Origin: Gammaproteobacteria bacterium
GTDB taxonomy: Bacteria > Pseudomonadota > Gammaproteobacteria > Steroidobacterales > JBCCMA01
Assembly: GCA_045106455.1 (NCBI GenBank)
Contig: JBGCEL010000004.1
Coordinates: 6,434-70,433 of the forward strand
Length of the DNA stretch: 64,000 bases
Direction of reading: 5' to 3'
In this document: one piece after another, positions 1 through 64,000 of the stretch
Layout of the letters: the number at the start of each line of letters is the position of its first letter
Numbering within the stretch: position 1 is the stretch's first letter
The notes under the pieces: generated by a model
Seen by the model: the letters and a program-made list of their open reading frames with translations, nothing else
Told to the model about the DNA's origin: nothing
The model's database searches: none
Made by a program: the position numbers and the translations under genes

Positions 1-788
1 CTTGCCACTTTCGCCTTACTGCAGTCGCCGGATGGCAGCAGCTCAATGAGCTTCGCATGCGCTTGCGCCACAACATTGGCGCGATCAAGGCGCGCCAAGA
101 AATTCAGCACGGCCTCATCATTTTGTCGCGCCAGCTCCGCATTGGCCGCCGGCAATCTGGCATCCAGATCGTCTTGATCAAAGTAAATACAATTGCGTTG
201 CTGTGCAAAGTGCACATTGGGACCGAAGTATTGTTTATAAATTTCTTCGGTGCCCGGAATACTGGCGCAAATCAAATCCACGCGTGCCGGACAATAATCC
301 GGCCGGTACATAAATCGAATCAGCTTCACGACCGTCGCAATCTGGCCGTCAATCAATACTCTGGGCACCTCCGAATCCGATTTTTGCTGTTGCGCCGGAA
401 ACACCAATGCCGGTGTCATCCCCGTCTCGTCAATCGCCACCTCACCGGTGGTGGTAATGAATGAGTGATAGCGCACCCAGCGTTGGCAAAATGCTCGCAA
501 CGTGCTGCTCGACAAAAGAGCAAAGCCGAGTGCGTGAAATGTGGTCGGATGCACGAAATCGGAAAACCGCAAACCGAAGCCCGGATCTTCGGTCAACTTG
601 ATCGCATCAGCGACAATTTTCCAATGCACCGCCGGATCCAGCCGTGCCGTGGGGTCCTTCAGATACGTTAAGTCGACGCCCGCATCGCGCATCAACTTGG
701 CCGCATCGACGTTGTAAGACTCTAACGTCTGATAGATAGCCACGGCGATCGGGCCATAGGATGAGCTTTGATTCGTTGGACTTTCCAC
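1..788 (-). CDS. AraC-family transcriptional regulator, N-terminal ligand-binding half (3' end / HTH domain lies beyond the left window edge)
   Basis: Absent from the ORF track because it runs off the edge. The minus-strand frame is open from 788 to 1. Translation (V/M)ESPTNQSSSYGPIAVAIYQTLESYNVDAAKLMRDAGVDLTYLKDPTARLDPAVHWKIVADAIKLTEDPGFGLRFSDFVHPTTFHALGFALLSSSTLRAFCQRWVRYHSF... resembles the arabinose-binding-like N-domain of OruR/ArgR-type AraC regulators. GTG at 788-786 is the most N-terminal start candidate after the upstream in-frame stop. Confidence 0.7.
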   Translation of the reverse strand, partial: MESPTNQSSSYGPIAVAIYQTLESYNVDAAKLMRDAGVDLTYLKDPTARLDPAVHWKIVADAIKLTEDPGFGLRFSDFVHPTTFHALGFALLSSSTLRAFCQRWVRYHSFITTTGEVAIDETGMTPALVFPAQQQKSDSEVPRVLIDGQIATVVKLIRFMYRPDYCPARVDLICASIPGTEEIYKQYFGPNVHFAQQRNCIYFDQDDLDARLPAANAELARQNDEAVLNFLARLDRANVVAQAHAKLIELLPSGDCSKAKVA

Positions 789-1251
789 TGCGTGAGCATC
801 CTCATTGAGGTTCAGTCGAGTATATATCGATTCTATGGTTCTGCCGGTTTAGCTAACATAAGAATCTCACGAAGTGCGATCGCGCAATGGGATTCACCGG
901 GCAACGGTCGAAAACTCGCCAATATCAGACGCTGGAGCCGAGCTTTGGCCAGTAAAGCTGCAACAATCCGGACGGTGCGAGTCGCAGCAGCGTTCAGACA
1001 ATCGCTCCGCCCAATGCACTTCGGTCCAAACGTCAGAGTGCGCTGCGAGGAAATCTCTGCAGGTTCGCATCTGAACGCCATCAGGCCCGGCCGTCATTAA
1101 GAGCAAAACGTTTGCAAGTATGGAAATTTAGTAGTTCTATTTACGGGTTAGACAGCAATGGACGCGATACCTTTGATCTTCAGAACTCGCGTCGCGTTAG
1201 CTGTATTGATATTCTCAAACCAATGACTAAGTCAAACTGAAGTACAAAAAC

Positions 1252-2058
1252 ATGAATTTTAAATTACCCAACATCCACCAGGCCGGTATTGGCGTCGCTT
1301 CGTTGCTTTTAAGCATAAACGCCGCCGCCGAGATCGTCGAAATCGATTTTGATTCGCTGCCGACCGGGGCTTATTTTGCCGGCCAAACCGTTGCCGCCAA
1401 CAATTTCACCTCAATCTCGACCACCGCTACGTTTTTAATCGGGCCCTCCGGTTTTGGCGACGGTGCGGGGCTAATTACCATTTCAAGCTTTGGTGCCGGC
1501 GATACGATATTTACATTTGACACGCAACTGGTGACGATCAATTCGGTCACCTTCACCGGTCGCAGCAACAACGCACCGGTGAGCTTCACCGTGCGCAGTC
1601 CCCTTGGCGTGATCATCGGCTCAGAAGACACGGATGCAAACTGGACGCAATCGACCAATCTGTCGTTTGGCCAACCTATTGGCGAAATTTCGGTGGCCAT
1701 GCTCGAATCGGAAATTCGCTCCCTGACCATTGACGTTGAATCCAACACGATTGATACCGACGGCGACGGCATGCCCGACGACACCGACAACTGCGTGCTC
1801 GTGGAAAACCCCATGCAAGAAGATGGTGACGGGGACAGCTATGGCAACAGCTGCGACACCGATTTGAACAACGATTGCGCCGTCAACTTCACCGATTTGG
1901 GCGATCTGCGTACGGAGTTCTTTACCGCCGACCCTGTGGCCGATTTTAACAGTGACGGTGCCGTCAACTTCGCGGACCTGGGAATTATGCGCGATCAGTT
2001 CTTCGGCACGCCGGGACCGAGCGGCCTGACGGATGATTGTGACGCCCCGGGTCGATAA
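1252..2058 (+). CDS. secreted Ca-binding repeat protein (thrombospondin type-3-like repeats + dockerin/EF-hand-like pair)
   Basis: N-terminal signal peptide (GVASLLLSINAAAE). The C-terminal part has DTDGDGMPDDTDNCVLVENPMQEDGDGDSYGNSCDTD (TSP3-like) followed by NNDCAVNFTDLGDLR...NSDGAVNFADLGIMR (dockerin-like duplicated loop). Confidence 0.7.
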   Translation: MNFKLPNIHQAGIGVASLLLSINAAAEIVEIDFDSLPTGAYFAGQTVAANNFTSISTTATFLIGPSGFGDGAGLITISSFGAGDTIFTFDTQLVTINSVTFTGRSNNAPVSFTVRSPLGVIIGSEDTDANWTQSTNLSFGQPIGEISVAMLESEIRSLTIDVESNTIDTDGDGMPDDTDNCVLVENPMQEDGDGDSYGNSCDTDLNNDCAVNFTDLGDLRTEFFTADPVADFNSDGAVNFADLGIMRDQFFGTPGPSGLTDDCDAPGR

Positions 2059-2068
2059 ACGCGGTCTG

Positions 2069-2635
2069 TCACAGACTAATCGACGCATCCACAACGTAAC
2101 GCCACGGTCCGCCTGGCGCCACGGCATCAAATGGATAGCAGGTAATCAAGGTTAAGCGTGGCAGATCGGGCTGTAGTTCGAGCGGGTCTTCGTTGATATT
2201 GACCACGCGAATGTCCTCCACTTGGTAGGTGCGTGATACGCCGTTGAGGCCTTCCAGCTCAAACCGATCACCGCGCGCCACGCTTTGCAGAAAACCGAAA
2301 TGCGTATCGCGGTGGCCGCCGATGATGGTGTGACCCGCACTACCCGGCGTGGCACTCGCCAGCATGTGTCCAGGACCAAACGCCAACGCTTCACCCGACA
2401 CACCGGCAAGGACAACGTAGTCCTTGCCGTGATCCGGTGCCCGCAAACGCCCTACCGGCGCCGTATCGGCCCAGGACCATGGCACCACGCGTTCACCGTC
2501 GACCTGTGCAGCCTGCCAGGCGCGTTGAATTAGCCATTGGGCAAGATGCGCCTTGGCCGGAATGTACAAACCTGACGCCAGCAGACCGAGCCCTGCCAAC
2601 ATCAAAACGCCCATCACGCCACGCGAGAATTTCAC
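2069..2635 (-). CDS. class GN ('marine proteobacterial') sortase
   Basis: N-terminal TM segment (MGVLMLAGLGLLASGLYI). Sortase signature LTLITCYPFD (TLxTC) and a conserved HxxxGGHRDTHF region. Lies directly downstream of its typical VIT-vWA substrate. The track start 2710 overlaps the upstream gene by 79 nt. GTG at 2635 gives a GTGA stop/start overlap; ATG at 2614 is the alternative. Confidence 0.8.
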   Translation of the reverse strand: MKFSRGVMGVLMLAGLGLLASGLYIPAKAHLAQWLIQRAWQAAQVDGERVVPWSWADTAPVGRLRAPDHGKDYVVLAGVSGEALAFGPGHMLASATPGSAGHTIIGGHRDTHFGFLQSVARGDRFELEGLNGVSRTYQVEDIRVVNINEDPLELQPDLPRLTLITCYPFDAVAPGGPWRYVVDASISL

Positions 2636-4740
2636 GCCGCGCCTTTGCGCAGGCGTAACCCCAAAGCCATACACAACATTAAAACTCCCACCATGCTTTG
2701 CAGCCACCAACTTGTCGCAGTCCGCGGATACGGCACCTGACCACCGGCCGGGGCCACATTCGCAATTCGTTGTGTCCTTAGGCTCGCCTGCAGCGGCCGC
2801 ACCGGACGCTCATCGACCGCTACGAGACTCGTGTAGCGTGTGACTAACCCGTGCGCCAATGCCAGCGGCAACACGCGACCGCGCACGTCTGCAGTCGACT
2901 CGCCACGCGACAAACCGTCCATCAATGAGGCCACCTTGCTGCGCGCCCACAGTGTGGACACACCGCGGAAATTCTCCGCTCGGGTAAGCGGTAACACACG
3001 CTCCCACGGCTCGCCGGCCTGGCGTCCGGCAATCGTCAGAGTGTCCGGAAGATCCGCGAGACGCGCCGTCAACATGAGCGGCTCACTTTGATAGAGATCC
3101 GGCGTACGCTGTGGCCACACCTCAGGCCGCTCGCCGGGCCAGCGAATGTTTACATCCTTAAGGACGGGCGACTCGAGCTTTTGAAACAGCGCGGTCATCC
3201 TCTCGCTCACCTCGTGCACCGCCCCGATGTAACTGTACGTGCCGCGACCGCTCGCCGCGGCGTTACGCATGAAAAAGCTGTTGGGCGCCGAACCGATGCC
3301 CACAGTGAAAAGTCGGCTCTCACCTAATTTTTGCTCAATCAAGCCGAACAATTCGCGTTCATTGTCCACGGCACCGTCGGTAATAAACACCACTTGACGC
3401 AACCGTCCGGTGCTTGCCTGAGCATCGAGGGCGCGGCCCAACGCCGGCGCCATGTTGGTGCCGCCATCAGCCCGCATACGCGACAAGTAGCGCCGGGCGT
3501 CCGCGAGATTCGCAGGCGTAGCTGGACGCGCCGTGGCAAACAAACTGCCTAGATTGCTGTTGAATTCGATCAGATTGAAATAGTCGACATCGCCGAGCAG
3601 ATTCAGTGCCAGCCCCACGGCCTCGCGCGCCTGCTCAAAGCTGGCGCCAGCCATCGAGCCGGATGTGTCGATCACGATGATGGTCTCGCGCGCCAGTCGC
3701 GTCGCCTCGGCAGCACTTTGCGGCGGCATGAACATGACCAGCGCGTAGGTTTCGCCATCGCGCTCCTCGGTAAACACGGCCGCTCCGGGCTCGGCGCCAA
3801 CAGTCGGCACCCACTCAAGCAAAAAATCTCGCTCCATAGGAACCGCTACATCACGTAACACAACGTGCTGACGTCGACCGCTACGGTCCACATCAATATC
3901 ATGGGAAGTGCTGGTGACCGTGCTGAGCGGAAAACCGGCATTCAGTACAACACTGATCTGCGCGAGGCTCGGCGCGTCCATCGGGCTCGAGGGTCGGTCG
4001 CCATGGCCGGCCAACGCAGCATTGACGGTTAACGGACTGTTCGAGGGCAACATCCCGGCGCTCAGTTGATCGGGACTAAAGCGTGGCGTAATCGTTAATG
4101 GGAAACGCAGAGAAATGCGTCCGGAGTCGTAACGCAGTGTTTCAAGGTAGCTGATTTCCACCTGCACGGTATCGCGTGGTGCGATGTTCGCAACGGCGGT
4201 GCGAAACAAATTCGGTCGATCCTGTTCAATCAGACTCGCGCGATTGCCCTCGCGCCTGGCCCGCTCGTAAGTCTTCTTTGCCGCCCTTTTTTCCATGATC
4301 TGTCCGTCGATCACGCGCTCGCCCACTTTCATGCGCAGCGCATCCACAGCGGCATCTTCCGGCAACGGAAACGCAAACAGTCCTTCCACCCATTCGTCCG
4401 AGGGGTTCGCAAAGGACTGTGTGACCACTACGCGGGCCAGCAGACCGGTCACATCAATATCTACATTGGTGTCGAGACGCGCCGCTTCGATGTAGGTGCC
4501 CGACGCACCCGAACTCAGGAGCAAACTGCCCGTCTGTACGTCCGCAAGCCCCATGGTGCGGTGTTCGGTCGTCACCGTGGAATGGCGCCAAAAACCGCCC
4601 ATCAAGCTGCGCTTGGTCTCTGTACGAGATTGCACCAACTCGGGCTGAGGCGCCGCGATCACCTGGCCGGCGAGCGAGAATCCCGACGTAAAAAACAGCA
4701 ACTTGAGAAAGACCGCTCTGGCCCACACAGAACTTTGCAT
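2632..4740 (-). CDS. VIT + von Willebrand A domain protein, dedicated proteobacterial sortase target
   Basis: Signal peptide from M at 4740 (MQSSVWARAVFLKLLFFTSGFSLAGQVIAA; GGAG about 11 nt upstream). VIT-like N-region. vWA MIDAS motif VIDTSGSM. C-terminal sorting signal YPRTAT + hydrophobic helix + RLRKGAA. The track start 4824 is probably over-extended. Confidence 0.85.
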   Translation of the reverse strand: MQSSVWARAVFLKLLFFTSGFSLAGQVIAAPQPELVQSRTETKRSLMGGFWRHSTVTTEHRTMGLADVQTGSLLLSSGASGTYIEAARLDTNVDIDVTGLLARVVVTQSFANPSDEWVEGLFAFPLPEDAAVDALRMKVGERVIDGQIMEKRAAKKTYERARREGNRASLIEQDRPNLFRTAVANIAPRDTVQVEISYLETLRYDSGRISLRFPLTITPRFSPDQLSAGMLPSNSPLTVNAALAGHGDRPSSPMDAPSLAQISVVLNAGFPLSTVTSTSHDIDVDRSGRRQHVVLRDVAVPMERDFLLEWVPTVGAEPGAAVFTEERDGETYALVMFMPPQSAAEATRLARETIIVIDTSGSMAGASFEQAREAVGLALNLLGDVDYFNLIEFNSNLGSLFATARPATPANLADARRYLSRMRADGGTNMAPALGRALDAQASTGRLRQVVFITDGAVDNERELFGLIEQKLGESRLFTVGIGSAPNSFFMRNAAASGRGTYSYIGAVHEVSERMTALFQKLESPVLKDVNIRWPGERPEVWPQRTPDLYQSEPLMLTARLADLPDTLTIAGRQAGEPWERVLPLTRAENFRGVSTLWARSKVASLMDGLSRGESTADVRGRVLPLALAHGLVTRYTSLVAVDERPVRPLQASLRTQRIANVAPAGGQVPYPRTATSWWLQSMVGVLMLCMALGLRLRKGAA

Positions 4741-4844
4741 TGGGAATGACTCCACAGTTTCGGCAGTGGTGTTCATTTGGCGGGATAAAATGGCGTCCGA
4801 CGTGTCGCCATTGCGGCGATTCAAGGATCAAATGTGGCAGAAGT

Positions 4845-5426
4845 ATGGCCATCTCTTTTTTTGGTAAGGTGGAGCGCACGCACCTCTTTTTATTGGATCA
4901 GTACTCCGTGAAACAGCGACTTATCTTTGCAGTGCGAACGACGTTGACCACAACGATGCTCGGTCTTTTGCTTTTGAGTTCTGCTCAAACAACGGCTGAC
5001 AATGCAGCGACGGACGACAATCTGCACGCACTGGTCTCCTGGACAAAGACCCTCGCCAGCGCCAAACAAAGCCAGGCACCAATCGTCGTTTTATTGGAAC
5101 AGCGTCACTGTGCTTTTTGTCAGCGTCTGAAACGAGATCTGATTCGCCCGCTTGCCAACGACCCGACGTATCGCGACCGCGCAATTTTTGTATCGGTTCT
5201 TACGGACATCGATGCCGGACTGATTGAAAAAGACGGCACCGAAGTCTCGGGCTTTGAATTCTCCGATCAGCTTAGGTCAAGCACCACTCCAACCGTCCTG
5301 TTTTTGGATAGTGCAGGCAATGAACTGCAAAAGCGCATCGTTGGGTACAAGGCAAGTGCCAGCTATACCGAATCTCTCAAAAAGAAAATTGAAGAGTCCA
5401 TCGCGGCGGTGCAGTCACAACACTGA
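4845..5426 (+). CDS. thioredoxin-fold protein (CxxC), exported
   Basis: HCAFCQRL CxxC motif in a thioredoxin-like context (VVLLEQRHCAFC...TPTVLFLDSAGNE). Hydrophobic signal MLGLLLLSSAQTTA. The start is uncertain (ATG 4845 or the downstream GTG/ATG). The track start 4740 would overlap the divergent gene. Confidence 0.6.
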   Translation: MAISFFGKVERTHLFLLDQYSVKQRLIFAVRTTLTTTMLGLLLLSSAQTTADNAATDDNLHALVSWTKTLASAKQSQAPIVVLLEQRHCAFCQRLKRDLIRPLANDPTYRDRAIFVSVLTDIDAGLIEKDGTEVSGFEFSDQLRSSTTPTVLFLDSAGNELQKRIVGYKASASYTESLKKKIEESIAAVQSQH

Positions 5427-5430
5427 CGTT

Positions 5431-6288
5431 TTAGGACGGTGTTTCGTCCGGTTCAATATGCACCGAAACATCGGTCACGCTGAAGCGCTCTTCCAATCGT
5501 GCTTCGATCGCATCTGCAATCGCGTGTGCTTCGCGGGTGGCGAGCATCGGCGCTACGGCAACAATCAGATCGACGCTGCGCCGATCCCCTTGCCATCGGG
5601 AGCGCACCCGCCGCACCTCGCGCACACCCTCCACCGAGCCCACACTTTCTTCCAGCAACTGTGTGTCCACCGATCGTTCATCCACCAGCACCGGCACCAC
5701 ACGCCGGAACAGTTGAACGGCGAGGTACAACACCACGCCACCAACGAAAACGGCGCATAGTGAATCCAGCCATGGCCAACCTCGCGCCGAGAGTTGCCAG
5801 CCGATAATCACGCCCACGGTTGTCAGTACATCGGTGAAGGTGTGACTGGCATCGGCATGCAAAATACTCGAATCAAGTCGGCGCGCCCACAGACGTTGCC
5901 AGCTTGCCAGGCCAATGTTGATGGCGAGCACACCGAGCATGAACAAAAGCCCCAGCGGTGAAGCATCGATGTCCGGCGCCTCACGACGAAACGCGTGCAA
6001 CACCAACTCGATCGCCAGCACGGTGAGAAGCGTGGCCAGAAAAAATACCGCCAGCGTTTCAAACTTTCGATGGCCGTAGGGATGTTCAGCGTCCGGCGGT
6101 GCAGCGCTCGCCCGCACCACGACCCAGGCGATGATGTTGTTGACAACATCCATTAGGGAATGCATCGCATCGGCCATGATGGCCAGCGAGCCGGTAAACA
6201 AGCCAACCAAAACTTTGACCAACAGAATAACCACGTTGGCGGCGCCCTCCACCACCAGTACGCGCTTTACCTGTTGATCGCGCTGCAC
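5431..6288 (-). CDS. cation diffusion facilitator (CDF) family metal efflux transporter
   Basis: Typical CDF N-terminus (GAANVVILLVKVLVGLFTGSLAIMADAMHSLMDVV), six predicted TM helices, HADASHTFTD motif, and a C-terminal cytoplasmic domain ending HIEPDE. Confidence 0.85.
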   Translation of the reverse strand: MQRDQQVKRVLVVEGAANVVILLVKVLVGLFTGSLAIMADAMHSLMDVVNNIIAWVVVRASAAPPDAEHPYGHRKFETLAVFFLATLLTVLAIELVLHAFRREAPDIDASPLGLLFMLGVLAINIGLASWQRLWARRLDSSILHADASHTFTDVLTTVGVIIGWQLSARGWPWLDSLCAVFVGGVVLYLAVQLFRRVVPVLVDERSVDTQLLEESVGSVEGVREVRRVRSRWQGDRRSVDLIVAVAPMLATREAHAIADAIEARLEERFSVTDVSVHIEPDETPS

Positions 6289-6348
6289 ACTATCGATCTT
6301 CTCTCACTCCCTGCGCTTCACCCCGCGCTATACACGCATTGAACGACG

Positions 6349-7632
6349 CTACATCAATCGACCCAGAGGCTCGTCGAGCGATACCGGCGGTTCAGTAAAC
6401 CACTGCGGCCCCTTCTCGGTCATGTACAGACAGTCTTCAAGGCGCACGCCAAACTCGCCAAAGATATAGATTCCCGGCTCATTGGAAAAACACATACCCG
6501 GTGCCAACGGTGTCTTCTCGCCGTGCACAAAATTGACGCGCTCGTGACCATCCATACCAATGCCGTGTCCGGTGCGATGACTTAAGCCCGGCGTCTTGTA
6601 ACCCGGTCCATAGCCCTTTGCTTCGTAGTATTTGCGCACCGCGTCGTCCACTTTCCCGGCCTCGGTCCCAAGCGTCGCCGTTTCAAACGCAATTTCCTGG
6701 CCGTTGCGCACCGTGTTCCACACATCGCGCTGCCTTTTGCTCGGCTCGCCGTAAACGAACGTGCGTGAGATATCCGACTGATAGCCCTCCACCGAGCAGC
6801 CGCAGTCCATCAGCACAATGCCGCCCTCGGTAATTTGCTGGGTTTGACCGGTGCCGTGCGGGTACGCACTGGCAGGACCAAATAACGCCAAACCCCAGAC
6901 ACCACTGCCACCGAGCTGAGTCTGCGCGGTGTTCATTAGGGCCTTGACGTCCTCGTGGGTCATGCCCTTGTCGAGCTTTTTGTATACGTACTCATACGCC
7001 CGCATCGTGACATCACTGGCGATTTTCATAAGCTCAATTTCAGCGGCCGATTTGTACATTCGACAGCCCTGCGTAACCGGCGTAGCCGACGCGACCTTAA
7101 ACGACGACGCGGCACGGCCCAGTCCGTCCGCCACGAAATAGCGCACCGTCTCCTCCAGCCCAATGGTGCCGCTGCGAATACCTCGGTCGTGCAAAATACC
7201 CCGTACGCGTTCGAACGGGTCATCGTGTTCATTCCAGGTACGAATGTCTTCACCGAAGGTCATGGACTCACGCACGCTGGGCTCTTCGAAATACGGCGTC
7301 ACGATGCCAATGTCCCCGCTGCGCGGTATCACCACGGCGGTGAGCCGCTCGCTGCGCCACCAGCTGATGCCGGTGAAATAGAGCATCGCCGAACCCGGCT
7401 CCAGTACGATGGCCGCCAAATCGTGTTCAGCCATCAGCGCCTGGGCTCGCTTTACACGCGTCAGTCGCTCTGCCACAGAGATGGGTTTAGCGCTGCCGAT
7501 AACAGACTCCAGCGCTTCTTTGGGCGGTTTCCGATGACCTGAATGGGCGCCTGCACCAACCGTTGAGAGTGTTGCCGCGCCCGCCATACCCGTACCGACC
7601 GCTTTTAGAAAATTGCGTTTGTTCAAGGCCAT
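6349..7632 (-). CDS. M24-family metallopeptidase (Xaa-Pro dipeptidase/creatinase-like), Tat-exported
   Basis: Start re-picked at ATG 7632 (GAGGAA SD just upstream). It gives MALNKRNFLKAVGTGMAGAATLSTVGAGA, a twin-arginine-type (KR variant) signal. Pita-bread fold motifs: VLMDCG, HRTGHGIGMDGHE, SNEPGIY, RLED. Confidence 0.85.
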   Translation of the reverse strand: MALNKRNFLKAVGTGMAGAATLSTVGAGAHSGHRKPPKEALESVIGSAKPISVAERLTRVKRAQALMAEHDLAAIVLEPGSAMLYFTGISWWRSERLTAVVIPRSGDIGIVTPYFEEPSVRESMTFGEDIRTWNEHDDPFERVRGILHDRGIRSGTIGLEETVRYFVADGLGRAASSFKVASATPVTQGCRMYKSAAEIELMKIASDVTMRAYEYVYKKLDKGMTHEDVKALMNTAQTQLGGSGVWGLALFGPASAYPHGTGQTQQITEGGIVLMDCGCSVEGYQSDISRTFVYGEPSKRQRDVWNTVRNGQEIAFETATLGTEAGKVDDAVRKYYEAKGYGPGYKTPGLSHRTGHGIGMDGHERVNFVHGEKTPLAPGMCFSNEPGIYIFGEFGVRLEDCLYMTEKGPQWFTEPPVSLDEPLGRLM

Positions 7633-7872
7633 TTCCTCATTTTTTCTTGATGCTGAGCATCCCACACATCCCGGCCCTTGGCCATTGGCGACGCACAGCT
7701 CCAACCAGAACACGGTGGCTCACCAACGCCAAACACCGCGCCTCATTGCAATGCAAAGTGCCATGGGCGATGCACTAAATCTGATCGCTCAAAGCGTCGA
7801 ATTATCTTCCCTTCCACGTCAGAATCAAACGTCACTTTACAACCGCCACTGCGGGCTACGGATGGACACGTC

Positions 7873-8775
7873 ATGGCAACACGCATACAGCGTAAACACC
7901 TGTCGCTGCGCGGCTTGCGAACGTTCACAAGGGCGGCGCACCATTTGAGTTTCCGCACAACAGCGGACGAGCTGTTCATTACGGCGTCGGCGGTCAGCCA
8001 CCAAATCAAGTCGCTCGAACAGGAAGTTGGCGCGCCGTTGTTTCACCGCGACCACCGCGCGATCGCACTCACCGATGCTGGCAGCGCACTTTATGATGAC
8101 GTGCGCGATCTAGTCGAGCAGCTCGACAGTATTACATCGGCGTATCGAGACGGTGGATTTCGGCGCGCCCTGCGTCTCTCGGTACAGCCCTATTTCGCAA
8201 GCGAAGTGTTGTTGCCGAATCTGGCGTCTTTTACTGACGATCACCCGGCGATCGATCTGCATTTGGATACCAACGACGAACAACCCCATCGGCACCCGGG
8301 CGGTGCGGACGCCTCCGTACGCATCTTTGATCGTGCGCCCGAGGGGCTTGTCTCCGATGCGTTTTACCCACTGCGACTGGTTCCGGCCTGTACACCGGCT
8401 GTGCTCCGCCGTCTCTCGTCGGTTGCCAAACCGCTAACCGCTGCGTTCCCGATGATCGTGCACAGTCAGCGACGTCAGGACTGGGATCAGTGGGCTGCTA
8501 CAGCCGGCATAGCCTTGCACACGCCTACCAGACTGATCGAGCTCAACTCCATGGTCACAGTCGTCAATGCCGCCTGCCAGGGTATCGGCGTTGCACTAAT
8601 ACCCATGCCACTAAGCGAAAGACTCTTCGCCGACGGTACGTTGGTGCGAGCCCACGCGAACGAGTACGCCACGCCTGATCGCTACTACTTCGTGAGCAGC
8701 GAGGCCGCCTCGCGCACCAAAGCCGTGCGTGCGCTGCGGACATGGGTATTAAAAACGTTCGCGCGCGTCGCCTGA
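7873..8775 (+). CDS. LysR-family transcriptional regulator (GcvA/AmpR-like)
   Basis: Start re-picked at ATG 7873. The N-terminal HTH is LSLRGLRTFTRAAHHLSFRTTADELFITASAVSHQIKSLE. LysR substrate-binding domain follows. Divergent from the M24 peptidase gene. Confidence 0.85.
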   Translation: MATRIQRKHLSLRGLRTFTRAAHHLSFRTTADELFITASAVSHQIKSLEQEVGAPLFHRDHRAIALTDAGSALYDDVRDLVEQLDSITSAYRDGGFRRALRLSVQPYFASEVLLPNLASFTDDHPAIDLHLDTNDEQPHRHPGGADASVRIFDRAPEGLVSDAFYPLRLVPACTPAVLRRLSSVAKPLTAAFPMIVHSQRRQDWDQWAATAGIALHTPTRLIELNSMVTVVNAACQGIGVALIPMPLSERLFADGTLVRAHANEYATPDRYYFVSSEAASRTKAVRALRTWVLKTFARVA

Positions 8776-8871
8776 ATTTTTTTCACCTTAAGCGTTATTT
8801 ATTCCCGGTTGTTGACAGCGTCCGCTCTGAATAGATTTGGGGCGTGACCACATAAATCGGGAGATCGCATC

Positions 8872-9393
8872 ATGAATCACAAATTTAATACGTTCCTTTC
8901 ACTGTTCGCCCTCGCTGCCGCCTCCAACAGCGCGCTTGCTCAAGAAGACCTCTATCAAACTTTGGTGTTCGAAGGCGGCGCTCAGAGCGCCGAATTGATA
9001 CGAGGTGATGCTGAGGAAGCCGTCGCGCAGTTGACGGGAAAATTCCCTGAGGGGCGTTCCATATTCTCGGTCCAGAACAACTTGTGCGTTGCTTACATCG
9101 CGTTGAAAGACGTCGAGGCCGCAACCAAGTCATGCGACACCGCGGTGCGGGCCAGCCGGCGCCAACTCTCTGTTACAGAGGTGTTTGTTAGCCATTCATG
9201 GCACACCCGCCGCGCTATCGCGCTGACGAACCGCGGGGTACTTGCCGCGCTAAGAGGCCAGACCGAAGCGGCTACCGCCGACTTCCAAAAAGCGGGTCGG
9301 CTTGATAGTTCGCTGAGTGGGCCGCGCGCCAATCTGCAACGCCTGCTGGCCAAAACAGAACTCGCACAGACGGTCGCCCGGCATACCGAGTAG
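8872..9393 (+). CDS. small secreted helical-repeat (TPR-like) protein, function unknown
   Basis: Clear signal peptide MNHKFNTFLSLFALAAASNSALAQ. Alanine-rich helical repeats (NNLCVAYIALKDVEAATKSCDTAV..., NRGVLAALRGQTEAATADFQKAG). Confidence 0.5.
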   Translation: MNHKFNTFLSLFALAAASNSALAQEDLYQTLVFEGGAQSAELIRGDAEEAVAQLTGKFPEGRSIFSVQNNLCVAYIALKDVEAATKSCDTAVRASRRQLSVTEVFVSHSWHTRRAIALTNRGVLAALRGQTEAATADFQKAGRLDSSLSGPRANLQRLLAKTELAQTVARHTE

Positions 9394-9444
9394 ACGTTAC
9401 TCGTTAATCAGGTAACACGCCCACACCGGGTATTTACACCGCTC

Positions 9445-9479
9445 GCGTCACCCGCGCCCTGCGCGGCGACGGGTGACGC
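9445..9479. terminator. GC-rich hairpin between convergent genes (possible bidirectional terminator)
   Basis: Perfect 10-bp inverted repeat gcgtcacccg (9445-9454) / cgggtgacgc (9470-9479) with a 15-nt GC-rich loop. No clear U-tract on either side. Confidence 0.4.
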
Positions 9480-9492
9480 TTGCGGCCACGGA

Positions 9493-12291
9493 TTAGAGGC
9501 AGCGCAAGTCGAATTTCCCATCTGCCTTGTGCTGATTGTTAAGATACGGTGCACCGGCAAGTGGTCGTGTGCTTTGCAACTTCACAATAAGCGTACCGCT
9601 TGCCGCATCCTGGTAGAACACGCCGCTCTTACTCGAGTCGTTGAACGTACGTAATTCGTCAAGGGTCAGCGCTTGATGCACAGGCTTGATGTTGGATCCC
9701 GGCCAATTGGTTAGCACATAGTCGGAGGGCTTGCTGCAGTTCGGCGCGAAGTGCGCGGCCGACGGTCCATCGATGATCATCGCTGACGTCCAATCGCCTA
9801 GATCGAGGGTTTCGATCCAGATCAGGTTCTTGTCCGGGGTCGTGCGAAAATCAAGATTGGTGATCCGATAGTTGATCGGTTGCGGTGTGTCCGCATACAT
9901 CTGAAACTTGGAAAACAACAACGCCGGGTCGCTGTTGCCAACCGTCGCATTGGTGTCCAGACGCGTCACGTCAAAAACCTGCTTATCGGACGCCGCGCCC
10001 GTATTTTCGCCCATCTGGAACTTGATCGACTGCGTCGGCGTCTGGCAACGCAAGATCGTCGACGCCGGAGTCGCCGGGTCGGCATCGGCGTTATTGGACT
10101 CGCGCACGCAATCCCCGGCAAGTTGGTTAAACGGATCGTCCGGACGTAAATACCCGGCAGCGCCGAACAACGATCCGTCAATGTCGTAGTTGGTCTCGCT
10201 GGCGTGAACGTCTCTCCAATTGAGCCCGAAGTGGCGCGTGTCGTAACTGATTCTGCGATACGGATCGTTCACAAAGTGAATTTGCTCCATCAAGTGATTG
10301 GCAAAATGCGCACGGCCAAATCGCGTAATGGGGGTCGGCGTGATTTCTTTGTTGTTCAGATACATCGGCGCCAGCGGTGCCGCAGGATAATCGAACGTTA
10401 CGTTTCGAAAGTGGTTGGGACCGTCGTACAAACCCCACCCTTTAAACAGGTTGTTTATGTTGCCGCGATCAACGCCCGGTATGCTCAGATCGGCGTGATA
10501 GTAGAGATCCTTATCCGCCGGCGTCAGGCCCTGATAATTCTCGCTGATACCGATGAAGACCGAATCGAAAAACTCCTGATTGCCAGTACCAAACCAACCA
10601 ATCGGCGCTTCTGCGACCACGGCGTTTTTGATGTGCGCCGTTTTTGCCAGACCCCGATAGTAAATGGCCGTTTTGCCCTGCTTGTAGGCATGCATTCCAT
10701 CAAACACCTGCGACGAGCCCGGTGCATAGCCGGTGACGGCTGGCTCACGATCAAACTCGTTGTCGGGATCGACCTGAGCCCCATCGGGCGCGCCGTCCCA
10801 GGTATGTCCGATACGTGTTGAGTAGGCGACATTGTCTTTGTAGTGCAATGTCTGGGAATTAATCGGCCGCACGTTTACCGGGCCCGCCAGACCGGCATAG
10901 TCGCAAAACTCGCCGTAGTTCGCCTGCGGTGCACCCTGGCTGTCGTAGCAATAGAGCTTGCGGATATAGGCATGCCAATAACCGCTACCGGAGTTGACCA
11001 CCACGTTGTCCTGAATCGTGTTGTTGCCGTTGGTGATCCAGAATCCGGCCGGTCCACGCCAGCGGGACAAGCCCACATCAATATCGGTCTGCAGCAGGTT
11101 TTCGCCGACGGCCGGTTCGATAACATCGACCACCAGATTGCCGATCAACGTATTCTCAATTTCGTTGCCGTTCTCAAGGAAGATCGCGTGACCCACCACG
11201 TTGTAGCAAAGGTTGTTACGAATATCGGCTTGATGCGTGTTGTGCAGGGCGACGCAGCGACTGGCGGAATCATGAATCGACGAATTGCGCAGGTACTGTC
11301 CTGTGACCAGTCCGGCATGATGCCAATGCACGGGATACCGACCAAGAATCTTCTGCTGACCCATGCGCTGGAATTCCACCGCGTCAATGCGCGCGGTCGC
11401 ACCGGGCATGATCATCAGGTGACCGCCTTTGGGTCGTGGGGCGTTCCAGTAGCTGTCATTGGCACCGCGAATCGTAATGTTGCGTTCAAGATTGGCCAGA
11501 TAGGCGCGCATATCGGCCACCAGGTCCTGCCCATTTTCGCCTGCAGCCGGATAGACCTTTGGCGCACCGCCGTAGTGGAAATGCTCCAGCGCACTGTCGA
11601 TCGCACACGTCCCCGCAGGGCAGTTATCGTCGAGCGTCAGTAATTCGGTTTGATCGAAATAAGTGCTGGTGGTGGTGAGGATAATCTGATCGCCCTTCTC
11701 CCAGCCGCCCGCACCCGCGGTAAGCAAGGAGGACTGATCGGCCTTGGCGTCCTGATTCAGACGCGAGAAACGCACCTTGGTCAGCTGACCGTGCAAATCC
11801 AGCGTGCCGCCGTTCATGACCACAAACGCACGCTCGCCGTGAGTGGATGGTGCAGGAAACGAGCGGTTATTTCGCAAGGTGAAGGTCACGTTGCCATCGA
11901 ACCGATTGCTGGCAGTGCCGCATTCGAGCTTGGCGTTCGGCCCCGCCACAATAATGCCGTCCGCCTTCACTACCGCATTGACGCCCGCCGCGCAGCGCAG
12001 CGTGCCGTTCACCGTAATCAGCCCGCAGTTGGTGTTGCCGGTAATTTGATACACCACGCCATTATCTGGAATCACGATATCCGGCGGGCCGCCACCCACC
12101 GGTTGCAAGCCGCACAAATTAGTGAGTTGCGCGGACGGCGCCGGCGTCACAATCGTTGGTGCCACCAGCGCCGATGTCACGGGCGGCAATGGCACGGCGG
12201 TCGGTGTCGTGACCGCAGGCGTTACCTGAGCGGCGCTGGCCAGTGAAAGCAACCCGGCGATTAGCCCGGTGGTTAATTGCGTATGTTTCAT
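9493..12291 (-). CDS. secreted G8-domain / right-handed beta-helix protein (CEMIP/TMEM2-like architecture)
   Basis: Signal peptide MKHTQLTTGLIAGLLSLASAAQ. G8-like glycine-rich region (ITVNGTLRCAAG...IIVAGPNAKLECGT). GRYPVHWHHAG motif and PbH1-like repeats (NSSIHDSASRCVALHNTHQADIRNNLCYNVVGHAIFLENGN). AAGGA SD before ATG 12291. Confidence 0.7.
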   Translation of the reverse strand: MKHTQLTTGLIAGLLSLASAAQVTPAVTTPTAVPLPPVTSALVAPTIVTPAPSAQLTNLCGLQPVGGGPPDIVIPDNGVVYQITGNTNCGLITVNGTLRCAAGVNAVVKADGIIVAGPNAKLECGTASNRFDGNVTFTLRNNRSFPAPSTHGERAFVVMNGGTLDLHGQLTKVRFSRLNQDAKADQSSLLTAGAGGWEKGDQIILTTTSTYFDQTELLTLDDNCPAGTCAIDSALEHFHYGGAPKVYPAAGENGQDLVADMRAYLANLERNITIRGANDSYWNAPRPKGGHLMIMPGATARIDAVEFQRMGQQKILGRYPVHWHHAGLVTGQYLRNSSIHDSASRCVALHNTHQADIRNNLCYNVVGHAIFLENGNEIENTLIGNLVVDVIEPAVGENLLQTDIDVGLSRWRGPAGFWITNGNNTIQDNVVVNSGSGYWHAYIRKLYCYDSQGAPQANYGEFCDYAGLAGPVNVRPINSQTLHYKDNVAYSTRIGHTWDGAPDGAQVDPDNEFDREPAVTGYAPGSSQVFDGMHAYKQGKTAIYYRGLAKTAHIKNAVVAEAPIGWFGTGNQEFFDSVFIGISENYQGLTPADKDLYYHADLSIPGVDRGNINNLFKGWGLYDGPNHFRNVTFDYPAAPLAPMYLNNKEITPTPITRFGRAHFANHLMEQIHFVNDPYRRISYDTRHFGLNWRDVHASETNYDIDGSLFGAAGYLRPDDPFNQLAGDCVRESNNADADPATPASTILRCQTPTQSIKFQMGENTGAASDKQVFDVTRLDTNATVGNSDPALLFSKFQMYADTPQPINYRITNLDFRTTPDKNLIWIETLDLGDWTSAMIIDGPSAAHFAPNCSKPSDYVLTNWPGSNIKPVHQALTLDELRTFNDSSKSGVFYQDAASGTLIVKLQSTRPLAGAPYLNNQHKADGKFDLRCL

Positions 12292-12323
12292 ATCGATCCT
12301 TTTTTATTCAAGATTTGCGGCGA

Positions 12324-15300
12324 CTATTGACCGAGGGTCAGGCGCTGCCAGCCGCCCTCACCCGTCGAGCCGTCGGCGTTTTCAATCTGCACAAACAAGA
12401 AATTCCAGCGCAGCGGTGAGAACAATCCATGCGGTGGTTCGTCGAGCGATGCGTTTACCATCGGAAACGTAAATGGCACGTTATCGGCGAGCGCCGCGGC
12501 TACGCCAGGCGCACGCGGGCCACCCAGCATGAGTTGGTAGTAGGCATGGGGCTCTAGCTCCACGGCCGTTTGCCAGATCGGCGCGCCGGTCACAGGGTCC
12601 GATGCATCCGTTGGGTAAAGTGGCAAACTCAGAACGCCGGTCTTGAGTTGATCCAGCGGACCACCCGGGTCCGGTGCCGCGGCCGCATCGTCGTTGTGGT
12701 AGTGCAAATGCAAACGCGCGCCGTGACGAATGTGATTGCCAGCCACTTGAAAACGGCGCGGCGCGTCATCGCGAATGTCGGCGCCTAGACCAAAACCGTT
12801 CGCGTCGGCGCCGTCTTTAATCAGGCCCCACTGCAGCAAACGCACTTGATGCAGAAACACACTTTCCAGGTCTTCGTTGTCCCGTACCCGCCAGACGCCC
12901 TCAATGTTGGTCACGTTTTCATAAAACGAATTGGCGACCATGGGCAGCAAGGCGATATTGTCTGGCGCGGGGCCGTCCACGGCTGCTGGCGCGACGCCAT
13001 CGGGTGCGGCCACCCGGCGCTCGCTGCCAAGCGGTACGGATTGAAACACCAATCGATCACCGACTTGCAGTGCATCAAGAAGCTCCGTCCGTTTCAAAGA
13101 CGACGCCGCCGCGTTTAGCGGCTGATACCGCTGCGTCACCGGATCAAACCAGAAGCCCCGTGCGCTGCCCGCAAGCGAGGCCTGCACCGCCACCCCGGCA
13201 TTGGCTGAACCTGCCTGTTGCTCCATACACATCAGCGTGGCGCCAACATTGTCCGCGCACGCGGCCGCGCAGGCCGTGGTGCCAACGGGCAGCGGCTCGA
13301 TGGCATCCACCTGACTCATGGTCACCGTCACCGCACACCCGATCATCGGCGCGGCACCCCAATCCACCTCGTGCACAAATTGATTGAGTGCCTGCAGGTT
13401 GACGCAGTGATCGTCGCCCGTCGGGCACAGCGATGAAGAAAAAAACGTGCGATTAAATTCGTTGATCGACGCCACCGTATTGACCAGTAACGGCGCGCCC
13501 GTCGCACGGGTTCCAAGATGGAACAAACCCTCGAAGCCGGTATACGGCGCCTGATCCGGATGCTCGAGACCGTCGATACTGCGCCGCGCTTCTTTCTGAA
13601 ACAGCCCGCGAATGGCCGCCGTTTCGGTGGGCTGGTTGGTCAAATCCGTAATCAAATTGTTGCTGCCCTCCGGCAGTGAATGGCACATCGCGCAGGAACG
13701 GGCCGACGCGGTGGTCGGAAACACGTGATACACCTTCAGACCACGCTGGCCCAGCGTGCTGGTATCCATATTCACGTCGGTCGTCGGATCAAAAAAACCG
13801 CTGGGCTGGCGCGCGCGAAGCTGCTTCGGATTCGGCGGATAGGAAATGGAATTGATGAACGCCTCGAAGCGCGCCATCTCCACCTCATCGAGCATGGCGC
13901 CGCCGAGCAAGGAACGGAACGAGCCGTTGAACGCTTTGAAATCTTCACGATCTGCGCGCCAGTGATACGGCGCATTGGTCACCCAGCCCGCATCTGCTGG
14001 CTCTACTTCGAAATTGAGCAACCCCTGAAGCGACTGAGTGACCATGAGGTCTTTGTCCGCCGGCAACTTCATCGGCGGCAACGCATCCACCAGCGCAGGC
14101 GGCACTTCTTCGTTTTGTGCTTCGGGTGTGCCCAGGTCCCACGCCAAACCATCGGTGCGACCCCACATGTGACAGCTCGCGCAGGACACAAACCCGTTGG
14201 CGGATAAACGCGCGTCATAGAGAAACGGCTGGCCCAGTCGGATGTAGTCGGGTCGTGGATCGTGGGACAGACTTAAACTTGCGTTGTCGACTAGCAATTC
14301 ACTGATCGGATCAAGCACGACAATCGAGTTATCCAGGTGGTTGAGCACGTACACCCGCGGCCCCGGATCATTTAGCTGCTGCGGATTGCCATACTTAATG
14401 GCAAGCGCGTTAGGGCCCGCCATGGGATTGGCATTGAACGTTGGGATATCGACCACATTCAGCGGCCACGCGCCCGCATCCAGCAACGTGGCGGCGGGTT
14501 GCAAGACGCCCACCCGGTCGTTGCTAAACGCTGTGAAAAACACTTTGGTCGCCGACTCATCGGCGTACACCGCGAGACTGGTCAACGTGGACAGCGCCCG
14601 ACTGCGCGGCACTGGCGAGGGCAGCGGGCCCGATGGCTGCCACAGATTAACGTCGCGCGTTTGCACGATGCTATCCGTCGCACACGGCGCAGCAACACGG
14701 TGAATTTGACTACGTACAAATCCGGTAGGCGCATCTCGCACCGCGTGCTCATCCGTCAGTTGACGATTTAGTGCGGTGCCGCTGGCTACGAAGAGCGAGC
14801 CATCAGGCGCGAACGCCATATTAAAACCGGTGGTACCAATTCCGCCACGCCCCACGGCCATGTCAAACGGTGTGGCCGCATCGGCGCAGTACAAATCCAG
14901 ATCAAACCCAAACGCATCGTGCTCATCGCTGCCGCCCTTTGCTGCAAGCACCAGCAGCTTGTCGTCACGCACCAAAACCGTCCGCGGTTCTTTGAGTGCA
15001 CGCGCGATCGTTTCATCCACGTTGCCATCCAGATCATCATCGATTGGCGCGTTCACGATGGCCGCCCGCAGCGCCGTATCCGCCTGGACGGGTGCAAGCG
15101 TCAGCGCATCACGCCATCCCACACCGTCGAGCGCCATGTGCGTGACAAACAAGCGCTCACGCACCTCACCATTTACCATTTGCGTGTGAAACGCGATATC
15201 CAGTGGCTCGTCCCCGACCGGCGTCGTCTCGATCAGTCCGACGCGCAACGACGCGGGGCCCTTTGGCGCTGACAGTCCAATCACCGACAGCGAGTCGCCC

Positions 15301-15620
15301 AGAAAGTTAGCCACGTACAGACGCGACAGTCGCGCGTTATAGCGCACCGACACTGGCTCAAGGCCCACGCGCACACGCGCCAATCGGCGATCGTCCGCGG
15401 ATTCATTCGTATCGTAAATTTCGAGCGTACCGTTGCGCGTATTCAATGCGGCGAGATAGTCATGTCCGCCCAAGCGCACCACCTCCAGCGCGTGCACTTG
15501 CGGGCTCTCGACGTTGAAATAGTCGCTGCGGCCTTGCGCCGTAGCGCTCACATGCCCGGCGCACAAGGCCATCACAACCCACACCCGGCTATGCCAGCTG
15601 CACAATTTTCGTGTCGACAT
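12324..15620 (-). CDS. exported beta-propeller protein fused to a dihaem cytochrome c peroxidase (CCP/MauG)-like domain
   Basis: Start re-picked at ATG 15620 (GGAGGGGAAGGTG directly upstream), giving signal MSTRKLCSWHSRVWVVMALCAGHVSATAQG. Two haem-binding CxxCH motifs: FLYDARLSANGFVSCASCHMWGRTDGLAWDLG (classic CCP context) and SCAMCHSLPEG. The N-terminal half has repeat character (YVANFLGDSLSVI, YVLNHLDNSIVVLD). It lies 32 nt upstream of the G8 gene, so an operon is likely. Confidence 0.7.
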   Translation of the reverse strand: MSTRKLCSWHSRVWVVMALCAGHVSATAQGRSDYFNVESPQVHALEVVRLGGHDYLAALNTRNGTLEIYDTNESADDRRLARVRVGLEPVSVRYNARLSRLYVANFLGDSLSVIGLSAPKGPASLRVGLIETTPVGDEPLDIAFHTQMVNGEVRERLFVTHMALDGVGWRDALTLAPVQADTALRAAIVNAPIDDDLDGNVDETIARALKEPRTVLVRDDKLLVLAAKGGSDEHDAFGFDLDLYCADAATPFDMAVGRGGIGTTGFNMAFAPDGSLFVASGTALNRQLTDEHAVRDAPTGFVRSQIHRVAAPCATDSIVQTRDVNLWQPSGPLPSPVPRSRALSTLTSLAVYADESATKVFFTAFSNDRVGVLQPAATLLDAGAWPLNVVDIPTFNANPMAGPNALAIKYGNPQQLNDPGPRVYVLNHLDNSIVVLDPISELLVDNASLSLSHDPRPDYIRLGQPFLYDARLSANGFVSCASCHMWGRTDGLAWDLGTPEAQNEEVPPALVDALPPMKLPADKDLMVTQSLQGLLNFEVEPADAGWVTNAPYHWRADREDFKAFNGSFRSLLGGAMLDEVEMARFEAFINSISYPPNPKQLRARQPSGFFDPTTDVNMDTSTLGQRGLKVYHVFPTTASARSCAMCHSLPEGSNNLITDLTNQPTETAAIRGLFQKEARRSIDGLEHPDQAPYTGFEGLFHLGTRATGAPLLVNTVASINEFNRTFFSSSLCPTGDDHCVNLQALNQFVHEVDWGAAPMIGCAVTVTMSQVDAIEPLPVGTTACAAACADNVGATLMCMEQQAGSANAGVAVQASLAGSARGFWFDPVTQRYQPLNAAASSLKRTELLDALQVGDRLVFQSVPLGSERRVAAPDGVAPAAVDGPAPDNIALLPMVANSFYENVTNIEGVWRVRDNEDLESVFLHQVRLLQWGLIKDGADANGFGLGADIRDDAPRRFQVAGNHIRHGARLHLHYHNDDAAAAPDPGGPLDQLKTGVLSLPLYPTDASDPVTGAPIWQTAVELEPHAYYQLMLGGPRAPGVAAALADNVPFTFPMVNASLDEPPHGLFSPLRWNFLFVQIENADGSTGEGGWQRLTLGQ

Positions 15621-15722
15621 CACCTTCCCCTCCAGACGTTGCCATATGGGGTTGGAGTCAATGCCCGATTGCTTTGCCCCCCCGGGCAACGGTAAGGTCG
15701 AAAAAAAGTCATCGGCAGCGCA

Positions 15723-16307
15723 ATGGGCGTATCGCTCCACGAAGAACTCCGCAAGATTGCTGGCGGCGACCGCAAGGCCACCGCATGGCTTTACGACACG
15801 TTCGCACCGCGTTTGTATCGTCGACTGCAGGCGCGTTACGGCCCGCTGGGACTCGACGCCGAAGAGCTATTGCACGATGCCTACGTGTTTTATCTGCAGC
15901 ACGATGGTCGGGTATTGCTGGCACTCGCCGAGCGTTGCAAGGACGAGACACTCGATGAATTTAGAGTGCATACCGCACTGTGGGATTTGGCCTGCGGCGT
16001 CGCCAGCAACAAGCGTCGCTCACAGCGTCGGTCAAATCTCGTGCCGCTCAATGACAGTGCGCTAGCCAGCGACGACGGTACCACTCGTCAAACGCTGACC
16101 CGTGACCTGCTCGAAAGACTGGACCTGTGCCTGAGCCACAAAAACCCGCGCGTCTATTTGTACTTCAAACTGCGCTTCGTCGATGGATTGGCACCCGACG
16201 ACATCAGCAAAACCACCGGCTGGTCGAAGAAGGCGACATACAAACTGCGTCAATCGTTCAATGCGGCGCTAAGCGACTGTGCCGATCGACTGGAAATCAC
16301 GCCGTGA
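15723..16307 (+). CDS. ECF-type (sigma-70 family) RNA polymerase sigma factor
   Basis: About 190 aa. Region-2-like DAEELLHDAYVFYLQ. Region-4 HTH LYFKLRFVDGLAPDDISKTTGWSKKATYKLRQSF. Confidence 0.75.
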   Translation: MGVSLHEELRKIAGGDRKATAWLYDTFAPRLYRRLQARYGPLGLDAEELLHDAYVFYLQHDGRVLLALAERCKDETLDEFRVHTALWDLACGVASNKRRSQRRSNLVPLNDSALASDDGTTRQTLTRDLLERLDLCLSHKNPRVYLYFKLRFVDGLAPDDISKTTGWSKKATYKLRQSFNAALSDCADRLEITP

Positions 16308-19027
16308 GATGGTCACTCATCGCATCGCTGTCTGTGACTTGCATTCTCACGGCGTGCGCGCCCGATGAGCCCACCACGGATGATCTGACCAGATCCGTGA
16401 CGATTTCCGTGCGCGGCCACCAGGAAGTGCGTCTGCAAACCGGGCAGCCAACACTGCCGTGGTTTATCGGCGCGCCATTCGTTGCCGGCGTGTGTCTATC
16501 CCCGCCGCTTGATGCTGATACAACGCAATGGCGGCTGGCCATAGATCTGGACCAGCACGACCCCAATCCGACGTTTAAAATGCCTACGGCTCGACGCGGC
16601 GAAATGTTGTGTGTTGATACGCAGCACACCGCCACGGACAACGGCCTTCATGCTTTGTGCGCCACCGTCGTCGATGATTTCGATGGCGCAATACGAACGC
16701 TGCCATGCGAGCCGGTGCATGTGAGCACGCACGATAGCGCGTACGCCGAAGCGAGTGATGCGCTCCAGCGTCTGCTACGCGAAACCCAACGCACTGGAAT
16801 TGCCGCTGAATTTCTAACTCTCGCGGCACAAGCACACGCCCAGCAACGCCCGGCAACGGCACTACGTGCGCTATTGATTGCAGCGCATTTCGAGCGCCGG
16901 GACGGGGGGCACGCTGCCGCAAACCAGCTAGACACCACGCCGTCGTGGCTTGACGACAATGCCGCGCACGCCATCGCCGCCCAGTTCTTTTACGAGCGCT
17001 CGATGATTGCTTTGCTTCAGGGCAATTTGCGTGCCGCCTGGCAAGATGCCGTTACGGCCGAAAGACGGTTTCGCGCCGTGGCGCATCCTAAAACGATTGT
17101 CGCGGCCACGCGGCGAGCACAAGTGCTGCAAGTGGCCGGCGCCGCCGATGAGGCACGCCGTGACCTCACGCGTGCCATTGCTCAGTGTGGAGGTAGCGAA
17201 TGCGAGCTGGCGCTGTTGCGCAATGCCCGCAGCACGCTTGCGTGGTGGCTCATGCGGGACGGTGCGACGCCGGCGGATCTGGAGCAAGCGCGCACACTTT
17301 TGACCAACGCCCTCGACGCAACGAAAGGCCTTGAACGCGCCAATGCGCTACTCAATCAGGCCTGGATGGATGCCCGCTCTGCACACGTTTCCAGCGCGTT
17401 AGACGAGGCCGGCCACTTGCTGCGTGATGCTAAGGGTCAACGCGGCGAGCAGCTACGTCACTGGCATACATTCTTGCTGGCCCGCAACGCGAGCCACGAC
17501 GGCGACCCGGTCCGCGCATTGCAGTTGCTCGATCAAATTCGAGACACCACGCCGGAACTTGCGACACGCACCCACAGTATGCGCGGTCACCTGTTACGTG
17601 CTTCAGGCCGACGCCAAGAGGCGGCACAGGAATTCTCACGGGCCGTCGCCCTGCACAGACGGGGCCTTAACCATGATATGCGGATACCGCTGTCGCCCGG
17701 ACAACGGGCTTCGGACCATTACGCACTGGCACTGAATGCGATTGATCTCGACGCGCCGGAGGCCGCCTGGACCGCACTGTCTTTGCTCGGCGACACACCC
17801 CGCGATTCAAGCTGCGACCGTGATCGGAACCACTCGACCGAGCAACGTCTCGATACGCTGTACCAAGAACTCAACACTCTGCAAGGATCGGTTTCCACAC
17901 AGCGTGCACGCCAGCGCGCACAAATACGCACACAACTTATGCTCGAGCAACGGGCGCTGCTGCGCAGCCACACTCTCTGCCATTCTGATCGAGCGCTGGC
18001 AGCTGAACCCGATCTGCGCGCGTTTTTCTACGACAATACGATTGTCGTACTGGCCCGCGATGATGCCGGCCGGATCGCGGTCGCCAAACGCACCCCCATA
18101 AAACACGCCTCTATGCACAGCACTATTGACTGGATGCGGCACGCGCAAAACGACGCGTCCATCGACGATATACAATGGCGGATGGCCACACGCGATTTGG
18201 CACTGGCGCTCTTGCCGCCGCCGGCCCGCTTTGAAGCGCCGTTAACACGCATGGCATTGCACGGCGCACTGCAAAATATACCGGTGGGGGCATTACCTTA
18301 TGGTGACGGCTGGCTCGCCGATCTCACCACGCTCGTCCAAACGCCGGCCGGCCAAGGGCAGCCCTTCCAACGCGATCTGCAGCGCACCCGTGGCGCAGTG
18401 GTGATCGACCCCAGTGAAAACTTCGCCAGCGCACAGGACAGCCACGACTTTTTTAGCCGTGAGTTGCCCTCGGCAAGCATCATTCGCGGTAGCACAGCAA
18501 ACGTTGCGCGCGTTCTGCGCGCCGCACGCGAAGCACGCTGGCTGCACATCGACGCCCACGGTGCCGCGGATCAACAGTTCGCTGATTTGTACGCGCTGCA
18601 CATGGCCGACGGCCTGTTGTTTTCCGCTGCCCTGACGCGACAGGCCGGCGGTCTTGAGTTTGCCAATCTCAGTAGCTGTCGCAGTGCTGCGTTTCCATTA
18701 ACCGCCGATGGTGGCCAGTGGGGGCTTGCCGGTGCGCTGGCGCAGGCCGGTGTTCCCTGGGTCATTGCGGCACGCCATGATCTGGACGACGAGGCAGCCG
18801 CCCGCTTTAACCAGAATTTCTACGCACACTACAACGTGAAGCCCTCGGTTCCCGCCGCCTATCGCCACGCCCACGCTGCACTGCGAGAGGCCTTCCCCGC
18901 ACGTATCTGGTCAGCATTGATACTTGTAGGGGGGCAAACTGACGCCACCCGGACTCCTCCCCTAATAGCGCAGCCTGTATCACCCGCTCGCCGCGCGCCC
19001 GCAACCACGGCACAACGCGATGAATGA
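16304..19027 (+). CDS. helical-repeat (TPR-like) + CHAT (caspase-like protease) domain lipoprotein
   Basis: GTG 16304 overlaps the sigma-gene stop (GTGA) and gives MRWSLIASLSVTCILTAC, a lipobox. A long alanine-rich helical-repeat region follows. The C-terminal CHAT domain keeps the His (WLHIDAHGA) and Cys (FANLSSCRSAAF) dyad. The track start 16127 is an over-extension into the sigma gene. Confidence 0.75.
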   Translation: MRWSLIASLSVTCILTACAPDEPTTDDLTRSVTISVRGHQEVRLQTGQPTLPWFIGAPFVAGVCLSPPLDADTTQWRLAIDLDQHDPNPTFKMPTARRGEMLCVDTQHTATDNGLHALCATVVDDFDGAIRTLPCEPVHVSTHDSAYAEASDALQRLLRETQRTGIAAEFLTLAAQAHAQQRPATALRALLIAAHFERRDGGHAAANQLDTTPSWLDDNAAHAIAAQFFYERSMIALLQGNLRAAWQDAVTAERRFRAVAHPKTIVAATRRAQVLQVAGAADEARRDLTRAIAQCGGSECELALLRNARSTLAWWLMRDGATPADLEQARTLLTNALDATKGLERANALLNQAWMDARSAHVSSALDEAGHLLRDAKGQRGEQLRHWHTFLLARNASHDGDPVRALQLLDQIRDTTPELATRTHSMRGHLLRASGRRQEAAQEFSRAVALHRRGLNHDMRIPLSPGQRASDHYALALNAIDLDAPEAAWTALSLLGDTPRDSSCDRDRNHSTEQRLDTLYQELNTLQGSVSTQRARQRAQIRTQLMLEQRALLRSHTLCHSDRALAAEPDLRAFFYDNTIVVLARDDAGRIAVAKRTPIKHASMHSTIDWMRHAQNDASIDDIQWRMATRDLALALLPPPARFEAPLTRMALHGALQNIPVGALPYGDGWLADLTTLVQTPAGQGQPFQRDLQRTRGAVVIDPSENFASAQDSHDFFSRELPSASIIRGSTANVARVLRAAREARWLHIDAHGAADQQFADLYALHMADGLLFSAALTRQAGGLEFANLSSCRSAAFPLTADGGQWGLAGALAQAGVPWVIAARHDLDDEAAARFNQNFYAHYNVKPSVPAAYRHAHAALREAFPARIWSALILVGGQTDATRTPPLIAQPVSPARRAPATTAQRDE

Positions 19028-19760
19028 CGATAAAAACCTCGATGAACTGGCTCACGAGATGGCACGTGGCCTGCAACCTGCGAACACGCCATCGCAGCTC
19101 ACCGACGCTGAGCTCCAGGCCTATCTTGATGGTCCCGGTGGTGCCGATATCGAAACTCGATTGGCGCGGGACGATGCCGCTCGCCAACGTCTTGCAACGC
19201 TCGCCGGTGTCGCGCCAGTCGTGGCGCCGACCGCCGTGCGAGAACGCATTCTGGGCCCGGAACCAGCACCGGTTCAACCTAATTGGCTCACCCGCATCGC
19301 CGCCGTCGTGGCGATGCTTGCCGTTGGGCTGGCGGTCTGGATGAGCGGTCCGACCGGTCCGACGGCTGAGCAGCGCCGCGCCTTCGCCGCACTCGACTAC
19401 TCGACCTCATTGCAAGGGCTGGCGCGAGTACGCGGCGTCAATGATGCGCGACCTGCCAGCGCCTATCCCGACAGTTTGGTCAGCATTGAGATTACACCCA
19501 CGGTGAGCACTTCTCTGCCGCTGCACTACGCGCTGTTCGCAGGCCGTCCGCCGCACCAACAACGACTGCAGCCCGTAAGCATACAGTCCAACCGCGGCGC
19601 CGTGACGCTGAAATTTCATCCCGAGCAGTACGCCGCGTTGCAACCCGGTCCGCTGCGCTTGCAAGTGGTTGTAAGTTTGCACGAGCTGCCAACAGACGCC
19701 TCACTTTTTGATAAGCGCGATAAAATTTTCGATTACGACCTGCTGATTCTGGCTCGCTAA
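19020..19760 (+). CDS. single-pass membrane protein with anti-sigma-factor-like N-terminus
   Basis: LTDAELQAYLDGPGGADIETRLARDDAARQRLATL resembles the anti-sigma (ZAS/RskA-type) N-domain but lacks the H/C zinc ligands. One TM helix (WLTRIAAVVAMLAVGLAVWM). Periplasmic C-domain of about 130 aa. ATGAATGA overlap with the CHAT gene stop. Confidence 0.5.
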   Translation: MNDDKNLDELAHEMARGLQPANTPSQLTDAELQAYLDGPGGADIETRLARDDAARQRLATLAGVAPVVAPTAVRERILGPEPAPVQPNWLTRIAAVVAMLAVGLAVWMSGPTGPTAEQRRAFAALDYSTSLQGLARVRGVNDARPASAYPDSLVSIEITPTVSTSLPLHYALFAGRPPHQQRLQPVSIQSNRGAVTLKFHPEQYAALQPGPLRLQVVVSLHELPTDASLFDKRDKIFDYDLLILAR

Positions 19761-19772
19761 AATCAGCACACG

Positions 19773-21413
19773 ATGGCGCACGACGCCACCACGGAGACCA
19801 CGACCATGACTCACTTCACACCAAAACTAACCCCTCTACGCGGCGCCGCGGCCGCCCTGTGCGTCACGTTGTGCGCCGGTGCTCAAGGAGACGTCACGTG
19901 GCAGCTCTACGATCGACAGTGCGCTCTCGACAACGTCGAGGAGCAATTCGCATGCGGTAACTACGGTCGGTTTTATCTAAACGGTGCGAGCCCGACAGAA
20001 TCTTGCGACGTGATTGCCGAGGGCAGCGACAATTCACTCCCGTATTTTGCGGTCCGAAACGTAGAACCGTTCCCCTCCGTTCCGGTTGTGCCAGCGGGAC
20101 AGCGTGCCGCCACGGCCTCAGCGACCGCCTTAACACAACATCCATTGCAACTTATCGACCAGACACCGTTTCCTAGCGCCATACCGTGGCTGGCCATGAT
20201 CGATTTCGCTGGCGCTCACGGCAACAGCGTGCATTGGCTGGCGCAGGCGGTCGCGGGTAGTGGCATCGCAAGCCGCACCATTTTGTTGGATGATCCGGAT
20301 CAAAATCCCGACGGCAACGTGACCGATCTCGACGTCTTGCGTTCTTTGTGTCAGGTGGCCAATGTGGCACAGCGCGCTCCGCATTTGCGACCCGTCGTCA
20401 ATATGAGCTTCGGTCGCCCCATTGCCGATACAGACCCTGTGAACACCATGACGTGCAGTGGGCCGCAGTTCAGCTGTCAAATTCTGCGCGTGACGCAACA
20501 CCTTGCGCAGCGCGATGCGCTGCTCGTCGCAGCCGGTGGCAAGCAACGCGAAACCCTGTTCCCTGCCGCACTCGAAACGGTCATCGCCGCCGGGCAGCTG
20601 GATCCTTCGGAGTTTGTGCTCACCAAGAACGCGCAGGCAACGTGGGAGATGCCCGCAGGCACCAATGCGTTGATGCCCGGGAACGGCTTGTGTATTCGCG
20701 GCGGCTGGTCTGCACCTTCCGGCGCGTCGTACGCCAGCGCTTTCCTTGCCGGCTGGCTGGCATTTGCCGCAAGCGACAACCCCGGTTTCGATCTGCATAC
20801 CGGTGTGCTGCAGCCGATTCATTCTCCCGCGCGTAATTGCCACGTGCTCGGCACGGACAGTGGCGGCGAACTGAGCGCGTGCAACGCCTACGTCGAGGAG
20901 GTGTTTCAGGGCATCGGCGGTCAGTATCAATCCGGCTGCTGGAGCAACCCGATTGATTTGTCAGCGCACGTTGCGCTCGGCACGCCGACCGTCGAGCAGC
21001 CCGAAGCCGTGGGCGCCGTCACCTGGAACGCACAAGTGCGACCGGCACCCGAGGGCGACCCCTGTGTCCCCTGCACGGGCTCAAATTTCGCGCGCAACGC
21101 ACCGGACACCGGCGACCTGACAATCAATCTGGCCAGCACGCTGCCCATGCGCCCCAATCTTGCAATTGAAAGCGTGCATGTCCGGGTGGACGCGCTGTTT
21201 TACCCACTGCTCGCCAGCGCCGATGTACTAAGCGCACTGCATGCCGGCCAGGTAGATGAGCTGGTTTTAAAAAACGCCGCGCCTCTGGTGACACAGGCAG
21301 GCTCGGCATCCCTGTTTTTTCAACTGCGTGATACCAGCGCGGCCAGTTGCTCGGATTTGGTTGATGGCGAAGCGGGGTGCGCCTGGATGGCGACGCACAT
21401 TCATACGTTCTAG
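19773..21413 (+). CDS. secreted subtilase (S8)-like protein, divergent
   Basis: Signal-like region (AAAALCVTLCAGAQG). S8-like blocks: LAMIDFAGAHGNSVHWLAQAVAG, VVNMSFG, LVAAGGKQ, SGASYASAFLAGWLA (Ser block). The Asp-His spacing is atypically short, so activity is uncertain. Confidence 0.5.
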   Translation: MAHDATTETTTMTHFTPKLTPLRGAAAALCVTLCAGAQGDVTWQLYDRQCALDNVEEQFACGNYGRFYLNGASPTESCDVIAEGSDNSLPYFAVRNVEPFPSVPVVPAGQRAATASATALTQHPLQLIDQTPFPSAIPWLAMIDFAGAHGNSVHWLAQAVAGSGIASRTILLDDPDQNPDGNVTDLDVLRSLCQVANVAQRAPHLRPVVNMSFGRPIADTDPVNTMTCSGPQFSCQILRVTQHLAQRDALLVAAGGKQRETLFPAALETVIAAGQLDPSEFVLTKNAQATWEMPAGTNALMPGNGLCIRGGWSAPSGASYASAFLAGWLAFAASDNPGFDLHTGVLQPIHSPARNCHVLGTDSGGELSACNAYVEEVFQGIGGQYQSGCWSNPIDLSAHVALGTPTVEQPEAVGAVTWNAQVRPAPEGDPCVPCTGSNFARNAPDTGDLTINLASTLPMRPNLAIESVHVRVDALFYPLLASADVLSALHAGQVDELVLKNAAPLVTQAGSASLFFQLRDTSAASCSDLVDGEAGCAWMATHIHTF

Positions 21414-21482
21414 GGCGACAGCGTCAGCGTCGCACCCACGATCACGCACGTCCTGTAACCGTGCTTCTGGCACAATGCATGC

Positions 21483-22460
21483 ATGAACGCACACCTCGAG
21501 CAGCTCGTCTTGACGGCCACTGGCGCCTCGACGTTAGTCAACTGTGAAACGATTCAGAGGCTATGGAGTGGCTACGGCCAGATCTTGCGTTGCACGCTGC
21601 GCGAAGCGAACCCGGGCAATCATGTAAGCGTGATCGTCAAACATGTTCGTTGGCCCACTTCAAATAGTCACCCGCGTGGCTGGAATACCGATCATTCGCA
21701 TACGCGCAAGGTTCGCTCCTATCAAGTAGAGAGCGTCTGGTACGAACGCTGGGCAGAGCAATGCGATGAATCATGCCGCGTACCAAGATGTCTGGCGCTC
21801 GAAGCACAAGGCGACGAGACTTTCATCGTGCTCGAAGATCTGGACGCTGCCGGTTTCGATCAGCGGCGCGACCACGCCACCGAGGCTGATGTGCAGGCCG
21901 GCCTGCACTGGCTCGCGAATTTTCACGCCACGTATATGCACGAAGTACCGACAGGGCTGTGGCAAACCGGCACCTACTGGCATCTGGGCACACGTCCCGA
22001 TGAACTCGACAAGCTCGAGGACCTGAAGCTCAAAACCGCAGCACCGCTGATCGACGCCAAACTGTCCGCCAGCCCGTTTCAGACCTTCGTCCACGGTGAC
22101 GCCAAACTGGCCAATTTTTGCTTCGCCGACGACAGCCGCGTCGCCGCCGTCGATTTTCAATACGTCGGTGGCGGCTGTGGCATGAAAGACGTTGCCTACT
22201 TCATTAGCAGCTGCCTGAGTGAAGTACAGTGCGAACGCGGCGAAGAGGCGCTACTGAACACCTACTTTGGCGCTCTGGAACACGCCCTGGCCGTGCGACG
22301 CTCGAGCGTCCCTTTTAAGGATCTCGAAGCGGACTGGCGTGCACTCTATCCGATCGCCTGGACCGATTTTTTTCGCTTCCTGCGCGGCTGGAGCCCCGGA
22401 CACTGGAAAATTCATCGATACAGCCAACGACTTGCGAGCGAAGTATTGGCGCAATTATGA
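21483..22460 (+). CDS. protein-kinase-like phosphotransferase (APH/choline-kinase/EcKL-like)
   Basis: Catalytic-loop motif [13 protein letters not shown] followed by [20 protein letters not shown]. Size and layout are typical of APH-fold small-molecule kinases. Confidence 0.7.
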
Positions 22461-23305
22461 CGCTCACGCCCGATCACTTGGAAAAACTGTGCGCGGTGGC
22501 CATTGACGCTGCCACCAGAACGGGCAAATACGTATTTAAAACGCGCCCCGAAAACGTTGAACACAAACACAACGGCGGATCACTGGCAACGCAAGTGGTG
22601 ACCGAAGTGGATCGCGAGAGTCAGCGCCAAATCGTGCAAATGCTCGCCCCTTCGATGGCGCAATATGATCTGGCACTGTTAGCCGAGGAGAGTCCTGATG
22701 ACGGCAGTCGCCTGATCAAGGATTTTTTCTGGTGTATTGATCCGATTGACGGCACGCTGTGCTTTATCGAAGGCGCAGCCGGTTACGCCGTTTCCATCGC
22801 GCTGGTCGCACGCGACGGCGTGCCGTACATCGGCGTTGTCTATGACCCGGTGGCGCGCGTGCTGTATCACGCCATTCGTGGCGCCGGCGCTTTTCGCAAC
22901 GGCGTTGCCTGGCAACCCGACTTAAAGCGCACGACGGCCCCACTGCAAGTTTTTACGGATCGAAGCGAAGCCAACGGTGAACGCTTCCTACCCACCATAA
23001 AGGCGCTGGATGCAACGGTCACGGCGTATGGCGGTGGCGTGCTCAATGCACTGTGGTGCCTGGACAATGCGCCAGCCTGCTACTTTAAATTTCCCAAGCC
23101 CAACGCGGGAGGCGGCTGCTTTTGGGATTTCGCAGCCACCGCGTGTATTTATTCGGAAGTCGGCGCCTGGGCATCCGATGCCCACGGCCAAGCGCTCGAA
23201 CTCAATCGCAAACGCTCAGTGCATCTGAACCACTGCGGCATTCTCTACGCCAGCGATGTTCAGATTGCTGAACGTTTTTTTAGCCTGGTACGCACCGCCA
23301 CGTAG
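22457..23305 (+). CDS. inositol monophosphatase / CysQ-family phosphatase
   Basis: Family motifs [18 protein letters not shown] and a C-terminal WDFAA region. ATGA overlap with the upstream kinase-like gene. Confidence 0.8.
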
Positions 23306-23313
23306 TGTCGCTG

Positions 23314-25227
23314 CTAGCGCGGAATCACCGTGCCGGCATAGATACGCACATAGTCCACCAGCATCTCCACCGGCTCATCGCCATCAAAAATGCTGTCATC
23401 CAAGCCCTGTTGGCCGCCCCAGCCGCCGCCCCAGGCCAGATTCAGAATGAGCTTGAACTCGTTGCCCGCCTCTTTTGCCCACGGCCAACCCAAATGGTCA
23501 TCCAGCGGCGTGTGATCGTGACCGTAGCCATTCATGTCGGGTGCATCGCGAAAGAACCCCTCGCGATCGCCGACCACGCCGTCACCGAGGTCCATCTTCG
23601 TCACCCGAACGTCATCGACGAACATCTCAATGGAACCGGGCTTCCAGACCAAGCGATAAACATGAAAATTTTCGGACACCGGCTCGGCATGGGCGAAGGT
23701 CATGCCCTGCCCCGTTTTGCCGGGGCGTCGATGCGGCCATAAAAAGCCGTTCGACTTATTTCTGTGCAAAGTGTGGTGCGTGCGATGCAGGCCTTGCGCC
23801 TCCTCGAACCCGACCGCTTCCATCAAATCGATCTCACCGGCATCCGGCCAACCAATCGTAAAGGGGCTTTCGGGTGTATGGTCTTTTTTACCCAGCAGCC
23901 AGATGGCAGGCCACGTGCCCCGCCCCGCCGGGACTTTTGCTCGCACCTCATAAATACCGTGCGGCATATCCACCAAATACGGCGTGCCGAAGCCATCTTT
24001 GCGCGTCGAGACCGCGCCGCTGGTGTACTGAAACGTTTGTCCGTTGGCTTGCAAGCAAGACACGTTTTCTTTTTTAAGCTCCAGCACCAGATAGCCGTTG
24101 GACTGGCCTTCCTGCGTGCGCGTCTCAACCCGCACGTTGGAAATGCCGGCATCCTGATACGCGGGGTCATCGCTTGTGTAGCACTGACGTTCGTTGTTAA
24201 TCACGCTACCGGTATTGTAGTCCCAGTAAGCGGGATTAATACGTCCGCCGTGCGTGTCATTAAATTCCTCGTCAAAATGCAGCACATAGTCCGGCGAGAC
24301 CACGGCAAGCGCACTAAAGAAACTTATATTTGGACTGCCTTCGCTCGCCACGGTCGATGCATTGGTGCGTACTTCAATATTGTGGTGCACCGTTGCCGTC
24401 GCCGTTTCGTATGCACACCGGTAGAGCGGGCGTGCTTCGCGCACGTCACAGATTTTTACGCCGTCCACAAAAAGACGAAACCACTGCGTGTCAGGCACCG
24501 AAGCCGCAAACGTGATCGGCGTATTGGTCGCCACACTGTGGGTGGAATCCGGGAACAGCACGATATCGCCCGCCTCCCCGCCAACGGTCAGCGCGCTAAA
24601 AAACTGCTGATTGGGGTTATCTGGTGTCACCACAAGTTCGGTGTTGGTGCGCACCTCGACTTCGTAGCGTCCTGTGGCCACCGGCACGGTATACGCGCAT
24701 TGATATACAGGACGGGGTTCGCGCAGGTCGCAAATCTTGACGCCGTTCACAAACATTCTGAACCACGCCGTGCCGGGCACTTGCGCCTGCAACACCACCT
24801 GCGAACCCGCCTGCACATCGTGCTCTGAATCGGGCGTCAGACTGATCGCGGAGCTACCGGTTTCACTAACCAGCGTGCTGAAGAAGCTCGCATTGGGGCT
24901 GTCCGGCGTAACTTGCGTGGAGCGATTGGTACGCACCTCTACCTGCACGCTCCCGGCCACCGCCGAGGTGGTATAGCGACAGACGTAGAACGGTCGCGGC
25001 TGGCGCACATCACAAATCTTGACGCCGTCCACGAACAGTCGAAACCACGCCGTGTTGGCCACCTGAGCGACAAGCGTTACTTCCGTGTTCGCCGTCACGA
25101 AATGCGAAGACCCTGAGGTCAACACGAAATTTGAAGCGCTTTGGGCCGAAAAAGACGGCGCGGCGGTTTCGCCTGCACAGGCGGTGAGAGAAAGAGCGAT
25201 CAAAACAATCGAGAAAACATACTTCAT
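23314..25227 (-). CDS. GH16 beta-glucanase (laminarinase-type) lipoprotein with three N-terminal tandem modules
   Basis: Start re-picked at ATG 25227, giving MKYVFSIVLIALSLTAC (lipobox). C-terminal GH16 domain with FDEEFND..., catalytic GEIDLMEAVG (ExDxxE) and ...VDYVRIY. Confidence 0.85.
   Translation of the reverse strand: MKYVFSIVLIALSLTACAGETAAPSFSAQSASNFVLTSGSSHFVTANTEVTLVAQVANTAWFRLFVDGVKICDVRQPRPFYVCRYTTSAVAGSVQVEVRTNRSTQVTPDSPNASFFSTLVSETGSSAISLTPDSEHDVQAGSQVVLQAQVPGTAWFRMFVNGVKICDLREPRPVYQCAYTVPVATGRYEVEVRTNTELVVTPDNPNQQFFSALTVGGEAGDIVLFPDSTHSVATNTPITFAASVPDTQWFRLFVDGVKICDVREARPLYRCAYETATATVHHNIEVRTNASTVASEGSPNISFFSALAVVSPDYVLHFDEEFNDTHGGRINPAYWDYNTGSVINNERQCYTSDDPAYQDAGISNVRVETRTQEGQSNGYLVLELKKENVSCLQANGQTFQYTSGAVSTRKDGFGTPYLVDMPHGIYEVRAKVPAGRGTWPAIWLLGKKDHTPESPFTIGWPDAGEIDLMEAVGFEEAQGLHRTHHTLHRNKSNGFLWPHRRPGKTGQGMTFAHAEPVSENFHVYRLVWKPGSIEMFVDDVRVTKMDLGDGVVGDREGFFRDAPDMNGYGHDHTPLDDHLGWPWAKEAGNEFKLILNLAWGGGWGGQQGLDDSIFDGDEPVEMLVDYVRIYAGTVIPR
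24295..25131 (-). repeat. three tandem 94-aa protein modules (unknown fold, possible carbohydrate-binding/Ig-like) inside the GH16 gene
   Basis: Period is about 94 aa (modules of 94, 94 and 91 aa as I delimit them). The shared core is (A/T)WFR(L/M)FV(D/N)GVKICD(V/L)R(Q/E)(P/A)RP(F/V/L)Y(V/Q/R)C(R/A)Y...EVEVRTN...(T/G)(P/S)(D/P)(S/N)PN...FFS(T/A)L. Each copy has a conserved Cys pair. Confidence 0.7.
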
Positions 25228-25469
25228 GAAAAAAAAATCCTGAGGCCTGAGCACGGCAGTCTTAACGTAATTCGGCCGAAGTATAACGCAACCCACGCGG
25301 TAACAATTTTCCATATTGTGCAAATTCTTGTGGCAAAGCCCGCGGCCATTGACGCCAATTTGACCTGTGTCCCAATTCCCCCACGACATTATTCCCATCC
25401 GGCCACGCACGCTTTAGATTGATGGAGATCCACCGCTAACGGCCTAACGACGTTCAAACCGACCCCTCT

Positions 25470-27227
25470 ATGACGAAAGACTGTGCAACTCGGTGGCTCT
25501 CTTTGCTTTGCAGTATGATCCCCGGCGTTCGCACCGCGTATTATGTCAATGCGGCAACACCTACTTGTGAGCAGCACATTGTCGCCAGCTACCCAGATGG
25601 CGCCACACCAAACGACGCTATTGAAGCGCTTGTACGCGACACACTGGTTGCGCAAGAGGAAATTGCTCGGCCCGTGCCGGGCGTGGCTATCCCGTCCAAA
25701 AGCTGGGCACTGGCACGACTCGTCGCGGTCGCCAACAGCGTGGGCGTCGTTGCACTTGAATTCGATGACACGACACAAGAGCAGCTAGCCGCTATCGGCC
25801 AACTCGTCGCGTGGGCTGGCCAATGGGCCACACTCGCACAGCCCGCTGCCATGGCGGTCAACCGCCACGAGCCAGACCTGAACCTGGCAAACGTGCTGCT
25901 GGAAGCCGCCACACTTGATCAAGCGCTCGCTAAGGCCTGTCGACACTTGTCCGGGAAGTTTGGCGGCACTCGTGTTGCCATCGGGCTGCACGCGGCGGAC
26001 GCCGTTTCTCTTGCCGCCGTCTCGGATCGCGCAGCATTCGACCGCCGCACGCAAAGCGCCGACCTGTATACGGTCGCGATGAATGAAGCGTTTGATCAAA
26101 GCCGTATTGTCGCCCACCCGCACACGGACACTACCGTTGCCGCCGTTAGCGTCGGCCACCGCAAGCTCGCCGATGCCGAGCGCTCCTGCGCGTGCAGCGT
26201 GCCACTTGGCACGAGCGGCGATCCGGCAGGCATCGTCACGCTGCTGCGCGCTGAATCCAAACCATTCACCGATGACGACATGGCGATGTTGCAACCGTAC
26301 GCCGCTTTGCTCGGGCACATCATCCACGTTCGCCGTCGGGCTGAGCAGGGACCTTGGCGTCGCCTGCGTCAGTCCATGCAGAGTTGGCGCAAACATTGGC
26401 TCATGGCCAATGCCCCGCGTCGCCGGATGGCGGTGGTCGGTGCCGCGGCCGTCATTGCGTTTCTGGCTCTGGGCTCTGCCCCGTATCAGGTGGGCGCACC
26501 GGCGGTTCTGGCCGGCACTTCGGAGCGCACCCTCGCCGCTCCGGTGGACGGTTACTTAAGCGAGGTGCACGTGCGCCCCGGCGCACGCGTTGCGAGTGGT
26601 CAAATTTTAGCCACGCTCGACCCGGCGCCACTGGAACGCCAACGCCGACAGTTGCAGGGCCAGCGTAGCCAACTCAACGGCGAGTACAACGTCGCGCTGG
26701 GCAAATTAGACGGTGCCGCGGCCCGCATTTTGCAGTCTCAACTCGCCCAAACTCATGTCCAGATCGAACATCTGGATGCGCAGCTCTCAAGACTCAATAT
26801 CACGGCGCCATTCGACGGCCTGGTTCTTGATGGCGATCTGATGCACGCCGCGGGCGGCCCCGTCGCACTCGGCGACACCCTTTTCCGACTGACCCCGAAC
26901 GGGGGCTATCTGGTGCGCTTGCACGTCTCGGCGAGCGACGTCGAAGCGATTGGCATTGGCGCACGCGGCCGCCTAAAACTAGCGGCACTGCCCAATGCGC
27001 AGCTGGACATTGAAGTGGTGCGAATTAACGGCATCGCACAAACCGTTGACGGCCGCAGCGTGCTGGAGATGGAAGCCACCGTACACGGCAATCAGGACTA
27101 TCTGCGCCCCGGCATGAAAGGCGTTGCACGGCTCGATGCGGGGCACGCCCGAGTTCTGTGGATCTGGACGCATTCAATTTGGCAACGCATGAAGCTCTGG
27201 TTGTGGCGCTTCAGCCCGGTGGCATAA
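25470..27227 (+). CDS. GAF-domain / TM / HlyD-type periplasmic adaptor fusion protein
   Basis: The cytoplasmic N-half ends in a typical GAF C-terminus (SVPLGTSGDPAGIVTLLRAESKPFTDDDMAMLQPYAALLGHII). One TM helix (MAVVGAAAVIAFLALGSAPY). Adaptor motifs: PVDGYLSEVHVRPGARVASGQILATLD, a coiled-coil hairpin, and ITAPFDGLVLDGDL. Confidence 0.7.
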   Translation: MTKDCATRWLSLLCSMIPGVRTAYYVNAATPTCEQHIVASYPDGATPNDAIEALVRDTLVAQEEIARPVPGVAIPSKSWALARLVAVANSVGVVALEFDDTTQEQLAAIGQLVAWAGQWATLAQPAAMAVNRHEPDLNLANVLLEAATLDQALAKACRHLSGKFGGTRVAIGLHAADAVSLAAVSDRAAFDRRTQSADLYTVAMNEAFDQSRIVAHPHTDTTVAAVSVGHRKLADAERSCACSVPLGTSGDPAGIVTLLRAESKPFTDDDMAMLQPYAALLGHIIHVRRRAEQGPWRRLRQSMQSWRKHWLMANAPRRRMAVVGAAAVIAFLALGSAPYQVGAPAVLAGTSERTLAAPVDGYLSEVHVRPGARVASGQILATLDPAPLERQRRQLQGQRSQLNGEYNVALGKLDGAAARILQSQLAQTHVQIEHLDAQLSRLNITAPFDGLVLDGDLMHAAGGPVALGDTLFRLTPNGGYLVRLHVSASDVEAIGIGARGRLKLAALPNAQLDIEVVRINGIAQTVDGRSVLEMEATVHGNQDYLRPGMKGVARLDAGHARVLWIWTHSIWQRMKLWLWRFSPVA

Positions 27228-29351
27228 ATGCACGCAACCCACACACCCACGCCAACTACCTTTACGCCGTGCCTGACACGCGATGCCAGCGTGCATCGTC
27301 ACAGTTATCGCGGTACGCCGTGGTACATCGTGCACGACGGCATGACCGGACGTAGCCTTCATTTGGCCGCCGGTGCGTGGCGCGTTATCGACGCGATGGA
27401 CGGGCGCCGTTCGCCAGAGGAAATACTCGCGTACTTGCAACGCAACGGTGCACCGGTGCAGGCGAACGATGTGCACAGCGTCTGCGCCGAGTTACTGCGC
27501 GCCGGTCTCCTGCAAGGGACGACTTGTGAACAGGCGGATTCGCTGCAACTGGCAAGCCAGCCGCCCCCCCGCTGGAAACAGTGGCTAACCTCCCCACTTT
27601 CTATTCGCCTGCCGCTGCTTAACCCGCAAGTCTGGCTCGACAAACGTATTGCCAACGTAAGGCCCCTGTTCACGTCCACCACGCTGTGGCTGTGGCTGTC
27701 CGTCGTGATCACGGCCTGCTTTATGGCCGTCAGTCACCAAAACGAGCTGACCGAACGCGTCGCCTCGACCGTGATCAGCCCGTACGGCGTCATCCTGTTT
27801 TTGAGCGTTTACGCAGTAATGAAGTCACTGCACGAACTCGCCCATGCGTTTAGCATCCGGGCCTTCGGTGGCGCCGTCAACGAAATGGGCCTGGTGTTTC
27901 TGGTGTTCATGCCGGTGCCCTACGTCGATGCGGCCGCTGCCACCACGTTTGTCAACAAACGCCAGCGTATGCTCGTGAGCGCGTCGGGCATCATGGTAGA
28001 GGCATTTATTGGCGCGATCGCGCTGATACTCTGGACCAAAATCGAGCCCGGCGTGGTACGCGAAATCTGTTTCGCGGCGCTCATTATCGGTGGCGTCTCG
28101 ACGCTTTTGTTCAACGGCAATCCGTTGCTGCGCTTTGACGGCTACTACGTCTTAAGCGACGCTCTGGAAATACCAAATCTCGCCACCCGCTCGCGCCGCT
28201 ATTTGCACTATGCGATACAGCGGTACATGTTGCGCATGAAAGACGCTATTACTCCGGTTGTCACGCCCTCCGAACGCCTTTGGTTTGTGCTGTACGGCGT
28301 GCTGTCATCCATTTACCGTCTGATCATCCTTGCATTCATTGTCTGGTTTGTATCGCGCCAGGTGCCGTTGGTCGGCTACGCACTGGGCGCCTGGGTGTTT
28401 GTGTCGCAGTTGTTGCTACCAGCATTGCGTGGGTTTACCAGCGTCGTGACGCGGGCGCGCAACGCCACCAACTCGCGGCAAGTGTTATCCCGACTTAGCG
28501 CTACAACGCTCGCCTGCGGTGTCGTGACATTCGGCTTGCCAATGCCGGCGTGGAGCAGCGCTGAGGGCGTGATCTGGATGCCGCCAGAGGCGCAGGTTCG
28601 GGCACCCGTTGACGGCACGGTGGCCACAACACTGCTGGGCGACGGGACCAGCATCGTGCCCGAACAAGCCATTGTGCAGCTCGAAAGCCCGTCGCTTGTG
28701 AATGACGCGCGCGTGATAGCCGAACAGCTCAATGAAGTCCGCGCCCGCCAAAACCTTGCTCTGTTTCGCGATCGCAGCGCACTACGCAGCGTGGCTGAAA
28801 ACCTGCACCAGACCGAAATGCGTCTGACAGAAGCCCAACAGAAAGTACGTTCACTAACGCTAAAGAGTCCGGTCGCCGGTGCGCTGCATTTTTTCGATGA
28901 GAACACGCTCGCCGGGCGCTACGTGCGCAAGGGCGAGGTTCTCGCGTACGTGCGCGATGATCAGGCGCCTATTGTGCGCGTGGTCGTGAAACAAACGCAG
29001 ATCGAAAAACTACGCGACCCGAATACGAATGTTCGCGTGCTCATACCCGGTTATTTGGATCGGCAGTTCGCCGCCACTTTGGTGCAAGAGGTTGGGGCCA
29101 CGACTAACACGCTACCCAGCGCCGCATTGGGTAGCGCGGGCGGCGGCCGCATCGCCACAAATCTGACCGATGAACACCGTCGCACAGCGGCCGAGGACGT
29201 ATTTATCCTCGATGTCCAGCTGGCACCGAACGCACCCGACGTGGCGATCGGCACGCGCGTCTACCTACGCTTCGACTACGCCCCGGCTCCGTTGGCTCAG
29301 CAAATGCTGCGCAGCCTGCGCCAGCTCACGCTCGGTGGCAGCCGTGCGTAA
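27228..29351 (+). CDS. PqqD-like domain / site-2-protease (M50) membrane domain / HlyD-type adaptor tri-fusion
   Basis: TAAATG junction with the upstream gene. N-terminal WYIVHDGMTGRSLHLAAGAWRVIDAMDGRRSPEEILAYL...LLRAGLL is PqqD/RRE-like. Polytopic region carries HELAH (HExxH, 27831-27845) and NGNPLLRFDG (S2P NxxPxxxxDG, about 28113-28142). C-terminal adaptor region (VRAPVDGTV..., coiled coil, LKSPVAGAL). Confidence 0.75.
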   Translation: MHATHTPTPTTFTPCLTRDASVHRHSYRGTPWYIVHDGMTGRSLHLAAGAWRVIDAMDGRRSPEEILAYLQRNGAPVQANDVHSVCAELLRAGLLQGTTCEQADSLQLASQPPPRWKQWLTSPLSIRLPLLNPQVWLDKRIANVRPLFTSTTLWLWLSVVITACFMAVSHQNELTERVASTVISPYGVILFLSVYAVMKSLHELAHAFSIRAFGGAVNEMGLVFLVFMPVPYVDAAAATTFVNKRQRMLVSASGIMVEAFIGAIALILWTKIEPGVVREICFAALIIGGVSTLLFNGNPLLRFDGYYVLSDALEIPNLATRSRRYLHYAIQRYMLRMKDAITPVVTPSERLWFVLYGVLSSIYRLIILAFIVWFVSRQVPLVGYALGAWVFVSQLLLPALRGFTSVVTRARNATNSRQVLSRLSATTLACGVVTFGLPMPAWSSAEGVIWMPPEAQVRAPVDGTVATTLLGDGTSIVPEQAIVQLESPSLVNDARVIAEQLNEVRARQNLALFRDRSALRSVAENLHQTEMRLTEAQQKVRSLTLKSPVAGALHFFDENTLAGRYVRKGEVLAYVRDDQAPIVRVVVKQTQIEKLRDPNTNVRVLIPGYLDRQFAATLVQEVGATTNTLPSAALGSAGGGRIATNLTDEHRRTAAEDVFILDVQLAPNAPDVAIGTRVYLRFDYAPAPLAQQMLRSLRQLTLGGSRA

Positions 29352-29400
29352 GACCTTCACACACATAACGCTCCGCCAGAACACTCTGAGAAACACCACG

Positions 29401-30807
29401 ATGCATCAGTCATTTTTCGCCCCACTCGTTTGCGCCATCATGACCGTTGCTGTGGGCAGCACAACGCTTGCCGACGAGTTCGATGCGCACACCCTGAACT
29501 GCGTGATCCTGCCGGACGAGGTCGTCGACATCAGCAGCTCGGTGCCCGGTGTGCTCGAGCAAGTATTGGTGGAGCGCAGCGATAAGATTCAAAAGGGCCA
29601 GGTGCTGGCACGGTTGGAGGCAAGCGTAGAACAGGCGGTCACAGCGTTGGCGGAAGCACGTGCCACGGCCATCTCTGAACTGCGACTACGCCAGACCGAG
29701 CTCGGCTACGATGTTCAGCATCGTGATCGACTGTCTGAATTACAGCAACGCCATGTCGCATCATCGCAATCTTACGAAGACGCGCAGCGCACGGCAGAAG
29801 CCGCGCGCTGGCGACTCAAACTTGCCGAGGAGCGGCGCGAAGAGGCGCAGCTGGATCAACGCCGTGTCGCCGCCCTGCTCGCACAAAAGACCATTCGCAG
29901 TCCCATCGACGGCGTCGTTATCGCGCGGCATCACTCGGTGGGTGAACATGTTAATAGCGAGGCCGTGGTAACGGTCGCCAGGCTCGACCCGCTGCGGGTA
30001 GAGGTGCTTACGCCGATTGACATGTTCGGCAAAATTCAGCCGGGCATGCTGATGGACGTGCGTGCTGAGATCGACCCACAGACGCGGCACACGGCCGAAG
30101 TCGTGGCCGTGGACCCGGTAGCCGATGCCGGCAGCGGCATGTTTGCCGTTGAGCTCACGTTGCCCAACCCGAATAACGCGCTGCCTGCCGGCATCAAGTG
30201 TTACAGCGAACTGAGCCCAGGCGAGCAACCCTCGCCGACCGCCGCGCCCGCATCCACGGTGGCAGATGCACCCAACCCTGTGACGCCCTCGCCCACCCCC
30301 GTGATCACGGCAAACTTTGATGCCAGCGAACTGTGCCGTGTCTTTCCGGCTGTGACCGAACCCGAATCCATCTCGCGCTTGATGCGCACTGCGGTTGTGC
30401 TGGGTGGACGCGCGCAGAAAATACGCGCCGATGTTGCGGTAGCGAACGGCTACATTGTTGCCTCGCCCCGAGCCGACGCAGCGCAGCTTGAGCAGTGGCA
30501 AGAAACCTTAGGCGCGGCGGGCGAAAACGACACCGCCGTAATGCAACGCGGCGATTTTCGTCAGCGACTGACGATGGGCACCTACAACGGACCGCGCTCG
30601 GCAGAGCGCCGTCGCGATCAAATTGCCGCGCTTGGCGTAAGCGCAGAGGTGCTGCCACGCATGCGCAGCGCCACGGCCTGGAAGATTGAGGTGCAGCTTC
30701 CACAGCCGCTGCCAGCGCCAACCGGCACCCCGCCGCTGGCCGCCTTCATGGAACGCTTTAACAGCGAAGCCGTGCCGTGTGCATCCATTCGCGCGGCGAG
30801 CCTCTAA
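29401..30807 (+). CDS. membrane-fusion (RND/HlyD-type) periplasmic adaptor with Pro-rich linker and C-terminal SPOR-like domain
   Basis: Start at ATG 29401 (signal/anchor MHQSFFAPLVCAIMTVAVGSTTLA). Adaptor motifs VVDISSSVPGVLEQVLVERSDKIQKGQVLARLE and IRSPIDGVVIARH. PSPTAAPASTVADAPNPVTPSPTP linker. The C-terminal RLTMGTYNGPRSAERRRDQIAALGVSAEV is SPOR-like. The track start 29170 is an over-extension. Confidence 0.7.
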   Translation: MHQSFFAPLVCAIMTVAVGSTTLADEFDAHTLNCVILPDEVVDISSSVPGVLEQVLVERSDKIQKGQVLARLEASVEQAVTALAEARATAISELRLRQTELGYDVQHRDRLSELQQRHVASSQSYEDAQRTAEAARWRLKLAEERREEAQLDQRRVAALLAQKTIRSPIDGVVIARHHSVGEHVNSEAVVTVARLDPLRVEVLTPIDMFGKIQPGMLMDVRAEIDPQTRHTAEVVAVDPVADAGSGMFAVELTLPNPNNALPAGIKCYSELSPGEQPSPTAAPASTVADAPNPVTPSPTPVITANFDASELCRVFPAVTEPESISRLMRTAVVLGGRAQKIRADVAVANGYIVASPRADAAQLEQWQETLGAAGENDTAVMQRGDFRQRLTMGTYNGPRSAERRRDQIAALGVSAEVLPRMRSATAWKIEVQLPQPLPAPTGTPPLAAFMERFNSEAVPCASIRAASL

Positions 30808-30814
30808 CGTACTC

Positions 30815-33800
30815 ATGACACGCAAACGATCATCCAGACGGCCCGCAAACGCACTGTCGTTTGCGGTCGAGGCGCTTGAGCCGCGGCTGTTGCTGTCGGC
30901 GGACTGGGCGCTGGGCCTGGCGCCGGATGATGTGCGCGATGATCCGTTCGATCTGGATGCCGCCGCGGCCCATCGAGTGTTACGTGCACTCGGTTCTGAA
31001 GCCCCGTTGCCCGCCTCGATGGATCTGGAACATTTTATGGCACTGCAGCCGGCGACGCCGGAATTTGCCAATGATCAGTCCTTGGCAGAGAAGCCGTCGC
31101 GCACCGATTTTAGACTGCTATCCGGCGATGCCCCGCAAAGTGTTGACGACGGCTATTCGGTAAACGAAGACGAATCGATCACGTTCAACGCCGTGTGGTT
31201 CGACCCGGATTGGATCGCACGCCGTGAACTCACCATCGACAACAGCGCCAGCGCCACTGATCTCAACGACTTTCCGGTATTGATCACGCTCGACGCATCG
31301 CGTATCGACTACAGCCTTACCGAGGATGACGGCGACGATCTGCGCTTCACGGATGACGCCGGCAATCTGCTGGATTACGAGATCGAGCTGTGGGACGAAA
31401 GCGGCACGTCTTACGTATGGGTTCGAGTGGACAGCATTACGGCCGGCTCGACGACCGAGAGTATTTACATGTATTACGGCAATTCCAGCGCCGGCGAAGG
31501 GCAATCGCCCCGGGACGTCTGGGATGCCAACTATCAGCAAGTCCAGCATTTGGAGGAAACAAGCGGCAACTACGATGATTCCACCGCCAATGGTGTTGAC
31601 ATCAGTCTTAGCGGCGGCGACCCCCACGGCGACGACATGTTCATCGGTCCCGCCCATGCTTTTGACGGCACCAACGAACTCGACAGCCAACCTGAAGCAC
31701 TCGATGACAGTCGCGCTGCCGGCACAATTTCCATGTGGGTGGAATTTGATGAGCGCTCCGGCGTGATCAACCTGCTGACCTCGGACGTCGCGCGCGATCA
31801 AGCGATTTGGACTGACGACGGTACGTTTCACGTAGCAATGGCCACGAACTTGTTTACCTTTAGTAACCTGTCCGGAGGGTCGATCGAAAACGGCTGGAAT
31901 CAGGTCGTATTCACTTGGGACAGCGTCACCGGCGAACAGGCGCTTTACGCCAACGGCCTATTGGTCGATCAGGTATCGGTGGGCGCATGGGACCCGGATG
32001 GCGTGGACGGCAACACCATCAACATCGGTGGCGCCGCCGACGCCTTTCTGGGCTTTTTTCCCGAGCGCGACGGCCTCCAGGGCGGCATCGATGAAATACG
32101 CGTGTCCGACGTGGCGCGCTCGGCCGATTGGGTGGCCGCACAGTTCGCCACCATCAACGACAATTTTATTAGCTATGGTGCCGAAGAAGGGGCTGCCCGC
32201 GGCGTGCTGGAAAACGACACCGATGCCGAGAACGATGTGCTGGCCGCGGTCCTTGAAACCGGTCCGAGCAATGCCGCATCGTTTACGCTGTTTGCCGACG
32301 GCAGTTTCGAATACACGCCGCAGGCCAATTTCGTCGGCACCGACTCGTTTACCTACCGCGCCGATGACGGCAGCAGTCTCTCGGCGGCCGCGGCGACGGT
32401 CACCATCACCGTCAACGCGGTGAACGACGCCCCGACGTTCACGCTTGGCGGCGCACAGAACGTGAACGAAGATGGCGGTGGACAGAGTGTGGCGAATTTC
32501 TCCGTCGCCTCTGCGGGAGGCGGCGCTGATGAGTCGGGCCAAACGTTTACGTACATCGTCACCGGCGACAACCCGGGCCTGTTTTCGGTAGCACCGAGTA
32601 TTGATGCGGACGGCACACTTACCTACACGCTGGCACCTAACGCCGTTGGCAGCGCCAACCTGACCGTGCAGATGTCCGATTCCGGTGGCACGGCCAATGG
32701 CGGTAGTGACGCCGCTGTCGCGGAAAACTTTGTGATCAACGTTGCTCCCGTAAACGACGCACCTTCGGCCACGTTACTTGGCAACCAAACGGTCGTCGAG
32801 AATGCCGGCCCGCAGGCAGTGGCAAACTTTGCCGCCGGTTTTACGGGTGGTGGCGCGGATGAGAGCGGGCAAAACTTGTCTTATACGGTCATAACCGGTT
32901 TTCCCGCGCTGTTCAGCGCTGCTCCGGCCATCTCTCCCGACGGCACGCTGACGTTCACATTTGCCGACGGGATGTCTGGCTCCACCACGGTGGACGTGAT
33001 TGTCAGGGACGATGGGGGCACTGCGAATGGCGGTCAAGACACCTCTACCACCTACACCTTCACTCTGACCGCGACGCCGGCGTCGGTACCGCCGACGGCG
33101 CTGAACATGGATCAGACACTCAGCTACATTGAAGACAACACGCTCGACCTCGCGAACATCATTGTCAGCGACGGCGATGCCGGCGATGTGATTACCGCAA
33201 CGCTCACGCTGGCCGATCCATTGGCAGGTAGTTTGAGCACGCTCAGCGGCGCAGGCGAAACGTACGTAGCGGCCACGGGACGCTGGCGCATCGTGGGCAC
33301 GCAAGCCGAAGTGAACACCGCACTCGCCAACGTCACGTTCGTCCCGGCTGCCAACTACGCGCTGGATACGAGCATTGCAGTGAATATTCAAGATGCGGAC
33401 GGAACCGGCCCTGCGGATGGGCTGATCGAGCTTAACGCCCTGGCCGTTAACGATGCGCCCTCCGCAACGCTCGCAGGCGACGTCAACGTTTTGGAGAACT
33501 CAGGACCACAAACCATCGCCGGATTTGCGGTTGGATTTGTCGGTGGCGGTACTGATGAGGCCGGTCAAGCACTCACTTATATAGTGAGCGCTGATCAGGT
33601 CAACATGTTTAGCAGCGGCCCGGTGATTTCCTCGGACGGCACCCTGAGCTTCACCACCGCGGACAACGTTACCGGCAGTGCAACCGTTCGCGTGCGCGTG
33701 ATCGACGATGGCAACACCGCCAATGGCGGGCAAAATCAGTCGGTCGACTACACGTTCAATATCATCATCAATGATCGGCCCGATGCACCGACGACCACCA

Positions 33801-36550
33801 ACATGAACCAAGTCGTGCTGTATACCGAAGACGGCGGCCCGGTCGACTTTGCGGACATGGTGGTGAGCGACGACGATCCGGGCGAGACGATTACCGCAAC
33901 GCTAACACTCGCTGATCCCACAGCCGGCGTGTTGACCACGCTCAGCGGTTCGGGCGAGACCTACAATGCCGTTGCCGGTCAGTGGCAAATCACCGGCAAC
34001 GCAGCCACCGTGAATGCGGCGCTTGCCAATCTATCGTTCGCGCCCGGTGCAAACTACGCGCTCGATACGAGCATCAACGTGCGTATTGTCGACGCCGCCG
34101 GCACTGGCCCGTCCGACGGAACGATCGCGCTGCAGGCGATCGCCATCAACGATACACCCCAGGCCATCTTTGCCGGCGATATTGCCGTGGACCAGAACGC
34201 CGGAGCTCAAACTTTTGCAGGCTTCGCGACACCGTCCCCCGGTGGTGGCACAGATGAACTCGCACAAACATTTACCTATACCGTCACCGTGGATAACGGC
34301 GCTTTATTTAGCGTTGCGCCCGCCATCACGCCCGACGGTACGCTCACGTTTACGGCCGCGGACAACACTTCCGGCAGCACCACGGTACGCGTGCGCGTCA
34401 CCGATAGCGGCGACACCGTCAATGGCGGTCAAGACCAGTCGATCGAATATGTGTTCCAAATTGACATCGGCGCACCCACTGCGACCAACTTGAATCAGGT
34501 CGTCAACTACATTGAAGACGGCGACCCGGTTGGGTTTGATGCCATTGTCGTAAGCAATGCTGCCCCGGATGAAACCATTACAGCGACACTCAGCCTGAGC
34601 GATCCGGCCGCCGGATCGCTGTCCACTGCAAGCGGTTTGGGCGAGACATTGACCACCTCAGGACAGTGGCGAATCACCGGCACCGTCGCACAGGTCAACG
34701 CCGCACTTGCCGACGTCACGTTTACGGCTGCGAACAATTACGCACAAGACTTGAGCATTGTCGTGCGCATCACCGATGCGGCCGGAAACGGGCCTGCTGA
34801 TGGTTTGCTGGCCCTCCAGGCAACCGCCGTCAATGATGCACCACTGGCAAGCCAGCTCAATCAAATCCAGAATTTTCTGGAAGACACCATTGACGTGGCG
34901 CTCAACGACATTGTGGTCAGTGATGTTGACGCCGGCGACGTTGTTTCTGCCACGTTAACCCTGGACAACCCGGCGGCAGGACAGCTGTCGAGCTCGAGTG
35001 GCAACGGCGAATCCTATGACGCACGCAGCGGCACCTGGCGCGTCAGTGGTAGCACGGCGCAAGTGAGTGCCGCCCTGGCCGCTGTCGTGTTCGAACCGCT
35101 GAATGATTTTGCCGGCAGTGTCAGCGTACGCACACAGATTGTGGATCAAGACGGTGCCGGGCCCGATGCCGGCGTCATTACTCTGCAGGCCACGGCCGTA
35201 AACGATGCACCAACCGTCGCCGTTTCCGGCGATTTGGTGGTTGACGAAGACGCCCCGGCCCAACGCATAGCCGGCTTTGCAAACGTGCTAGACAACGGCG
35301 GCGCGGACGAGAGCGGTCAAACCATCGTCTACAGTCTCAGCACCGACAATGAAGATTTATTCCGGGTCGCACCCTCCATCAGCGAGACGGGCGAACTCCA
35401 TTACGAGCTTGCCGCCAACGCCAACGGCACCGCCAACATCACCGTCGTGGCGCGCGATGATGGCGGTCGCGACAACGGCGGCGTCGACACGGCTCCTACA
35501 CAGCAGTTCGTGATTCAGGTCAATCCTGTCAACGACGCGCCGGAAGCAACCAGCCAGTTTGTGGTCGCGCCGCCCTCTGGCATTGTGGTGCTGTCAGCGG
35601 CTTCGTTCGGATTTACCGATCCCGCCGATGGCGATACCTTCGAAGGCGTATTTATTACAAGTTTGCCAGCGCAAGGCGAACTGTTGCTCGACGGTCAACC
35701 CGTGGCCGCCGGCGCGTTCGTTTCGGCCGCCGATCTTGTCGCAAATCGGCTGTCGCTGTCGTCGTTTGCCATACCCGGCGATAGCCTGCTACTGAGTTTC
35801 GATTTTCTAGTCCGTGACTCGGGTGGTACCGCCGATGGCGGCACCGACGTGGCGGTCAAGACCAGCACGATTACGATATCTGTCGACGTACCCAAGACGG
35901 ACGGCACCACGAACACAACACCAGCCGTGATCTCAGAAGCCGACGCCTCGGCCGACACGACCACCGCAACGGTCGTCAGCGACGCGGATCAGTCGACCGA
36001 TGAACAGCGGTCTGCTCCCGCGATCGACCTGAGCACGCCGGCAAGCCCTGCAACCCTTGCGCCCACGGTCGCCGTCACAACGCCGGTGACGAGCCTGCTC
36101 GAGATTCCCCAAGCCGCCGATGCAACCCAAGCGGCGAAGACTTTCAGTCCGGCGGTATCGCGTGTGCTGGTTTCACTGCTCGAAAATGTCCGCTCCGGCA
36201 TTGGCGATGCCACTGTCATCCAGACCACGGCCACCACGACGCTTGCGGCCGTCACCGAGATACTCGTGGAGCAACTTAGCGACCTGCGCGACGAAACCGG
36301 CGCCGAGCAGGCCTCGGAGGAACTGGTCATCATGCAGTCCAGCGCGGTGGCCTTCGGCTTGTCGGTAGGCTACGTCTCCTGGTTGCTGCGTGGCGGTGTG
36401 TTGGTCAGCAGCATGCTTACCTCCCTGCCGGCCTGGCGCTTTATTGATCCATTGCCGATTTTCTCGGGCGTACGACAAGGTGACGAGGACGAAGAGTCGT
36501 TGCAGGATATCGTCAGCGCCGACGAGCACGACACAGGACCACAAGCGTGA
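30815..36550 (+). CDS. 1911-aa repeat adhesin-like protein: LEPR-XLL N-terminus, DUF2341 + LamG-like, about 100-aa VNDAP-delimited repeats, C-terminal membrane anchor
   Basis: ATG 30815 lies 8 nt after the upstream stop. N-terminus MTRKRSSRRPANALSFAVEALEPRLLLSAD. DUF2341-like block (RRELTIDNSASATDLNDFPVLITLD...YVWVRVDSI...IYMYYGN). LamG-like block (...IDEIRVSDVARSADWVAAQF). Ten repeat modules follow. C-terminal hydrophobic segment AVAFGLSVGYVSWLLRGGVLVSSMLTSLPAW, then an acidic tail. Confidence 0.8.
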   Translation: MTRKRSSRRPANALSFAVEALEPRLLLSADWALGLAPDDVRDDPFDLDAAAAHRVLRALGSEAPLPASMDLEHFMALQPATPEFANDQSLAEKPSRTDFRLLSGDAPQSVDDGYSVNEDESITFNAVWFDPDWIARRELTIDNSASATDLNDFPVLITLDASRIDYSLTEDDGDDLRFTDDAGNLLDYEIELWDESGTSYVWVRVDSITAGSTTESIYMYYGNSSAGEGQSPRDVWDANYQQVQHLEETSGNYDDSTANGVDISLSGGDPHGDDMFIGPAHAFDGTNELDSQPEALDDSRAAGTISMWVEFDERSGVINLLTSDVARDQAIWTDDGTFHVAMATNLFTFSNLSGGSIENGWNQVVFTWDSVTGEQALYANGLLVDQVSVGAWDPDGVDGNTINIGGAADAFLGFFPERDGLQGGIDEIRVSDVARSADWVAAQFATINDNFISYGAEEGAARGVLENDTDAENDVLAAVLETGPSNAASFTLFADGSFEYTPQANFVGTDSFTYRADDGSSLSAAAATVTITVNAVNDAPTFTLGGAQNVNEDGGGQSVANFSVASAGGGADESGQTFTYIVTGDNPGLFSVAPSIDADGTLTYTLAPNAVGSANLTVQMSDSGGTANGGSDAAVAENFVINVAPVNDAPSATLLGNQTVVENAGPQAVANFAAGFTGGGADESGQNLSYTVITGFPALFSAAPAISPDGTLTFTFADGMSGSTTVDVIVRDDGGTANGGQDTSTTYTFTLTATPASVPPTALNMDQTLSYIEDNTLDLANIIVSDGDAGDVITATLTLADPLAGSLSTLSGAGETYVAATGRWRIVGTQAEVNTALANVTFVPAANYALDTSIAVNIQDADGTGPADGLIELNALAVNDAPSATLAGDVNVLENSGPQTIAGFAVGFVGGGTDEAGQALTYIVSADQVNMFSSGPVISSDGTLSFTTADNVTGSATVRVRVIDDGNTANGGQNQSVDYTFNIIINDRPDAPTTTNMNQVVLYTEDGGPVDFADMVVSDDDPGETITATLTLADPTAGVLTTLSGSGETYNAVAGQWQITGNAATVNAALANLSFAPGANYALDTSINVRIVDAAGTGPSDGTIALQAIAINDTPQAIFAGDIAVDQNAGAQTFAGFATPSPGGGTDELAQTFTYTVTVDNGALFSVAPAITPDGTLTFTAADNTSGSTTVRVRVTDSGDTVNGGQDQSIEYVFQIDIGAPTATNLNQVVNYIEDGDPVGFDAIVVSNAAPDETITATLSLSDPAAGSLSTASGLGETLTTSGQWRITGTVAQVNAALADVTFTAANNYAQDLSIVVRITDAAGNGPADGLLALQATAVNDAPLASQLNQIQNFLEDTIDVALNDIVVSDVDAGDVVSATLTLDNPAAGQLSSSSGNGESYDARSGTWRVSGSTAQVSAALAAVVFEPLNDFAGSVSVRTQIVDQDGAGPDAGVITLQATAVNDAPTVAVSGDLVVDEDAPAQRIAGFANVLDNGGADESGQTIVYSLSTDNEDLFRVAPSISETGELHYELAANANGTANITVVARDDGGRDNGGVDTAPTQQFVIQVNPVNDAPEATSQFVVAPPSGIVVLSAASFGFTDPADGDTFEGVFITSLPAQGELLLDGQPVAAGAFVSAADLVANRLSLSSFAIPGDSLLLSFDFLVRDSGGTADGGTDVAVKTSTITISVDVPKTDGTTNTTPAVISEADASADTTTATVVSDADQSTDEQRSAPAIDLSTPASPATLAPTVAVTTPVTSLLEIPQAADATQAAKTFSPAVSRVLVSLLENVRSGIGDATVIQTTATTTLAAVTEILVEQLSDLRDETGAEQASEELVIMQSSAVAFGLSVGYVSWLLRGGVLVSSMLTSLPAWRFIDPLPIFSGVRQGDEDEESLQDIVSADEHDTGPQA
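32420..35890 (+). repeat. ten tandem ~110-120-aa modules of three types (order A-A-B-A-B-A-B-B-A-C) within the adhesin gene
   Basis: Most junctions carry VNDAP. Type A consensus: ...ENxGxQxxxxFAxxxxGGGxDExGQxxTYxV...LFSxxPxIxxDGTLTFT...GSxxVxVxVxDxGxTANGGxD. Type B consensus: ...NxxQxxxYxEDxxxxxxxIVVSDxDxGxxITATLTLxDPxAGxLxTxSGxGETY...WxIxGxxAxVNxALAxxxF...DAxGxGPxDGxIxLxAxA. Boundaries are approximate. Confidence 0.7.
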
Positions 36551-39051
36551 AACGACCGTCAGCACGCACAATGGTAACCATCGCCATTACTTTGGTGATG
36601 CTCAGCCTGTTTTTATTCAGCACCGTGCTTGGCATGTTCCCCGACATCGAAAAGACCCGCCGTGAAGGGCGTGTGACCGTCGCTGAGCTCATGGCACTTG
36701 GCCTGATTAATGACATCGGTAACGAACGAGAAGATCGCATCGGACAAACGCTGCGTTTTGCCGTAGAGCGAAATTCTGACATCGAATCAGCCGCCGTGCG
36801 CGACGCCAGCGGCCTTGCCATTGGCACCGCCGGTGACCACGCGGGCTACTGGACCCCCATCCAAAGCGGGCAATCGAGCGTGGCGCAGATCACTGTGCCA
36901 ATCATGCGCGGGAACACACAATGGGGTTCACTCGAACTGCGTTTCCGTGAGCACCAGCGACCGGGCGTGGTGGGTATGCTTGATCGGCCTATCGTGCGCT
37001 TTGCACTGTATCTGCTCGTTGGCGGGTTCTTTGCCACCTATTTTATTTTGGGTCGCATGCTGCGCGCTTTAGATCCCACGCAGGCCGTGCCCTCGCGCGT
37101 ACGCTCAGCGCTGGACACCATAAGCGAAGGCCTCATCGCCATCGACACCAAAGGTCAGGTGATGCTTGCCAACGCCGCCTTCGCGACCCTCTGCGGGCGC
37201 GATGCCGATGCACTTGTGGGCATAAGCGTCGCAGATCTTGCGTGGGTTGGCGATGAAGACGGTCAGGTTAAGCATCCGTGGGAGCGCACGCTGCAAGACA
37301 GTCAGGCCGTTATTAACGAATCGATGACGCTCAAAGATAAAGACGGGAAGCAGCGCACGTTCCTCGTTAACTGCTCACCGGTGCTCGGCGGCAACGGCAA
37401 AGCACTTGGTGCACTGATTGGTCTTGGCGACGTTACCGAACTCGAGGAAAAAGAAATTCAGTTACGGCGCTCCAAAGAAGAGGCCGAAGCCGCCAACCGC
37501 AGCAAAAGCGAATTTTTGGCCAACATGAGTCATGAAATTCGAACGCCCATGAACGCTATTCTGGGCTTTACGAACCTGCTCAAGCGCGGCTACGCCAAGA
37601 ACGCACAGCAGCGTCAGGAATATCTGCAGACCATTGAGTCCAGTGGTTCGTTCTTGCTCGAACTTATTAACGATTTGCTGGATCTGTCCAAAATCGAGGC
37701 CGGCTCGCTGACCATGGAGACCCTCGAGTGTGAGGCGCATTTGGTCGTTCGCGACGTCTGCACGACGCTGCAGCTGCGTGCGCAGGAAAACAACGTTGAC
37801 CTCTCATTTGCCGTCACCACAGAAATACCCCAGCACATTCAGACCGACCCGACGCGTTTGCGGCAGATCGTGACAAACCTTCTGGGTAACGCCATCAAAT
37901 TCACCTCGGACGGCACCGTGGATGTCACCGTGGCACTCGATGCCGACGACCCTACCCTGCTCGCCGTGGCCGTCACCGACTCGGGCGTGGGCATGACAGA
38001 GGACCAAACGAAGGCGATTTTCGAGCCCTTCGTGCAGGCTGATTCATCCATTACGCGACGCTTTGGCGGCACGGGTCTCGGCCTGTCCATTAGCCGACGC
38101 TTCGCACGTGCACTGGGTGGCGACATTTATGTCGACAGCACGGCCGGCGTTGGCAGCACCTTCACAGCGCGGATTGCCACCGGCAATACCGAAGGTGTGC
38201 CTCGCATCTCGCCCGAAGCAGCCTCCCAGGCCGTGCACATCGAAGAGGCGGTTTCCACGTCAAGCCTGCATCTGCCCAATGCGCATGTGCTGGTGGCAGA
38301 CGACAACAAACAGAATCGCGATCTGCTGCGTCTGGTGCTGGAGGAGCACGGTTTGCGTGTGACAACCGCCGTTAATGGCGAGGAGGCCGTTGCGGCTGTG
38401 TCCGAAAGCATGTTCGACATTATATTGATGGACGTGCAAATGCCGGTAATGGACGGCTACGAGGCCACACGCGCCATACGATCCAGCGGTATCGAAGTGC
38501 CCATTATTGCCCTTACGGCTCTGCTCATTGGCGAGGCTCGAGACGCACTGCTTGAAGCAGGCTTCGACGCCTTCTTCGCCAAACCCATCGATGTAGACGG
38601 CCTGCTTGAACTTATCGCCGAGAAGCTCGGCAGCCTGCCCGCGTGCACGCTGCAGCAGACCCCGCGCGACGGGCCGACCCCGGATACCGAATCGACCGCG
38701 CCCATTGCGTCGCGTTTGCCAGTACACGACCCGCGCTACCGGGACATTGTGCAAGAATTTGTCGACCAGCTTGATGACACGATCAAACAGCTGCGCGATG
38801 CGTTTGATGTGGGCGATCACAAACGTCTGGCTGAGGTAGCGCACTATCTCAAGGGCGTTGCTGGCAGCATGGGCTATCCCGACTTCACCGCGCCTTGCAG
38901 AGATTTAGAGCACGCGGTCACCTCACGACACGATGCCAATATTCGCGCCAGCCTGAGCGTCATCGACGCACTCGCCGCGCGCGTCGTTTTGAGCGACGTC
39001 TCGGTTGCGGTGACGGACAGCCGCACAGCTTCAGTCGCAGCAGCACAATAA
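36547..39051 (+). CDS. hybrid sensor histidine kinase (2 TM, PAS, HisKA, HATPase_c, REC, HPt)
   Basis: GTG 36547 overlaps the adhesin stop (GTGA). H-box SEFLANMSHEIRTPMNAILGF. G-boxes DSGVGM and GGTGLGLSISRRFA. Receiver VLVADDNKQNRDLL...DIILMDVQMPVMDG. HPt-like AHYLKGVAGSMGY. Confidence 0.9.
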   Translation: MKRPSARTMVTIAITLVMLSLFLFSTVLGMFPDIEKTRREGRVTVAELMALGLINDIGNEREDRIGQTLRFAVERNSDIESAAVRDASGLAIGTAGDHAGYWTPIQSGQSSVAQITVPIMRGNTQWGSLELRFREHQRPGVVGMLDRPIVRFALYLLVGGFFATYFILGRMLRALDPTQAVPSRVRSALDTISEGLIAIDTKGQVMLANAAFATLCGRDADALVGISVADLAWVGDEDGQVKHPWERTLQDSQAVINESMTLKDKDGKQRTFLVNCSPVLGGNGKALGALIGLGDVTELEEKEIQLRRSKEEAEAANRSKSEFLANMSHEIRTPMNAILGFTNLLKRGYAKNAQQRQEYLQTIESSGSFLLELINDLLDLSKIEAGSLTMETLECEAHLVVRDVCTTLQLRAQENNVDLSFAVTTEIPQHIQTDPTRLRQIVTNLLGNAIKFTSDGTVDVTVALDADDPTLLAVAVTDSGVGMTEDQTKAIFEPFVQADSSITRRFGGTGLGLSISRRFARALGGDIYVDSTAGVGSTFTARIATGNTEGVPRISPEAASQAVHIEEAVSTSSLHLPNAHVLVADDNKQNRDLLRLVLEEHGLRVTTAVNGEEAVAAVSESMFDIILMDVQMPVMDGYEATRAIRSSGIEVPIIALTALLIGEARDALLEAGFDAFFAKPIDVDGLLELIAEKLGSLPACTLQQTPRDGPTPDTESTAPIASRLPVHDPRYRDIVQEFVDQLDDTIKQLRDAFDVGDHKRLAEVAHYLKGVAGSMGYPDFTAPCRDLEHAVTSRHDANIRASLSVIDALAARVVLSDVSVAVTDSRTASVAAAQ

Positions 39052-39095
39052 ATGCTGCACGCCTTATACACGGAACCGCAGGCGGAGAACTTCCA

Positions 39096-40904
39096 ATGAC
39101 AACGCGCCCAACAACGGATGGAACACTGGAGGTCGCCGCCGCGAGCAAAAGCGCCGGCGCCGACCCTAAGATTATGATCGTGGACGACGCTTCCATGACC
39201 ATCCGAATTCTGCAAACGTTTTTGGAAGATGCCGGCTATCGTCGCTTCGTGACCACCAGCGATTCGACCCAAGCCATTGAGCTGGTCGAGTCCGAGCGAC
39301 CTGATGCGTTGCTGCTGGACCTGCATATGCCAAGTGTTAGCGGCTTTGATATTTTGGAGCAAATTCGCGCGAGCTTCGACATTCGCCACACTCCCGTTAT
39401 TATTCTCACCGCCTCCGATGACGGCAACAGCAAACTAAAAGCACTGGAGCTTGGTGCTACGGACTTTTTGGCCAAGCCGGTCGATACCAGCGAACTGGCA
39501 CTGCGCCTGCGCAATACTCTGGCCACCAAAACCTATCAGGATCGACTGACGTACTACGATCCGCTCACCGATTTACCCAATCGAAAACTGCATAGCGAGC
39601 GACTCTCGCGCAGTCTCGTCCGCGCATTTCGAAGTAGACAACGCGGCGCCATGCTGCACATCAATCTCGACCGCTTTCGCCGCGTAAACTCCTCGCTCGG
39701 CCACGCTGCCGGCGACCATCTGCTGCGGCACACGGCGCAGCGACTCGATCGAATTGTGCGCCAACTCGACAACTCCGTGTCGTTGTCCATGGAACCCGGT
39801 ACACCCACGGCCGCTCGTTTGGGTGGCGACGAATTCGGAGTTCTACTGCCCACCGTCGAAAGCAACGATGCCGCCCGCGCCATTGCAGAGCAGATCCTCG
39901 GTGCCATCACCAAGCCGGTGGAATGGAAAGGCAGCGAAGTGGTGGTTACCGCCAGCATTGGCGTCGAGACGTTTCCAGACTCCGCCACCACCACGCAGCA
40001 GATTATTCGCAACGTCACGCTGGCGGCCGCTCGCGCCCGGTCGCTGGGTCGCAACCGGCATGAAGTATATTCGCCGCTGTCCGAGGCCAGCGTGTCGCAG
40101 GAAGTGCATCTTGAAAGCGATCTGCATCGCGCCCTGTCGCGCAACGAGCTGCGCTTGCACTATCAACCCAAAGTGGACCTGGCGACGGGCAATATCGGCA
40201 GCGCCGAGGCACTATTGCGCTGGGAGCACAAAACCCGCGGTCTGGTGAGTCCCAGCGAATTTATCCCGCTAGCCGAACAAACCGGTCTCATCGTGCCGTT
40301 TGGCACCTGGGTCATCCAAACCGCCTGCGCGCAAATCCGGCAGTGGTGCGATGACGGCCTGCCGCCGCTGCCGGTGGCGGTAAACGTCTCCAGCCTGCAG
40401 TTTGCCAACGGTGACCTGTTATCCATCGTGGCCGACGCCATTACCACCGCCGGTATCGCGCCTGCGCTGCTCATTTTGGAGCTCACCGAAACCGCCGTTC
40501 TAAAAAACACCGAAGAGACGATTAGCACTCTGCACGCGATTCGCTCGCTCGGGGTCAAACTGTCGCTGGATGATTTCGGAACCGGTTACTCGTCACTGTC
40601 GTATCTTGAGCGACTGCCAATCGACCAACTAAAAATCGATCGGTCGTTTGTCGAGAAAATTGAAGACGGCAACACCGCGCCCATCGTAGACGCCGTGATC
40701 GCCATGGCCAAGAGTCTCGGCATGCACACCGTGGCGGAGGGTGTCGAAGAACCCTGTCAGGTGGACTACCTCAAGGCCCGCCACTGCGATCAATATCAAG
40801 GCTTTTACTTTTCGCGCGCCGTAGACCCCGTGTCGTTCGGCAACCTGGTGGCCGAACAAATGAAGCGCGAGCGGCCGCAAGTCAGCACGGCGCAAGCACG
40901 CTAA
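39096..40904 (+). CDS. response regulator with REC-GGDEF-EAL domains (c-di-GMP turnover)
   Basis: Start re-picked at ATG 39096. REC IMIVDDASMTIRIL...LLLDLHMPSVSGFD. Intact RLGGDEFGVLL. EAL-domain motifs SAEALLRWEH and SLDDFGTGYSSLSYL. Confidence 0.9.
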   Translation: MTTRPTTDGTLEVAAASKSAGADPKIMIVDDASMTIRILQTFLEDAGYRRFVTTSDSTQAIELVESERPDALLLDLHMPSVSGFDILEQIRASFDIRHTPVIILTASDDGNSKLKALELGATDFLAKPVDTSELALRLRNTLATKTYQDRLTYYDPLTDLPNRKLHSERLSRSLVRAFRSRQRGAMLHINLDRFRRVNSSLGHAAGDHLLRHTAQRLDRIVRQLDNSVSLSMEPGTPTAARLGGDEFGVLLPTVESNDAARAIAEQILGAITKPVEWKGSEVVVTASIGVETFPDSATTTQQIIRNVTLAAARARSLGRNRHEVYSPLSEASVSQEVHLESDLHRALSRNELRLHYQPKVDLATGNIGSAEALLRWEHKTRGLVSPSEFIPLAEQTGLIVPFGTWVIQTACAQIRQWCDDGLPPLPVAVNVSSLQFANGDLLSIVADAITTAGIAPALLILELTETAVLKNTEETISTLHAIRSLGVKLSLDDFGTGYSSLSYLERLPIDQLKIDRSFVEKIEDGNTAPIVDAVIAMAKSLGMHTVAEGVEEPCQVDYLKARHCDQYQGFYFSRAVDPVSFGNLVAEQMKRERPQVSTAQAR

Positions 40905-42559
40905 TTCGCGGGCGCGCGCCACACAATTTTCGCCGCACCGAGGTTTGAGAGCTGGGCCGCGTAACGCTCTTCCAGCTGATCGCGTTTAATTTTCATCGTG
41001 GGCGTCAATAGTTTGTTTTCGATGGTCCACTCGTCGGCCGCCACCACCAGATGCGACAGGCGCTCGTGTGATTCGAGTGTGCCGTTTACAATCTCCAGAA
41101 GCTCCAGCAGGTGCTCGTCCATGGCCTCTCTTGGACGCTCATGCGCGGTCGCTGAGAGCACCAGCACAGCGACGGCTGCGGGCAGCCCGGCGCCCATCAC
41201 ACAGACCTGCTCCACCAACGGATCCCCGGCCAGCTTGCCTTCAATCGGCACCGGCGCGACGTATTTGCCTTTCGCCGACTTGAACTGATCCTTCACCCGT
41301 CCAGTGATACGAAACGCCTCCACGGATTCATCCCACTCGCCCTTGTCGCCGGTGCGAAAAAAGCCATCGTCGGTAAAGACCTCTGCCGTGAGTTCCGGCA
41401 AGTTGTAATACTCAGTCATAACGGCCGGCGAGCGAATCAGAATTTCACCGTTGTCGGAGACCTTCATTTCGGTACCCGACAGCGGCTGACCGATCGTGCC
41501 GAGTCGCTTTTCCTCAAACGGTAAGTTGGTGCAGGAAAGTCCACAGGTCTCACTCATGCCCCAGCCTTCACTGATCGCAATGCCAAGGCGCAAATACCAG
41601 CGCAGAGTGCGTGGCGAGACCGGCGCACTGCCACACCCAAAACGGCGGCAGTCGGCGAAACCCAGCTTGTCGCGCACGCGGCGCGCCACCATCGGTCCGA
41701 TGACGGGCAGGGAAAGCAAAAACTTGAGTTTCTTCGGCGCCATCGACTGATGCACACCCGACTGAAACTTCACCCACAATCGCGGCACGGAGATAAACAT
41801 CGTAACGCGGCCGCGCTTCAGGTCCTCAACAAACGTCTCGAGGCGATCGAGAAAATAGATGGGCGTGCCGGCAAAAAGACACGGTCCAACGGATGCCGTG
41901 CGTTCGGTCACGTGAGCCAACGGAAGATAAGACATGATGCGATCGTCCGCGCTCAAGCCATAGCGAGTGACGCAGGCCGTGCATGCATATTCATAGGCGC
42001 GGTAGCTCAAGACGACGCCTTTGGGCTGACCGGTGCTGCCGGACGTGTACAGGATGGTCATCACATCGTCTGCAGCCGGCGACTTTACTGGCGCATGGGG
42101 CTCGCTCGCATCAATGAGTGCCTGCATCGTGTCCGTGCAACGCACCCCCGGATAACGCATTCCGATCACACGAACGCCGTCCGGCACGCAAGATTCGATA
42201 ATGGCAGGTTTATCCAGCCGCCCAACGATCACCGCCAGCGCGCCACTGTGGGTCAATACATAACCGATGGTATCTGGTCCGGCCGTTGGATAAATCGGCA
42301 CAGAGATAAGACCGGCCATGGCAATCGCGGCATCGGCGATTACCCACTCGGCACAGTTTTTCGACAAGATCGCCACGCGGTCGCCGGCAACCAGTCCACT
42401 GTCCAGCAAACCCTGTGCAAAACGCGCGGTATCGTCAAAGGCCTGCGCAAATGTCCATTCCCGCACGTCGCCATCCAGCGGCTGGGTTAGAAAAACACGC
42501 TCGGGCGTGTCGCTGGCCCACTGCGCCAACTGCTCATAAGAGGTCTTTACTTGGGCCAC
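40901..42559 (-). CDS. AMP-dependent acyl-CoA synthetase (long-chain fatty acid-CoA ligase-like)
   Basis: AMP-binding motif ILYTSGSTGQPKGV, plus GWGMSET, FRTGDKGEWD and the C-terminal lid PTMKIKR. Confidence 0.85.
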   Translation of the reverse strand: MAQVKTSYEQLAQWASDTPERVFLTQPLDGDVREWTFAQAFDDTARFAQGLLDSGLVAGDRVAILSKNCAEWVIADAAIAMAGLISVPIYPTAGPDTIGYVLTHSGALAVIVGRLDKPAIIESCVPDGVRVIGMRYPGVRCTDTMQALIDASEPHAPVKSPAADDVMTILYTSGSTGQPKGVVLSYRAYEYACTACVTRYGLSADDRIMSYLPLAHVTERTASVGPCLFAGTPIYFLDRLETFVEDLKRGRVTMFISVPRLWVKFQSGVHQSMAPKKLKFLLSLPVIGPMVARRVRDKLGFADCRRFGCGSAPVSPRTLRWYLRLGIAISEGWGMSETCGLSCTNLPFEEKRLGTIGQPLSGTEMKVSDNGEILIRSPAVMTEYYNLPELTAEVFTDDGFFRTGDKGEWDESVEAFRITGRVKDQFKSAKGKYVAPVPIEGKLAGDPLVEQVCVMGAGLPAAVAVLVLSATAHERPREAMDEHLLELLEIVNGTLESHERLSHLVVAADEWTIENKLLTPTMKIKRDQLEERYAAQLSNLGAAKIVWRAPAN

Positions 42560-42633
42560 GGCGTTTTCCTTAGGTTGTCGACGTCACGACTATAGCCAAG
42601 CCGTCGCATGGCCGCACACTTGCACTGCACCAT

Positions 42634-42663
42634 AAAAAAACCCCGCCTCAGGGGCGGGGTTTG
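42634..42663 (-). terminator. rho-independent terminator of aceA
   Basis: On the minus strand: aaccccgcc-cctga-ggcggggtt followed by TTTTTTT (stem 42641-42647 / 42653-42659; A-run 42634-42640 on the plus strand). It sits about 30 nt after the aceA stop. Confidence 0.8.
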
Positions 42664-42691
42664 CCTTTCGCCTGAAAGCGCCCGCGAGCGA

Positions 42692-44287
42692 CTAGCCGAA
42701 CTGATTCATCGTGTTTGCTTCTCCGGAGGCTTTGAGCGCCGCGTCGCCTGAGAAGTATTCCTTGTGGTCATCGCCGATGTCAGAGCCCGACATGTTTTGA
42801 TGTTTCACACACGCGATGCCCTCGCGGATTTCTTTGCGTTGCACGCCGGCCACGTAACCCAGCATGCCCTGCTCGCCAAAGTACTCGCGCGCCAGCTCGT
42901 CGGTGGACAGTGCCGCCGTGTGGTAGGTGGGCAGCGTGATGAGATGATGGAAAATACCGGCCTCACGCGCGGCGTCGGCCTGGAACGTGCGAATTTTTTC
43001 ATCCGCTTCCACGGCCAATTCGCTGGTGTCGTAATCGGCACTCATCAGCTGCGCCCGATCGTAGGCTGAGGTGTCTTTGCCCTGCTCGGCCCAGGCATCA
43101 AACACCTGCTGGCGGAAGTTGAGCGTCCAGTTGAACGACGGGCTGTTGTTGTACACAAGCTTCGCGCTCGGCACCACAGCGCGAATCCGGCTAAGCATGC
43201 CGCCGATCTGACCGATGTGAGGCTTCTCGGTTTCGATCCACAGCAAATCGGCGCCATTTTGCAATGACGTGATGCAATCGAGAATGACACGATCTTCACC
43301 GGTGCCGCTGCGGAACTGAAATAAATTACTTGGCAAGCGCTTTGGTCGCACGATTTTGCCGTCCTGCTTAATCAGCACATCGCCGTTGTTGAGTTGGTCC
43401 AGCGACAGCTCTTCCACGTCGAGAAACGCATTGTACTGATCGCCCAAATCGCCGGGCTTCTCGCTGACCGCAATTTGTTTGGTAAGTCCGGCACCCAGCG
43501 AGTCTGTACGTGCGACGATGACGCCGTCATCCACGCCGAGCTCAAGAAACGCGTAGCGCACGGCGCGAATTTTGGCCAGAAAATCCTCGTGCGGTACCGT
43601 GACCTTGCCATCTTGATGGCCACACTGCTTTTCATCCGACACCTGATTCTCAATTTGAATGCAGCATGCACCCGCCTCGATCATTTTCTTGGCCAGCAGA
43701 TACGTGGCCTCCGCGTTGCCGAATCCCGCATCGATATCGGCGATAATCGGCACGATGTGCGTCTGATGGCCGTCAATCTCTTTCTTGATGGCCTGCGTCG
43801 CCACGTCATCGCCGCCACCGCGCGCCTCATCGAGACGTCGAAACAAGCCGCCAAGTTCACGCGCGTCGGCCTGTCGCAAGAACGTGTAGAGCTCCTCAAT
43901 CAACGCGGGCACGGACGTTTTCTCGTGCATTGACTGATCCGGGAGCGGTCCGAACTCGGAACGCAGAGCTGCGATCATCCAGCCTGACAGATACAGGTAG
44001 CGACCTTTGGTTTCACCGAAGTGCTTCTTGATCGAGATCATCTTTTGCTGCCCGATAAACCCGTGCCAGCAGCCGAGCGACTGCGTGTAGGCGGACGTAT
44101 CGGCGTCGTAGCGCGCCATGTCGTCTCGCATAATCGTTGCCGTGTACTTGGCAATGTCCAGACCGGTTTGAAAGCGATTCTGCGCTTTCATACGCGCGAC
44201 GTTTTCCGGATCAATGGCATCCCAGGCGGTGCCATGGCTGGTGACAGTTTTCGCCGCTGCGTCAATATCGCTGTGGTACTTTGACAC
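42692..44287 (-). CDS. aceA: isocitrate lyase (long, Pseudomonas-type, 531 aa)
   Basis: Strong family match: QNRFQTGLDIAKYTATIMRDDMARYDADTSAYTQSLGCWHGFIGQQKMISIKKHF and active-site region QVSDEKQCGHQDGKVTVPHEDF. The start is most likely GTG 44287 (GGAGAA 6 nt upstream), giving MSKYHSDID.... The track's TTG 44299 adds 4 residues. Confidence 0.93.
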   Translation of the reverse strand: MSKYHSDIDAAAKTVTSHGTAWDAIDPENVARMKAQNRFQTGLDIAKYTATIMRDDMARYDADTSAYTQSLGCWHGFIGQQKMISIKKHFGETKGRYLYLSGWMIAALRSEFGPLPDQSMHEKTSVPALIEELYTFLRQADARELGGLFRRLDEARGGGDDVATQAIKKEIDGHQTHIVPIIADIDAGFGNAEATYLLAKKMIEAGACCIQIENQVSDEKQCGHQDGKVTVPHEDFLAKIRAVRYAFLELGVDDGVIVARTDSLGAGLTKQIAVSEKPGDLGDQYNAFLDVEELSLDQLNNGDVLIKQDGKIVRPKRLPSNLFQFRSGTGEDRVILDCITSLQNGADLLWIETEKPHIGQIGGMLSRIRAVVPSAKLVYNNSPSFNWTLNFRQQVFDAWAEQGKDTSAYDRAQLMSADYDTSELAVEADEKIRTFQADAAREAGIFHHLITLPTYHTAALSTDELAREYFGEQGMLGYVAGVQRKEIREGIACVKHQNMSGSDIGDDHKEYFSGDAALKASGEANTMNQFG

Positions 44288-44352
44288 GGTCTTCTCCAAG
44301 TAAGTGGTACAACGCCCATACTAAAGAGTATTGCCGCAGTGCATTCAAATAA

Positions 44353-44577
44353 AAATTTCACAACGTGAACTTTACAGTGAAATTTCACAATCAATGTAAA
44401 AAGAGAGATAAATCTGTTTTATATCAAGGCTTTCCCGTTGCTTTCTTGAGAAGAAAAATTTAGTCCGTCGTCTTCAGTATCGCTATTTCGTGACCAAAAA
44501 TCCTTTTAAGCCGTGCATCCATGGCCTATTGTCAAAATGAATTTTTACATTAATATTTACACAACGTAAATTTCACA
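44353..44577. promoter_or_regulatory. aceA / regulator divergent control region with repeated AAATTTCACA motifs and palindromes
   Basis: AT-rich 300-bp intergenic region. The 10-mer AAATTTCACA occurs three times (44353-44362, 44380-44389, 44568-44577). TTCAC-N3-GTGAA lies at 44357-44369. A perfect 12-bp palindrome GTGAAATTTCAC lies at 44377-44388. CACAACGT is repeated at 44359 and 44560. Confidence 0.45.
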
Positions 44578-44589
44578 GGCAGTACTCGC

Positions 44590-46161
44590 ATGGACCGATC
44601 GTCCGGGCTAAAACGCAAGGCTCACTTCCTGGGCACCAAAATCCGTTCTCTGCGCAAGCGCAATCAGCTTACGCTCGACGATCTGTCGGTTCGCTGCATT
44701 CAGATTGATTCCCAAGCCGCCCCGTCGGTCTCGTATTTGTCCATGATTGAAAATGGCAAACGCGTGCCCTCTGAACGCCTGCTGCAAATCATCGCCGACA
44801 TATTCCAAAAGGAAGTGAGCTGGTTTTACGACGAGACGCTTGATGATGACGCGATCGATCCTGTGCCCCGGCGCTCGGCCGTTGCCGGCCTCGCGCTCGA
44901 GCCGGGCTTTCTCTTCCAGGAGCAGCTTTTGCAATTGGCGATTCCTGAACTGCTGGCCCAAACCGGCACTACCGGTCGACAGTTTGCCCATCTCCTCATC
45001 CGCGCTCATCAGGAGTCGTCGCAAAACCGTTTTCCAGATATCGAGCGCGCCGCGGAACGCGTGGGCAAAAAGCGCTTCCCAATCCATTTCGAAGATGTGG
45101 AAAAAATCGCAACCGATCTGGGACTCACCCTTCGCTGGTTCGACAAGCCGCCGTTTCGCGACCGCGAGAACGACCAGGAACCGTTCAAGATGGTCGTACG
45201 CTCGTTTTATGACGCACCCAACACGGTCTATTTAAACAACGCCCTGCGCGATCAGCCCGAGCGCTTGAAATTTGATCTGGCCAATCACATCGCGCACAAA
45301 GTGCTACACGGTGGCGACGGCGCTCGCACACCTCAGGTTTCGGGCAGCGGTGCGGCGGATCGACGTCATGACGGCGACAGCGGCAACATCGATGCGCAAG
45401 ATATCTTGTACGCGTGGCGTGATTTCGAGTGCAGCTATTTTGCCGCTGCGCTGCTCGCGCCGAAGACCCCATTTCGCCAGTATCTGGCCAAACACGCCTA
45501 CGCCATCGACTGCGGCGAACGCGTCGGTTTGACCAAGGCCCTGGTCATGCGTCGCATGCCGAGCGTGAGCCCCTATCCCCACTGGCATTTTTTCGATGCC
45601 TACCCGCCCGGAGACCTGCGTGCGGTCTATCGTGGCAACGGCATCCCACTGCCATGGGGAAACATGACCATGGTCACAGACCCCTGTCAGCATTGGGCCG
45701 TGTTTCGCATGTTCGACACGCGCTCACGTAAGCCCACAGCTCAGATTTCCGTGCTGCGCAGCGGCGATGACAAACGCCTTTACACCTGCCAGTCCGTGCG
45801 CAGCAAAGACGCCGCCGGCAACACACACGTCCTATGTGCGGGCGTAGATTTGGCACCGGCATTGCGCGCTCAGAACATCGAGCCTCGCGACATTATTGAT
45901 GCGATCGAAACCAGCTGTAACGCGGGCGGTGGCAGCGGTGACATTCCCGCTGCCGTGCGCACGCAACTGCAGAGTGTGGGCCGAATATTGAACATTGGCT
46001 GGATCGCAGAAGGCTGTCGCAAGCCCGCCACCATTATTTGCCCGCGCAGCTCATCGTGCCCGCGTGAAAAAAACTGTTTGGGGAAACGTCAGCCTAAACA
46101 GCCATCACCGATCGATCAGCTGCGGGAGGAACTCACTGGCGGTCCGGCACAATGTGACTGA
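44590..46161 (+). CDS. XRE-HTH / ImmA-IrrE-like / DUF2083 regulator (ScfR/RamB/PrpR-type short-chain acyl-CoA responsive regulator)
   Basis: N-terminal HTH (LGTKIRSLRKRNQLTLDDLSVRC...SYLSMIENGKRVPS). Large C-terminal domain with conserved Cys residues. Divergently paired with aceA, as for RamB-icl pairs. Confidence 0.75.
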   Translation: MDRSSGLKRKAHFLGTKIRSLRKRNQLTLDDLSVRCIQIDSQAAPSVSYLSMIENGKRVPSERLLQIIADIFQKEVSWFYDETLDDDAIDPVPRRSAVAGLALEPGFLFQEQLLQLAIPELLAQTGTTGRQFAHLLIRAHQESSQNRFPDIERAAERVGKKRFPIHFEDVEKIATDLGLTLRWFDKPPFRDRENDQEPFKMVVRSFYDAPNTVYLNNALRDQPERLKFDLANHIAHKVLHGGDGARTPQVSGSGAADRRHDGDSGNIDAQDILYAWRDFECSYFAAALLAPKTPFRQYLAKHAYAIDCGERVGLTKALVMRRMPSVSPYPHWHFFDAYPPGDLRAVYRGNGIPLPWGNMTMVTDPCQHWAVFRMFDTRSRKPTAQISVLRSGDDKRLYTCQSVRSKDAAGNTHVLCAGVDLAPALRAQNIEPRDIIDAIETSCNAGGGSGDIPAAVRTQLQSVGRILNIGWIAEGCRKPATIICPRSSSCPREKNCLGKRQPKQPSPIDQLREELTGGPAQCD

Positions 46162-46194
46162 AACCGCCTGAGCGCTTAAGGACATAACCCGCGC

Positions 46195-46638
46195 TTAGTG
46201 ACTACTGCGTAGTTTCTGCACCGCGGATTCAACTTTGGCTCGAATCTCATCCGGCGCGGTTTTGCCTTTCACAATGAAATCTTTCACGAACTGCTTGTCG
46301 AACGCGCGAATCTGATCTTCACGCCGTTGCGACGAACTAAACATCATAATGACGCAAGTAAGATAGGCCGCTTGGGACGCGCGCATGTCTTCGAACGAAT
46401 CGAGGAACTCGAAACCGTTCACGAGCGGCATGTTAATGTCGAGAAAAATGATGAGCGGCGGAATTTTCTCGCCGTGGTCGTGACTGTTCTGTTCGTAGTT
46501 GCCAAGAAAATCCAGCGCCTCCTGTCCGTCGCTGGCCTCAAACGCCTCGAAGGACAATCCGGCAGAGCGAAGCTTCCGGATCAAGATATACCGATCGGCT
46601 TCCTCATCGTCCACAACCATGATCGAGAACTCATTCAC
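46195..46638 (-). CDS. single-domain CheY-like response regulator
   Basis: IMVVDDEEADRYIL...IIFLDINMPLVNGFEFL receiver motifs. GTGA overlap with the upstream kinase gene. Confidence 0.85.
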   Translation of the reverse strand: MNEFSIMVVDDEEADRYILIRKLRSAGLSFEAFEASDGQEALDFLGNYEQNSHDHGEKIPPLIIFLDINMPLVNGFEFLDSFEDMRASQAAYLTCVIMMFSSSQRREDQIRAFDKQFVKDFIVKGKTAPDEIRAKVESAVQKLRSSH

Positions 46639-47771
46639 GACACATTCTCCTGCGAAGTTAGCGTAACGGTCATGGTGGTGCCTTCATTCGACGTCTGCAT
46701 CGCGACCTCACCACCCATCGCCATCGCGTTTTGTCTCACCATGTAGAGCCCAATGCCGGAACCTGACAGGTCGCGTCCGTGATAGCGACTAAAAAGATCG
46801 AACACGGCGTCGCCGCCATTGCCTGGAATACCCAGACCGTTATCCGACACGACAATCATTACTCCGTCGTCGTCGTCCGTCACTCGAATTTCTGCATTGC
46901 ACCGGGGTTTCGCCGCGTTAAAAAACTTCACGGCGTTAGACAAAAGATTGGTCAGTATCTGCTGAACCAAAACTCGCGGGAGTTTGTGCGGGCGAGTTTG
47001 ACGCACGTCTTTGGCGATGAAGACATTGTTTTGCGTAATCAAAAAATCGTGGCTGGACACCACCTCATCCACCATTTTTTCCAAATCGATCGACTCGGGT
47101 GGGTGTTCCTCGATACCACTCCTGGCAATGTCTAATAGATCAAGAACAAATTGCTCCAGTGACGAAGTTTGTTCGATGATGATCTTCGCGTTGCGCTTAG
47201 CCTCCAACAAATTACCGCTATTGATATCCTCAAGCATAAATTCCGCCAACCCGCGGATGGTGGTCAGCGGCGACTTGAGATCGTGGGACGTACGATAGGA
47301 AAACTGCAGCAATTCGTCATTGCTCCGCTCCAGGTTTCTAGTGCTGGTGCGCAAACGTTCGCGGTCTTGCCACTCACGCGTAATATCCTGCGTCGCACCA
47401 AGCACTTTAACGACGTTGCCGGCTGCGTCCGTGTGTACGCGTCCGAGCGCACGCACATGGCGCACGTCGCCGTCACACTCACGCACGATGCGATGTTCAA
47501 TGTCGTAGGAGACGTGGGTTTCAAGGGTATTCGCGAGCGCCGCATTGATCATCTGGGCATCATCAGGGTGAGCCAGTGGCATGAGTTCGGCCATCGTCAG
47601 GGCGCGTCCGTCCGTGCCATGAATAACGTGCCAATGGTCGGAAAATGACCAACGGTCACGCGCTACGTCCCACGCCCAGGAACCCACGTTGGACAGCGTC
47701 TCCGCCTCACTGAGCAGCGCATGGGCCTCACGCGCGTCGCGCAGATCCAGTGTTGGGTTCTTGGTGCTCAA
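46635..47771 (-). CDS. cytoplasmic PAS sensor histidine kinase
   Basis: PAS region (SNVGSWAWDVARDRWSFSDHWHVIHG). H-box FSYRTSHDLKSPLTTIRG. N/G boxes LLSNAVKF, DNGLGI and GSGIGL. Confidence 0.85.
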   Translation of the reverse strand: MSTKNPTLDLRDAREAHALLSEAETLSNVGSWAWDVARDRWSFSDHWHVIHGTDGRALTMAELMPLAHPDDAQMINAALANTLETHVSYDIEHRIVRECDGDVRHVRALGRVHTDAAGNVVKVLGATQDITREWQDRERLRTSTRNLERSNDELLQFSYRTSHDLKSPLTTIRGLAEFMLEDINSGNLLEAKRNAKIIIEQTSSLEQFVLDLLDIARSGIEEHPPESIDLEKMVDEVVSSHDFLITQNNVFIAKDVRQTRPHKLPRVLVQQILTNLLSNAVKFFNAAKPRCNAEIRVTDDDDGVMIVVSDNGLGIPGNGGDAVFDLFSRYHGRDLSGSGIGLYMVRQNAMAMGGEVAMQTSNEGTTMTVTLTSQENVS

Positions 47772-47949
47772 TGGCTAAACAAATCGTCCCTGCGTTGTCA
47801 GCAGACGGCATTCTAACGCCCGCGGTCGTGCATTGGAAATCAGAGAACTGCCTACGCGACCGGGATTATTCACCGCCACCATCTCATGCGACTATGTAAA
47901 GACTGTGCTGCTTGGAGATGCGACTATTTCGCGTACACGAAAAAACACC

Positions 47950-48882
47950 GTGCGATTCGCGCTCGCACTTGTTGCGGTCACGCTGGTCGGCTGCGCAACG
48001 TCATTGCATCCGCAACAGGCGCTGGTCACCGATACGTTCACGCGCGATCAGTACGGTCGTTTTTTGCTAAACGTCTCGGTCAATGGTCGCACCGCGCGAC
48101 CGTTTGTGGTGGATTCCGCCGCCAGCATCTCGGCGGTGTTTGAATCGGCACGCGATTCGCTGAAACTAAAACCCATGGGATTGACCACCATCGTGCATGG
48201 CATCGCGGCCAGCCGCGAGCGTGGCATTTACGCGGTGCGTAAGGCCGAGTTTGCCGGCCACGCGCTCGACCTGCAGCGCGTGGTCGTACTACCTGATCCC
48301 GGCTCGCATGCAAATCTGCCCGTGCGACCCGCCGGCATTCTCGGTCAGGATGTACTCACGCGCTATCGCATTTTGTTTCAGCGCGATGGATCGGTCGTCG
48401 CCTTCTTTCCAGCCGCTGATGCACCCGCCCAAATTGTGGGCTGGGACGCACTGCCACTGATTCGCGGCACCACCAACAGAGCATCGCGTGCCGTATTTTT
48501 CCTACCCGTCGACATCGAAGGGCATAAGGCCAACGCCATTTTTGATCTTGGCTCGGGCAACAACGTGGTGAATTGGCAGGTGGCGCGCAGCGCGGGCTTG
48601 TCGGTGGGTGACTTCCCACGGCAACGTCAGAACGCGCTTGAGGGCATCCACGACAATACCGATGCGTTGCCGCGTTTTGTTGCGGGCGATATCCGAACGC
48701 AGGATACGGTGTGGTACGAGGAAGTGTTTGTTATTGCAGACCTGCCAATTTTTGCCACGCTGGGCCTTTCCGGGCAACCCGCCGCACTGCTCGGGGCCCG
48801 CCTGTTTTCACAGCGCGATTTCGTGCTCGATCTGCAGCGCGAGCGCATATTGCTTAAATCGCATGAGGAAGACCGCCGCTAG
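47950..48882 (+). CDS. retropepsin-like (clan AA) aspartic protease lipoprotein, two-lobed
   Basis: GTG 47950 gives MRFALALVAVTLVGC (lipobox); the start is uncertain (track TTG 47833; GTG 47905 also in frame). There are two pepsin-lobe-like halves, with VVDSAASISAV and IFDLGSGNNVV (D-[ST]-[AG]-type motifs). Confidence 0.55.
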   Translation: MRFALALVAVTLVGCATSLHPQQALVTDTFTRDQYGRFLLNVSVNGRTARPFVVDSAASISAVFESARDSLKLKPMGLTTIVHGIAASRERGIYAVRKAEFAGHALDLQRVVVLPDPGSHANLPVRPAGILGQDVLTRYRILFQRDGSVVAFFPAADAPAQIVGWDALPLIRGTTNRASRAVFFLPVDIEGHKANAIFDLGSGNNVVNWQVARSAGLSVGDFPRQRQNALEGIHDNTDALPRFVAGDIRTQDTVWYEEVFVIADLPIFATLGLSGQPAALLGARLFSQRDFVLDLQRERILLKSHEEDRR

Positions 48883-49094
48883 ACCCAGCCCTGACGCCAC
48901 AGCGTCGCATCTTTGAGCTCGCGCCACGGCAGTGTTCGTTCCTTACCGCTGTGCACAGCTTCGAGACAGCAGCTAACGGGCTGTCCCGATTCATCATCCA
49001 GAATAGCCGTCACCATAAAATGTTTTTCCCGACGGACGGGCGTCACGGCCGTCCATTTGCTGTGCAGCAGTTTTTTGGGGCTCACCTGATTCAT
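48879..49094 (-). CDS. small Trp-rich conserved protein (TIGR02450-like)
   Basis: 71 aa. LLHSKWTAVTPVRREKHFMVT...LPWRELKDATLWRQGW matches my recollection of the Trp-rich family. It overlaps the convergent protease gene end by 4 nt. Confidence 0.6.
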   Translation of the reverse strand: MNQVSPKKLLHSKWTAVTPVRREKHFMVTAILDDESGQPVSCCLEAVHSGKERTLPWRELKDATLWRQGWV

Positions 49095-49157
49095 AACTGT
49101 TGGAAAACCTCGAAGCCGAAAACCGCAGCTTGTGCATGATCAGCAATTGTATACACT

Positions 49158-50582
49158 ATGTCTCGTATGAACACGTTAGTTATGCCAATCCGGGTCTTGT
49201 TCCTGTTTGCCACCGTGCTGATCTTAAGCGCCTGCGGCGGATCAGGCTCTGACGCGGGCACCACCAACCCGCCGGTCACACCGCCGCCAGCGACCGGAGG
49301 ACTTCCGACCGATGCGAGCCTGATGACGTCGGCGGACCCCAACGCCGGTCGCACCAATGATGACGCCACTCGCTGGTTTGATCAAAACGCCAAAGTGGTG
49401 CGCTCGCTGACCGCTGACCCCAATTTTACGGACCTCGACTTCCTCGCTTCTCTACTGCAAGACAAACGTCTGGTGATGCTTGGCGAAAGCAGTCACGGAG
49501 TGCGCGAATACTCTCAGGCCAAAGTCCGGCTAATTAAGTACCTGCATAAAGAACTTGGCTACAACGTACTGGCGTTTGAAGGCGGTATGTTCGACTGCGA
49601 GTTTGCGCAGGGCCTGATACAGCTCAATGCGGTTGAGCCGGCCATGGACAGCTGCCTGTTCGGTGTGTGGCAAACCGAAACCCTGCGCGAGCTATTCGCC
49701 TATGTTGCCTCAACGCGCAACTCGTCAACACCGCTGCGACTCACCGGGTTTGATGTGCAGGCCAGTGGCAATACGATTGCGCAGCGTCCCAACGCGCTGG
49801 GCGATCTCGTGGCACGGGTTTCGTTCAACTTTGCCGAGCAGGTGCGCCAGCAGGATGACAACTTCGTCAACCTCACACGCAACGCGCTCGCGGCCGCAAG
49901 CGCATCCGATCCGGCCATGGTGGCGCTGTCCAACGCGCTCACGCAAATTAGCAATGACTACGCGGCGCTCGCCGACTATCTCGATGCCAACATGAGTCTG
50001 ATTAGCGCCAACGACGCGGTGACAGAAACCGACGTGCGCATTGCGATCGCGTACGCCCGCAGCAGTCCCGACTACGCGACGCAAATCGCACGGCGCTTTA
50101 CCAGCGGACAGGGTAATGCAAGTCGCGACCGCGGCATGGCGGCCAACCTGATTGCGCTCGTTACACAAATTTATCCCGACGACAAAATCATTGGCTGGGC
50201 GCACAACGCGCACTTGCGCCACCAAGGTACGGGGTTTGTGCCCGACGGCAATATGGGCGCACTGACGCACAATGAACTCGCCGCACAGATGTACACAATA
50301 GGGCTGTACATGTACCGCGGTCAGCACACCTTTAATGACCGCACCGTGCAGGATGTTAGTGCCCCGCTCGACTTCAGCCTTGAAGCGATTTTCCACAGCA
50401 AGCGTCAGTCGTATTTGTTTTTGGATTTTGAGAATGCGTCCACCACCGACAGTGGCGCCGCGTGGCTTGATCAGGTGACACCCACCTGGGCCTGGGGCAG
50501 CTTTCAGGTGTCTATGCGCTTACGCGATGAGTATGACGGTGTGCTGATCATCGACAGTGTGAACCCGCCAATCTATCGATAA
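49158..50582 (+). CDS. erythromycin-esterase-family (Ere/ChaN-like) lipoprotein
   Basis: Lipobox LILSAC. Family motif VMLGESSHGVREYSQAKVRLIKYLHKELGYNVLAFEG and a later GWAHNAH. Confidence 0.7.
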   Translation: MSRMNTLVMPIRVLFLFATVLILSACGGSGSDAGTTNPPVTPPPATGGLPTDASLMTSADPNAGRTNDDATRWFDQNAKVVRSLTADPNFTDLDFLASLLQDKRLVMLGESSHGVREYSQAKVRLIKYLHKELGYNVLAFEGGMFDCEFAQGLIQLNAVEPAMDSCLFGVWQTETLRELFAYVASTRNSSTPLRLTGFDVQASGNTIAQRPNALGDLVARVSFNFAEQVRQQDDNFVNLTRNALAAASASDPAMVALSNALTQISNDYAALADYLDANMSLISANDAVTETDVRIAIAYARSSPDYATQIARRFTSGQGNASRDRGMAANLIALVTQIYPDDKIIGWAHNAHLRHQGTGFVPDGNMGALTHNELAAQMYTIGLYMYRGQHTFNDRTVQDVSAPLDFSLEAIFHSKRQSYLFLDFENASTTDSGAAWLDQVTPTWAWGSFQVSMRLRDEYDGVLIIDSVNPPIYR

Positions 50583-50601
50583 GCATCGAGCGCTCGCGCC
50601 G

Positions 50602-51051
50602 TCAGGGCATCGCGGCTATGCACTCAATCTCAACGCGAGCGTTCATCGCCAAACCGTTCACGCCCATGGCCGAACGCGCGGGCGGGTTTTTAAAGAACGT
50701 TTTATACACTTCGTTCATAGCACCCCACTCGTCCATGTCGGCCAGAAAGACGGTGCATTTCACCACGCGATCCATGCTGCTGCCCCAAGCCTCAACGCTC
50801 GCCTGAATGCTCTGCAGCGTGCGTCGCGTCTGCCCCTGAATGCCGCCTGGAGCGAGCTCGCGAGTACCCGGCAAATTGCCAATTTTTCCGGAGAGAAACA
50901 GCAGATCGCCCACGCGCACGGCATCCGAGAACGGCAGGTTCAGCGCTTTGGCCTCAGACGTACTTAAGTACTCCGGGTCCGCCGAAGGCACCGTCGTGGC
51001 GCAACCAGTGGCCATTGCGGCCAGCACAATCCAAACGATGCGGTGCTTCAT
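50602..51051 (-). CDS. RidA/YjgF (L-PSP) family protein with lipoprotein signal
   Basis: MKHRIVWIVLAAMATGC lipobox. The family core is LFLSGKIG...KCTVFLADMDEWGAMNEVY...PARSAMGVNGL...RVEIECIA. Confidence 0.8.
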   Translation of the reverse strand: MKHRIVWIVLAAMATGCATTVPSADPEYLSTSEAKALNLPFSDAVRVGDLLFLSGKIGNLPGTRELAPGGIQGQTRRTLQSIQASVEAWGSSMDRVVKCTVFLADMDEWGAMNEVYKTFFKNPPARSAMGVNGLAMNARVEIECIAAMP

Positions 51052-51062
51052 GAGCGATGTCC

Positions 51063-54000
51063 TTAGTCGAGAATATCCTCTGATCTTAACGTAACCACCA
51101 CCGAACGCACCTTGCCCTCACGCAGAAACAAATGATTGGACACATCCGCCGGTAGCTCAAGCGCGGTAAAATGTTGGCTTTTCCCGTCGGCCTCGAACAC
51201 CTCGACCCCAGCCGGCCCCGACGCATCAAGACGATAAATGATCAACACCTGACACCATGTGAAGGCCAGCGCCTGCGCCGGTACGCTGGCGGTTTTCCAG
51301 TCTTGGTCCACATTTAGATAGCGCAGCGAGCCGGCTTGCGTCGCAAACTCGCGGCGCCGCAAAAGACTCGGCTCGAATTTCACCTGTCCATTGGTCACCC
51401 GAATACCCAGCTCGGCAAACCGCGTCAGCACTTCTTCTTTGACCTGACCGGTCATACCCGGCTGCTGCGCGCCGGCGTGTTTTGGTGTGTGGGAATAGGG
51501 ATCGGTGGGAAACGCACCGTACTCGGCCGGCGTCTTGTTAAACCCGATGCCCTCACGCACGCGATAATAATGTTCTGCCAACTGCACACAAACGGCGTTG
51601 TCGCTACCCTGCTCGCGGGCCGCGAAATAATTTTCCTGAATCGCCAGCAACAGCTTTGACACCATGTGCCAGTAGATGCTGCCCAATCCCTCAAAACCAA
51701 ACATGCCACCCGAACGACCGGTAAACGCTTTGTGATTGAACACCTGTTCATACAAAGCCAACAATGGCTCGCGCGACGCAGACATCTGCGCCGCGTAGTG
51801 ATCACCAAGATCGGCCAGAGCCGCCTCCAGGGCATCGGCATTGGTCAGCGCGGCCGCAAAGCGCCAGGTGCCAACCGCATCGCGTTCAATGAGTCGGCGA
51901 TCATCATTCTCGATCATCGCGTTAAGCAGAGGATTAGCCAGCACGTCTTTCTCAGGCACGCGATTTTTCTGCAGCCAGTTCGGTAAATCTCGATCCGGGT
52001 ACAGCAAAAACGAACGCTGATCTGCGCGATAGAGCGCGCTGCCAAACAAGGTATTCAAAAGCGCCACCGCCTCGGCGGGCGCCACCGCCCCCGAACTCAG
52101 CGCGGCCACCTGACCTTCCAGCATCGGATACAAGGTATCCACCTCAGCCGTACCGTCGTTAAGCTCCAAAAGGTTGTAGGCCTGATACAAACCGTCTTCG
52201 CGTTTGCCGCTTACGATGCTGTGATCGATGACCATCAGAGCGTCATCGAGCAACGATCGCACGTCGCTCATCGCAATGTTGCGCGAGCCACTGAAACGTT
52301 CATTGGCGTACAGCGTGAGTCGATAGGCGCTCGCCGCACCGCCAAGTGCCTGCAACAGGGCCAGACGTCGCGTTGCGTCCAATGGCCCCTGGCCGAGATC
52401 GTCACGGACCGCGGCAAGCGCCGTCGCCGTACTCTCCAGCCATTCCACCACCTCTGCAGACAGCTCGACACTCTGTGTATCGCCGTCGATCAAGCTTGCC
52501 ATCCAGCGCACGTAGCGGCGCATGTAATAGAGCGTGACCATCGAAAGTCCCTGACCCACGAGCGCATTGTTCGCATCGTTCCATTCAGGTCGTTGTGTAT
52601 TGAGCCAAATGCCGCCGTCTACCACCAGGTTGCTGAGCTTGGCCAGCAGTGGCACCACGAGTTTTTCCAGCAGGTTGACCTGATACACGGCGCCGGCGCC
52701 GTCCTGGAGCAACTTGCCGTCGGCGCCCATGGCGGCCACACGTGCCTCGATGCGATCGGCTAAATCGTGGTCGTACTCGACCGTGCTTGCCGCGTCGTGC
52801 ACCAGATCGTCGAATGGCTTAATGCGATACGGCACGTTCGCGTAGCTGTACACGCGGTCTCTAAGACCGTGGGCGATGCGTCCCGGAAAAAATTGCTCGG
52901 ACAGTTCCAGCAGCTTGAGCAGATAAATAATTTGGTGATCGCCCCAGTAGCCAATGTAGCTCCACGGATCGTCGGGCTCTTCCACCTCCCAGTCGATTCC
53001 GTCGCTGGTAATGCGATAGGGGTTGTAACCATCCACCGTGGAGGCGTTCACAAATTTGGCGATGATGTTGTCAACAAAATCCGGGAACGAATACAGCAAT
53101 GCTTCCCAATTTTGAAAGATGTCGCGCCAGTTGCCCTGATAGGCCAAAAGACGACGCCCCTGATCATCGTTGAGTCGAATCGCAAACTGGTTCCACGGAC
53201 GACTGGGATCACCGTGCCGACGGCCAAAACGCAGCGGCAAGAATTCATGGCCAAGACGCGTAAGACCGGCATCGCCGATCTTTTCAATTCGCGTGCGCAT
53301 ATCGCTAACGCTCAACGACTCGGGCCACTGCGCAATAGCCGCACTGCAGCGGGCAGCCAGCGGCGCATTGAAACGCTGCAGGTGGCGCTCGAAGTGCTTT
53401 CGCGGCACGCGATAGTTTTCATCGAAAATACCACCACGCATCACGTTAAACAGCACGTTGGCATAGTGATGCGTTGAGACATTTTCTTCGGCCGTCCACT
53501 GCATGCCATCGCTCGCGCCCATAATCCGGGCCAGACCATCGCTGCCACGTTCTACAGAGGCCTGTAGCAACGCATCGATGTTCTCGCTGGTGTGCAGCTG
53601 CTCGCGCAATCTCACCACATCGGACTGGGTTTGCTCTGTGTTGGCGACCAGCGACCAGCGTTTGGGCTGGTTGGGTTCCAGAGTAAGCGTGGCAACCTGC
53701 AGATAGGACCCACGCACACCACGATTGTGTATCTCATCGATCAGCGTCTCGCCACGGCGAAAGGACGCGATTGGGTGGCTACTAAGAAGCGTGCGGGGGT
53801 TTGGCAGGCCCGTGCCAAACACTGTGGTCGCACGCAACGACTCGCACGGCTCCGCACGATCCGTAATCCCTGAGAACAGCGTGAACAATGCCAGCTGCGA
53901 GTCCGTCTCAAACTCGTTCCACTTATACGCATCCACCAGATTACTGGCCATCGCCTGCGTGCCGCGCGGCGTTCCCGCCGGGAGAATATTCTGGATGCCG

Positions 54001-54494
54001 TCGAGCACCTCTACGCGGCGCGCCGCCGAGCTCGTGCTGACCAGCTCTGCGCGACGCACAAAGCCGTACTCCTCGCAGGTACTCCATAAATAGCGAAACG
54101 TCAGCCCGAGAGTCTGATTAGTTTCCTCAAACAGCAGCTTATCGCCAAGGGTGTTTTTGTACAGGTTCCGCTGCACCTCGAAACGCCCGTCGTGTTCGCG
54201 ATTAAACGGCTCCCAAATAACCTCACCGTTTGCGCCCGCAACACGCAGCAGCGTTTTGCACCCGGTATGTAATGCACTGTCGTAAATCTGGTCGACCGCG
54301 GAGTACGGAAACAACGCCGTCTCGGGCGAGACGCGGCCCGCCGTAATGCCACCGTTGGAGGCGACAAACAGCCAGTGGTCGCTGTCCGACACCACGCTAA
54401 TAAAAAACGGCGCCATCTGATCGACGTTTTCAATCGCGTAGAAACGCTCGTCGCCAAGCGAAACGAAATGTCCCGTTACGCCGTGTTGATTCAT
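51063..54494 (-). CDS. large cytoplasmic conserved protein, possibly (alpha/alpha)6 glycoside phosphorylase/hydrolase-like
   Basis: Uninterrupted coding frame of 1143 aa from ATG 54494 (track start 54548). No signal peptide. RPEWNDANNALVG resembles the (D/E)WND catalytic-acid motif of GH94-clan phosphorylases. It sits among beta-glucanase genes. The functional call is low-confidence. Confidence 0.45.
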   Translation of the reverse strand: MNQHGVTGHFVSLGDERFYAIENVDQMAPFFISVVSDSDHWLFVASNGGITAGRVSPETALFPYSAVDQIYDSALHTGCKTLLRVAGANGEVIWEPFNREHDGRFEVQRNLYKNTLGDKLLFEETNQTLGLTFRYLWSTCEEYGFVRRAELVSTSSAARRVEVLDGIQNILPAGTPRGTQAMASNLVDAYKWNEFETDSQLALFTLFSGITDRAEPCESLRATTVFGTGLPNPRTLLSSHPIASFRRGETLIDEIHNRGVRGSYLQVATLTLEPNQPKRWSLVANTEQTQSDVVRLREQLHTSENIDALLQASVERGSDGLARIMGASDGMQWTAEENVSTHHYANVLFNVMRGGIFDENYRVPRKHFERHLQRFNAPLAARCSAAIAQWPESLSVSDMRTRIEKIGDAGLTRLGHEFLPLRFGRRHGDPSRPWNQFAIRLNDDQGRRLLAYQGNWRDIFQNWEALLYSFPDFVDNIIAKFVNASTVDGYNPYRITSDGIDWEVEEPDDPWSYIGYWGDHQIIYLLKLLELSEQFFPGRIAHGLRDRVYSYANVPYRIKPFDDLVHDAASTVEYDHDLADRIEARVAAMGADGKLLQDGAGAVYQVNLLEKLVVPLLAKLSNLVVDGGIWLNTQRPEWNDANNALVGQGLSMVTLYYMRRYVRWMASLIDGDTQSVELSAEVVEWLESTATALAAVRDDLGQGPLDATRRLALLQALGGAASAYRLTLYANERFSGSRNIAMSDVRSLLDDALMVIDHSIVSGKREDGLYQAYNLLELNDGTAEVDTLYPMLEGQVAALSSGAVAPAEAVALLNTLFGSALYRADQRSFLLYPDRDLPNWLQKNRVPEKDVLANPLLNAMIENDDRRLIERDAVGTWRFAAALTNADALEAALADLGDHYAAQMSASREPLLALYEQVFNHKAFTGRSGGMFGFEGLGSIYWHMVSKLLLAIQENYFAAREQGSDNAVCVQLAEHYYRVREGIGFNKTPAEYGAFPTDPYSHTPKHAGAQQPGMTGQVKEEVLTRFAELGIRVTNGQVKFEPSLLRRREFATQAGSLRYLNVDQDWKTASVPAQALAFTWCQVLIIYRLDASGPAGVEVFEADGKSQHFTALELPADVSNHLFLREGKVRSVVVTLRSEDILD

Positions 54495-55134
54495 GTTCGT
54501 GCTCAATGTACTGCTCCAGTCGCGGCGCCACCTAAGTTGCCACGACACGCTTCAAGTTGTGCCCGCACTGCGTGTGCGCGCTGGTCATTACTGGGAATTT
54601 ATCTGCGACATAAAAATGCGTTCACGATGATACTGACAAGCGTAAAAACGTGCTGACATTTCGCCAGGTTGAGGGCGGCCCTGTCGGCATTGTGATAAAT
54701 CTTGCAGAAGATCCGATGACAATTTTCTCACTGTGGCCTGCCCCCACTAAAACAATCACACTGTGCCCCGGGGGCGCCTATCGAAAACCATGGCGGCCAT
54801 CGCGCCGAAGCACCTTAATTAGACGTCTACGGCCGCGTGGCGAACGTGTATGGTTGGCGCTGACGCCGAACATGGGTTCGATCAGCGCATCCATACCGTG
54901 CAACAGCGCGGCGTCCCGACCAGCGCAACCATCAGGCTGGCACTCGGATTTAACACAATCAGCCTGCGGCCCGATGCGTGGGCCCGGAGACGACCCGCGA
55001 ATGCCTACTGGCGATCAATTATCATATGTTTCAATGACATCCAATTCATGGATGCACGAACAAGGCAGGCTTCCACGCACATTTTCATATGCCCTGTATC
55101 CCAATGGCTACAAAATTGATGCCCTATCGTCCGC

Positions 55135-55167
55135 ACAATTGACAGCGTTGTCAATTGTCGCTAAAAC
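55135..55167 (+). promoter_or_regulatory. candidate sigma-70 promoter overlapped by a 10-bp inverted repeat upstream of the giant GH16 gene
   Basis: ACAATTGACA-gcgt-TGTCAATTGT (55135-55158). The left arm contains a perfect -35 TTGACA (55139-55144). TAAAAC at 55162-55167 follows after a 17-nt spacer. It lies about 55-85 nt upstream of ATG 55221. Confidence 0.35.
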
Positions 55168-55220
55168 GTCAAAGTATTGACGCCGTCTGCCCATCATGAA
55201 AATTACTCGAGAGCTCAATC

Positions 55221-58200
55221 ATGTCCTCACAACCGATTCCTCGTTTAGCTCGCTTTGCCGCGCTCGCGCTCATTCTGACCGGCTTGGCCGGCTGTTTTGG
55301 CGACGGCGACGGACCCGAGCGCATCCCGGGCACCCCGCAGCCCATGGTCACCGGCCTGCTTATTGATGCGCCCATTAGTGGCGTGGCCTACCGCACCTCT
55401 GGCGGTGACGAAGGTACGACGAGCGCAGCCGGTGAGTTTCTGTACATCGAGGGCGAGTCGATTGCCTTTACGATCGGCGGCATCGAATTGGGTTCGGTGC
55501 CCGGCGCACCGATCATCACGCCGGTTGGCCTGACGCGCAGCAGCGACCCCAATGACACCTCGGCGGTTAATCAGTTGGTGTTCTTGCAAAGCCTGGACTC
55601 GGACGGGGACCCGAGCAACGGCATCACCATCGCCACCAGCGTAGCCAGCAGTGCCGACGGTCGTTCGCTTGATTTTGCCTCACCCACCTTCCGCGATGAC
55701 GCGATGGCGCTGCTTGGACAAATCGCGCCCGGCGCGATGTTGATCAGCAATGACGAAGCACTCAGCAACTTCTACGCAACGTATGCCGAAATGGGCGGCA
55801 TCGATACGTTTGGTTTTGCGTTTGCGGGCTTCCCGCCGGTTGGTGGCGATACCGGATTCGAACTTATTTTCTCGGACGAATTCAACACCGATGGGGCACC
55901 CGACGCGTCGAAATGGAACTTCGAGACCGGCTATGGCAGCAACAACAGCGGCTGGGGCAACAACGAGTGGCAGCTCTACACAACCGCCACCGACAACGTC
56001 CGCGTGGAAGACGGCAATCTGGTGATTCAGGCTCGTTGCGACACGCCGCCCTGCGGCGTCCGTGATGGCACCGTCACCTCGGCGCGACTCAATACCAAAG
56101 ACAAATTCGAATTCAAATTCGGCAAAGTGATCGCACGCATCAAACCACCCGTGGGTGAGGGATCGTGGCCGGCCTTCTGGTCTTTGGGCGCCAACTTCCC
56201 CGAAACGCCGTGGCCACGTGCCGGCGAGATCGATTTCATGGAAATGTTCCCGACCGTTTCCAACGATCGCACCACACACTTTACGATGCACTGGTGCGAC
56301 CAGACTATTCAGGCACCAGAAACCTGCAGTTTTCCGGAAGGCCGCGTGTTCGATTCACAAAGCCGCGAATTCCCACAAGCGCTGGGCGACGACTTCCACA
56401 TTTTTGAAGCCGACTGGAACGGTACTCAGATCACCGGAAAAATGGACGGCGTTGACGTGTTCTCGCGCAACATTGAAGCCGCCACCATGGAAGAATTTCT
56501 GCGTGAGTTCTTCCTGATCCTGAACGTCGCCATGGGCGGCACGCTCGGCAGCGACAACCAGCCACCGAGCGGCGACGAAGTGTGGCCGCAAACCATGCTG
56601 GTCGACTATGTGCGCGTGTTCCAACGCACCGGTGACGGTGTGATTGACGACACCACCATCGACTTTGAAGACGCGCCCGAAAGCTACGATTTTGGTATGG
56701 ACGGCGGCTTTGGCGGCGGTGCTGCACAGGTACTGGCCAACCCGGTCAGCGAAGGCATCAACACCAGCGCACAAGTGGGCCGCATGCTTAAATTCGCCGG
56801 CGAACCGTTTGCCGGTTCGAGCCTGACGCTGCCCACGCCATTGGAAATTCCAGGCGGCGGCACGTTCACCATGAAGGTGTGGTCGCCACGCGCTGTCAAC
56901 GTGCTATTGAAACTCGAAGGCGGCACCACCGAGCCCGAGATCAACATTCCCCACGGCGGTACGGGCTGGGAAGAACTCAGTTTTAGTTTCGACAACTTTA
57001 GCGGCTCGTTTAGCGCGCTGACGTTTATTTTCGATCTGGGTATTGTTGGCGATGCGACCAATGATCCGGACAACTGGACGTTCTACTTTGATGACATCGT
57101 CGTGCCCACCGGCAACGGCGGTGGCCCTGATCCCGATCCAGAAGAACCCGAAGCGTTCTTCTCCGACTTTGAAGATGCACCGGAATCTTACGACTTCGGT
57201 TTGGACGGTGGCTTCGGCGGCGGTGCCGCCCAGGTACTGGCCAACCCGGTACCCGGTGGCATCAACACCAGCGCGCAGGTCGGTCGCATGCTCAAATTTG
57301 CCGGCGAACCGTTTGCAGGCTCACTGCTGACGTTGCCCGCCCCGATTGATGTTGTGGCAGGCAGCTCGTTCAACATGAAAGTCTGGTCGCCGCGACCCGT
57401 ACGTGTGCTGTTCAAACTCGAAGGCGACACCGACGCCGAGGTGGAGGTGAACCACGGCGGTACCGGCTGGGAGCTGTTGAACTTCTCGTTCCCCAATTAC
57501 GCCAGCACGGTGCAGGGAATAACGCTGATTTTTGATCTGGGTACCATTGGTGACGCCACCGGCGATCCGGACAACTGGACGTTCTACTTCGACGACATCG
57601 AGCAGGTACCACCACAGCCGGTGATGCCGCCAAGCCTTGCGCAGATCGATCTGCCGATTACGTTTGACGATCCGATGGTCGACTACACGGTGGTGGACTT
57701 CGGTGGCGCGGTCACCACATTGGTCGTTGATCCGGAAGATGGCGACAACATGGTTGCCTCCACGCTCAAGCCTGCTGGCGCCGAAACGTTTGCGGGTACA
57801 ACGGCCAGCACCGTGGATGGTTTGGCCACGGCCATCCCCTTCTCGCCGACGCAAACGACCATCGGCATTCGCGTCTACTCACCCGACGCTGGCATTCCCG
57901 TGCGCATGAAAGTAGAAGACGCCGACGATGGTGACATCGCGGTGGAAGCCGAACTCTTGACCACCGTCGCCAACGAATGGGAAACGCTGGTGTTCGATTT
58001 CACCAACGTCGTCACGGGCCCCGCACTGGATCTGTCGCAGAGCTATCGCAAGATCAACGTGTTTTTCAACTTCAACACTGACGGCGATACGGCGGGTGCT
58101 AAAACCTACCTGTGGGACGACGTGGAGTTTGGCGTACCGGCACCGGTGGTCGATGACACGCCACCTACGCTGACCGCGGTAAGCATCGTCTCTGACAATG

Positions 58201-61200
58201 CCAACCCGCTGCTTGCTACGACCGGCAACACGCTCACGCTGTCGTTCACGGCGGACGAGCCAATCGAGACTCCCACCGTCATGATCGGCGGTATGGCCGC
58301 CGCCGTCAGCGGCGCGGCCACCACGTGGGAGGCCACTCGCGTGATTGACAGCGGCGACGCCGACGGTGCCGTCGCTGTGTCCATTGCGTTCGCCGATCTG
58401 GCCGACAACGTTGGCACAACGGTCACCGCCACCACCGACAACAGCAGTGTGACGGTGGACGCCACCGCGCCCACCGCGACCTTGAGCGGTGCGCCGGTCG
58501 ACTTCACCTCACTGGACGCCATTGCCCTGACGCTGACCTTCAGCGAAGCGGTTAGCGGCCTCGAGCTCGCTGACATCGTGGTCACCAACGGTGCGGCGAG
58601 TGCGCTGATGGCCGTTGATGCAACGACCTACACCGTCAACGTCACGCCCAGCGGCGCCGGCGACCTGATGGTGGCCGTGGCCGACGGCGCGGCCGTTGAT
58701 GCGGCCGGCAACGTCAGTAGCGCGGCCACGATGATCTCGGTCACGAACAATCTGGACGCGGATGCACCGCTGCTGACGGCCATTGCCATTGCCTCGAACA
58801 ACGCCAACCCGGCACTCGCGGTCACCGGCGACGTGGTCACGCTCACGATGACGGCCAACGAAGACATCGTCGCGCCCACCGTCGTGATTGGTGGCGCACC
58901 GGCCGATTTGATTACCGGCGCGGGCGCTACTTGGACGGCCACGCGGACCCTGCTGGCCACCGATACCGAAGGCCCGGTTGCGTTCCTGATCACGTTTGAA
59001 GATTTGGGCGGTAACATCGGTCAGGCGGCGAGTGTCACCACCGATGGCTCTGCCGTCGAATTCGACATTTCGGCACCGGCCGCGCAAATCACCGGCCTGC
59101 CCGCCACGATTCAGACGCTGGATGCGATTGCCGTCACCGTCACGTTTGATGAAGACGTGACCGGCTTTGAGGCCGGCGATCTTGCCGTGACCAACGGCGT
59201 GGCCGCTGACTTCACGGCGGTGGATGCCACCACCTACACCGCCAACGTGACACCGGATGGCATTGGTGCGCTAAGTATCACGGTGGCTGCGGATGTCGCC
59301 TTTGATGCGGCCGGCAACGGCAACAGCGCCGCCGCGGTCTCGGCTGATCTGGATCTGCAGCCGCTGTGGACACTCACCTGGTCCGACGACTTCGACGGCA
59401 GTGCGCTCAACGACGCCAACTGGACCGCGCGTACCGATGCGGATTGTCCGGCACCGTGCGCAGGCGTGCAGAGCTACACCGCGGATAACATTATCGTAGC
59501 GGCTGGTGCACTCACGATTGAAGGCCGCGAAGAAGCCGGATCGACCTACTCGTCAGCGCTGATCGACACGCGGGGCAAGCTCGAGCTCACCCACGGTCGT
59601 ATCGAGATCGACGCACGCATGCCGGGCACGCTCGGCACCCTGCCCTCGCTGTTCCTGCTGCCGGTCGACGATGCCTATGGACCGTGGCCGCAGTCGGGTG
59701 AAATCGATCTGGCCAACGCGCCGGACCTGGGCATTGGCAGCAACGCCACGCTTGAGCACACGCTGCAGTACGGCCTGCCGGTACCGGAAAACACCGTCAC
59801 GACGGGCACGTCCGAACCGGCCAACCCGGCATTGAGCAACACACTGACCTATGCCCTGGAGTGGGAAGCCGGCGAGATTCGCTGGTTTGTTGACGGCGTT
59901 CACGTGGCCACGCAAACCCAGGACAACTGGTATTCGTATGGTGAGGACGCCGACGGCGTGTACACGCTCGGCACCGATGCCGCACCGTTTGATCAAAACT
60001 TCTATCTGGCCATCGGCCTTGGCATTGCCGACACGGCTGGTGCCGGTTCAACCTTCCCGCAATCGCTGCAGATTGATGCGGTACGCGTATACGAATGCGC
60101 CAACGCCATCGATCCTGTCGCGGGCACGGGTTGCAGCACGGGCGATGCCGGCGTCATGCCGATCACCGCCCCAAGCGAACCCTACACCGAGTCGCTGGAT
60201 GTCTACGTGGATGCCCCGGCAACGTTGAGCTTTGTTGACGAAGCCGATCCGGGCACGCCGGTGATGCAAGCGCTGGCGGTCGCACCGGTCGAAACCGGTG
60301 GCGCCACGGTCAACACTAACAACACCGGTGCCATCGATGGTACGGATGTGGTGTGGAGCCTCGACATCAATGCCGCCGCGGGCAGCGCCGGGGTCACGGT
60401 CAGTGCTATGGACAACGGTCCAACCACCGGCTTTTTCGATCTGACCGGCGGTGAAACGGCCGGCGAGATTCTGTTCCGCATGCGCGTCGAGTCGGCCACC
60501 GCCGGCACGGACATCAGCGTGGGCTTCGATGGCGCCGCGGGCGCTGCGGGCCGTGATGCCCTCACCTTTACCGCCGACGGACAGTGGCAACAGTACTCGG
60601 TGAAAATTGCCGATGTGGTCACCGCCTCGGTGGGCGCCGGCACCACGCTCGATATGGCGAACCTCACGGCGTTGTTTGCGCTCAACGTCACGGGCGGCTC
60701 GGCGGTCTTTAGTTTGGACGACATCGAAGTGGTCGTCGCCTGCCGTGAGACCGGCACCTGCCAAGCTACGCCGCGGATTCCCAATGTGGTGGTGACCACG
60801 GTCTATGGTCCGCAGGACTTCGAATCGCTGGACATTATGGGCGCGGACATCGGCGACGGCTGGCGCTACTTCATTAATGTGTTTGAAGGCCCCAGCTACC
60901 TGTTTGGCTACGGCAATCCGGCTCCGAACGGACCGCAAATCTCGGCCATCGCGACCGGCGAAGGCGGCGCTGAACAAGGTCTGCAACAGTTCTCGGTCTA
61001 CAGCGACTATGAGTGCTGTCCGGGCGGCGGGCCTGGCGGCACGCCATCTGGCCATCAAAGCGCCAACGGCTTGGTGGAAACCAACGTCTTCATCGAAGCG
61101 CGCGGCGTCGGTGGATCATCGATTTCGGCGGACGACGTGGGTGACACGTGGACGTTTACGTTCGATGCGAAACGCGGCAATCTGGGCGGCGCATCGCGCG

Positions 61201-61433
61201 CCTTCGCGTTCATCAAGGTGCTCAATCCAACCGCCGGGTTCTCCACCACGGACGTCACTCAGGTGGAACTGACCGCCTCGGCCGCCGACTGGGACACCTA
61301 CACGCTGGAATTGACCATTGGTGAATGGATTGGTCAGGTTCTACAGTTCGGCTTCCAGACCACGGCCGCAGGTTTTGAACCGTCCGGCGTGTTCTACGAT
61401 AACGTCGAAGTTACGAGTATCGATGGTCCATAG
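55221..61433 (+). CDS. 2070-aa multidomain beta-glucanase lipoprotein with two GH16 modules, CBM-like and Ig-like repeats
   Basis: Lipobox LILTGLAGC. GH16 module 1 at about 55860-56630 (FSDEFNTDG..., GEIDFMEMF, VDYVRVF). GH16-like module 2 at about 59360-60100 (WSDDFDGS..., GEIDLANAP, IDAVRVYE). Repeated CBM-like and Ig-like modules lie between and after them. Confidence 0.85.
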   Translation: MSSQPIPRLARFAALALILTGLAGCFGDGDGPERIPGTPQPMVTGLLIDAPISGVAYRTSGGDEGTTSAAGEFLYIEGESIAFTIGGIELGSVPGAPIITPVGLTRSSDPNDTSAVNQLVFLQSLDSDGDPSNGITIATSVASSADGRSLDFASPTFRDDAMALLGQIAPGAMLISNDEALSNFYATYAEMGGIDTFGFAFAGFPPVGGDTGFELIFSDEFNTDGAPDASKWNFETGYGSNNSGWGNNEWQLYTTATDNVRVEDGNLVIQARCDTPPCGVRDGTVTSARLNTKDKFEFKFGKVIARIKPPVGEGSWPAFWSLGANFPETPWPRAGEIDFMEMFPTVSNDRTTHFTMHWCDQTIQAPETCSFPEGRVFDSQSREFPQALGDDFHIFEADWNGTQITGKMDGVDVFSRNIEAATMEEFLREFFLILNVAMGGTLGSDNQPPSGDEVWPQTMLVDYVRVFQRTGDGVIDDTTIDFEDAPESYDFGMDGGFGGGAAQVLANPVSEGINTSAQVGRMLKFAGEPFAGSSLTLPTPLEIPGGGTFTMKVWSPRAVNVLLKLEGGTTEPEINIPHGGTGWEELSFSFDNFSGSFSALTFIFDLGIVGDATNDPDNWTFYFDDIVVPTGNGGGPDPDPEEPEAFFSDFEDAPESYDFGLDGGFGGGAAQVLANPVPGGINTSAQVGRMLKFAGEPFAGSLLTLPAPIDVVAGSSFNMKVWSPRPVRVLFKLEGDTDAEVEVNHGGTGWELLNFSFPNYASTVQGITLIFDLGTIGDATGDPDNWTFYFDDIEQVPPQPVMPPSLAQIDLPITFDDPMVDYTVVDFGGAVTTLVVDPEDGDNMVASTLKPAGAETFAGTTASTVDGLATAIPFSPTQTTIGIRVYSPDAGIPVRMKVEDADDGDIAVEAELLTTVANEWETLVFDFTNVVTGPALDLSQSYRKINVFFNFNTDGDTAGAKTYLWDDVEFGVPAPVVDDTPPTLTAVSIVSDNANPLLATTGNTLTLSFTADEPIETPTVMIGGMAAAVSGAATTWEATRVIDSGDADGAVAVSIAFADLADNVGTTVTATTDNSSVTVDATAPTATLSGAPVDFTSLDAIALTLTFSEAVSGLELADIVVTNGAASALMAVDATTYTVNVTPSGAGDLMVAVADGAAVDAAGNVSSAATMISVTNNLDADAPLLTAIAIASNNANPALAVTGDVVTLTMTANEDIVAPTVVIGGAPADLITGAGATWTATRTLLATDTEGPVAFLITFEDLGGNIGQAASVTTDGSAVEFDISAPAAQITGLPATIQTLDAIAVTVTFDEDVTGFEAGDLAVTNGVAADFTAVDATTYTANVTPDGIGALSITVAADVAFDAAGNGNSAAAVSADLDLQPLWTLTWSDDFDGSALNDANWTARTDADCPAPCAGVQSYTADNIIVAAGALTIEGREEAGSTYSSALIDTRGKLELTHGRIEIDARMPGTLGTLPSLFLLPVDDAYGPWPQSGEIDLANAPDLGIGSNATLEHTLQYGLPVPENTVTTGTSEPANPALSNTLTYALEWEAGEIRWFVDGVHVATQTQDNWYSYGEDADGVYTLGTDAAPFDQNFYLAIGLGIADTAGAGSTFPQSLQIDAVRVYECANAIDPVAGTGCSTGDAGVMPITAPSEPYTESLDVYVDAPATLSFVDEADPGTPVMQALAVAPVETGGATVNTNNTGAIDGTDVVWSLDINAAAGSAGVTVSAMDNGPTTGFFDLTGGETAGEILFRMRVESATAGTDISVGFDGAAGAAGRDALTFTADGQWQQYSVKIADVVTASVGAGTTLDMANLTALFALNVTGGSAVFSLDDIEVVVACRETGTCQATPRIPNVVVTTVYGPQDFESLDIMGADIGDGWRYFINVFEGPSYLFGYGNPAPNGPQISAIATGEGGAEQGLQQFSVYSDYECCPGGGPGGTPSGHQSANGLVETNVFIEARGVGGSSISADDVGDTWTFTFDAKRGNLGGASRAFAFIKVLNPTAGFSTTDVTQVELTASAADWDTYTLELTIGEWIGQVLQFGFQTTAAGFEPSGVFYDNVEVTSIDGP
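56661..57600 (+). repeat. two tandem ~150-aa CBM-like modules
   Basis: Copies at about 56661-57100 and 57165-57600 share DFEDAPESYDFG(M/L)DGGFGGGAAQVLANPV..GINTSAQVGRMLKFAGEPFAGS.LTLP...MKVWSPR.V.VL.KLEG...HGGTGWE.L.FSF...DPDNWTFYFDDI. A third, more divergent module follows (about 57640-58130). Confidence 0.7.
58150..59360 (+). repeat. duplicated pair of Ig-like modules ([X-Y]x2)
   Basis: X: TPPTLTAVSIVSDNANPLLATTGNTLTLSFTADEPIETPTVMIGG vs DAPLLTAIAIASNNANPALAVTGDVVTLTMTANEDIVAPTVVIGG. Y: DATAPTATLSGAPVDFTSLDAIALTLTFSEAVSGLELADIVVTNG vs DISAPAAQITGLPATIQTLDAIAVTVTFDEDVTGFEAGDLAVTNG. Confidence 0.7.
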
Positions 61434-61447
61434 TTCGGACCATCGAT
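61419..61447 (+). other. 11-bp perfect inverted repeat spanning the stop codon of the giant GH16 gene
   Basis: atcgatggtcc (61419-61429) / ggaccatcgat (61437-61447), with a 7-nt loop containing TAG 61431-61433. No U-tract follows. Confidence 0.4.
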
Positions 61448-61492
61448 TCACAACCCCAACAAACTTGAGTCAAAAAACAAAGAGTAGTCACA

Positions 61493-64000
61493 ATGACGAA
61501 TGTAGGTTTTTCCACACGCAGCACTTCGCTCGTCGCGAGGCTGACCCTCGCCCTGCTGATGTGCATGGCCATCAGTGGGCAGGCACACGCCGCCGATAAG
61601 GTCACAACGTTCAAGGACGACAACGGCTGGAAGCTGCTCGTCAACGGCGAGGACTACTACATCAAGGGGATCGTGTGGAGTTACAGTCCGCGCGGGCAAA
61701 ACTACTCGTACAATCTGTGGGGCGAATCGGACGAGAAAATCCGCGCCATACTGGACTACGACTTTGCATTGATGCAGGCGGCCGGTGTCAACACCATCCG
61801 CAGCTTTATGATGCTGCCGCCCAAGTGGGTCACATACGTGTACGAGACCTACGGCATCCGTACGGTCATCAACCCGCTCATGGGCCGTTACGGCTATCTC
61901 GTGGGGGGGCGCTGGATTCCAAACACCGACTACTCCGACCCGCTCACTCGCGCCACGCTCAAAAAAGACATGCTCGACATCGTCAACACGTACAAAGACG
62001 TGCCCGGCGTGTTGATGTTCGCGTTTGGTAACGAGAGCAACTACGGCCTGTCCTGGTCCAGTTTTGAGATTGAAAATCTGCCCGAGGGCGAGCGCAACAC
62101 GGAGAAGGCGCGCTACCTGTACAGCCTGTTCAACGAGGTGATGAAGGCCGGTAAGTCAATTGCCCCCAATCACCCGTTCACCATCGTCAACGGCGACATT
62201 CAGTACATCGATCTGATTGCAGAATACTGCACCGACATGGATCTTTTGGGCAGCAACGTCTACCGCGGCAAAAGCTTCACCAGCCTGTGGGAAGAAGTGG
62301 ACAAGAAACTCGACATGCCGGTGGTGTTTTTCGAGTTTGGCAGTGATGCGTTCAACGCGCGCGAAGGCCGCGAAGACGGACCGGCTCAGGCAGGGCTCCT
62401 GCGTGACCAGTGGCAGGAGATGTACAACAAATCCTACGGCAACGGCGAGGAAGGCAACTCCAGCGGCGGTTTCGTTTTTGAATGGCGTGACGAATGGTGG
62501 AAGTACCTGCAGGAAGAAAATCTGGAAGTGCACGACGACAATGCCTCGTGGTCCAACCAAGGCTATCCGTTTGACTGGGCGCCGGGCCAGAACAACATGA
62601 ACGAAGAGTGGTTCGGCATCGTCGCATTGGGTTTGCCCAACGCAGACGGCGTATATGAAGCCCGCCCGCGCATGGCCTATGACGTGCTCTCCGAGATCTT
62701 TCATATGGACCCATATGAAATGAAAAAAGACGCGTTCAACCAAAAAATCGCCACCATAAACATGGATTATCTGGAGCTCAAAAGCGATGTTCGTGAGATC
62801 AAGAGCAAACAGGTCGAAGACGATCAGGTGCTCAAATTCGCCGGCGGCAGCCTGCTGACGCGCTTTGTGCTCAAGGGCACGGAAAACGCCATTTCCGAGA
62901 GCGGCGAAAACGGCGTTGAATTTTCTGACGGTCAGCTGTTGTTCATGGATTTTGAATTCAAACCCACCGAAAAAATTGACGGCCAGTTCACGGTCAACGT
63001 TCTGGGCGATGTCGCGGACCTCGAACCGCTGGAAATCGTTTACGGACGGCGTGGTTTGCCCGTGCAGGTGGTGGGCTTCGGCACCACCGATCAGGGTGTG
63101 GAAGTACAGACAGTACAAACTTTCACGGATCGCGAGCGCGTCGAGATTTACGATTTCGAAGCCAAGTACGTGGGCGAAGATTTCGACGTCACCGCGTTTT
63201 ATCACACGCCGCGTTATCACTGGAAATACAAAGGCGATTTCTTTGGACTGGTGCGTGAAGCCACCGACATCTACGGCGCCGATATCTGGAACGCGAAAGC
63301 GCCCGAAGGTGTGGAGTTCGTCGGCAAGGGTCGTTACGAAGGCCTGACCATTTTGGGCGGACCGGAAGTGTACTGGGGCGCCAACCCGAAAGTCGTGGGC
63401 AAATACAGCTCCAAATTCCGCAACACGGACTGGACCTTTATTCACTCCGAAGACGTGTCGCGTCTGGCCGCCGGCGTCGCCGCAACGCTTGCCACCGTGC
63501 GTCAATCGCGTCAGACCACGCTGTACACCAAGACGCCCATCGGTCCGGCCAAACTTGAGCTGGGCGCCATGCTCGCCAGTGGCGAGCGCGTCGGCGATCA
63601 ATACGATCGCGTGGTACGCGGCAACATCTTGCTCGATGAAATCGACTTTGAAGACACGATTGCCTTGCGCACGCGTTTCACGTTCCCGTTTTTGGGCACT
63701 CAAACCTACATTGCGACCAACCACGCCGGCCTTGTCGCCGAGGGCGGTGACGTCCTGCGCGAATTCGGCACGCGTCTGCCCTACTCCAATCTCGGTAACA
63801 CCGAAGAATACGAGATGGGCATGATGATGAACTTTGGCAATCTGATGATCTTCCCGCGCTTGCTGTATCGCCAGAACCTCGTGGATGCCAACCCCAATCT
63901 GCCCTCGTCCATTGAAAACGGCGTGTTGATGCCCGGCATCGCCATTCGGGATCGCGACGCCGATCCGTTCGCGGTGCTTGGTAACCGCGAAGCCCGCGCC
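61493..64000 (+). CDS. secreted TIM-barrel (clan GH-A-like) glycoside hydrolase, 3' end beyond the window
   Basis: Absent from the track because it runs off the right edge; the frame is open from ATG 61493 to 64000. Signal MTNVGFSTRSTSLVARLTLALLMCMAISGQAHA. GH-A-like hallmarks: VNTIRSF and VLMFAFGNESNYG (NE acid/base motif). The 522-aa track ORF 62156-63724 (-) is its antisense shadow. Confidence 0.7.
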   Translation, partial: MTNVGFSTRSTSLVARLTLALLMCMAISGQAHAADKVTTFKDDNGWKLLVNGEDYYIKGIVWSYSPRGQNYSYNLWGESDEKIRAILDYDFALMQAAGVNTIRSFMMLPPKWVTYVYETYGIRTVINPLMGRYGYLVGGRWIPNTDYSDPLTRATLKKDMLDIVNTYKDVPGVLMFAFGNESNYGLSWSSFEIENLPEGERNTEKARYLYSLFNEVMKAGKSIAPNHPFTIVNGDIQYIDLIAEYCTDMDLLGSNVYRGKSFTSLWEEVDKKLDMPVVFFEFGSDAFNAREGREDGPAQAGLLRDQWQEMYNKSYGNGEEGNSSGGFVFEWRDEWWKYLQEENLEVHDDNASWSNQGYPFDWAPGQNNMNEEWFGIVALGLPNADGVYEARPRMAYDVLSEIFHMDPYEMKKDAFNQKIATINMDYLELKSDVREIKSKQVEDDQVLKFAGGSLLTRFVLKGTENAISESGENGVEFSDGQLLFMDFEFKPTEKIDGQFTVNVLGDVADLEPLEIVYGRRGLPVQVVGFGTTDQGVEVQTVQTFTDRERVEIYDFEAKYVGEDFDVTAFYHTPRYHWKYKGDFFGLVREATDIYGADIWNAKAPEGVEFVGKGRYEGLTILGGPEVYWGANPKVVGKYSSKFRNTDWTFIHSEDVSRLAAGVAATLATVRQSRQTTLYTKTPIGPAKLELGAMLASGERVGDQYDRVVRGNILLDEIDFEDTIALRTRFTFPFLGTQTYIATNHAGLVAEGGDVLREFGTRLPYSNLGNTEEYEMGMMMNFGNLMIFPRLLYRQNLVDANPNLPSSIENGVLMPGIAIRDRDADPFAVLGNREARA

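Follow-up and report, generated by a model that had tools for sequence, protein, structure and literature searches.

A conserved four-gene cassette of ECF-type sigma factor, TPR-CHAT lipoprotein, anti-sigma factor and subtilisin-like protein: a candidate CRISPR-independent extracytoplasmic switch

Introduction

Why should the gene for a caspase-like protein lie between the gene for a sigma factor and that for a putative anti-sigma factor? The question is raised by a 64-kb stretch of gammaproteobacterial DNA (the window, in what follows), in which four genes on one strand encode an ECF-type sigma factor, an exported TPR-CHAT protein, a single-pass membrane protein and a secreted subtilisin-like protein. 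A first, sequence-only reading took these genes as one functional unit, independent of CRISPR, in which the CHAT protein, the subtilisin-like protein, or both, would make the first (site-1) cut in an anti-sigma factor and so release the sigma factor. Part of that interpretation has held, namely the unit itself, the sigma and anti-sigma assignments and the export of the CHAT protein; the precedent that it chose, the type III-E CRISPR protease Csx29, and the role that it offered to the subtilisin-like protein have fared less well.

The cassette and its distribution

The four open reading frames lie where they were first placed. The GTG start of the CHAT gene at 16304 overlaps the sigma stop codon by 4 nt (GTGA), the start of the anti-sigma gene overlaps the CHAT stop codon as ATGAATGA (19020-19027), and the annotated gap between the anti-sigma gene and the subtilisin-like ORF is 12 nt (19760 to 19773). 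That gap is correct for the ORF as such; the ATG at 19806, with its GGAGA Shine-Dalgarno sequence and in agreement with the NCBI call of 535 residues, is the more likely start, and it widens the gap to 45 nt. Start/stop overlaps of four nucleotides recur across loci at the sigma/CHAT and CHAT/anti-sigma junctions.

The order sigma-CHAT-anti-sigma-S8 is found in every one of the ~27 related loci that are long enough to reveal it, in Acidobacteriota, Gammaproteobacteria and one Deltaproteobacteria MAG. (These are 17 of 20 GTDB species hits, one orphan sigma gene and two loci cut by contig ends being left out, together with 10 metagenome loci.) Such a recurring arrangement is far beyond chance. 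The flanks of 20 of these loci share nothing: BLAST clustering identifies no genes common to three or more of them, and a Pfam census of 79 neighbours reveals no theme. For that reason the idea that a conserved regulon or a defence island adjoins the cassette was dropped. Since the flanks have neither genes nor themes in common, it is the cassette that is the functional unit, and it is a real, widely conserved four-gene signalling unit, as the sequence-only reading had supposed.

That reading also saw no CRISPR array in the window and took the system to be independent of CRISPR, and both statements stand. Searches of the 64 kb for a CRISPR-like array, a tandem repeat or an Rfam CRISPR-DR match are empty, PADLOC recognizes none of the four cassette proteins, and no cas families are among the enriched Pfam matches in the flanks of the 20 loci.

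The sigma factor and the anti-sigma factor

The first gene (15723-16307, + strand) encodes a 194-residue protein with sigma regions 2 and 4 only. Its proposed identity as an ECF-type sigma factor is borne out, in spite of a divided answer from direct profile searches. The window protein itself has no Pfam match at E <= 0.1 (the thresholds of Sigma70_r2 and Sigma70_r4_2 are not reached) and its NCBIfam ECF matches all lie below their cutoffs; TIGR02937, for example, aligns residues 24-172 with profile positions 7-150 of 165 at 1.8e-6, with a score of 27.7 bits that is under the curated cutoff of 42.9 bits. Its orthologues, which are 41-54% identical to it, do match (19/22 to TIGR02937, 13/22 to Sigma70_r4_2 and 6/22 to Sigma70_r2). 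Its whole length is aligned by hhalign to that of a canonical ECF sigma factor (167 columns, E 2.9e-4), and it has weak matches among the ECF sigma factors of the PDB. The two-domain layout of ~190 residues is that of ECF (group IV) proteins, with a score short of the curated family threshold; judged by these comparisons the protein is a very divergent ECF lineage. No homologue was found in plasmid and phage collections.

A weak housekeeping-type promoter candidate for the sigma and CHAT genes, proposed with low confidence, can be read at 15669-15698 (+ strand) as TTGCTT-N18-TAAGGT, back to back with the motif of the divergent operon described below. It fails a strict consensus scan, and a strict scan of 15400-21700 for sigma-70 promoters and terminators yields nothing above chance. 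(Of 23 related loci, 5 have a TAnnnT hexamer 6-9 nt upstream of the sigma ATG.)

The third gene (19020-19760, + strand) encodes a single-pass protein of 246 residues, with a cytoplasmic, zinc-less class-I anti-sigma domain (~25-85), a transmembrane helix (~90-110) and a periplasmic domain of ~135 residues in which Arg138 is invariant. The support for the anti-sigma domain comes from one strong outgroup match, P0009, which an 18-sequence profile of the family finds among 5.8e9 library proteins (E = 7e-6) and to which hhalign relates the family over the anti-sigma-domain helices, a Pro-rich segment and the transmembrane helix (96.2%, E 2e-9). The P0009 gene directly follows that of a canonical ECF sigma factor, in a sigma/anti-sigma/Peptidase_S8 operon without CHAT, and its product exceeds the Pfam cutoffs for zf-HC2 (26.9 bits) and RseA_N (26.3 bits). 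Direct searches give little: a single marginal zf-HC2 match among 18 orthologues, nothing meaningful for the family profiles among PDB sequences and, in a word-indexed homologue search that was swamped by low-complexity candidates, 3 matches. The HxxxCxxC zinc motif is absent from all 18 aligned members; P0009 likewise has no Cys in that region despite passing zf-HC2 and RseA_N. The family thus has the anti-sigma-domain homology and the single transmembrane helix that follows it in class I, without the zinc motif. The description of gene 3 as anti-sigma-like is supported: by profile comparison with a zf-HC2/RseA_N protein its product is a true class-I anti-sigma domain homologue, which presumably binds the sigma factor.

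The TPR-CHAT lipoprotein

The second gene (16304-19027, + strand) encodes an exported lipoprotein of 907 residues. A signal peptide with the lipobox ILTAC (lipobox Cys18) is followed by a Cys-rich beta domain (~33-141), helical/TPR repeats (~145-555) and a caspase-like CHAT domain (~570-876), the dyad residues of which, His752 and Cys792, lie in the sequences HIDAHGA and NLSSCRSA. The Pfam CHAT profile (PF12770) matches at 2e-19 (70.6 bits against a cutoff of 24), and the family profile matches consensus TPR proteins at 4e-12, which places the repeats among the TPRs; the AlphaFold2 (AF2) model also has helical repeats at 145-555. That the protein is exported and keeps its dyad, as first claimed, is confirmed in its relatives: His752 and Cys792 are each retained in 104 of 105 full-length sequences (and without exception in 19/19 loci), and the lipobox Cys in 87 of the 105, the remaining family members having an N-terminal helix as membrane anchor instead of the lipid. 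Conserved pairs of Cys residues fit a periplasmic location. The family comprises 162 representatives at E<1e-30 (clusters at 50% identity), and the representative library contains two in-frame sigma-CHAT fusion proteins.

The AF2 model is of moderate confidence (pLDDT 62.8, from a 5-sequence alignment). Its best Foldseek matches in the PDB are DdvA (8rw5/8rot, at 1e-12), then Csx29, then separase; its TM-scores to DdvA are low (0.39), and PDB sequence searches with CHAT profiles retrieve TPR proteins only, neither DdvA nor Csx29. The type III-E Csx29/Csx30 pair, which the first reading had cited as precedent, must accordingly yield to DdvA/DdvS of Myxococcus, which is closer: DdvA is a periplasmic TPR-CHAT protein fused to an anti-sigma factor, and its CHAT domain has been proposed as a site-1 protease that acts before RseP (PMC11506125).

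The subtilisin-like protein

The fourth gene (19773-21413, + strand, with the likely start at 19806) encodes a secreted protein of subtilisin fold, in which a signal peptide is followed by an N-terminal, prodomain-like beta segment, a disordered linker, the S8 catalytic domain and a C-terminal beta-sandwich. The Pfam Peptidase_S8 profile matches above its cutoff (2.4e-5; 24.2 against 21.8 bits), and the AF2 model (pLDDT 75, pTM 0.81) has subtilisins as its top Foldseek matches, with PCSK9 and the eukaryotic site-1 protease S1P also listed. The Asp-His-Ser triad of the fold is present, with an unusual distance of just 5 residues between Asp and His: Asp144 and His149 do not vary, and of 15 members 14 have Ser319 and one has Thr in its place. 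The Asn of the oxyanion hole (in the AAGN motif) is kept in most members; it is Lys in the window protein and K, M or V in the nearest relatives. Lacking this Asn, the window protein may be a weak enzyme. No relation is detected by hhalign between the profile of this family and the S8 protein that is encoded next to P0009 (locus L032).

A promoter-like motif and the genes behind it

The new element that this analysis brings to the cassette is a bipartite motif, GGGGGCAA-N14-GACTCC, and its positions across loci. The window contains two exact copies. One (18930-18959, + strand; PWM score 26.8) falls in the 3' end of the CHAT gene, where conservation is poor, and stands 60 nt ahead of the anti-sigma ATG; the other (15652-15681, - strand; PWM score 22.3) precedes the divergent operon, 31 nt ahead of its ATG (15620). 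Of 24 loci, 22 have a site scoring at least 17 upstream of the anti-sigma gene, L015 and L028 being without a good one, and none has such a site upstream of the sigma or CHAT starts. (Autoregulation of the sigma gene through the motif was rejected: the best site upstream of it scores 8.5.) Shuffled sequences give 2-6 matches against ~33 real ones, and coding constraint is not the explanation, because the motif is intergenic in several loci. In one MAG with paralogous modules, variant motifs go with variant sigma region 2.4. We infer that the module's sigma factor reads GGGGGCAA-N14-GACTCC, that the 18930-18959 copy is an internal promoter from which it transcribes the anti-sigma and S8-like genes, and that the 15652-15681 copy serves the divergent operon in the same way. 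Against a reading by this sigma factor, rather than another, stands the absence of the usual ECF -10 element CGT.

The anti-sigma and S8-like genes are the only universal motif-preceded targets. Extra copies precede M23 peptidase genes (L003, L007), S8-like genes (L019, L021), genes for an HZS_alpha protein (L026), TIG proteins (L029) and a MauG-propeller homologue (L028), and PilX/PilY1 beside an orphan sigma gene of the family (L016); in L026 and L029 the same motif stands at the same position before divergent genes. The motif probably marks the genes that the cassette controls.

The divergent operon of the window had been singled out as the obvious candidate regulon. Its first gene (12324-15620, - strand; ~1098 residues) encodes an exported di-haem MauG/CCP-like and beta-propeller protein (signal peptide, 2 CXXCH, Pfam CCP_MauG at 1.7e-7). 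The next (9493-12291, - strand), 32 nt downstream and probably co-transcribed, encodes an exported 932-residue G8/CEMIP beta-helix protein (signal peptide, CEMIP_beta-hel at 3.5e-50, G8 at 2.6e-12). The first protein has a homologue in L028, 42% identical over 1128 residues and encoded directly downstream of the S8-like gene, with its own copy of the motif. The exact motif copy and this motif-preceded homologue lend the proposal independent support; what they do not provide is an operon conserved across the family, and no counterpart of the 9493-12291 gene was found next to other modules. (Homology between the 1098-residue protein and the divergently encoded HZS_alpha protein of L026 was entertained and is unsupported by BLAST.)

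How the switch may work

From what is established (the genes and their order across loci, the export signals, the folds and catalytic residues, and the motif with its positions) a mechanism can be built, to which we assign a probability of about 0.55: the cassette would be a self-contained ECF signalling unit, a split version of DdvA/DdvS, in which the CHAT protein makes the site-1 cut and the freed sigma factor drives the motif-bearing genes. The sigma factor and the TPR-CHAT lipoprotein, translationally coupled, would be made without activation of the switch, because their promoter is without the module motif. The CHAT protein would be exported and anchored in the membrane (through its lipid or, in a minority of members, the N-terminal helix), while the zinc-less anti-sigma domain retains the sigma factor at the cytoplasmic side, with the small periplasmic anti-sigma domain as the point at which the signal acts. 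The TPR and beta sensor region would control the caspase-like domain. On arrival of an extracytoplasmic protein signal, CHAT would most likely clip the juxtamembrane or periplasmic part of the anti-sigma factor, a cut in trans instead of the self-cleavage proposed for DdvA, and a site-2 protease and cytoplasmic proteases would then free the sigma factor. Reading promoters of the motif type, it would replenish the anti-sigma factor (negative feedback) and, from the same site, make the subtilisin-like protein, the one conserved output; further motifs would bring in variable neighbouring genes for exported proteins, in the window the di-haem/propeller and G8 beta-helix operon. The arrangement suggests an unusual ECF wiring, in which the anti-sigma factor, but not the sigma factor, is under sigma control. 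What counts against cleavage by CHAT is that dyad mutants of DdvA have no phenotype and that no cleavage has been seen (PMC11506125).

The sequence-only reading had also allowed the S8-like protein to be the site-1 protease. As its gene shares the sigma-type motif with the anti-sigma gene, the protein has rather the look of an output or feedback component than of the site-1 protease of the resting state, and its presence before activation is not obvious. The corresponding alternative, that the subtilisin-like protein cuts the anti-sigma factor as eukaryotic S1P does in SREBP processing, with CHAT as sensor, scaffold or zymogen-processing activator and with positive feedback through the sigma-dependent production of the subtilase, is nevertheless the strongest of the rivals, if an unlikely one. 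The subtilase is conserved in the cassette as strictly as CHAT, keeps its Asp, His and Ser, is modelled with the prodomain-like segment and disordered linker typical of zymogens, and counts S1P in its Foldseek list, and the outgroup P0009 operon has an S8 gene and no CHAT. Against it, hhalign does not link the S8 protein of L032 to the cassette family, the oxyanion Asn is gone from the window clade, the Ser is replaced by Thr in one member, and the DdvA precedent gives the role to CHAT.

Rather improbable, too, is the view that CHAT and the subtilase are a co-transcribed extracytoplasmic effector pair and not sigma regulators, the anti-sigma factor being inactivated by generic envelope proteases or a conformational signal. 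(Such a pair might remodel the cell envelope, or degrade foreign or secreted proteins.) The motif-preceded neighbours are indeed all exported (M23 peptidase, haem/propeller, Ig-like and PilX/PilY1 proteins) and the subtilase is the one universal sigma output; the CHAT gene, however, is not behind the motif, is wedged with conserved overlaps between sigma and anti-sigma genes in every locus, has an anti-sigma sensor domain as nearest fold and is fused in frame to sigma in the two library proteins. An anti-phage or conflict system, in which the caspase-like protease senses infection and turns on defence genes, is very improbable in spite of the CBASS-CRISPR island controlled by DdvA/DdvS (PMC11506125), the protease-gated sigma factors of CRISPR-linked systems and the TIR protein and AAA_15/21 gene near one cassette (L001), given 0/4 PADLOC matches, flanks of 20 loci without defence enrichment, a window without a CRISPR array, a sigma factor without phage or plasmid homologues and motif-preceded genes for envelope and exported proteins rather than defence effectors.

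The CHAT-cleavage reading can be taken one step further, tentatively: the cassette may be a widespread CRISPR-independent extracytoplasmic switch in which an anchored periplasmic TPR-CHAT protein cleaves a separate anti-sigma factor in trans and frees a new ECF lineage with its own promoter code, a portable sense-and-secrete unit that captures varied exported cargo. The signal for DdvA and its proposed self-cleavage are unproven, partly because protease and substrate are one polypeptide. With protease, substrate and sigma factor on separate chains, cleavage in trans by the cassette protein is cleanly testable in vitro, and the motif offers an immediate reporter and a means of reading the regulon from sequence alone. 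If the mechanism is true, caspase-like control of transcription extends from CRISPR-linked cytoplasmic systems to ordinary envelope signalling.

Comparison with known systems

In DdvA/DdvS, as here, an ECF sigma gene is directly followed by the gene for an extracytoplasmic TPR-CHAT protein with a His/Cys dyad (in the cassette with a 4-nt overlap), and the system has an anti-sigma domain and a transmembrane helix. In the cassette these last two are on a separate 246-residue protein rather than on the same polypeptide, the anti-sigma domain has neither a CHCC zinc site nor Cys or His ligands, the TPR-CHAT protein is a lipoprotein, has an additional Cys-rich beta domain at its N terminus and shows no detectable sequence-level similarity to DdvA, and a subtilisin-like protein is always encoded by a fourth gene. 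No copy of the cassette's own motif precedes its sigma gene, in contrast to the autoregulated ddvS-ddvA. DdvS promoters have the sequence GTAA-n16-CGT (PMC6061681), which the cassette motif resembles in its layout (a -35 xxAA and a ~16-nt spacer) and from which it differs as GGGGGCAA-N14-GACTCC. There is no CBASS/CRISPR regulon, and the family is far more widespread, with ~160 clusters at 50% identity (162) from Acidobacteriota, Gammaproteobacteria and one Deltaproteobacteria MAG; DdvA, by comparison, is known from a few Myxococcota and one Comamonas.

Type III-E Craspase (Cas7-11/Csx29/Csx30-Csx31/RpoE) also links a TPR-CHAT protease to an ECF-type sigma factor and its restraining protein, and Csx29 is the second-best structural match of the cassette protein. 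Craspase, however, is an RNA-guided enzyme of the cytoplasm that target RNA activates through Cas7-11, whereas the cassette protease is exported; the window has no CRISPR array, the cassette has no Cas7-11, Csx30 or Csx31, and its sigma inhibitor is instead a membrane class-I anti-sigma factor.

For the actinobacterial group ECF54, a published summary of Huang et al. 2015 and Casas-Pastor et al. 2021 gives a conserved gene neighbourhood, the sole basis of the description, that encodes proteins with CHAT and carboxypeptidase domains and a subtilase; regulation by proteolysis has been proposed for the group (PMC8999054). By that description it shares with the cassette a CHAT protein and a subtilase beside an ECF sigma factor, and differs in being described there without an anti-sigma factor, whereas the cassette encodes an anti-sigma domain protein and is found in Gram-negative hosts.

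With RseA-DegS-RseP, RsiV and RsiW-PrsW the cassette shares a single-pass, N-in anti-sigma factor with a cytoplasmic domain, here with dedicated extracytoplasmic proteases encoded alongside, and for a subtilase as site-1 protease there is a precedent in eukaryotic S1P/S2P. It departs from canonical anti-sigma proteolysis in its site-1 candidates, a caspase-like CHAT lipoprotein and a divergent subtilase, both encoded in the operon, and in carrying the sigma-type motif only on the anti-sigma half of that operon.

Conservation of the four-gene cassette

Re-reading of the window sequence placed the four open reading frames exactly where the sequence-only reading had put them, all on the plus strand. 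The sigma-like gene (15723-16307) and the CHAT gene (16304-19027) share a GTGA, in which the TGA stop of the former overlaps the GTG of the latter, and the 3' end of the CHAT gene overlaps the ATG (19020) of gene 3, the anti-sigma gene, as ATGAATGA. The frame of the S8-like (subtilisin-like) gene opens at 19773, but its start is probably ATG 19806, which has GGAGA 8 nt upstream and is the NCBI start (535 aa). Of the family assignments proposed for these genes, Pfam supports two, with CHAT (2e-19) and Peptidase_S8 (2.4e-5) both over cutoff, but offers no match for genes 1 and 3; in NCBIfam, gene 1 has ECF matches, all of them sub-threshold. A scan of the whole window for a CRISPR array bore out the claim that there is none: neither a tandem array nor an Rfam match came up.

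Close relatives of the CHAT protein are few, and those that could be placed on contigs (4/4) lie in an identical four-gene order. Scanning the sigma alignment against one genome per GTDB species yielded 20 loci, mostly in Acidobacteriota (Holophagales and Thermoanaerobaculia), together with another Gammaproteobacteria MAG and a Deltaproteobacteria MAG. Profile searches of the ORFs showed that the order sigma/CHAT/gene 3/S8-like, first remarked in the window, is kept in every sufficiently long locus with a single exception, and it is repeated in six more loci found through homologues of the S8-like protein. The 4-nt overlaps of sigma with CHAT and of CHAT with gene 3 recur widely, and several MAGs carry two diverged copies of the cassette. 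No flanking gene is common to three or more loci, a Pfam census of 79 neighbours disclosed no theme, and no homologue of the sigma was found in phage or plasmid collections. The four genes thus constitute a self-contained chromosomal cassette, which is real and strongly conserved. The exception, in a Multivoradales MAG (L016, 9968-15377), is an orphan sigma of the family, for which the CHAT, anti-sigma and S8 genes are all missing; downstream of it come type IV pilus genes (PilX_N and PilY1/VWA) that lie behind a weaker copy (score 15) of the promoter-like motif described below.

The sigma factor and its anti-sigma partner

The sigma is the best conserved of the four proteins (41-54% identity among orthologues). 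Among 22 orthologues, 19 match the ECF superfamily model TIGR02937, 15 match TIGR02989 and 13 match Sigma70_r4_2, all under the curated cutoffs; a profile of the family matches solved ECF sigmas weakly, and aligns with a canonical ECF sigma across both domains. Judged by these alignments gene 1 belongs to a very divergent lineage of ECF sigmas, and the ECF-type assignment made at first sight is upheld by them and by the sub-threshold NCBIfam matches. Three cysteines (Cys91, Cys136 and Cys186) are invariant in 22/22 orthologues, one of them within the region 2.4-like WDLACG motif; such cysteines are unusual in ECF sigmas and might signify metal or redox sensitivity. The anti-sigma partner of this cysteine-bearing sigma is without zinc ligands.

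In five of 23 loci (L008, at ~780-795, L009, L011, L013 and L014, all from Acidobacteriota) a TAnnnT hexamer (TAGGAT, TAAGAT or TATACT) is found 6-9 nt ahead of the sigma ATG (background frequency, 4% of windows); this position suggests that sigma-CHAT transcripts in Acidobacteriota are leaderless and arise from a housekeeping-type promoter. The window has instead TTGCTT-N18-TAAGGT, ~25 nt upstream of the sigma start.

Alignment of 18 gene 3 orthologues shows an N-terminal motif (LLWELS ... L.AYR.G.L...E...VE..LA.S..AR.RL..LAGV), a single transmembrane helix with Arg/Trp just before it, and a periplasmic domain of ~135 residues with an invariant Arg ~28 residues beyond the membrane. Pfam returned nothing convincing for these orthologues. 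In a library of 5.8 billion proteins, the gene 3 profile matches an outgroup anti-sigma (P0009; E 7e-6), and hhalign gives 96.2% across the anti-sigma helices and the transmembrane segment. Since P0009 itself scores above the Pfam zf-HC2 and RseA_N cutoffs, and its gene lies directly 3' of that of a canonical ECF sigma, the homology marks gene 3 as a putative zinc-less class-I anti-sigma factor; together with the one transmembrane helix, it bears out the original description of an anti-sigma-like single-pass protein. The outgroup operon (L032, 2378-5733) consists of the canonical ECF sigma, P0009 and a 581-aa Peptidase_S8, without CHAT, which hints that the pairing of anti-sigma and subtilase predates insertion of CHAT.

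The exported proteins

The TPR-CHAT family is sharply bounded: when 1.84 billion representatives were searched exhaustively with its profile, 162 proteins were retrieved at E<1e-30, as against 27,590 at 1e-3. The His/Cys dyad (HIDAHGA, NLSSCRSA) and the lipobox (ILTAC) noted at the outset are indeed present in the window protein, and of 105 full-length members, 104 keep His752 and 104 keep Cys792. The lipobox Cys is kept in 87 of these 105, and a hydrophobic anchor stands at the N-terminus of the rest; the members also conserve several Cys pairs, which fits with an oxidising compartment. In the AF2 model (pLDDT 62.8) a signal peptide and a beta domain lead into ~400 residues of helical repeats, which match consensus TPR proteins at 4e-12, and then the CHAT domain. 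Foldseek ranks the periplasmic domain of DdvA, a Myxococcus anti-sigma, first (8rw5, 8rot; E 1e-12), Csx29 of the type III-E Craspase second and separases third; by sequence, neither DdvA nor Csx29 shows any detectable similarity. The same profile search also returned two proteins, with no locus, in which a sigma of ~200 aa is fused in frame to a signal peptide/lipobox and a full TPR-CHAT protein (P0021, P0076). Frameshift errors where the two genes overlap by 4 nt could account for them; if they are real, the CHAT protein itself would tether the sigma to the membrane.

The AF2 model of the S8-like protein (pLDDT 75, pTM 0.81) resembles subtilisins, PCSK9 and the eukaryotic site-1 protease, and in it the signal peptide is followed by a beta segment, a disordered, prodomain-like linker, the catalytic domain and, at the C-terminus, a beta-sandwich. 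Asp144 and His149, five residues apart, are invariant, and Ser319 is kept in 14/15 members. The oxyanion Asn is kept in most members; it is Lys in the window protein, and among the nearest relatives of the latter AGGK, AAGK, SAGM and SAGV stand in place of AAGN. Many invariant cysteines suggest export.

A promoter-like motif

The first protein of the divergent operon (12324-15620, minus strand) has a 42%-identical homologue in another module (L028), encoded downstream of the S8-like gene. Comparison of the two upstream regions brought out a common sequence, GGGGCAA-N14-GACTCC, of which the window has two exact copies: one on the minus strand at 15652-15681, 31 nt upstream of the first ATG of the divergent operon, and one at 18930-18959 (plus strand), within the 3' tail of the CHAT gene and 60 nt before the anti-sigma ATG. 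The proposal that the divergent operon is a candidate regulon is strengthened by the first copy and its counterpart at the L028 homologue. With a weight matrix trained on 15 sites, 22 of 24 loci, seven of them outside the training set, have a site scoring at least 17 in front of the anti-sigma gene; no such site precedes the sigma start (best 8.5) or the CHAT start. At a score of at least 16 there are ~33 sites in real sequence, compared with 2-6 after shuffling. The motif is intergenic in several loci and is thus not a by-product of coding. Its fixed spacing, orientation and distance to start codons are those expected of a sigma-factor promoter, and we infer that it is read by the cassette sigma. 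Some Acidobacteriota MAGs carry two paralogous lineages side by side (L008/L009 and L020/L023), which differ both in the motif upstream of their anti-sigma genes and in sigma region 2.4: GGAAGCAA-N14-GACTCC goes with LWDLACG, and GAGGGCAA-N15-GACTAC with LW(S/G)AACG. Such paired variants could provide promoter insulation between paralogues.

Additional sites precede Peptidase_M23 genes adjoining or inside modules (L003, 3948-5190, and L007, 8267-9903; scores 23.2 and 24.0), a 1041-aa HZS_alpha protein (L026, 2598-5723, minus strand), Ig-like TIG proteins (L029), PilX/PilY1 beside the orphan sigma, and the S8-like gene where it is apart from the anti-sigma gene (L019, L021).

Each of the two proteins of the divergent operon has a signal peptide, and two CXXCH motifs occur in the first. 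Three modules are accompanied, in each case behind the motif, by large exported haem/propeller proteins whose matches to hydrazine synthase are weak: those of the window (12324-15620, minus strand) and L028 (3963-7292) combine CCP_MauG with YVTN repeats, and that of L026 is the HZS_alpha protein, which is not BLAST-homologous to the window protein. Elsewhere in the window (25330-36550), a run of three HlyD-like membrane-fusion genes, of which the first encodes a GAF domain, is followed by a gene for a Big_9/cadherin-like protein of 1954 aa; upstream of the run lies a degenerate motif copy (25330-25356; 2 mismatches, under the score threshold).

A model for sigma release

The sigma and the CHAT protein would be produced together, independently of the motif, and the sigma would be kept at the membrane by its anti-sigma. 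The CHAT protein would be a signal-responsive site-1 protease acting in trans on the periplasmic or juxtamembrane part of the anti-sigma, with the invariant Arg138 as a candidate site, and the freed sigma would then transcribe the anti-sigma and subtilase genes and, in the window, the divergent operon. The main rival makes the subtilase the site-1 enzyme, and the outgroup operon, in which sigma, anti-sigma and S8 genes stand together without CHAT, speaks for it. We assign the cut to the CHAT protein by analogy with the DdvA model, and because it would be expressed before activation; a regulatory role for it is plausible. With the CHAT protein as site-1 protease, the subtilase, as the only universal non-regulatory target, would be either the conserved output or a feedback element.

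Comparison with known systems

The type III-E CRISPR precedent invoked by the sequence-only reading turns out to be the more distant one, having no more in common with the cassette than the TPR-CHAT fold and the principle of gating a sigma by a protease. The closest known system is DdvA/DdvS, a Myxococcus anti-sigma/ECF sigma pair, for which CHAT has been proposed as the site-1 protease (PMC11506125). Both have a neighbouring sigma gene, a TPR-CHAT fold placed in the periplasm and an anti-sigma domain, and the layout of the motif resembles that of DdvS-dependent promoters (GTAA-n16-CGT; PMC6061681). Unlike DdvA, which carries its components in one polypeptide, the cassette splits them over two proteins, lacks the zinc site and adds a subtilase; its promoter wiring is different and it is without a defence regulon. 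A review (PMC8999054) gives actinobacterial ECF54 sigmas neighbours with CHAT, subtilase and carboxypeptidase domains and "no anti-sigma"; by this published description of context, ECF54 may be a related cassette with an overlooked anti-sigma. Full-text literature searches found no description of the split cassette, and its promoter-like motif is a new finding. That motif and a substrate separate from the putative protease make the system directly testable.

Follow-up and report, generated by a model that had tools for sequence, protein, structure and literature searches.

A set of three adaptor genes of the membrane-fusion protein (MFP) type is syntenic, across phyla, with genes for giant proteins that carry an LEPR-XLL tag: the set adjoins such giants across about 160 related loci. 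In the 64-kb stretch of DNA analyzed here (the window), the adaptors are encoded by G1, G2 and G3, followed by the giant G4 and two signaling genes, G5 and G6 (Table 1). Judged from sequence comparisons, it is reasonably likely that the six genes are a machine dedicated to envelope export and leader processing of G4.

All six ORFs lie on the plus strand and are thus co-directional, as an earlier sequence-only reading of this DNA had stated; that reading announced seven genes, but its own gene list and its five junctions also amount to six. G1 and G2 meet at TAAATG (27225-27230), 49 nt separate G2 from G3 (29352-29400), 7 nt separate G3 from G4 (30808-30814; first given as 8 nt), the G4 stop and G5 start overlap as GTGA (36547-36550), and 44 nt lie between G5 and G6 (39052-39095); the other four junctions are as first read. 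Because the identical six-gene order is seen again in loci L001 and L006, where G2 is 51% and 63% identical to that of the window, the arrangement is more than chance. The six genes most likely form one functional module, with a putative export and leader-processing apparatus for G4 and a signaling pair.

Table 1. Genes of the cluster and two elements of G4 (ORF coordinates in the 64-kb window)
Feature	Coordinates	Strand	Description	Length
G1	25470..27227	+	GAF-TM-MFP	585 aa
G2	27228..29351	+	RRE(PqqD-like)-M50-MFP	707 aa
G3	29401..30807	+	MFP-SPOR-like	468 aa
G4	30815..36550	+	LEPR-XLL giant repeat protein, presumed cargo and adhesin	1911 aa
G4 leader	30815..30913	+	basic N-region MTRKRSSRR, then LEPR-XLL motif FAVEALEPRLLLSADW	
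G4 C-terminal module	36128..36547	+	helix LSDLRDE, hydrophobic stretch, acidic tail DEESLQDIV	
G5	36547..39051	+	hybrid histidine kinase	834 aa
G6	39096..40904	+	REC-GGDEF-EAL	602 aa

What do the three adaptors look like? G1, which has an orthologue in essentially all related loci, combines a cytoplasmic GAF domain (residues about 147-286; Pfam GAF_2), a single TM helix predicted by hydropathy (320-338, with RRR just before it) and a periplasmic membrane-fusion/HlyD adaptor (about 343-559; Pfam HlyD_3 and HlyD_D23, NCBIfam RND_mfp) with a helical hairpin of roughly 60 aa. G2 begins with a PqqD-like RRE/wHTH domain (about 14-100), continues with an M50/site-2-protease (S2P) domain of seven TM helices (about 150-437) and ends in a periplasmic adaptor of the MexA/MacA type (about 440-700). 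With an odd number of TM helices, the RRE is predicted to be cytoplasmic and the adaptor periplasmic. As read from the sequence, the S2P active site is intact (HExxH, H202/E203/H206; NxxPxxxxDG, N296-D304), and its catalytic residues are unchanged across 22 relatives. The N-terminal metalloprotease part matches NCBIfam daptide_HExxH (E 3e-47, residues 14-410), HlyD is also matched, and the AF2 model (pLDDT 81), which folds residues 20-91 as three strands and then three helices, has Foldseek matches to MexA, MacA and AcrA. G3 starts with a signal or anchor at its N-terminus and continues as an RND_mfp-type adaptor (32-291; 121.7 bits, NCBIfam cutoff 94.9) with a hairpin of roughly 95 aa, after which a Pro/Thr/Ala/Ser-rich linker leads into a SPOR-like C-terminal extension.

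Profile searches upheld the earlier calls of GAF, HlyD, metalloprotease, LEPR-XLL, DUF2341, tandem-95, kinase and REC-GGDEF-EAL; those of PqqD and SPOR fall below threshold in the window proteins, and LamG, proposed for a profile check, gave no match in G4. Window G2 scores 17.7 bits against Pfam PqqD (threshold 23.4; E 0.0047), matches the PDB PqqD structure 3g2b at E 0.017 and is under threshold for Pfam Peptidase_M50, with PqqD matched in 12 of its 22 relatives and Peptidase_M50 in 17. Window G3 reaches 13.9 bits against Pfam SPOR (threshold 21; E 0.07; best match at about nt 30475-30654), and SPOR is matched in 9 of 15 orthologous G3 extensions (best 1.7e-9). Both labels, PqqD for G2 and SPOR for G3, thus hold at the level of the family only.

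The presumed cargo carries distinctive elements at both ends. G4 matches the LEPR-XLL model NF012209 (LEPR-8K) at residues 16-33 (23.6 bits, cutoff 17), and its leader has no Tat consensus and is too weakly hydrophobic, by hydropathy, for a Sec signal sequence. G4 contains DUF2341 (172-243) as well as tandem-95, Big_9 and cadherin-like repeats, with no RTX repeats in Pfam and NCBIfam domain searches; the earlier reading, which saw neither an RTX signal nor a Sec signal peptide, stands. At the other end, a module with the hydrophobic core GLSVGYVSWLLRGGVLVSSMLTSLPAWRFIDPLP (nt about 36362-36457) has no match in Pfam or NCBIfam and is widespread: a search of 1.84 billion cluster representatives returned 3784 matches at E<=1e-3 and 1203 at E<=1e-10, and the match lies at the extreme C-terminus in 150/150 of the best hits listed. 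Invariant residues (numbered on the 140-aa query fragment) are S79, G81, Y82, R88, G90, L97, P101, W103, F105, D107, P108, L109, P110 and L125, and the AF2 model is helical. The cassette-linked giants of L001, L006, L039, L053, L057 and L067 share this module, and many others are without it. It may serve as a membrane hairpin anchor or as a further recognition element, the second of G4.

How general is the association between adaptor cassette and giant? At 15 of 25 genome loci with 7 kb or more available on each side, an ORF of 1400 aa or longer flanks the cassette. A basic stretch plus ExLEPRxLxSAD occurs within the first 150 aa of 36 of the 1038 ORFs of at least 200 aa, and shuffled N-termini gave 0 with the motif; all 36 start no more than 2.5 kb from a cassette gene (median 109 nt). 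The synteny was replicated in 80 metagenome loci that form an independent set, and it spans Gamma-, Alpha- and Betaproteobacteria, Desulfobacterota and Myxococcota, with the LEPR-XLL motif on nearly every intact cassette-adjacent giant whose N-terminus is visible. The sequence-only reading had named a refutation test for the link, namely whether the trio usually occurs without an LEPR-XLL or giant-repeat neighbor; giants usually adjoin the cassette, and the link is not refuted. On a plasmid of a cultured Roseobacter, a 38-kb gene (about 12,700 codons; N-terminus ...HLETFEPRVLLSADL) is flanked by a short MFP gene and by DUF3467, GAF-MFP, M50-MFP and "translocase" genes. In the reverse direction, a cassette, either full or SecA-less, adjoins two of six DUF4347 proteins with the LEPR motif on long contigs, and one more of the six has a short adaptor gene next to it at the contig end, against 0/2 motif-less cyanobacterial proteins. 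There are exceptions: no giant lies within 7-9 kb of the Methylobacterium cassettes L032, L048 and L056 or the Granulosicoccaceae cassettes L020, L027, L037 and L045, and no cassette is in view of the LEPR-XLL protein at L087, L092 and L093. The pattern suggests that the adaptor set is probably the dedicated export or processing machine of LEPR-XLL giants.

Which genes could power or complete such a machine? Outside the cluster, window ORFs with a length of 200 aa or more were scanned with Pfam, apart from those that lie within or overlap a larger scanned ORF. ABC, RND and MFS transporters, OEP/TolC and LapG-like proteases were all absent from the matches, and the earlier statement that transporter and outer-membrane factor (OMF) are missing holds for these ORFs. 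Two points weigh against the export reading: the window cassette encodes no NTPase, and no protein-conducting inner-membrane channel was recognized among its components, M50 proteases not being known to act as channels. Among the 144 non-giant neighbors at genome-derived loci, none of the 25 commonest Pfam families (each shared by 2 or more) is of ABC, RND or MFS type, OEP occurs in only 3, and SapC is found near several loci. In 63/82 genome loci, on the other hand, a dedicated SecA-like ATPase is encoded after M50-MFP and before the last MFP gene, so "no pump" applies to the window's sub-clade and not to most surveyed relatives. SecA-less cassettes, the window's included, form deep separate clades. 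G1-G3 are the SecA-less subtype of a widespread GAF-MFP / RRE-M50-MFP / (SecA_DEAD) / MFP cassette, for which we found more than 4900 homologues and more than 580 confirmed matches in each of the genome-contig and metagenome-contig scans.

The cassette had been called previously uncharacterized, which is correct experimentally; its core was described in silico by Kamneva, Poudel & Ward (2015, PLoS One) as a conserved locus of GAF-HlyD, M50-HlyD, a secondary SecA_DEAD ATPase and HlyD (PMC4452313). A part in secretion was proposed, with M50 as a possible membrane component, and cargo and role were left unassigned. Expression data from Methylobacterium extorquens AM1 count against the export reading, since three of its four cassette genes show hardly any expression in exponential phase (PMC4452313). 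A missing TolC gene at the locus says little, as OMF genes often lie elsewhere in the genome (PMC4452313). New relative to the literature searched are the synteny of the cassette with giants, the widespread C-terminal module and the enrichment of c-di-GMP and kinase genes at SecA-less cassettes.

In numbers, c-di-GMP or hybrid-kinase genes lie near 11/13 SecA-less and 6/60 SecA+ cassettes (Fisher p = 2e-7, with loci that are not phylogenetically independent), so the proposed c-di-GMP/two-component linkage is conserved for the SecA-less subtype. In G5, two TM helices (10-28 and 154-172) enclose some 125 aa of periplasmic loop and are followed by PAS, HisKA, HATPase_c, REC and Hpt domains. This architecture recurs after module-bearing giants in L001, L006, L057 and L174, and a truncated kinase match follows the L053 giant. 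In G6 the signatures RLGGDEFG, EALLRW and DDFGTGYSS are intact by eye, and among NCBIfam models it matches c-di-GMP phosphodiesterases (DibA) best. The locus encodes no LapG or LapD homologue.

The leader is common to both subtypes. Across 41 leaders (38 adjacent to a cassette, and 3 from loci of the reverse test where no cassette is in view) the consensus is [LF][FLVI]ExLEPR[LVI]L[LFY]SAD, and the 29 residues ahead of the motif core contain 5.5 K/R on average. SecA+ and SecA-less loci have the same leader, which points to a receptor that both would share, such as RRE-M50-MFP or GAF-MFP. The export or release mechanism and the LapADG-like logic that the earlier reading proposed for G4 are hypothetical. 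In the pathway that we infer, the PqqD-like RRE of G2 would bind the basic leader with its ExLEPRxLxSAD motif in the cytoplasm, as with RiPP leaders, and the M50 domain would cut it off at the cytoplasmic face. The three different adaptors could assemble a periplasmic conduit, tied to peptidoglycan by the SPOR-like tail of G3 and docked onto an unlinked TolC-type channel, through which the unfolded repeat protein would surface N-terminus first while its C-terminal hydrophobic module remained in the inner membrane as an anchor. Display or release may be coupled to signaling through the GAF domain of G1, the G5/G6 phosphorelay and c-di-GMP turnover. Energy in the SecA-less clade might come from housekeeping SecA, an unlinked paralogue or proton-motive force.

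Could the cassette instead be a retention and release device, with G4 crossing the inner membrane by Sec or a remote type I secretion system (T1SS)? The adaptors and SPOR tail would then hold the adhesin in the envelope until M50 proteolysis of the C-terminal module or the N-terminal tag frees it, with GAF, kinase and c-di-GMP control rebuilding LapA/LapG/LapD logic from other parts. Regulated cleavage of TM segments is a known activity of S2P proteases, which fits, as do the strong conservation and wide spread of the hydrophobic module, the same-architecture hybrid kinase repeatedly behind it (truncated at L053), the c-di-GMP genes at SecA-less cassettes, and the age and stability of the SecA-less clades, in which a motor in cis is evidently not always needed. 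We nevertheless regard this as rather unlikely: a Sec, Tat or RTX signal that would open another route is absent from G4, most relatives have a preprotein-translocase-type ATPase with a preprotein cross-linking domain, which argues for translocation, and many cassette-linked giants are missing the G4-type module. S2Ps, moreover, prefer N-in/C-out (type II) segments, a preference that suits the N-terminal leader better than a C-terminal anchor.

Less probable again is an ordinary T1SS with unlinked partners, in which an ABC exporter and a TolC encoded elsewhere use G1-G3 as accessory or alternative adaptors and M50 only trims the substrate. The canonical MFP fold with hairpins, OEP genes near three loci and SapC near several agree with it; TolC is often unlinked; and the linked giants at L002 and L036 contain RTX repeats, which are usually T1SS-associated. 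No ABC-exporter family, however, ranks among the top 25 neighbor families or appears among the window ORFs scanned, the conserved NTPase is a SecA paralogue and not an ABC protein, G4 ends in a hydrophobic module and not a T1SS-type C-terminus, and the element shared by the cargos is N-terminal, unlike T1SS signals, which are C-terminal. We give very little credence to maturation and export of RiPP or bacteriocin-like peptides, akin to YydH/daptide M50 leader peptidases with HlyD-type exporters, the adhesin gene being adjacent only through shared regulation. The best matches of the N-terminal half of G2 are indeed RiPP-associated (daptide_HExxH, YydH/LiaK, ApyI RRE), and RefSeq names relatives "PqqD family peptide modification chaperone"; but the scores are far under equivalog cutoffs (161 vs 300; 42.7 vs 225), modifying enzymes are not recurrent among the 144 neighbors, and co-regulation alone hardly explains LEPR-XLL synteny across classes and phyla.

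How does the export and leader-processing machine proposed here compare with known systems? One close counterpart is the conserved "secondary SecA_DEAD + TISS-like" locus (PMC4452313; META1p2402-2399 in M. extorquens AM1 is an example), which has the same three families in the same order (GAF-HlyD, Peptidase_M50-HlyD, HlyD/biotin-lipoyl), a wide, patchy, HGT-like distribution and a proposed role in secretion. SecA_DEAD defines that locus, whereas the window cassette belongs to a deep SecA-less clade, and the published description of the SecA_DEAD locus contains no cargo, LEPR-XLL link, RRE domain, C-terminal module or c-di-GMP link. The T1SS adhesin system LapA/LapBCE, under LapG/LapD control, shares hairpin-bearing MFP adaptors, a giant repeat adhesin as cargo, a probable TolC-like dependence, regulation linked to c-di-GMP and a dedicated protease that might act as a release switch. 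The window cassette differs in having no ABC transporter and no RTX or C-terminal signal, its conserved cargo signal being N-terminal; its protease is intramembrane, of the M50 family and joined to an adaptor, whereas LapG is a periplasmic BTLCP, and G6 is a soluble REC-GGDEF-EAL protein and not LapD (119.9 bits vs cutoff 1020).

Accessory Sec (SecA2/SecY2), which serves giant serine-rich adhesins of Gram-positive bacteria, resembles most relatives in coupling a dedicated SecA paralogue to giants with an atypical N-terminal signal. The window family, by contrast, is Gram-negative, has three MFPs and has no SecY2, Asp proteins or glycosyltransferases, and the SecA paralogue is truncated in its relatives (about 660 aa, NBD1-PPXD-NBD2) and absent from the window clade. 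M50 RiPP leader peptidases with an RRE (daptide NF041824; YydH/LiaK NF058609) share the N-terminal PqqD-like element followed by a polytopic HExxH metalloprotease; G2, however, is fused to an MFP adaptor, scores under the equivalog cutoffs, has no accompanying modifying enzymes and presumably acts on a substrate of 1900 to 12,000 aa instead of a short precursor. Sortase/LPXTG, exosortase/PEP-CTERM and rhombosortase/GlyGly-CTERM, like the window family, pair a conserved terminal tag on many unrelated surface proteins with a dedicated membrane protease nearby. In those systems the tag is C-terminal, whereas here the universal tag is N-terminal and the C-terminal module has its own layout (hydrophobic core, LPAWRFIDPLP, acidic tail). 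The system here also has an S2P as its protease and includes adaptors and, in most cases, an ATPase.

How are the adaptor, giant-protein and signalling genes of the window arranged, and what do they encode? Six co-directional ORFs, here called G1 to G6, form the cluster, and a convergent acyl-CoA-ligase-type gene abuts the end of G6. A sequence-only reading of this DNA had announced seven genes, although its own list and its five junctions also amount to six. Read directly, the junctions are TAAATG at 27225-27230 (G1-G2), a spacing of 49 nt (G2-G3), a spacing of 7 nt at 30808-30814 (G3-G4), a GTGA overlap at 36547-36550 (G4-G5) and a spacing of 44 nt (G5-G6); all were described correctly before except the third, which had been put at 8 nt. 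No internal terminator was seen, and a scan of the operon for consensus promoters and terminators returned matches at chance level, which is uninformative.

Coordinates of the gene cluster and of other genes in the window
Feature	Position	Strand
Cluster of six ORFs	25470-40904	+
G1, GAF-TM-MFP	25470-27227	+
G2, RRE-M50-MFP	27228-29351	+
G3, MFP-SPOR-like	29401-30807	+
G4, LEPR-XLL giant	30815-36550	+
G5, hybrid kinase	36547-39051	+
G6, REC-GGDEF-EAL	39096-40904	+
Sortase-domain protein	2069-2710	-
VIT + VWA protein	2632-4824	-
G8 + CEMIP protein and its neighbor	9493-15740	-
CHAT, 246-aa and subtilase-like genes	16127-21413	+
GH16 protein	23314-25410	-
GH16 protein	55221-61433	+

The first three genes each encode an MFP adaptor of the hairpin type. 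In G1, a GAF domain is followed by one TM helix and then by the MFP/HlyD part (Pfam matches GAF_2, GAF, HlyD_3, HlyD_D23, and Biotin_lipoyl_2). Residues 14-410 of G2 match the intramembrane HExxH metalloprotease family daptide_HExxH of NCBIfam (E 3e-47, below the equivalog cutoff), and an MFP with HlyD_3 follows this protease part. The S2P zinc site is intact, its motifs (H202/E203/H206 and N296/N298/P299/D304) being invariant across 22 relatives; Peptidase_M50 is detected in 17 of these, and Pfam PF02163 scores short of E 0.01 on the window's own protein. PqqD (PF05402) reaches 17.7 bits on the window's G2 (gathering score 23.4) and matches 12/22 relatives at E ≤ 0.01. A sequence search of the PDB gave a weak profile match to the PqqD structure 3g2b (E 0.017) and no solved M50 relative at E ≤ 1. 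An AlphaFold2 model of G2 (pLDDT 81) places three strands and then three helices at residues 20-91, ahead of a polytopic helical core and the adaptor. In Foldseek the adaptor part superposes on MexA, MacA, and AcrA; the best 50 matches listed for the whole model are adaptor structures only, so that this search bears on the adaptor part alone. Because G2 has seven hydrophobic helices, its RRE-like domain would lie in the cytoplasm and its adaptor in the periplasm. G3 is a bona fide RND_mfp-type adaptor (121.7 bits, cutoff 94.9) with a C-terminal extension, on which SPOR (PF05036) scores 13.9 bits (gathering score 21, E 0.07); the same model matches 9 of 15 orthologous G3 extensions, at best with 1.7e-9.

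G4 is the presumed cargo. Its residues 16-33 match LEPR-XLL (NF012209; 23.6 bits, over the cutoff of 17), an N-terminal tag of giant repeat proteins, and beyond the tag lie DUF2341, tandem-95, Big_9, and cadherin-like repeats. G4 lacks RTX repeats, a HemolysinCabind match, and a hydrophobic signal at its N-terminus. The hybrid kinase G5 (PAS-HisKA-HATPase-REC-Hpt) has two TM helices, and G6 is a REC-GGDEF-EAL protein in which both the GGDEF and EAL signatures, read by eye, are intact. In Pfam scans of the other ORFs of at least 200 aa, minus those nested in or overlapping larger scanned ORFs, exporters of the ABC, RND, and MFS families, OEP/TolC, and LapG-type proteases were all absent from the 64-kb window. 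With small corrections, this upholds the earlier observation of an adaptor-adhesin operon lacking a pump and an outer-membrane factor. The missing OEP carries little weight, since unlinked OMF genes are common.

Elsewhere in the window, a 213-aa sortase-domain protein adjoins a 730-aa VIT + VWA protein, a pair that resembles the "marine proteobacterial sortase + target" pair and hints at a marine proteobacterial source. Two GH16 (laminarinase-type) proteins, neither with a LEPR-XLL motif, are also encoded: one carries a lipoprotein-like signal (...LTAC) together with an N-terminal repeat of ~95 aa in triplicate, and the other, of 2070 aa, has Big_12 domains. A 966-aa CHAT-domain protein, a 246-aa protein without a family match, and a 546-aa protein with a weak subtilase (S8) match possibly constitute a three-gene set. 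A 932-aa G8 + CEMIP beta-helix protein adjoins an 1138-aa protein with a weak match to di-haem cytochrome c peroxidase (MauG-like).

Is this gene set peculiar to the window? G2 has more than 4900 homologues, about 715 aa long, and more than 580 loci were confirmed in each of two scans, one over the contigs of one genome per species and one over metagenome contigs. Among 82 genome-derived, nonredundant loci, 63 have the order GAF-MFP / RRE-M50-MFP / SecA-like ATPase / short MFP—hereafter the cassette, SecA+ with the ATPase and SecA-less without it. The ATPase (about 660 aa) matches SecA over NBD1-PPXD-NBD2 only and falls under the SecA cutoffs (583 bits vs. 814), and a SecA-like query found no phmmer match anywhere in the 64-kb window. 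The absence of a pump thus holds for the window but not as a design principle, because the SecA-type motor missing here is present in most relatives. In a neighbor-joining tree of G2, SecA-less cassettes occupy deep, separate clades: the window with loci L001 and L006; L024; L078, L057, L058, and L084 with a Granulosicoccaceae group; L091; and L041. All but one of the other loci form one SecA+ clade. This depth indicates that cassettes without the ATPase are an old, stable subtype, and we reject recent deletion as their origin. A single-protein query found no closer relatives of the window's clade in metagenomes, where a profile scan reached a best identity of 42%.

Among 144 nongiant neighbors sampled at related loci, ABC, RND, MFS, and SecY-type families were all absent from the 25 most frequent Pfam families; the counts were 3 for OEP, 6 for SapC, and 4-5 for GGDEF/EAL/REC domains. 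SapC-family genes (PF07277) turn up repeatedly next to the cassette or within it (L003, L013, L026, L030, L050, L066, L076, L077, L083, and others); outside this setting, the family is known from S-layer type I secretion loci.

We asked which proteins accompany the cassette. Of the 25 genome loci for which 7 kb or more is available on each side, 15 have a flanking ORF of 1400 aa or longer, and at many further loci the giants extend past the fetched flank. Where the N-termini of evidently real giants are visible (L001, L006, L014, L031, L036, L039, L052, L053, L079, and L085), they consist of a basic stretch and then [LF][FLVI]ExLEPR[LVI]L[LFY]SAD. A few giants have no recognizable motif (L022, L057, L065, and L101); that of L057 starts inside a DUF4347-like region, and at canonical loci DUF4347 comes after the motif. 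Across about 160 loci, 1038 ORFs reach 200 aa, and 36 of them have the motif in their first 150 residues (shuffled control, 0); all 36 start no more than 2.5 kb from a cassette gene (median 109 nt). This linkage was replicated in an independent set of metagenome loci. At SecA-less loci L094, L095, L122, L171, and L091, the motif opens the gene 3' of the third adaptor, and the leader of L095, ...ILEPRVLLAADWAAGLAP, is close to the window's sequence. On plasmid pDSM107133_a of the cultured Pseudosulfitobacter sp. DSM 107133 (Roseobacter; genes RS18295-RS18320), a 38-kb gene of about 12,700 codons with the start ...HLETFEPRVLLSADL is flanked on one side by a divergent short MFP gene and on the other by the DUF3467/GAF-MFP/"PqqD family" M50-MFP/"translocase" genes. 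The 113-aa DUF3467 protein encoded there between the giant and GAF-MFP genes (L175, 13681-14022) could be a cargo chaperone.

The reverse test, starting from DUF4347 proteins on long contigs, gives a partial answer, its gene calls being mostly fragmentary: two of six LEPR-positive proteins have a cassette as neighbor (SecA+ in one case, SecA-less in the other), a third adjoins a short adaptor gene where its contig ends, and neither of two LEPR-negative cyanobacterial proteins has a cassette next to it. One LEPR-positive DUF4347 protein without an adjoining cassette (L087, 4260-4928, minus strand) is encoded about 5 kb from a SecG gene, probably by coincidence. Five SecA-less cassettes from Granulosicoccaceae/Chromatiales MAGs (L020, L027, L037, L043, and L045) have no giant within 7-9 kb and a GGDEF-EAL protein of about 1080-1120 aa directly 3'.

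The leader is identical in type for SecA+ and SecA-less cassettes; the simplest receptor is therefore one that the two subtypes share, and the RRE of G2 would be the obvious candidate. A Sec or Tat signal was rejected as an identity for the leader, which is nonhydrophobic and in most cases lacks a twin arginine.

At the other end of the cargo, the final ~90 residues of G4 recur, strongly conserved, in the giants of L001, L006, L039, L053, L057, and L067. This module, helical by prediction, opens with a helix, continues as a hydrophobic stretch around the core GLSVGYVxWLLRGGxLLSSxLSSLPAWRFIDPLP, and closes with an acidic DESLE tail. No Pfam or NCBIfam model covers it. Of the 3784 cluster representatives that match it at E ≤ 1e-3, 1203 also do so at E ≤ 1e-10, and the 150 best matches listed, in proteins of up to 3777 aa, all sit at the extreme C-terminus. 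A hybrid kinase of G5 architecture is encoded 3' of module-bearing giants in the window, L001, L006, L057, and L174; a truncated kinase match follows the giant of L053 and a GGDEF-EAL protein that of L067. L174, from a 9.1-Mb genome (GCA_964656655.1), has a giant gene that is fragmented into calls of 2066+, 3003, and 154 aa and ends in the G4-type module, then an 851-aa PAS-HisKA-HATPase-REC-Hpt kinase and a REC-kinase, with no cassette within the 10 kb viewed. Among cassettes with enough flank, c-di-GMP or hybrid-kinase genes lie near 11/13 SecA-less vs. 6/60 SecA+ ones (Fisher p = 2e-7), a comparison between phylogenetically nonindependent loci, five of them from the related Granulosicoccaceae/Chromatiales clade of the G2 tree. 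An independent SecA-less locus, L091, has REC-GGDEF-EAL, REC, and kinase genes upstream and a PAS-GGDEF gene after the giant. Giants upstream of SecA+ cassettes at seven loci (L034, L046, L061, L073, L081, L150, and L166) end in a second, different conserved pattern—...A-G-x-x-G-W..., a K/R-rich stretch, and then (S/R)W(R/S)W(D/E)G—which may be an alternative C-terminal element of the SecA+ subtype.

What might such a machine do? As a tentative reading of these sequence patterns, to which we give rather less than an even chance, LEPR-XLL would be the N-terminal targeting or leader signal of a distinct, unnamed diderm export pathway for giant surface proteins. Its parts would be the RRE-S2P-adaptor fusion and two more adaptors, of which one would be under GAF regulation, and most lineages would drive it with a truncated SecA paralogue. 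Where SecA is lacking, as in the window's branch, the cargo would be tethered by the new C-terminal membrane module and its state read by the co-encoded hybrid kinase and c-di-GMP enzyme pair, possibly as a surface-sensing circuit. In the mechanism that we consider most likely, the cytoplasmic RRE of G2 (residues 1-110) would bind the LEPR-XLL leader, peptide FAVEALEPRLLLSADW. S2Ps work on N-in segments close to the cytoplasmic face, and YydH- and daptide-type M50 proteases serve as leader peptidases; on these grounds, the M50 site of G2 may then cut the leader off. The three adaptors could bridge the periplasm to a TolC-type channel encoded elsewhere, as a conduit anchored to peptidoglycan by the SPOR-like tail of G3, with the C-terminal module of G4 remaining in the inner membrane and GAF, kinase, and c-di-GMP setting the machine's state.

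The main rival keeps the same parts and has the cassette retain and release the cargo. The conserved hydrophobic module at the cargo's C-terminus would suit it; the SecA-like ATPase of most cassettes points rather to export. An ordinary T1SS with remote partners would explain the adaptors and the unlinked outer-membrane channel, and is less likely given an RTX-less cargo and the absence of ABC families from the 25 most frequent among the sampled neighbors. A RiPP exporter, which the PqqD-like and daptide-type matches of G2 would fit, is also less likely beside tagged giants. Whether the cassette serves LEPR-XLL giants can be put to a direct test, since it is carried by cultured strains: Pseudosulfitobacter sp. 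DSM 107133, Methylorubrum extorquens AM1 (META1p2399-2402), and Neptuniibacter caesariensis MED92.

The way in which marine and soil bacteria form biofilms, enter symbioses, and attach to particles is shaped by giant adhesins. LEPR-XLL proteins are annotated in many genomes, to our knowledge without an assigned export route. If the cassette is the LEPR-XLL machine, it would give a function to a widespread gene set and a meaning both to the tag and to the new C-terminal module in thousands of protein clusters. It would also represent a secretion apparatus in which a site-2-protease fusion, usually with a SecA paralogue, replaces the type I ABC transporter.

How does the cluster compare with known systems? 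The co-encoding of secondary SecA_DEAD proteins with GAF-HlyD, Peptidase_M50-like-HlyD, and HlyD/biotin-lipoyl proteins was reported by Kamneva, Poudel & Ward in 2015 (PMC4452313), who proposed a secretion-related role, with SecA_DEAD as the ATPase and M50 as a possible membrane component, and called the biological role of the locus "completely unknown." A search of that text found nothing on cargo, adhesins, DUF4347, or GGDEF, and no follow-up work was found in the searchable literature; nor were the LEPR-XLL cargo assignment, the RRE reading of G2, the C-terminal module, or the c-di-GMP-linked SecA-less subtype. The claim that the machine was previously uncharacterized is thus right for experiment but not for bioinformatics, and comparative genomics supports the direction of the export/release reading, subject to three corrections: six genes, a SecA-type motor that is missing here, and the 2015 precedent. 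The window shares with that locus GAF-HlyD (G1), Peptidase_M50-like-HlyD (G2), and a third HlyD/biotin-lipoyl adaptor (G3), whereas the SecA_DEAD ATPase, present in 63/82 related loci, is absent from its 64 kb. Like type I secretion systems, the window has MFPs, but it has no inner-membrane ABC exporter or OEP, and G4 ends without RTX in a conserved hydrophobic module and acidic tail rather than a T1SS-type signal. In contrast to LapA/LapG/LapD, the 64-kb window encodes no BTLCP protease LapG, and G6 is not LapD (119.9 bits against a model cutoff of 1020), having an N-terminal REC in place of a HAMP/periplasmic module. Accessory Sec (SecA2/SecY2) differs in that the window has no SecA-like gene and SecY-type families are not frequent neighbors. 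With site-2 proteases of the M50 type, G2 shares both HExxH and NxxPxxxxDG, the motif that supplies the third zinc ligand, and with LEPR-XLL proteins (NF012209) G4 shares the N-terminal LEPRxLL motif in a very large protein.

Follow-up and report, generated by a model that had tools for sequence, protein, structure and literature searches.

The protein analysed here (GAF-HlyD, 585 residues) joins a cytoplasmic GAF domain to an HlyD-type periplasmic adaptor, and its gene is part of a conserved module made up of GAF-HlyD, a translationally coupled PqqD-like/M50-like protease with its own HlyD domain (M50-HlyD) and a third, smaller HlyD protein. We believe, with a probability of roughly 55%, that GAF-HlyD is the adaptor subunit of a conserved envelope module in which a cytoplasmic input is coupled to adaptor assembly. 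Judged from sequence, the module is also genetically tied to giant repeat proteins with an N-terminal leader consisting of a basic stretch and a LEPR-XLL motif. The fusion itself is an already known one, first described in 2015 and forming a very large family, to which the gene in the window (the whole 64-kb stretch of DNA that was analysed) adds a member. The features of the locus are collected in Table 1.

Table 1. Position of the GAF-HlyD gene, the parts of its product and the genes downstream, in window coordinates.
Feature	Position	Strand	Basis
GAF-HlyD adaptor gene (585 aa), subject of the finding	25470..27227	+	ORF; family profile 622.8 bits, E 9e-182
N-terminal cytoplasmic alpha/beta domain, residues 1-123 (a1-b1-b2-a2-b3-b4-b5-a3)	25470..25838	+	AF2, Foldseek
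GAF domain, Pfam 147-286, structural limits 126-292	25908..26327	+	Pfam GAF_2 + GAF, AF2
Arg-rich helical linker, residues 293-315, from GAF helix a5 to TM helix	26346..26414	+	AF2, R/K content
Predicted single TM helix, residues about 316-338, N-in	26415..26483	+	hydropathy, AF2 helix 316-334
Periplasmic adaptor: lipoyl + alpha-hairpin (386-411 / 415-440) + beta-barrel	26484..27152	+	Pfam, Foldseek
Trp-rich amphipathic C-terminal helix, residues 562-585, conserved	27153..27224	+	AF2 helix 562-581
PqqD-like / M50-like HExxH membrane protease with C-terminal HlyD (707 aa)	27228..29351	+	NCBIfam, Pfam, motifs
Third HlyD-type adaptor (468 aa), signal-peptide-like N-terminus, SPOR-like C-terminal extension of ~180 aa	29401..30807	+	TIGR01730
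Giant repeat protein (1911 aa), LEPR-XLL leader (ALEPRLLLSAD), C-terminal hydrophobic anchor	30815..36550	+	NCBIfam, Pfam
PAS-HisKA-HATPase-REC-Hpt hybrid histidine kinase	36547..39051	+	Pfam
REC-GGDEF-EAL protein, likely start Met 39096, ORF opens 38895	39096..40904	+	Pfam, motifs

The sequence-only reading of this gene had claimed a clear GAF signature, quoting the peptide SVPLGTSGDPAGIVTLLRAESKPFTDDDMAMLQPYAALLGHII (residues 243-285), and HMM searches and structure prediction confirmed it. Pfam GAF_2 (PF13185) matched residues 147-286 with 33.4 bits against a gathering cut-off of 28.6 (E 6e-8), and Pfam GAF (PF01590) matched residues 149-282 with 25.6 bits against 22.4. When 16 family members were scanned singly, Pfam GAF was found in 14 of them, with a best E of 6e-12. 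In the full-length AF2 model, residues 126-292 adopt the canonical topology a1-b1-b2-a2-b3-a3-b4-b5-a5 with a pLDDT of about 85-93 (around 88 for the domain); the model as a whole has a mean pLDDT of 83 and a pTM of 0.47, so the relative orientation of the domains is unreliable. The second, weaker "GAF-like half" claimed in the same reading is a whole, separate domain (residues 1-123) and not a half, which modelled well alone (pLDDT 82, pTM 0.76). Pfam gave no match for it, and Foldseek found no PDB fold match with E below 1e-3, so it can be called GAF-like in a loose sense only. Its best PDB matches were GAF domains (3o5y, 4g3v with TMq 0.65, 4mn7 and PDE6C), all of them weak (E at least 1.3e-3) and intermixed with Roadblock/LAMTOR/MglB and Cache/PAS folds, which leaves the fold ambiguous between GAF and roadblock-like. 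This N-domain is carried by some GAF-HlyD homologues and missing from others, with many members lacking it.

The AF2 helices at residues 268-292, 295-312 and 316-334 are near-continuous and lead from GAF helix a5 through the linker into the membrane. Hydropathy analysis found a single hydrophobic segment, at about residues 320-338 (maximum KD 2.04), directly preceded by the R/K-rich stretch RRRAEQGPWRRLRQSMQSWRKHWLMANAPRRR. Because of this basic N-flank (positive-inside rule), about 319 residues are predicted to be cytoplasmic, in agreement with the ~310 proposed before a single TM helix from the sequence. The short HlyD-type periplasmic domain proposed alongside it was likewise recovered: Biotin_lipoyl_2 (354-384), HlyD_D23 (354-549) and HlyD_3 (444-548) all scored above the Pfam cut-offs, and residues of about 339-561 matched MacA (3fpp, E 1.3e-16), MexA, AcrA and EmrA in Foldseek (E 1e-16 to 1e-12). 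A membrane-proximal domain is absent from this part. GAF-HlyD scored below the cut-offs of both the HlyD type I secretion adaptor model TIGR01843 (48 bits, cut-off 208.65) and the RND efflux adaptor model TIGR01730 (74.3 bits, cut-off 94.9). W579 in the C-terminal helix was present in 162 of 163 members.

The start codon of M50-HlyD directly abuts the stop codon of GAF-HlyD, and only 49 nt separate M50-HlyD from the third HlyD gene. M50-HlyD, which had already been noticed as a neighbour, has intact catalytic motifs (HELAH at 202-206 and NGNPLLRFDG at 296-305) and an HlyD_3 domain at 544-619. It scored 161 bits against daptide_HExxH (NF041824; cut-off 300; residues 14-410) and 43 bits against YydH/LiaK (NF058609; cut-off 225; residues 149-318). 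PqqD matched residues 40-95 below threshold (17.7 bits), and the orthologue in locus L003 has a PqqD match on record. The third HlyD protein exceeded the TIGR01730 cut-off with 121.7 bits, and its tail resembled SPOR at a sub-threshold E of 0.07. This extension is kept in loci L014 and L018, and the SecA-containing loci have orthologues of about 300 aa. The histidine kinase and the GGDEF-EAL protein predicted farther downstream were both assigned as such by Pfam, the latter with intact GGDEF, EALLR, DDFGTG and EGVE motifs. Among the loci surveyed, a kinase occurred only in the window and in L002, where a homologous one also comes after the gene of the giant protein.

The giant protein of the window matched LEPR-8K (NF012209, 23.6 bits, cut-off 17) and the tandem-95 repeat (139.5 bits, cut-off 90), contains Big_9, DUF2341 and Cadherin domains, and shares 43% identity over its C-terminal 90 aa with the giant protein of L002. 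It is probably the cargo of the module. No ABC, RND or MFS transporter and no TolC-family outer-membrane factor is encoded within the 64-kb window, and tblastn with five SecA_DEAD orthologues gave nothing at E<1 there. Neither the giant LEPR-XLL protein as likely cargo nor the lack of SecA_DEAD at this locus was part of the sequence-only reading.

A metagenome scan queried with the alignment of P0001 and P0002 yielded related loci; one queried with M50-HlyD returned no matches. In each of the 36 distinct loci that had sufficient downstream DNA, M50-HlyD was the next gene after GAF-HlyD, in the same orientation; the loci were gathered by GAF-HlyD homology and some came from related samples, so these synteny counts are not fully independent. 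Most loci surveyed had a third HlyD gene, many modules of relatives included a DUF3467 protein, and L012 and L045 had a TolC-like gene inside the module. A SecA_DEAD gene, coding for a truncated ATPase, was found in 24 of 29 assessable loci. The five loci with no adjacent SecA_DEAD were the window, L014, L018, L012 and L013. The module usually lies beside genes of giant surface proteins. In nine loci, giant proteins adjoining the module carried the leader [basic]..[LFV]E[PD]R[LIV]L[LFY][SAD]A, and leader-bearing giants were found in the window, L001, L002, L005, L011 (two proteins), L014, L018 and L037.

A scan of reference genomes with the single protein found only two relatives, both with 28% identity and from Burkholderiales / beta-proteobacterial MAGs. 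The profile search recovered 4,866 cluster representatives at E<=1e-30. Each of the best 150 of these reached 559 bits or more, and almost every one spans the N-domain, GAF, TM and HlyD parts. The window protein covered profile positions 1-572, and its pairwise identity was 64% to P0002 and 24-34% to other members. Ten GAF residues are near-invariant in the family (R168, G172, S185, M204, E206, Q210, P217, H230, P245 and G254), and the window protein keeps all of them. E206 was present in 163 of 163 members, and R168, G172, S185, M204, Q210 and P217 were each present in at least 94%; these seven are also retained by the SecA-less relatives. The mean top-residue frequency was higher in the GAF region (0.48) than in the linker (0.38) or the TM helix (0.37). 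The GAF domain is under constraint.

The window protein was the most divergent of 164 members: it differs in 23 of the 79 conserved columns, where the median is 5. The substituted residues include E259, P283 and the periplasmic consensus residues R481, E488, F532, P521 and D372. We rejected decay of the protein as an explanation: most of the deviations are common to P0002, a core set (259, 372, 520, 521, 532 and 554) is common to relatives at 40% identity, and every gene and catalytic motif is intact. The window locus belongs with L014 and L018 in a divergent subclade that has no SecA_DEAD and carries an extended third HlyD with a SPOR-like tail.

One other reading, which came from the sequence-only reading and which we consider unlikely, is a ligand-gated adaptor: a diffusible small molecule (cAMP, cGMP, c-di-GMP, haem or some other metabolite) would bind to GAF and control periplasmic assembly allosterically, as a second input beside the histidine kinase and the REC-GGDEF-EAL protein of the operon. 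The bona fide GAF fold, the helical link from GAF to TM and the presence of a GGDEF-EAL gene, catalytically intact at motif level, in the same gene string are in line with it. The near-invariant residues cluster on b1/b2, the helix 195-210 (AAMDEAxDQ) and the following strand and helix, which fits a conserved pocket; however, they are equally compatible with a protein or peptide interface. GAF domains that bind cyclic nucleotides carry the NKFDE motif, N[KR]x5-24Fx3DE. A regular-expression search for it found no match anywhere in GAF-HlyD, and the GAF domain contains no known ligand motif. The profile search against PDB sequences returned generic weak GAF matches only, the closest solved GAF being 3eea (E 0.006 over 52 residues), and no GAF with a known ligand matched closely. 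A word-indexed protein search with a GAF-only profile gave three fragments only and revealed neither a ligand class nor alternative architectures. Moreover, not every copy of the module comes with the kinase and GGDEF-EAL genes.

It is still less probable that the SecA_DEAD ATPase, as the motor of translocation in this module, docks onto the GAF region. The frequent co-occurrence of this ATPase (24/29) speaks for docking, as does E259, which is found in 157 of 163 members and gives way to a hydrophobic residue throughout the SecA-less subclade (six members). However, P0020 from the SecA-less locus L012 retains E259, proteins with and without the N-domain do not sort by SecA_DEAD, and the GAF domain with its core residues is fully kept in all five loci that have no adjacent SecA_DEAD. 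The retention of the GAF core in SecA_DEAD-less subclades argues that the domain has a task other than holding the ATPase.

We give a similarly low standing to a purely structural role, in which GAF and N-domain, without relaying any signal, dimerise or scaffold the adaptor and set its stoichiometry (e.g., a trimer of dimers). Many GAF domains serve mainly as dimerisation modules, no ligand motif is present here, and many family members dispense with the N-domain. Against this role, the complete conservation of E206 and the frequency of Q210, S185 and R168 (at least 94%) are what one would sooner expect at a functional site than at a hydrophobic dimer interface, and the GAF region is better conserved than the TM helix or the linker.

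On its upstream side, the reading frame of GAF-HlyD ends at a stop at 25446. The N-terminal region is kept in most of the best 150 family members, which speaks against a start downstream of the GAF region, named earlier as a possible objection to the fusion. That the true start lies downstream of GAF, or that a sequencing error fused two genes, is highly improbable: no obvious Shine-Dalgarno sequence was seen before ATG 25470, but the same architecture is found on dozens of independent contigs and in nearly all of the best 150 cluster representatives, 242 nt of intergenic DNA precede the start, and an independent assembly (Logan contig L004) gives an identical gene call.

The reading that we favour is GAF-HlyD as the adaptor subunit that couples a cytoplasmic input to adaptor assembly. 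In the mechanism that we propose, the three HlyD-type proteins would surround the polytopic M50-like protein with a periplasmic conduit like that of type 1 secretion. The M50-like protein may bind the LEPR-XLL leader of its giant cargo through its cytoplasmic PqqD-like domain, and may process the leader at its HExxH site. The adaptor's N-domain and GAF, which a nearly unbroken helix links to the TM helix, would be the cytoplasmic input, responding to cargo or partner engagement or to some metabolite. The signal would then cross the membrane and promote or stabilise adaptor assembly, comparable to the action of the short cytoplasmic N-terminus of HlyD. In the subclade of the window, the module would run without an adjacent SecA_DEAD and with a SPOR-like tail on its third adaptor.

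Going further, we tentatively speculated that these genes constitute a dedicated, unrecognised secretion and processing pathway for LEPR-XLL giants, a broader proposal that we hold with clearly less confidence. Its set would be GAF-HlyD, PqqD-M50-HlyD and HlyD, with or without SecA_DEAD, DUF3467 and TolC. The RRE-like domain of the M50-like protein would capture the leader, and the GAF-bearing adaptor, as a cytoplasmic gate, would license the assembly of a hetero-oligomeric conduit of three adaptors. The window subclade might be rewired to work without SecA_DEAD by way of a peptidoglycan-anchored (SPOR-like) third adaptor. The LEPR-XLL leader on the linked giant proteins nominates both a cargo and a signal, and a step of recognition and cleavage is suggested by the M50-like partner through its likeness to RiPP-leader proteases and its PqqD-like domain. 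Together with the SecA_DEAD-less subclades, the leader link and the protease likeness render a very common module experimentally approachable. If GAF does act as the cytoplasmic gate for the export of giant adhesin-like proteins, the repertoire of secretion systems would be extended, and so would the list of GAF-controlled outputs.

The closest known system is the module of GAF-HlyD, Peptidase_M50, SecA_DEAD and HlyD described by Kamneva, Poudel & Ward (2015, PLoS One; PMC4452313), with META1p2402-2399 of Methylobacterium extorquens AM1 as an example. The GAF-HlyD family as defined by our alignment equals the GAF/HlyD cluster of that paper. Its "secondary SecA_DEAD" module shares with ours a GAF + HlyD/biotin-lipoyl protein, a weak Peptidase_M50-HlyD neighbour and an extra HlyD, and a "regulatory and sensory role" was already suggested there for the GAF-HlyD protein. 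By contrast, the modules of the window, L014 and L018 have no SecA_DEAD (in the window, across all 64 kb), and the third HlyD of the window carries a SPOR-like C-terminal extension. The sections of the paper considered here make no mention of an association with giant LEPR-XLL proteins (PMC4452313). In the literature on LEPR-XLL, on SecA-like/HlyD/metalloprotease/GAF proteins and in works citing the 2015 module, we found no functional study of the module. A preprint on "giant genes" was considered as a report of the same module and rejected, as the SecA_DEAD domains there lie inside the giant proteins.

E. coli HlyD resembles GAF-HlyD in its N-in single TM, its lipoyl/hairpin/barrel parts and its lack of a membrane-proximal domain. 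Studies have shown that TM-anchored adaptors without this domain pair with transporters that load cargo from the cytoplasm, and that HlyD relays cargo engagement through its cytoplasmic N-terminus to TolC and the ATPase (PMC4446572). HlyD, too, serves very large secreted proteins. Without the cytoplasmic N-terminal helix, TolC recruitment and HlyB activation fail (PMC4446572), and the earlier statement that adaptors normally have only a few cytoplasmic residues was thus overstated. On the cytoplasmic side, HlyD has only a ~60-residue segment, whereas GAF-HlyD has two folded domains; the hairpin of GAF-HlyD is much shorter, and its partner is an M50-like protein instead of an ABC transporter. 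MacA, MexA and AcrA are the best structural matches for residues of about 339-561, but they possess a membrane-proximal domain, have essentially no cytoplasmic domain and work with ABC or RND partners.

GAF signalling proteins (PDE2/5/6, CyaB1/2, NifA/FhlA-type activators and GAF histidine kinases) have in common with GAF-HlyD two small alpha/beta domains in tandem and a C-terminal helix that leads to the output. The output is an enzyme or a DNA-binding domain in those proteins and a transmembrane adaptor in GAF-HlyD, which also differs from them in having no NKFDE, no chromophore Cys context and a first domain that cannot be recognised as GAF by sequence. Similarly, the RiPP-leader intramembrane HExxH proteases (NF041824; NF058609) share with M50-HlyD a PqqD/RRE-like N-terminus, which suggests leader recognition and cleavage. 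In contrast to them, M50-HlyD scores far below the cut-offs and carries an HlyD domain, and whereas the substrate of the RiPP proteases is a small peptide, the one presumed for M50-HlyD is a protein with a length of about 1,900 to >13,000 aa.

The fusion of a GAF domain to a HlyD-type adaptor is a further case of a known family, described so far by bioinformatics. [quoted passage not shown] No later functional study was found in literature searches. The fusion alone will not surprise a specialist; nevertheless, the module is abundant. An exhaustive profile search of 1.84 billion cluster representatives returned 4,866 proteins at E<=1e-30, a count that may include paralogous HlyD proteins, and the best 150 of these matches scored at least 559 bits each, nearly all spanning the profile end to end. 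The links to cargo, leader and protease open the module to experimental test.

The GAF-HlyD frame is shut upstream by a stop codon at 25446, and a gap of 242 nt separates the gene from a divergent GH16 gene. The GAF C-terminal signature quoted in the sequence-only reading was found at residues 243-285, and the GAF assignment of the N-terminal region was borne out by Pfam matches above cut-off and by a canonical GAF domain in an AlphaFold2 model (22 homologues as input, mean pLDDT 83). The same reading had described about 310 cytoplasmic residues before one transmembrane helix, followed by a short HlyD-type periplasmic domain. Hydropathy gave a single transmembrane segment at about 320-338, and because an Arg/Lys-rich stretch stands just ahead of it, about 319 residues should be cytoplasmic by the positive-inside rule. 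The periplasmic part agreed with HlyD_D23 and HlyD_3 in Pfam and, in Foldseek, with MacA, MexA, AcrA and EmrA (E 1e-16 to 1e-12). W579 of its amphipathic, Trp-rich C-terminal helix is kept in 162/163 family members. The periplasmic part has no membrane-proximal domain; the C-terminal helix stands where this domain usually is, and it may lie on the membrane surface.

Positions of module features in the window and in related loci (L numbers)
Feature	Position (nt)	Residues or size	Strand	Source
GAF-HlyD ORF	25470..27227	585 aa	+	
N-terminal alpha/beta domain		1-123		AlphaFold2
Canonical GAF domain		126-292		AlphaFold2, pLDDT about 88
GAF_2		147-286		Pfam, 33.4 bits (gathering cut-off 28.6)
GAF		149-282		Pfam, 25.6 bits (cut-off 22.4)
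Lipoyl, hairpin and beta-barrel adaptor		339-561		AlphaFold2
Biotin_lipoyl_2		354-384		Pfam
HlyD_D23		354-549		Pfam
HlyD_3		444-548		Pfam
Trp-rich C-terminal helix	27153-27224	562-585 (562-581 in the model)		AlphaFold2; sequence LWIWTHSIWQRMKLWLWRF
Giant protein gene, next after third HlyD gene	30815-36550	1,911 aa		
Giant-protein leader sites	L001:16502; L002:16964; L005:4249(-); L011:11102, 15367; L014:10702; L018:~15690; L037:17624			
DUF3467 genes	L009:544-786; L010:9540-9806; L012:9641-9931; L013:9308-9634; about 17 more loci			

A second, weaker GAF-like half had also been proposed. Residues 1-123, modelled on their own, form a whole separate domain (pLDDT 82, pTM 0.76) with no Pfam match, and Foldseek gave weak matches to the PDB (best E 1.3e-3). 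The GAF matches (3o5y; 4g3v, TMq 0.65; 4mn7; PDE6C) were mixed with others from the Roadblock/LAMTOR/MglB and Cache/PAS folds. We call this complete domain of mixed resemblance GAF-like/roadblock-like; the protein may have a tandem GAF. In many family members it is missing or replaced by low-complexity sequence.

Module components were placed by tblastn on 46 loci gathered by homology to GAF-HlyD. The survey of M50-HlyD neighbours suggested earlier gave a uniform result: M50-HlyD is the direct downstream neighbour on the same strand in 36/36 distinct loci with enough downstream sequence, and in the window its ATG directly abuts the GAF-HlyD stop codon. A SecA_DEAD gene, whose product of about 620-690 aa corresponds to the N-terminal part of SecA, is present in the module in 24 of the 29 assessable loci, and a third HlyD gene (about 300 aa) in most loci. 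The TolC-family outer-membrane gene embedded in the module at L012 (14857-16272) and L045 (16865-18178) supports an envelope-spanning assembly. A small DUF3467 gene (about 96-108 aa) lies immediately upstream of GAF-HlyD in about 21 loci, and its product may be a fifth component.

Across the whole 64 kb of the window there were no homologues of SecA_DEAD, TolC or DUF3467, and at locus level the window belongs to a SecA_DEAD-less variant. The closest full-length relatives, at L014 and L018 (about 40% identity), share the window's gene order of GAF-HlyD, M50-HlyD, HlyD and giant protein without SecA_DEAD; in the window, 49 nt (29352-29400) separate M50-HlyD from the third HlyD gene. The product of that gene has 468-511 aa in these three loci. 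Its C-terminal extension of about 180 aa (30271-30804 in the window), behind a Pro/Thr-rich linker, is kept in both relatives and has a sub-threshold match to the peptidoglycan-binding SPOR domain (E 0.07, about 30475-30654); no such extension is present in the shorter orthologues (about 300 aa) from loci that have SecA_DEAD.

The window protein and P0002, a family protein with 64% identity to it, are the most divergent of 164 members, with 23 and 21 deviations from 79 highly conserved columns (median 5). Six near-invariant positions are changed throughout the SecA-less subclade, here the window, P0002, L014, L015, L016 and L018: E259 (to hydrophobic residues), D372, T520N, P521G, F532L/I and K554R. 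Position 259 (L259 in the window protein, codon 26244-26246) belongs to the GAF domain; the other five are periplasmic. Decay of the window protein was rejected, because deviations common to the whole subclade are a stable lineage signature.

The GAF region is strongly conserved at few residues, mostly polar or small, with E206 present in 163/163 family members. It is joined to the transmembrane helix through an almost continuous helix (268-292, 295-312 and 316-334 in the model), which runs from the last GAF helix to the membrane. By analogy, we believe that this region most likely serves the adaptor as its cytoplasmic input, through which adaptor assembly would respond to an event in the cytoplasm. 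HlyD sets the precedent, since without its cytoplasmic N-terminal helix it neither recruits TolC nor activates HlyB (PMC4446572); adaptors that are anchored by a transmembrane segment and have no membrane-proximal domain pair with transporters loading from the cytoplasm (PMC4446572). The input might be a small molecule, as the sequence-only reading proposed, the leader of the cargo, or the M50 protein's cytoplasmic domain. What that reading saw is confirmed, and what it concluded is supported in part. The NKFDE motif is absent from GAF-HlyD, and no GAF relative informative on the input was found among the solved structures searched. Five SecA-less loci keep the GAF core (R168, G172, S185, M204, E206, Q210, P217, H230, P245 and G254 are all retained in the subclade), which disfavours a docking site for SecA; the loss of E259 specifically in this subclade leaves a small opening for such docking.

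The kinase and REC-GGDEF-EAL genes assigned to the operon by the sequence-only reading are real, and their products appear catalytically intact. The GGDEF, EALLR, DDFGTG and EGVE motifs are intact in the REC-GGDEF-EAL protein, which has no RxxD I-site at the canonical distance. Because its ORF (38895-40904) runs 157 nt into the kinase gene end, the true start is likely the Met at 39096. A homologous kinase was seen again in L002 only, so the pair are not fixed module parts. Many large secreted or surface-type proteins surround the module (2632-25410 and 51063-61433). The neighbourhood includes VIT-VWA, G8/CEMIP beta-helix, CHAT and S8 peptidase proteins, a GH16 protein that carries three internal repeats, a protein of 1138 aa that includes a MauG-like di-haem region, and unannotated ORFs of 1161 and 2070 aa. 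A regular-expression search found no LEPR-type leader in the large proteins of these two stretches.

The giant protein, with tandem-95 repeats and Big_9, cadherin-like and DUF2341 domains, is the probable cargo of the module. Its N-terminus, MTRKRSSRRPANALSFAVEALEPRLLLSAD (30815-30913), matched the LEPR-XLL model NF012209 of NCBIfam (23.6 bits, cut-off 17) through the motif ALEPRLLLSAD. A leader of this kind, in which basic residues precede [LFV]E[PD]R[LIV]L[LFY][SAD]A, also begins the adjacent giant proteins of seven related loci, with two such proteins in L011; in further loci the giant proteins, the longest of 13,080 aa, have their N-termini beyond the retrieved DNA. The leader looks dedicated to the module, and literature searches found no paper tying the two together. 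The C-terminal 90 or so residues (36272-36529) combine a hydrophobic segment with an acidic tail and a PAWRxIDPLP motif. They share 43% identity with the corresponding ends of the giant proteins in L002 and L011, and may be a membrane anchor or sorting element.

In M50-HlyD, the motifs HELAH (27831-27845) and NGNPLLRFDG are intact. Its PqqD/RRE-like N-terminal region (27345-27512) scored a sub-threshold 17.7 bits, and the L003 orthologue has a recorded PqqD hit. We speculated that this domain would recognise the LEPR-XLL leader of the giant protein, which would then be cut at the HExxH site. M50-HlyD resembles RiPP-leader proteases (daptide HExxH and YydH/LiaK), with scores below the cut-offs of those models, and as in these proteases its PqqD/RRE-like region precedes the HELAH site.
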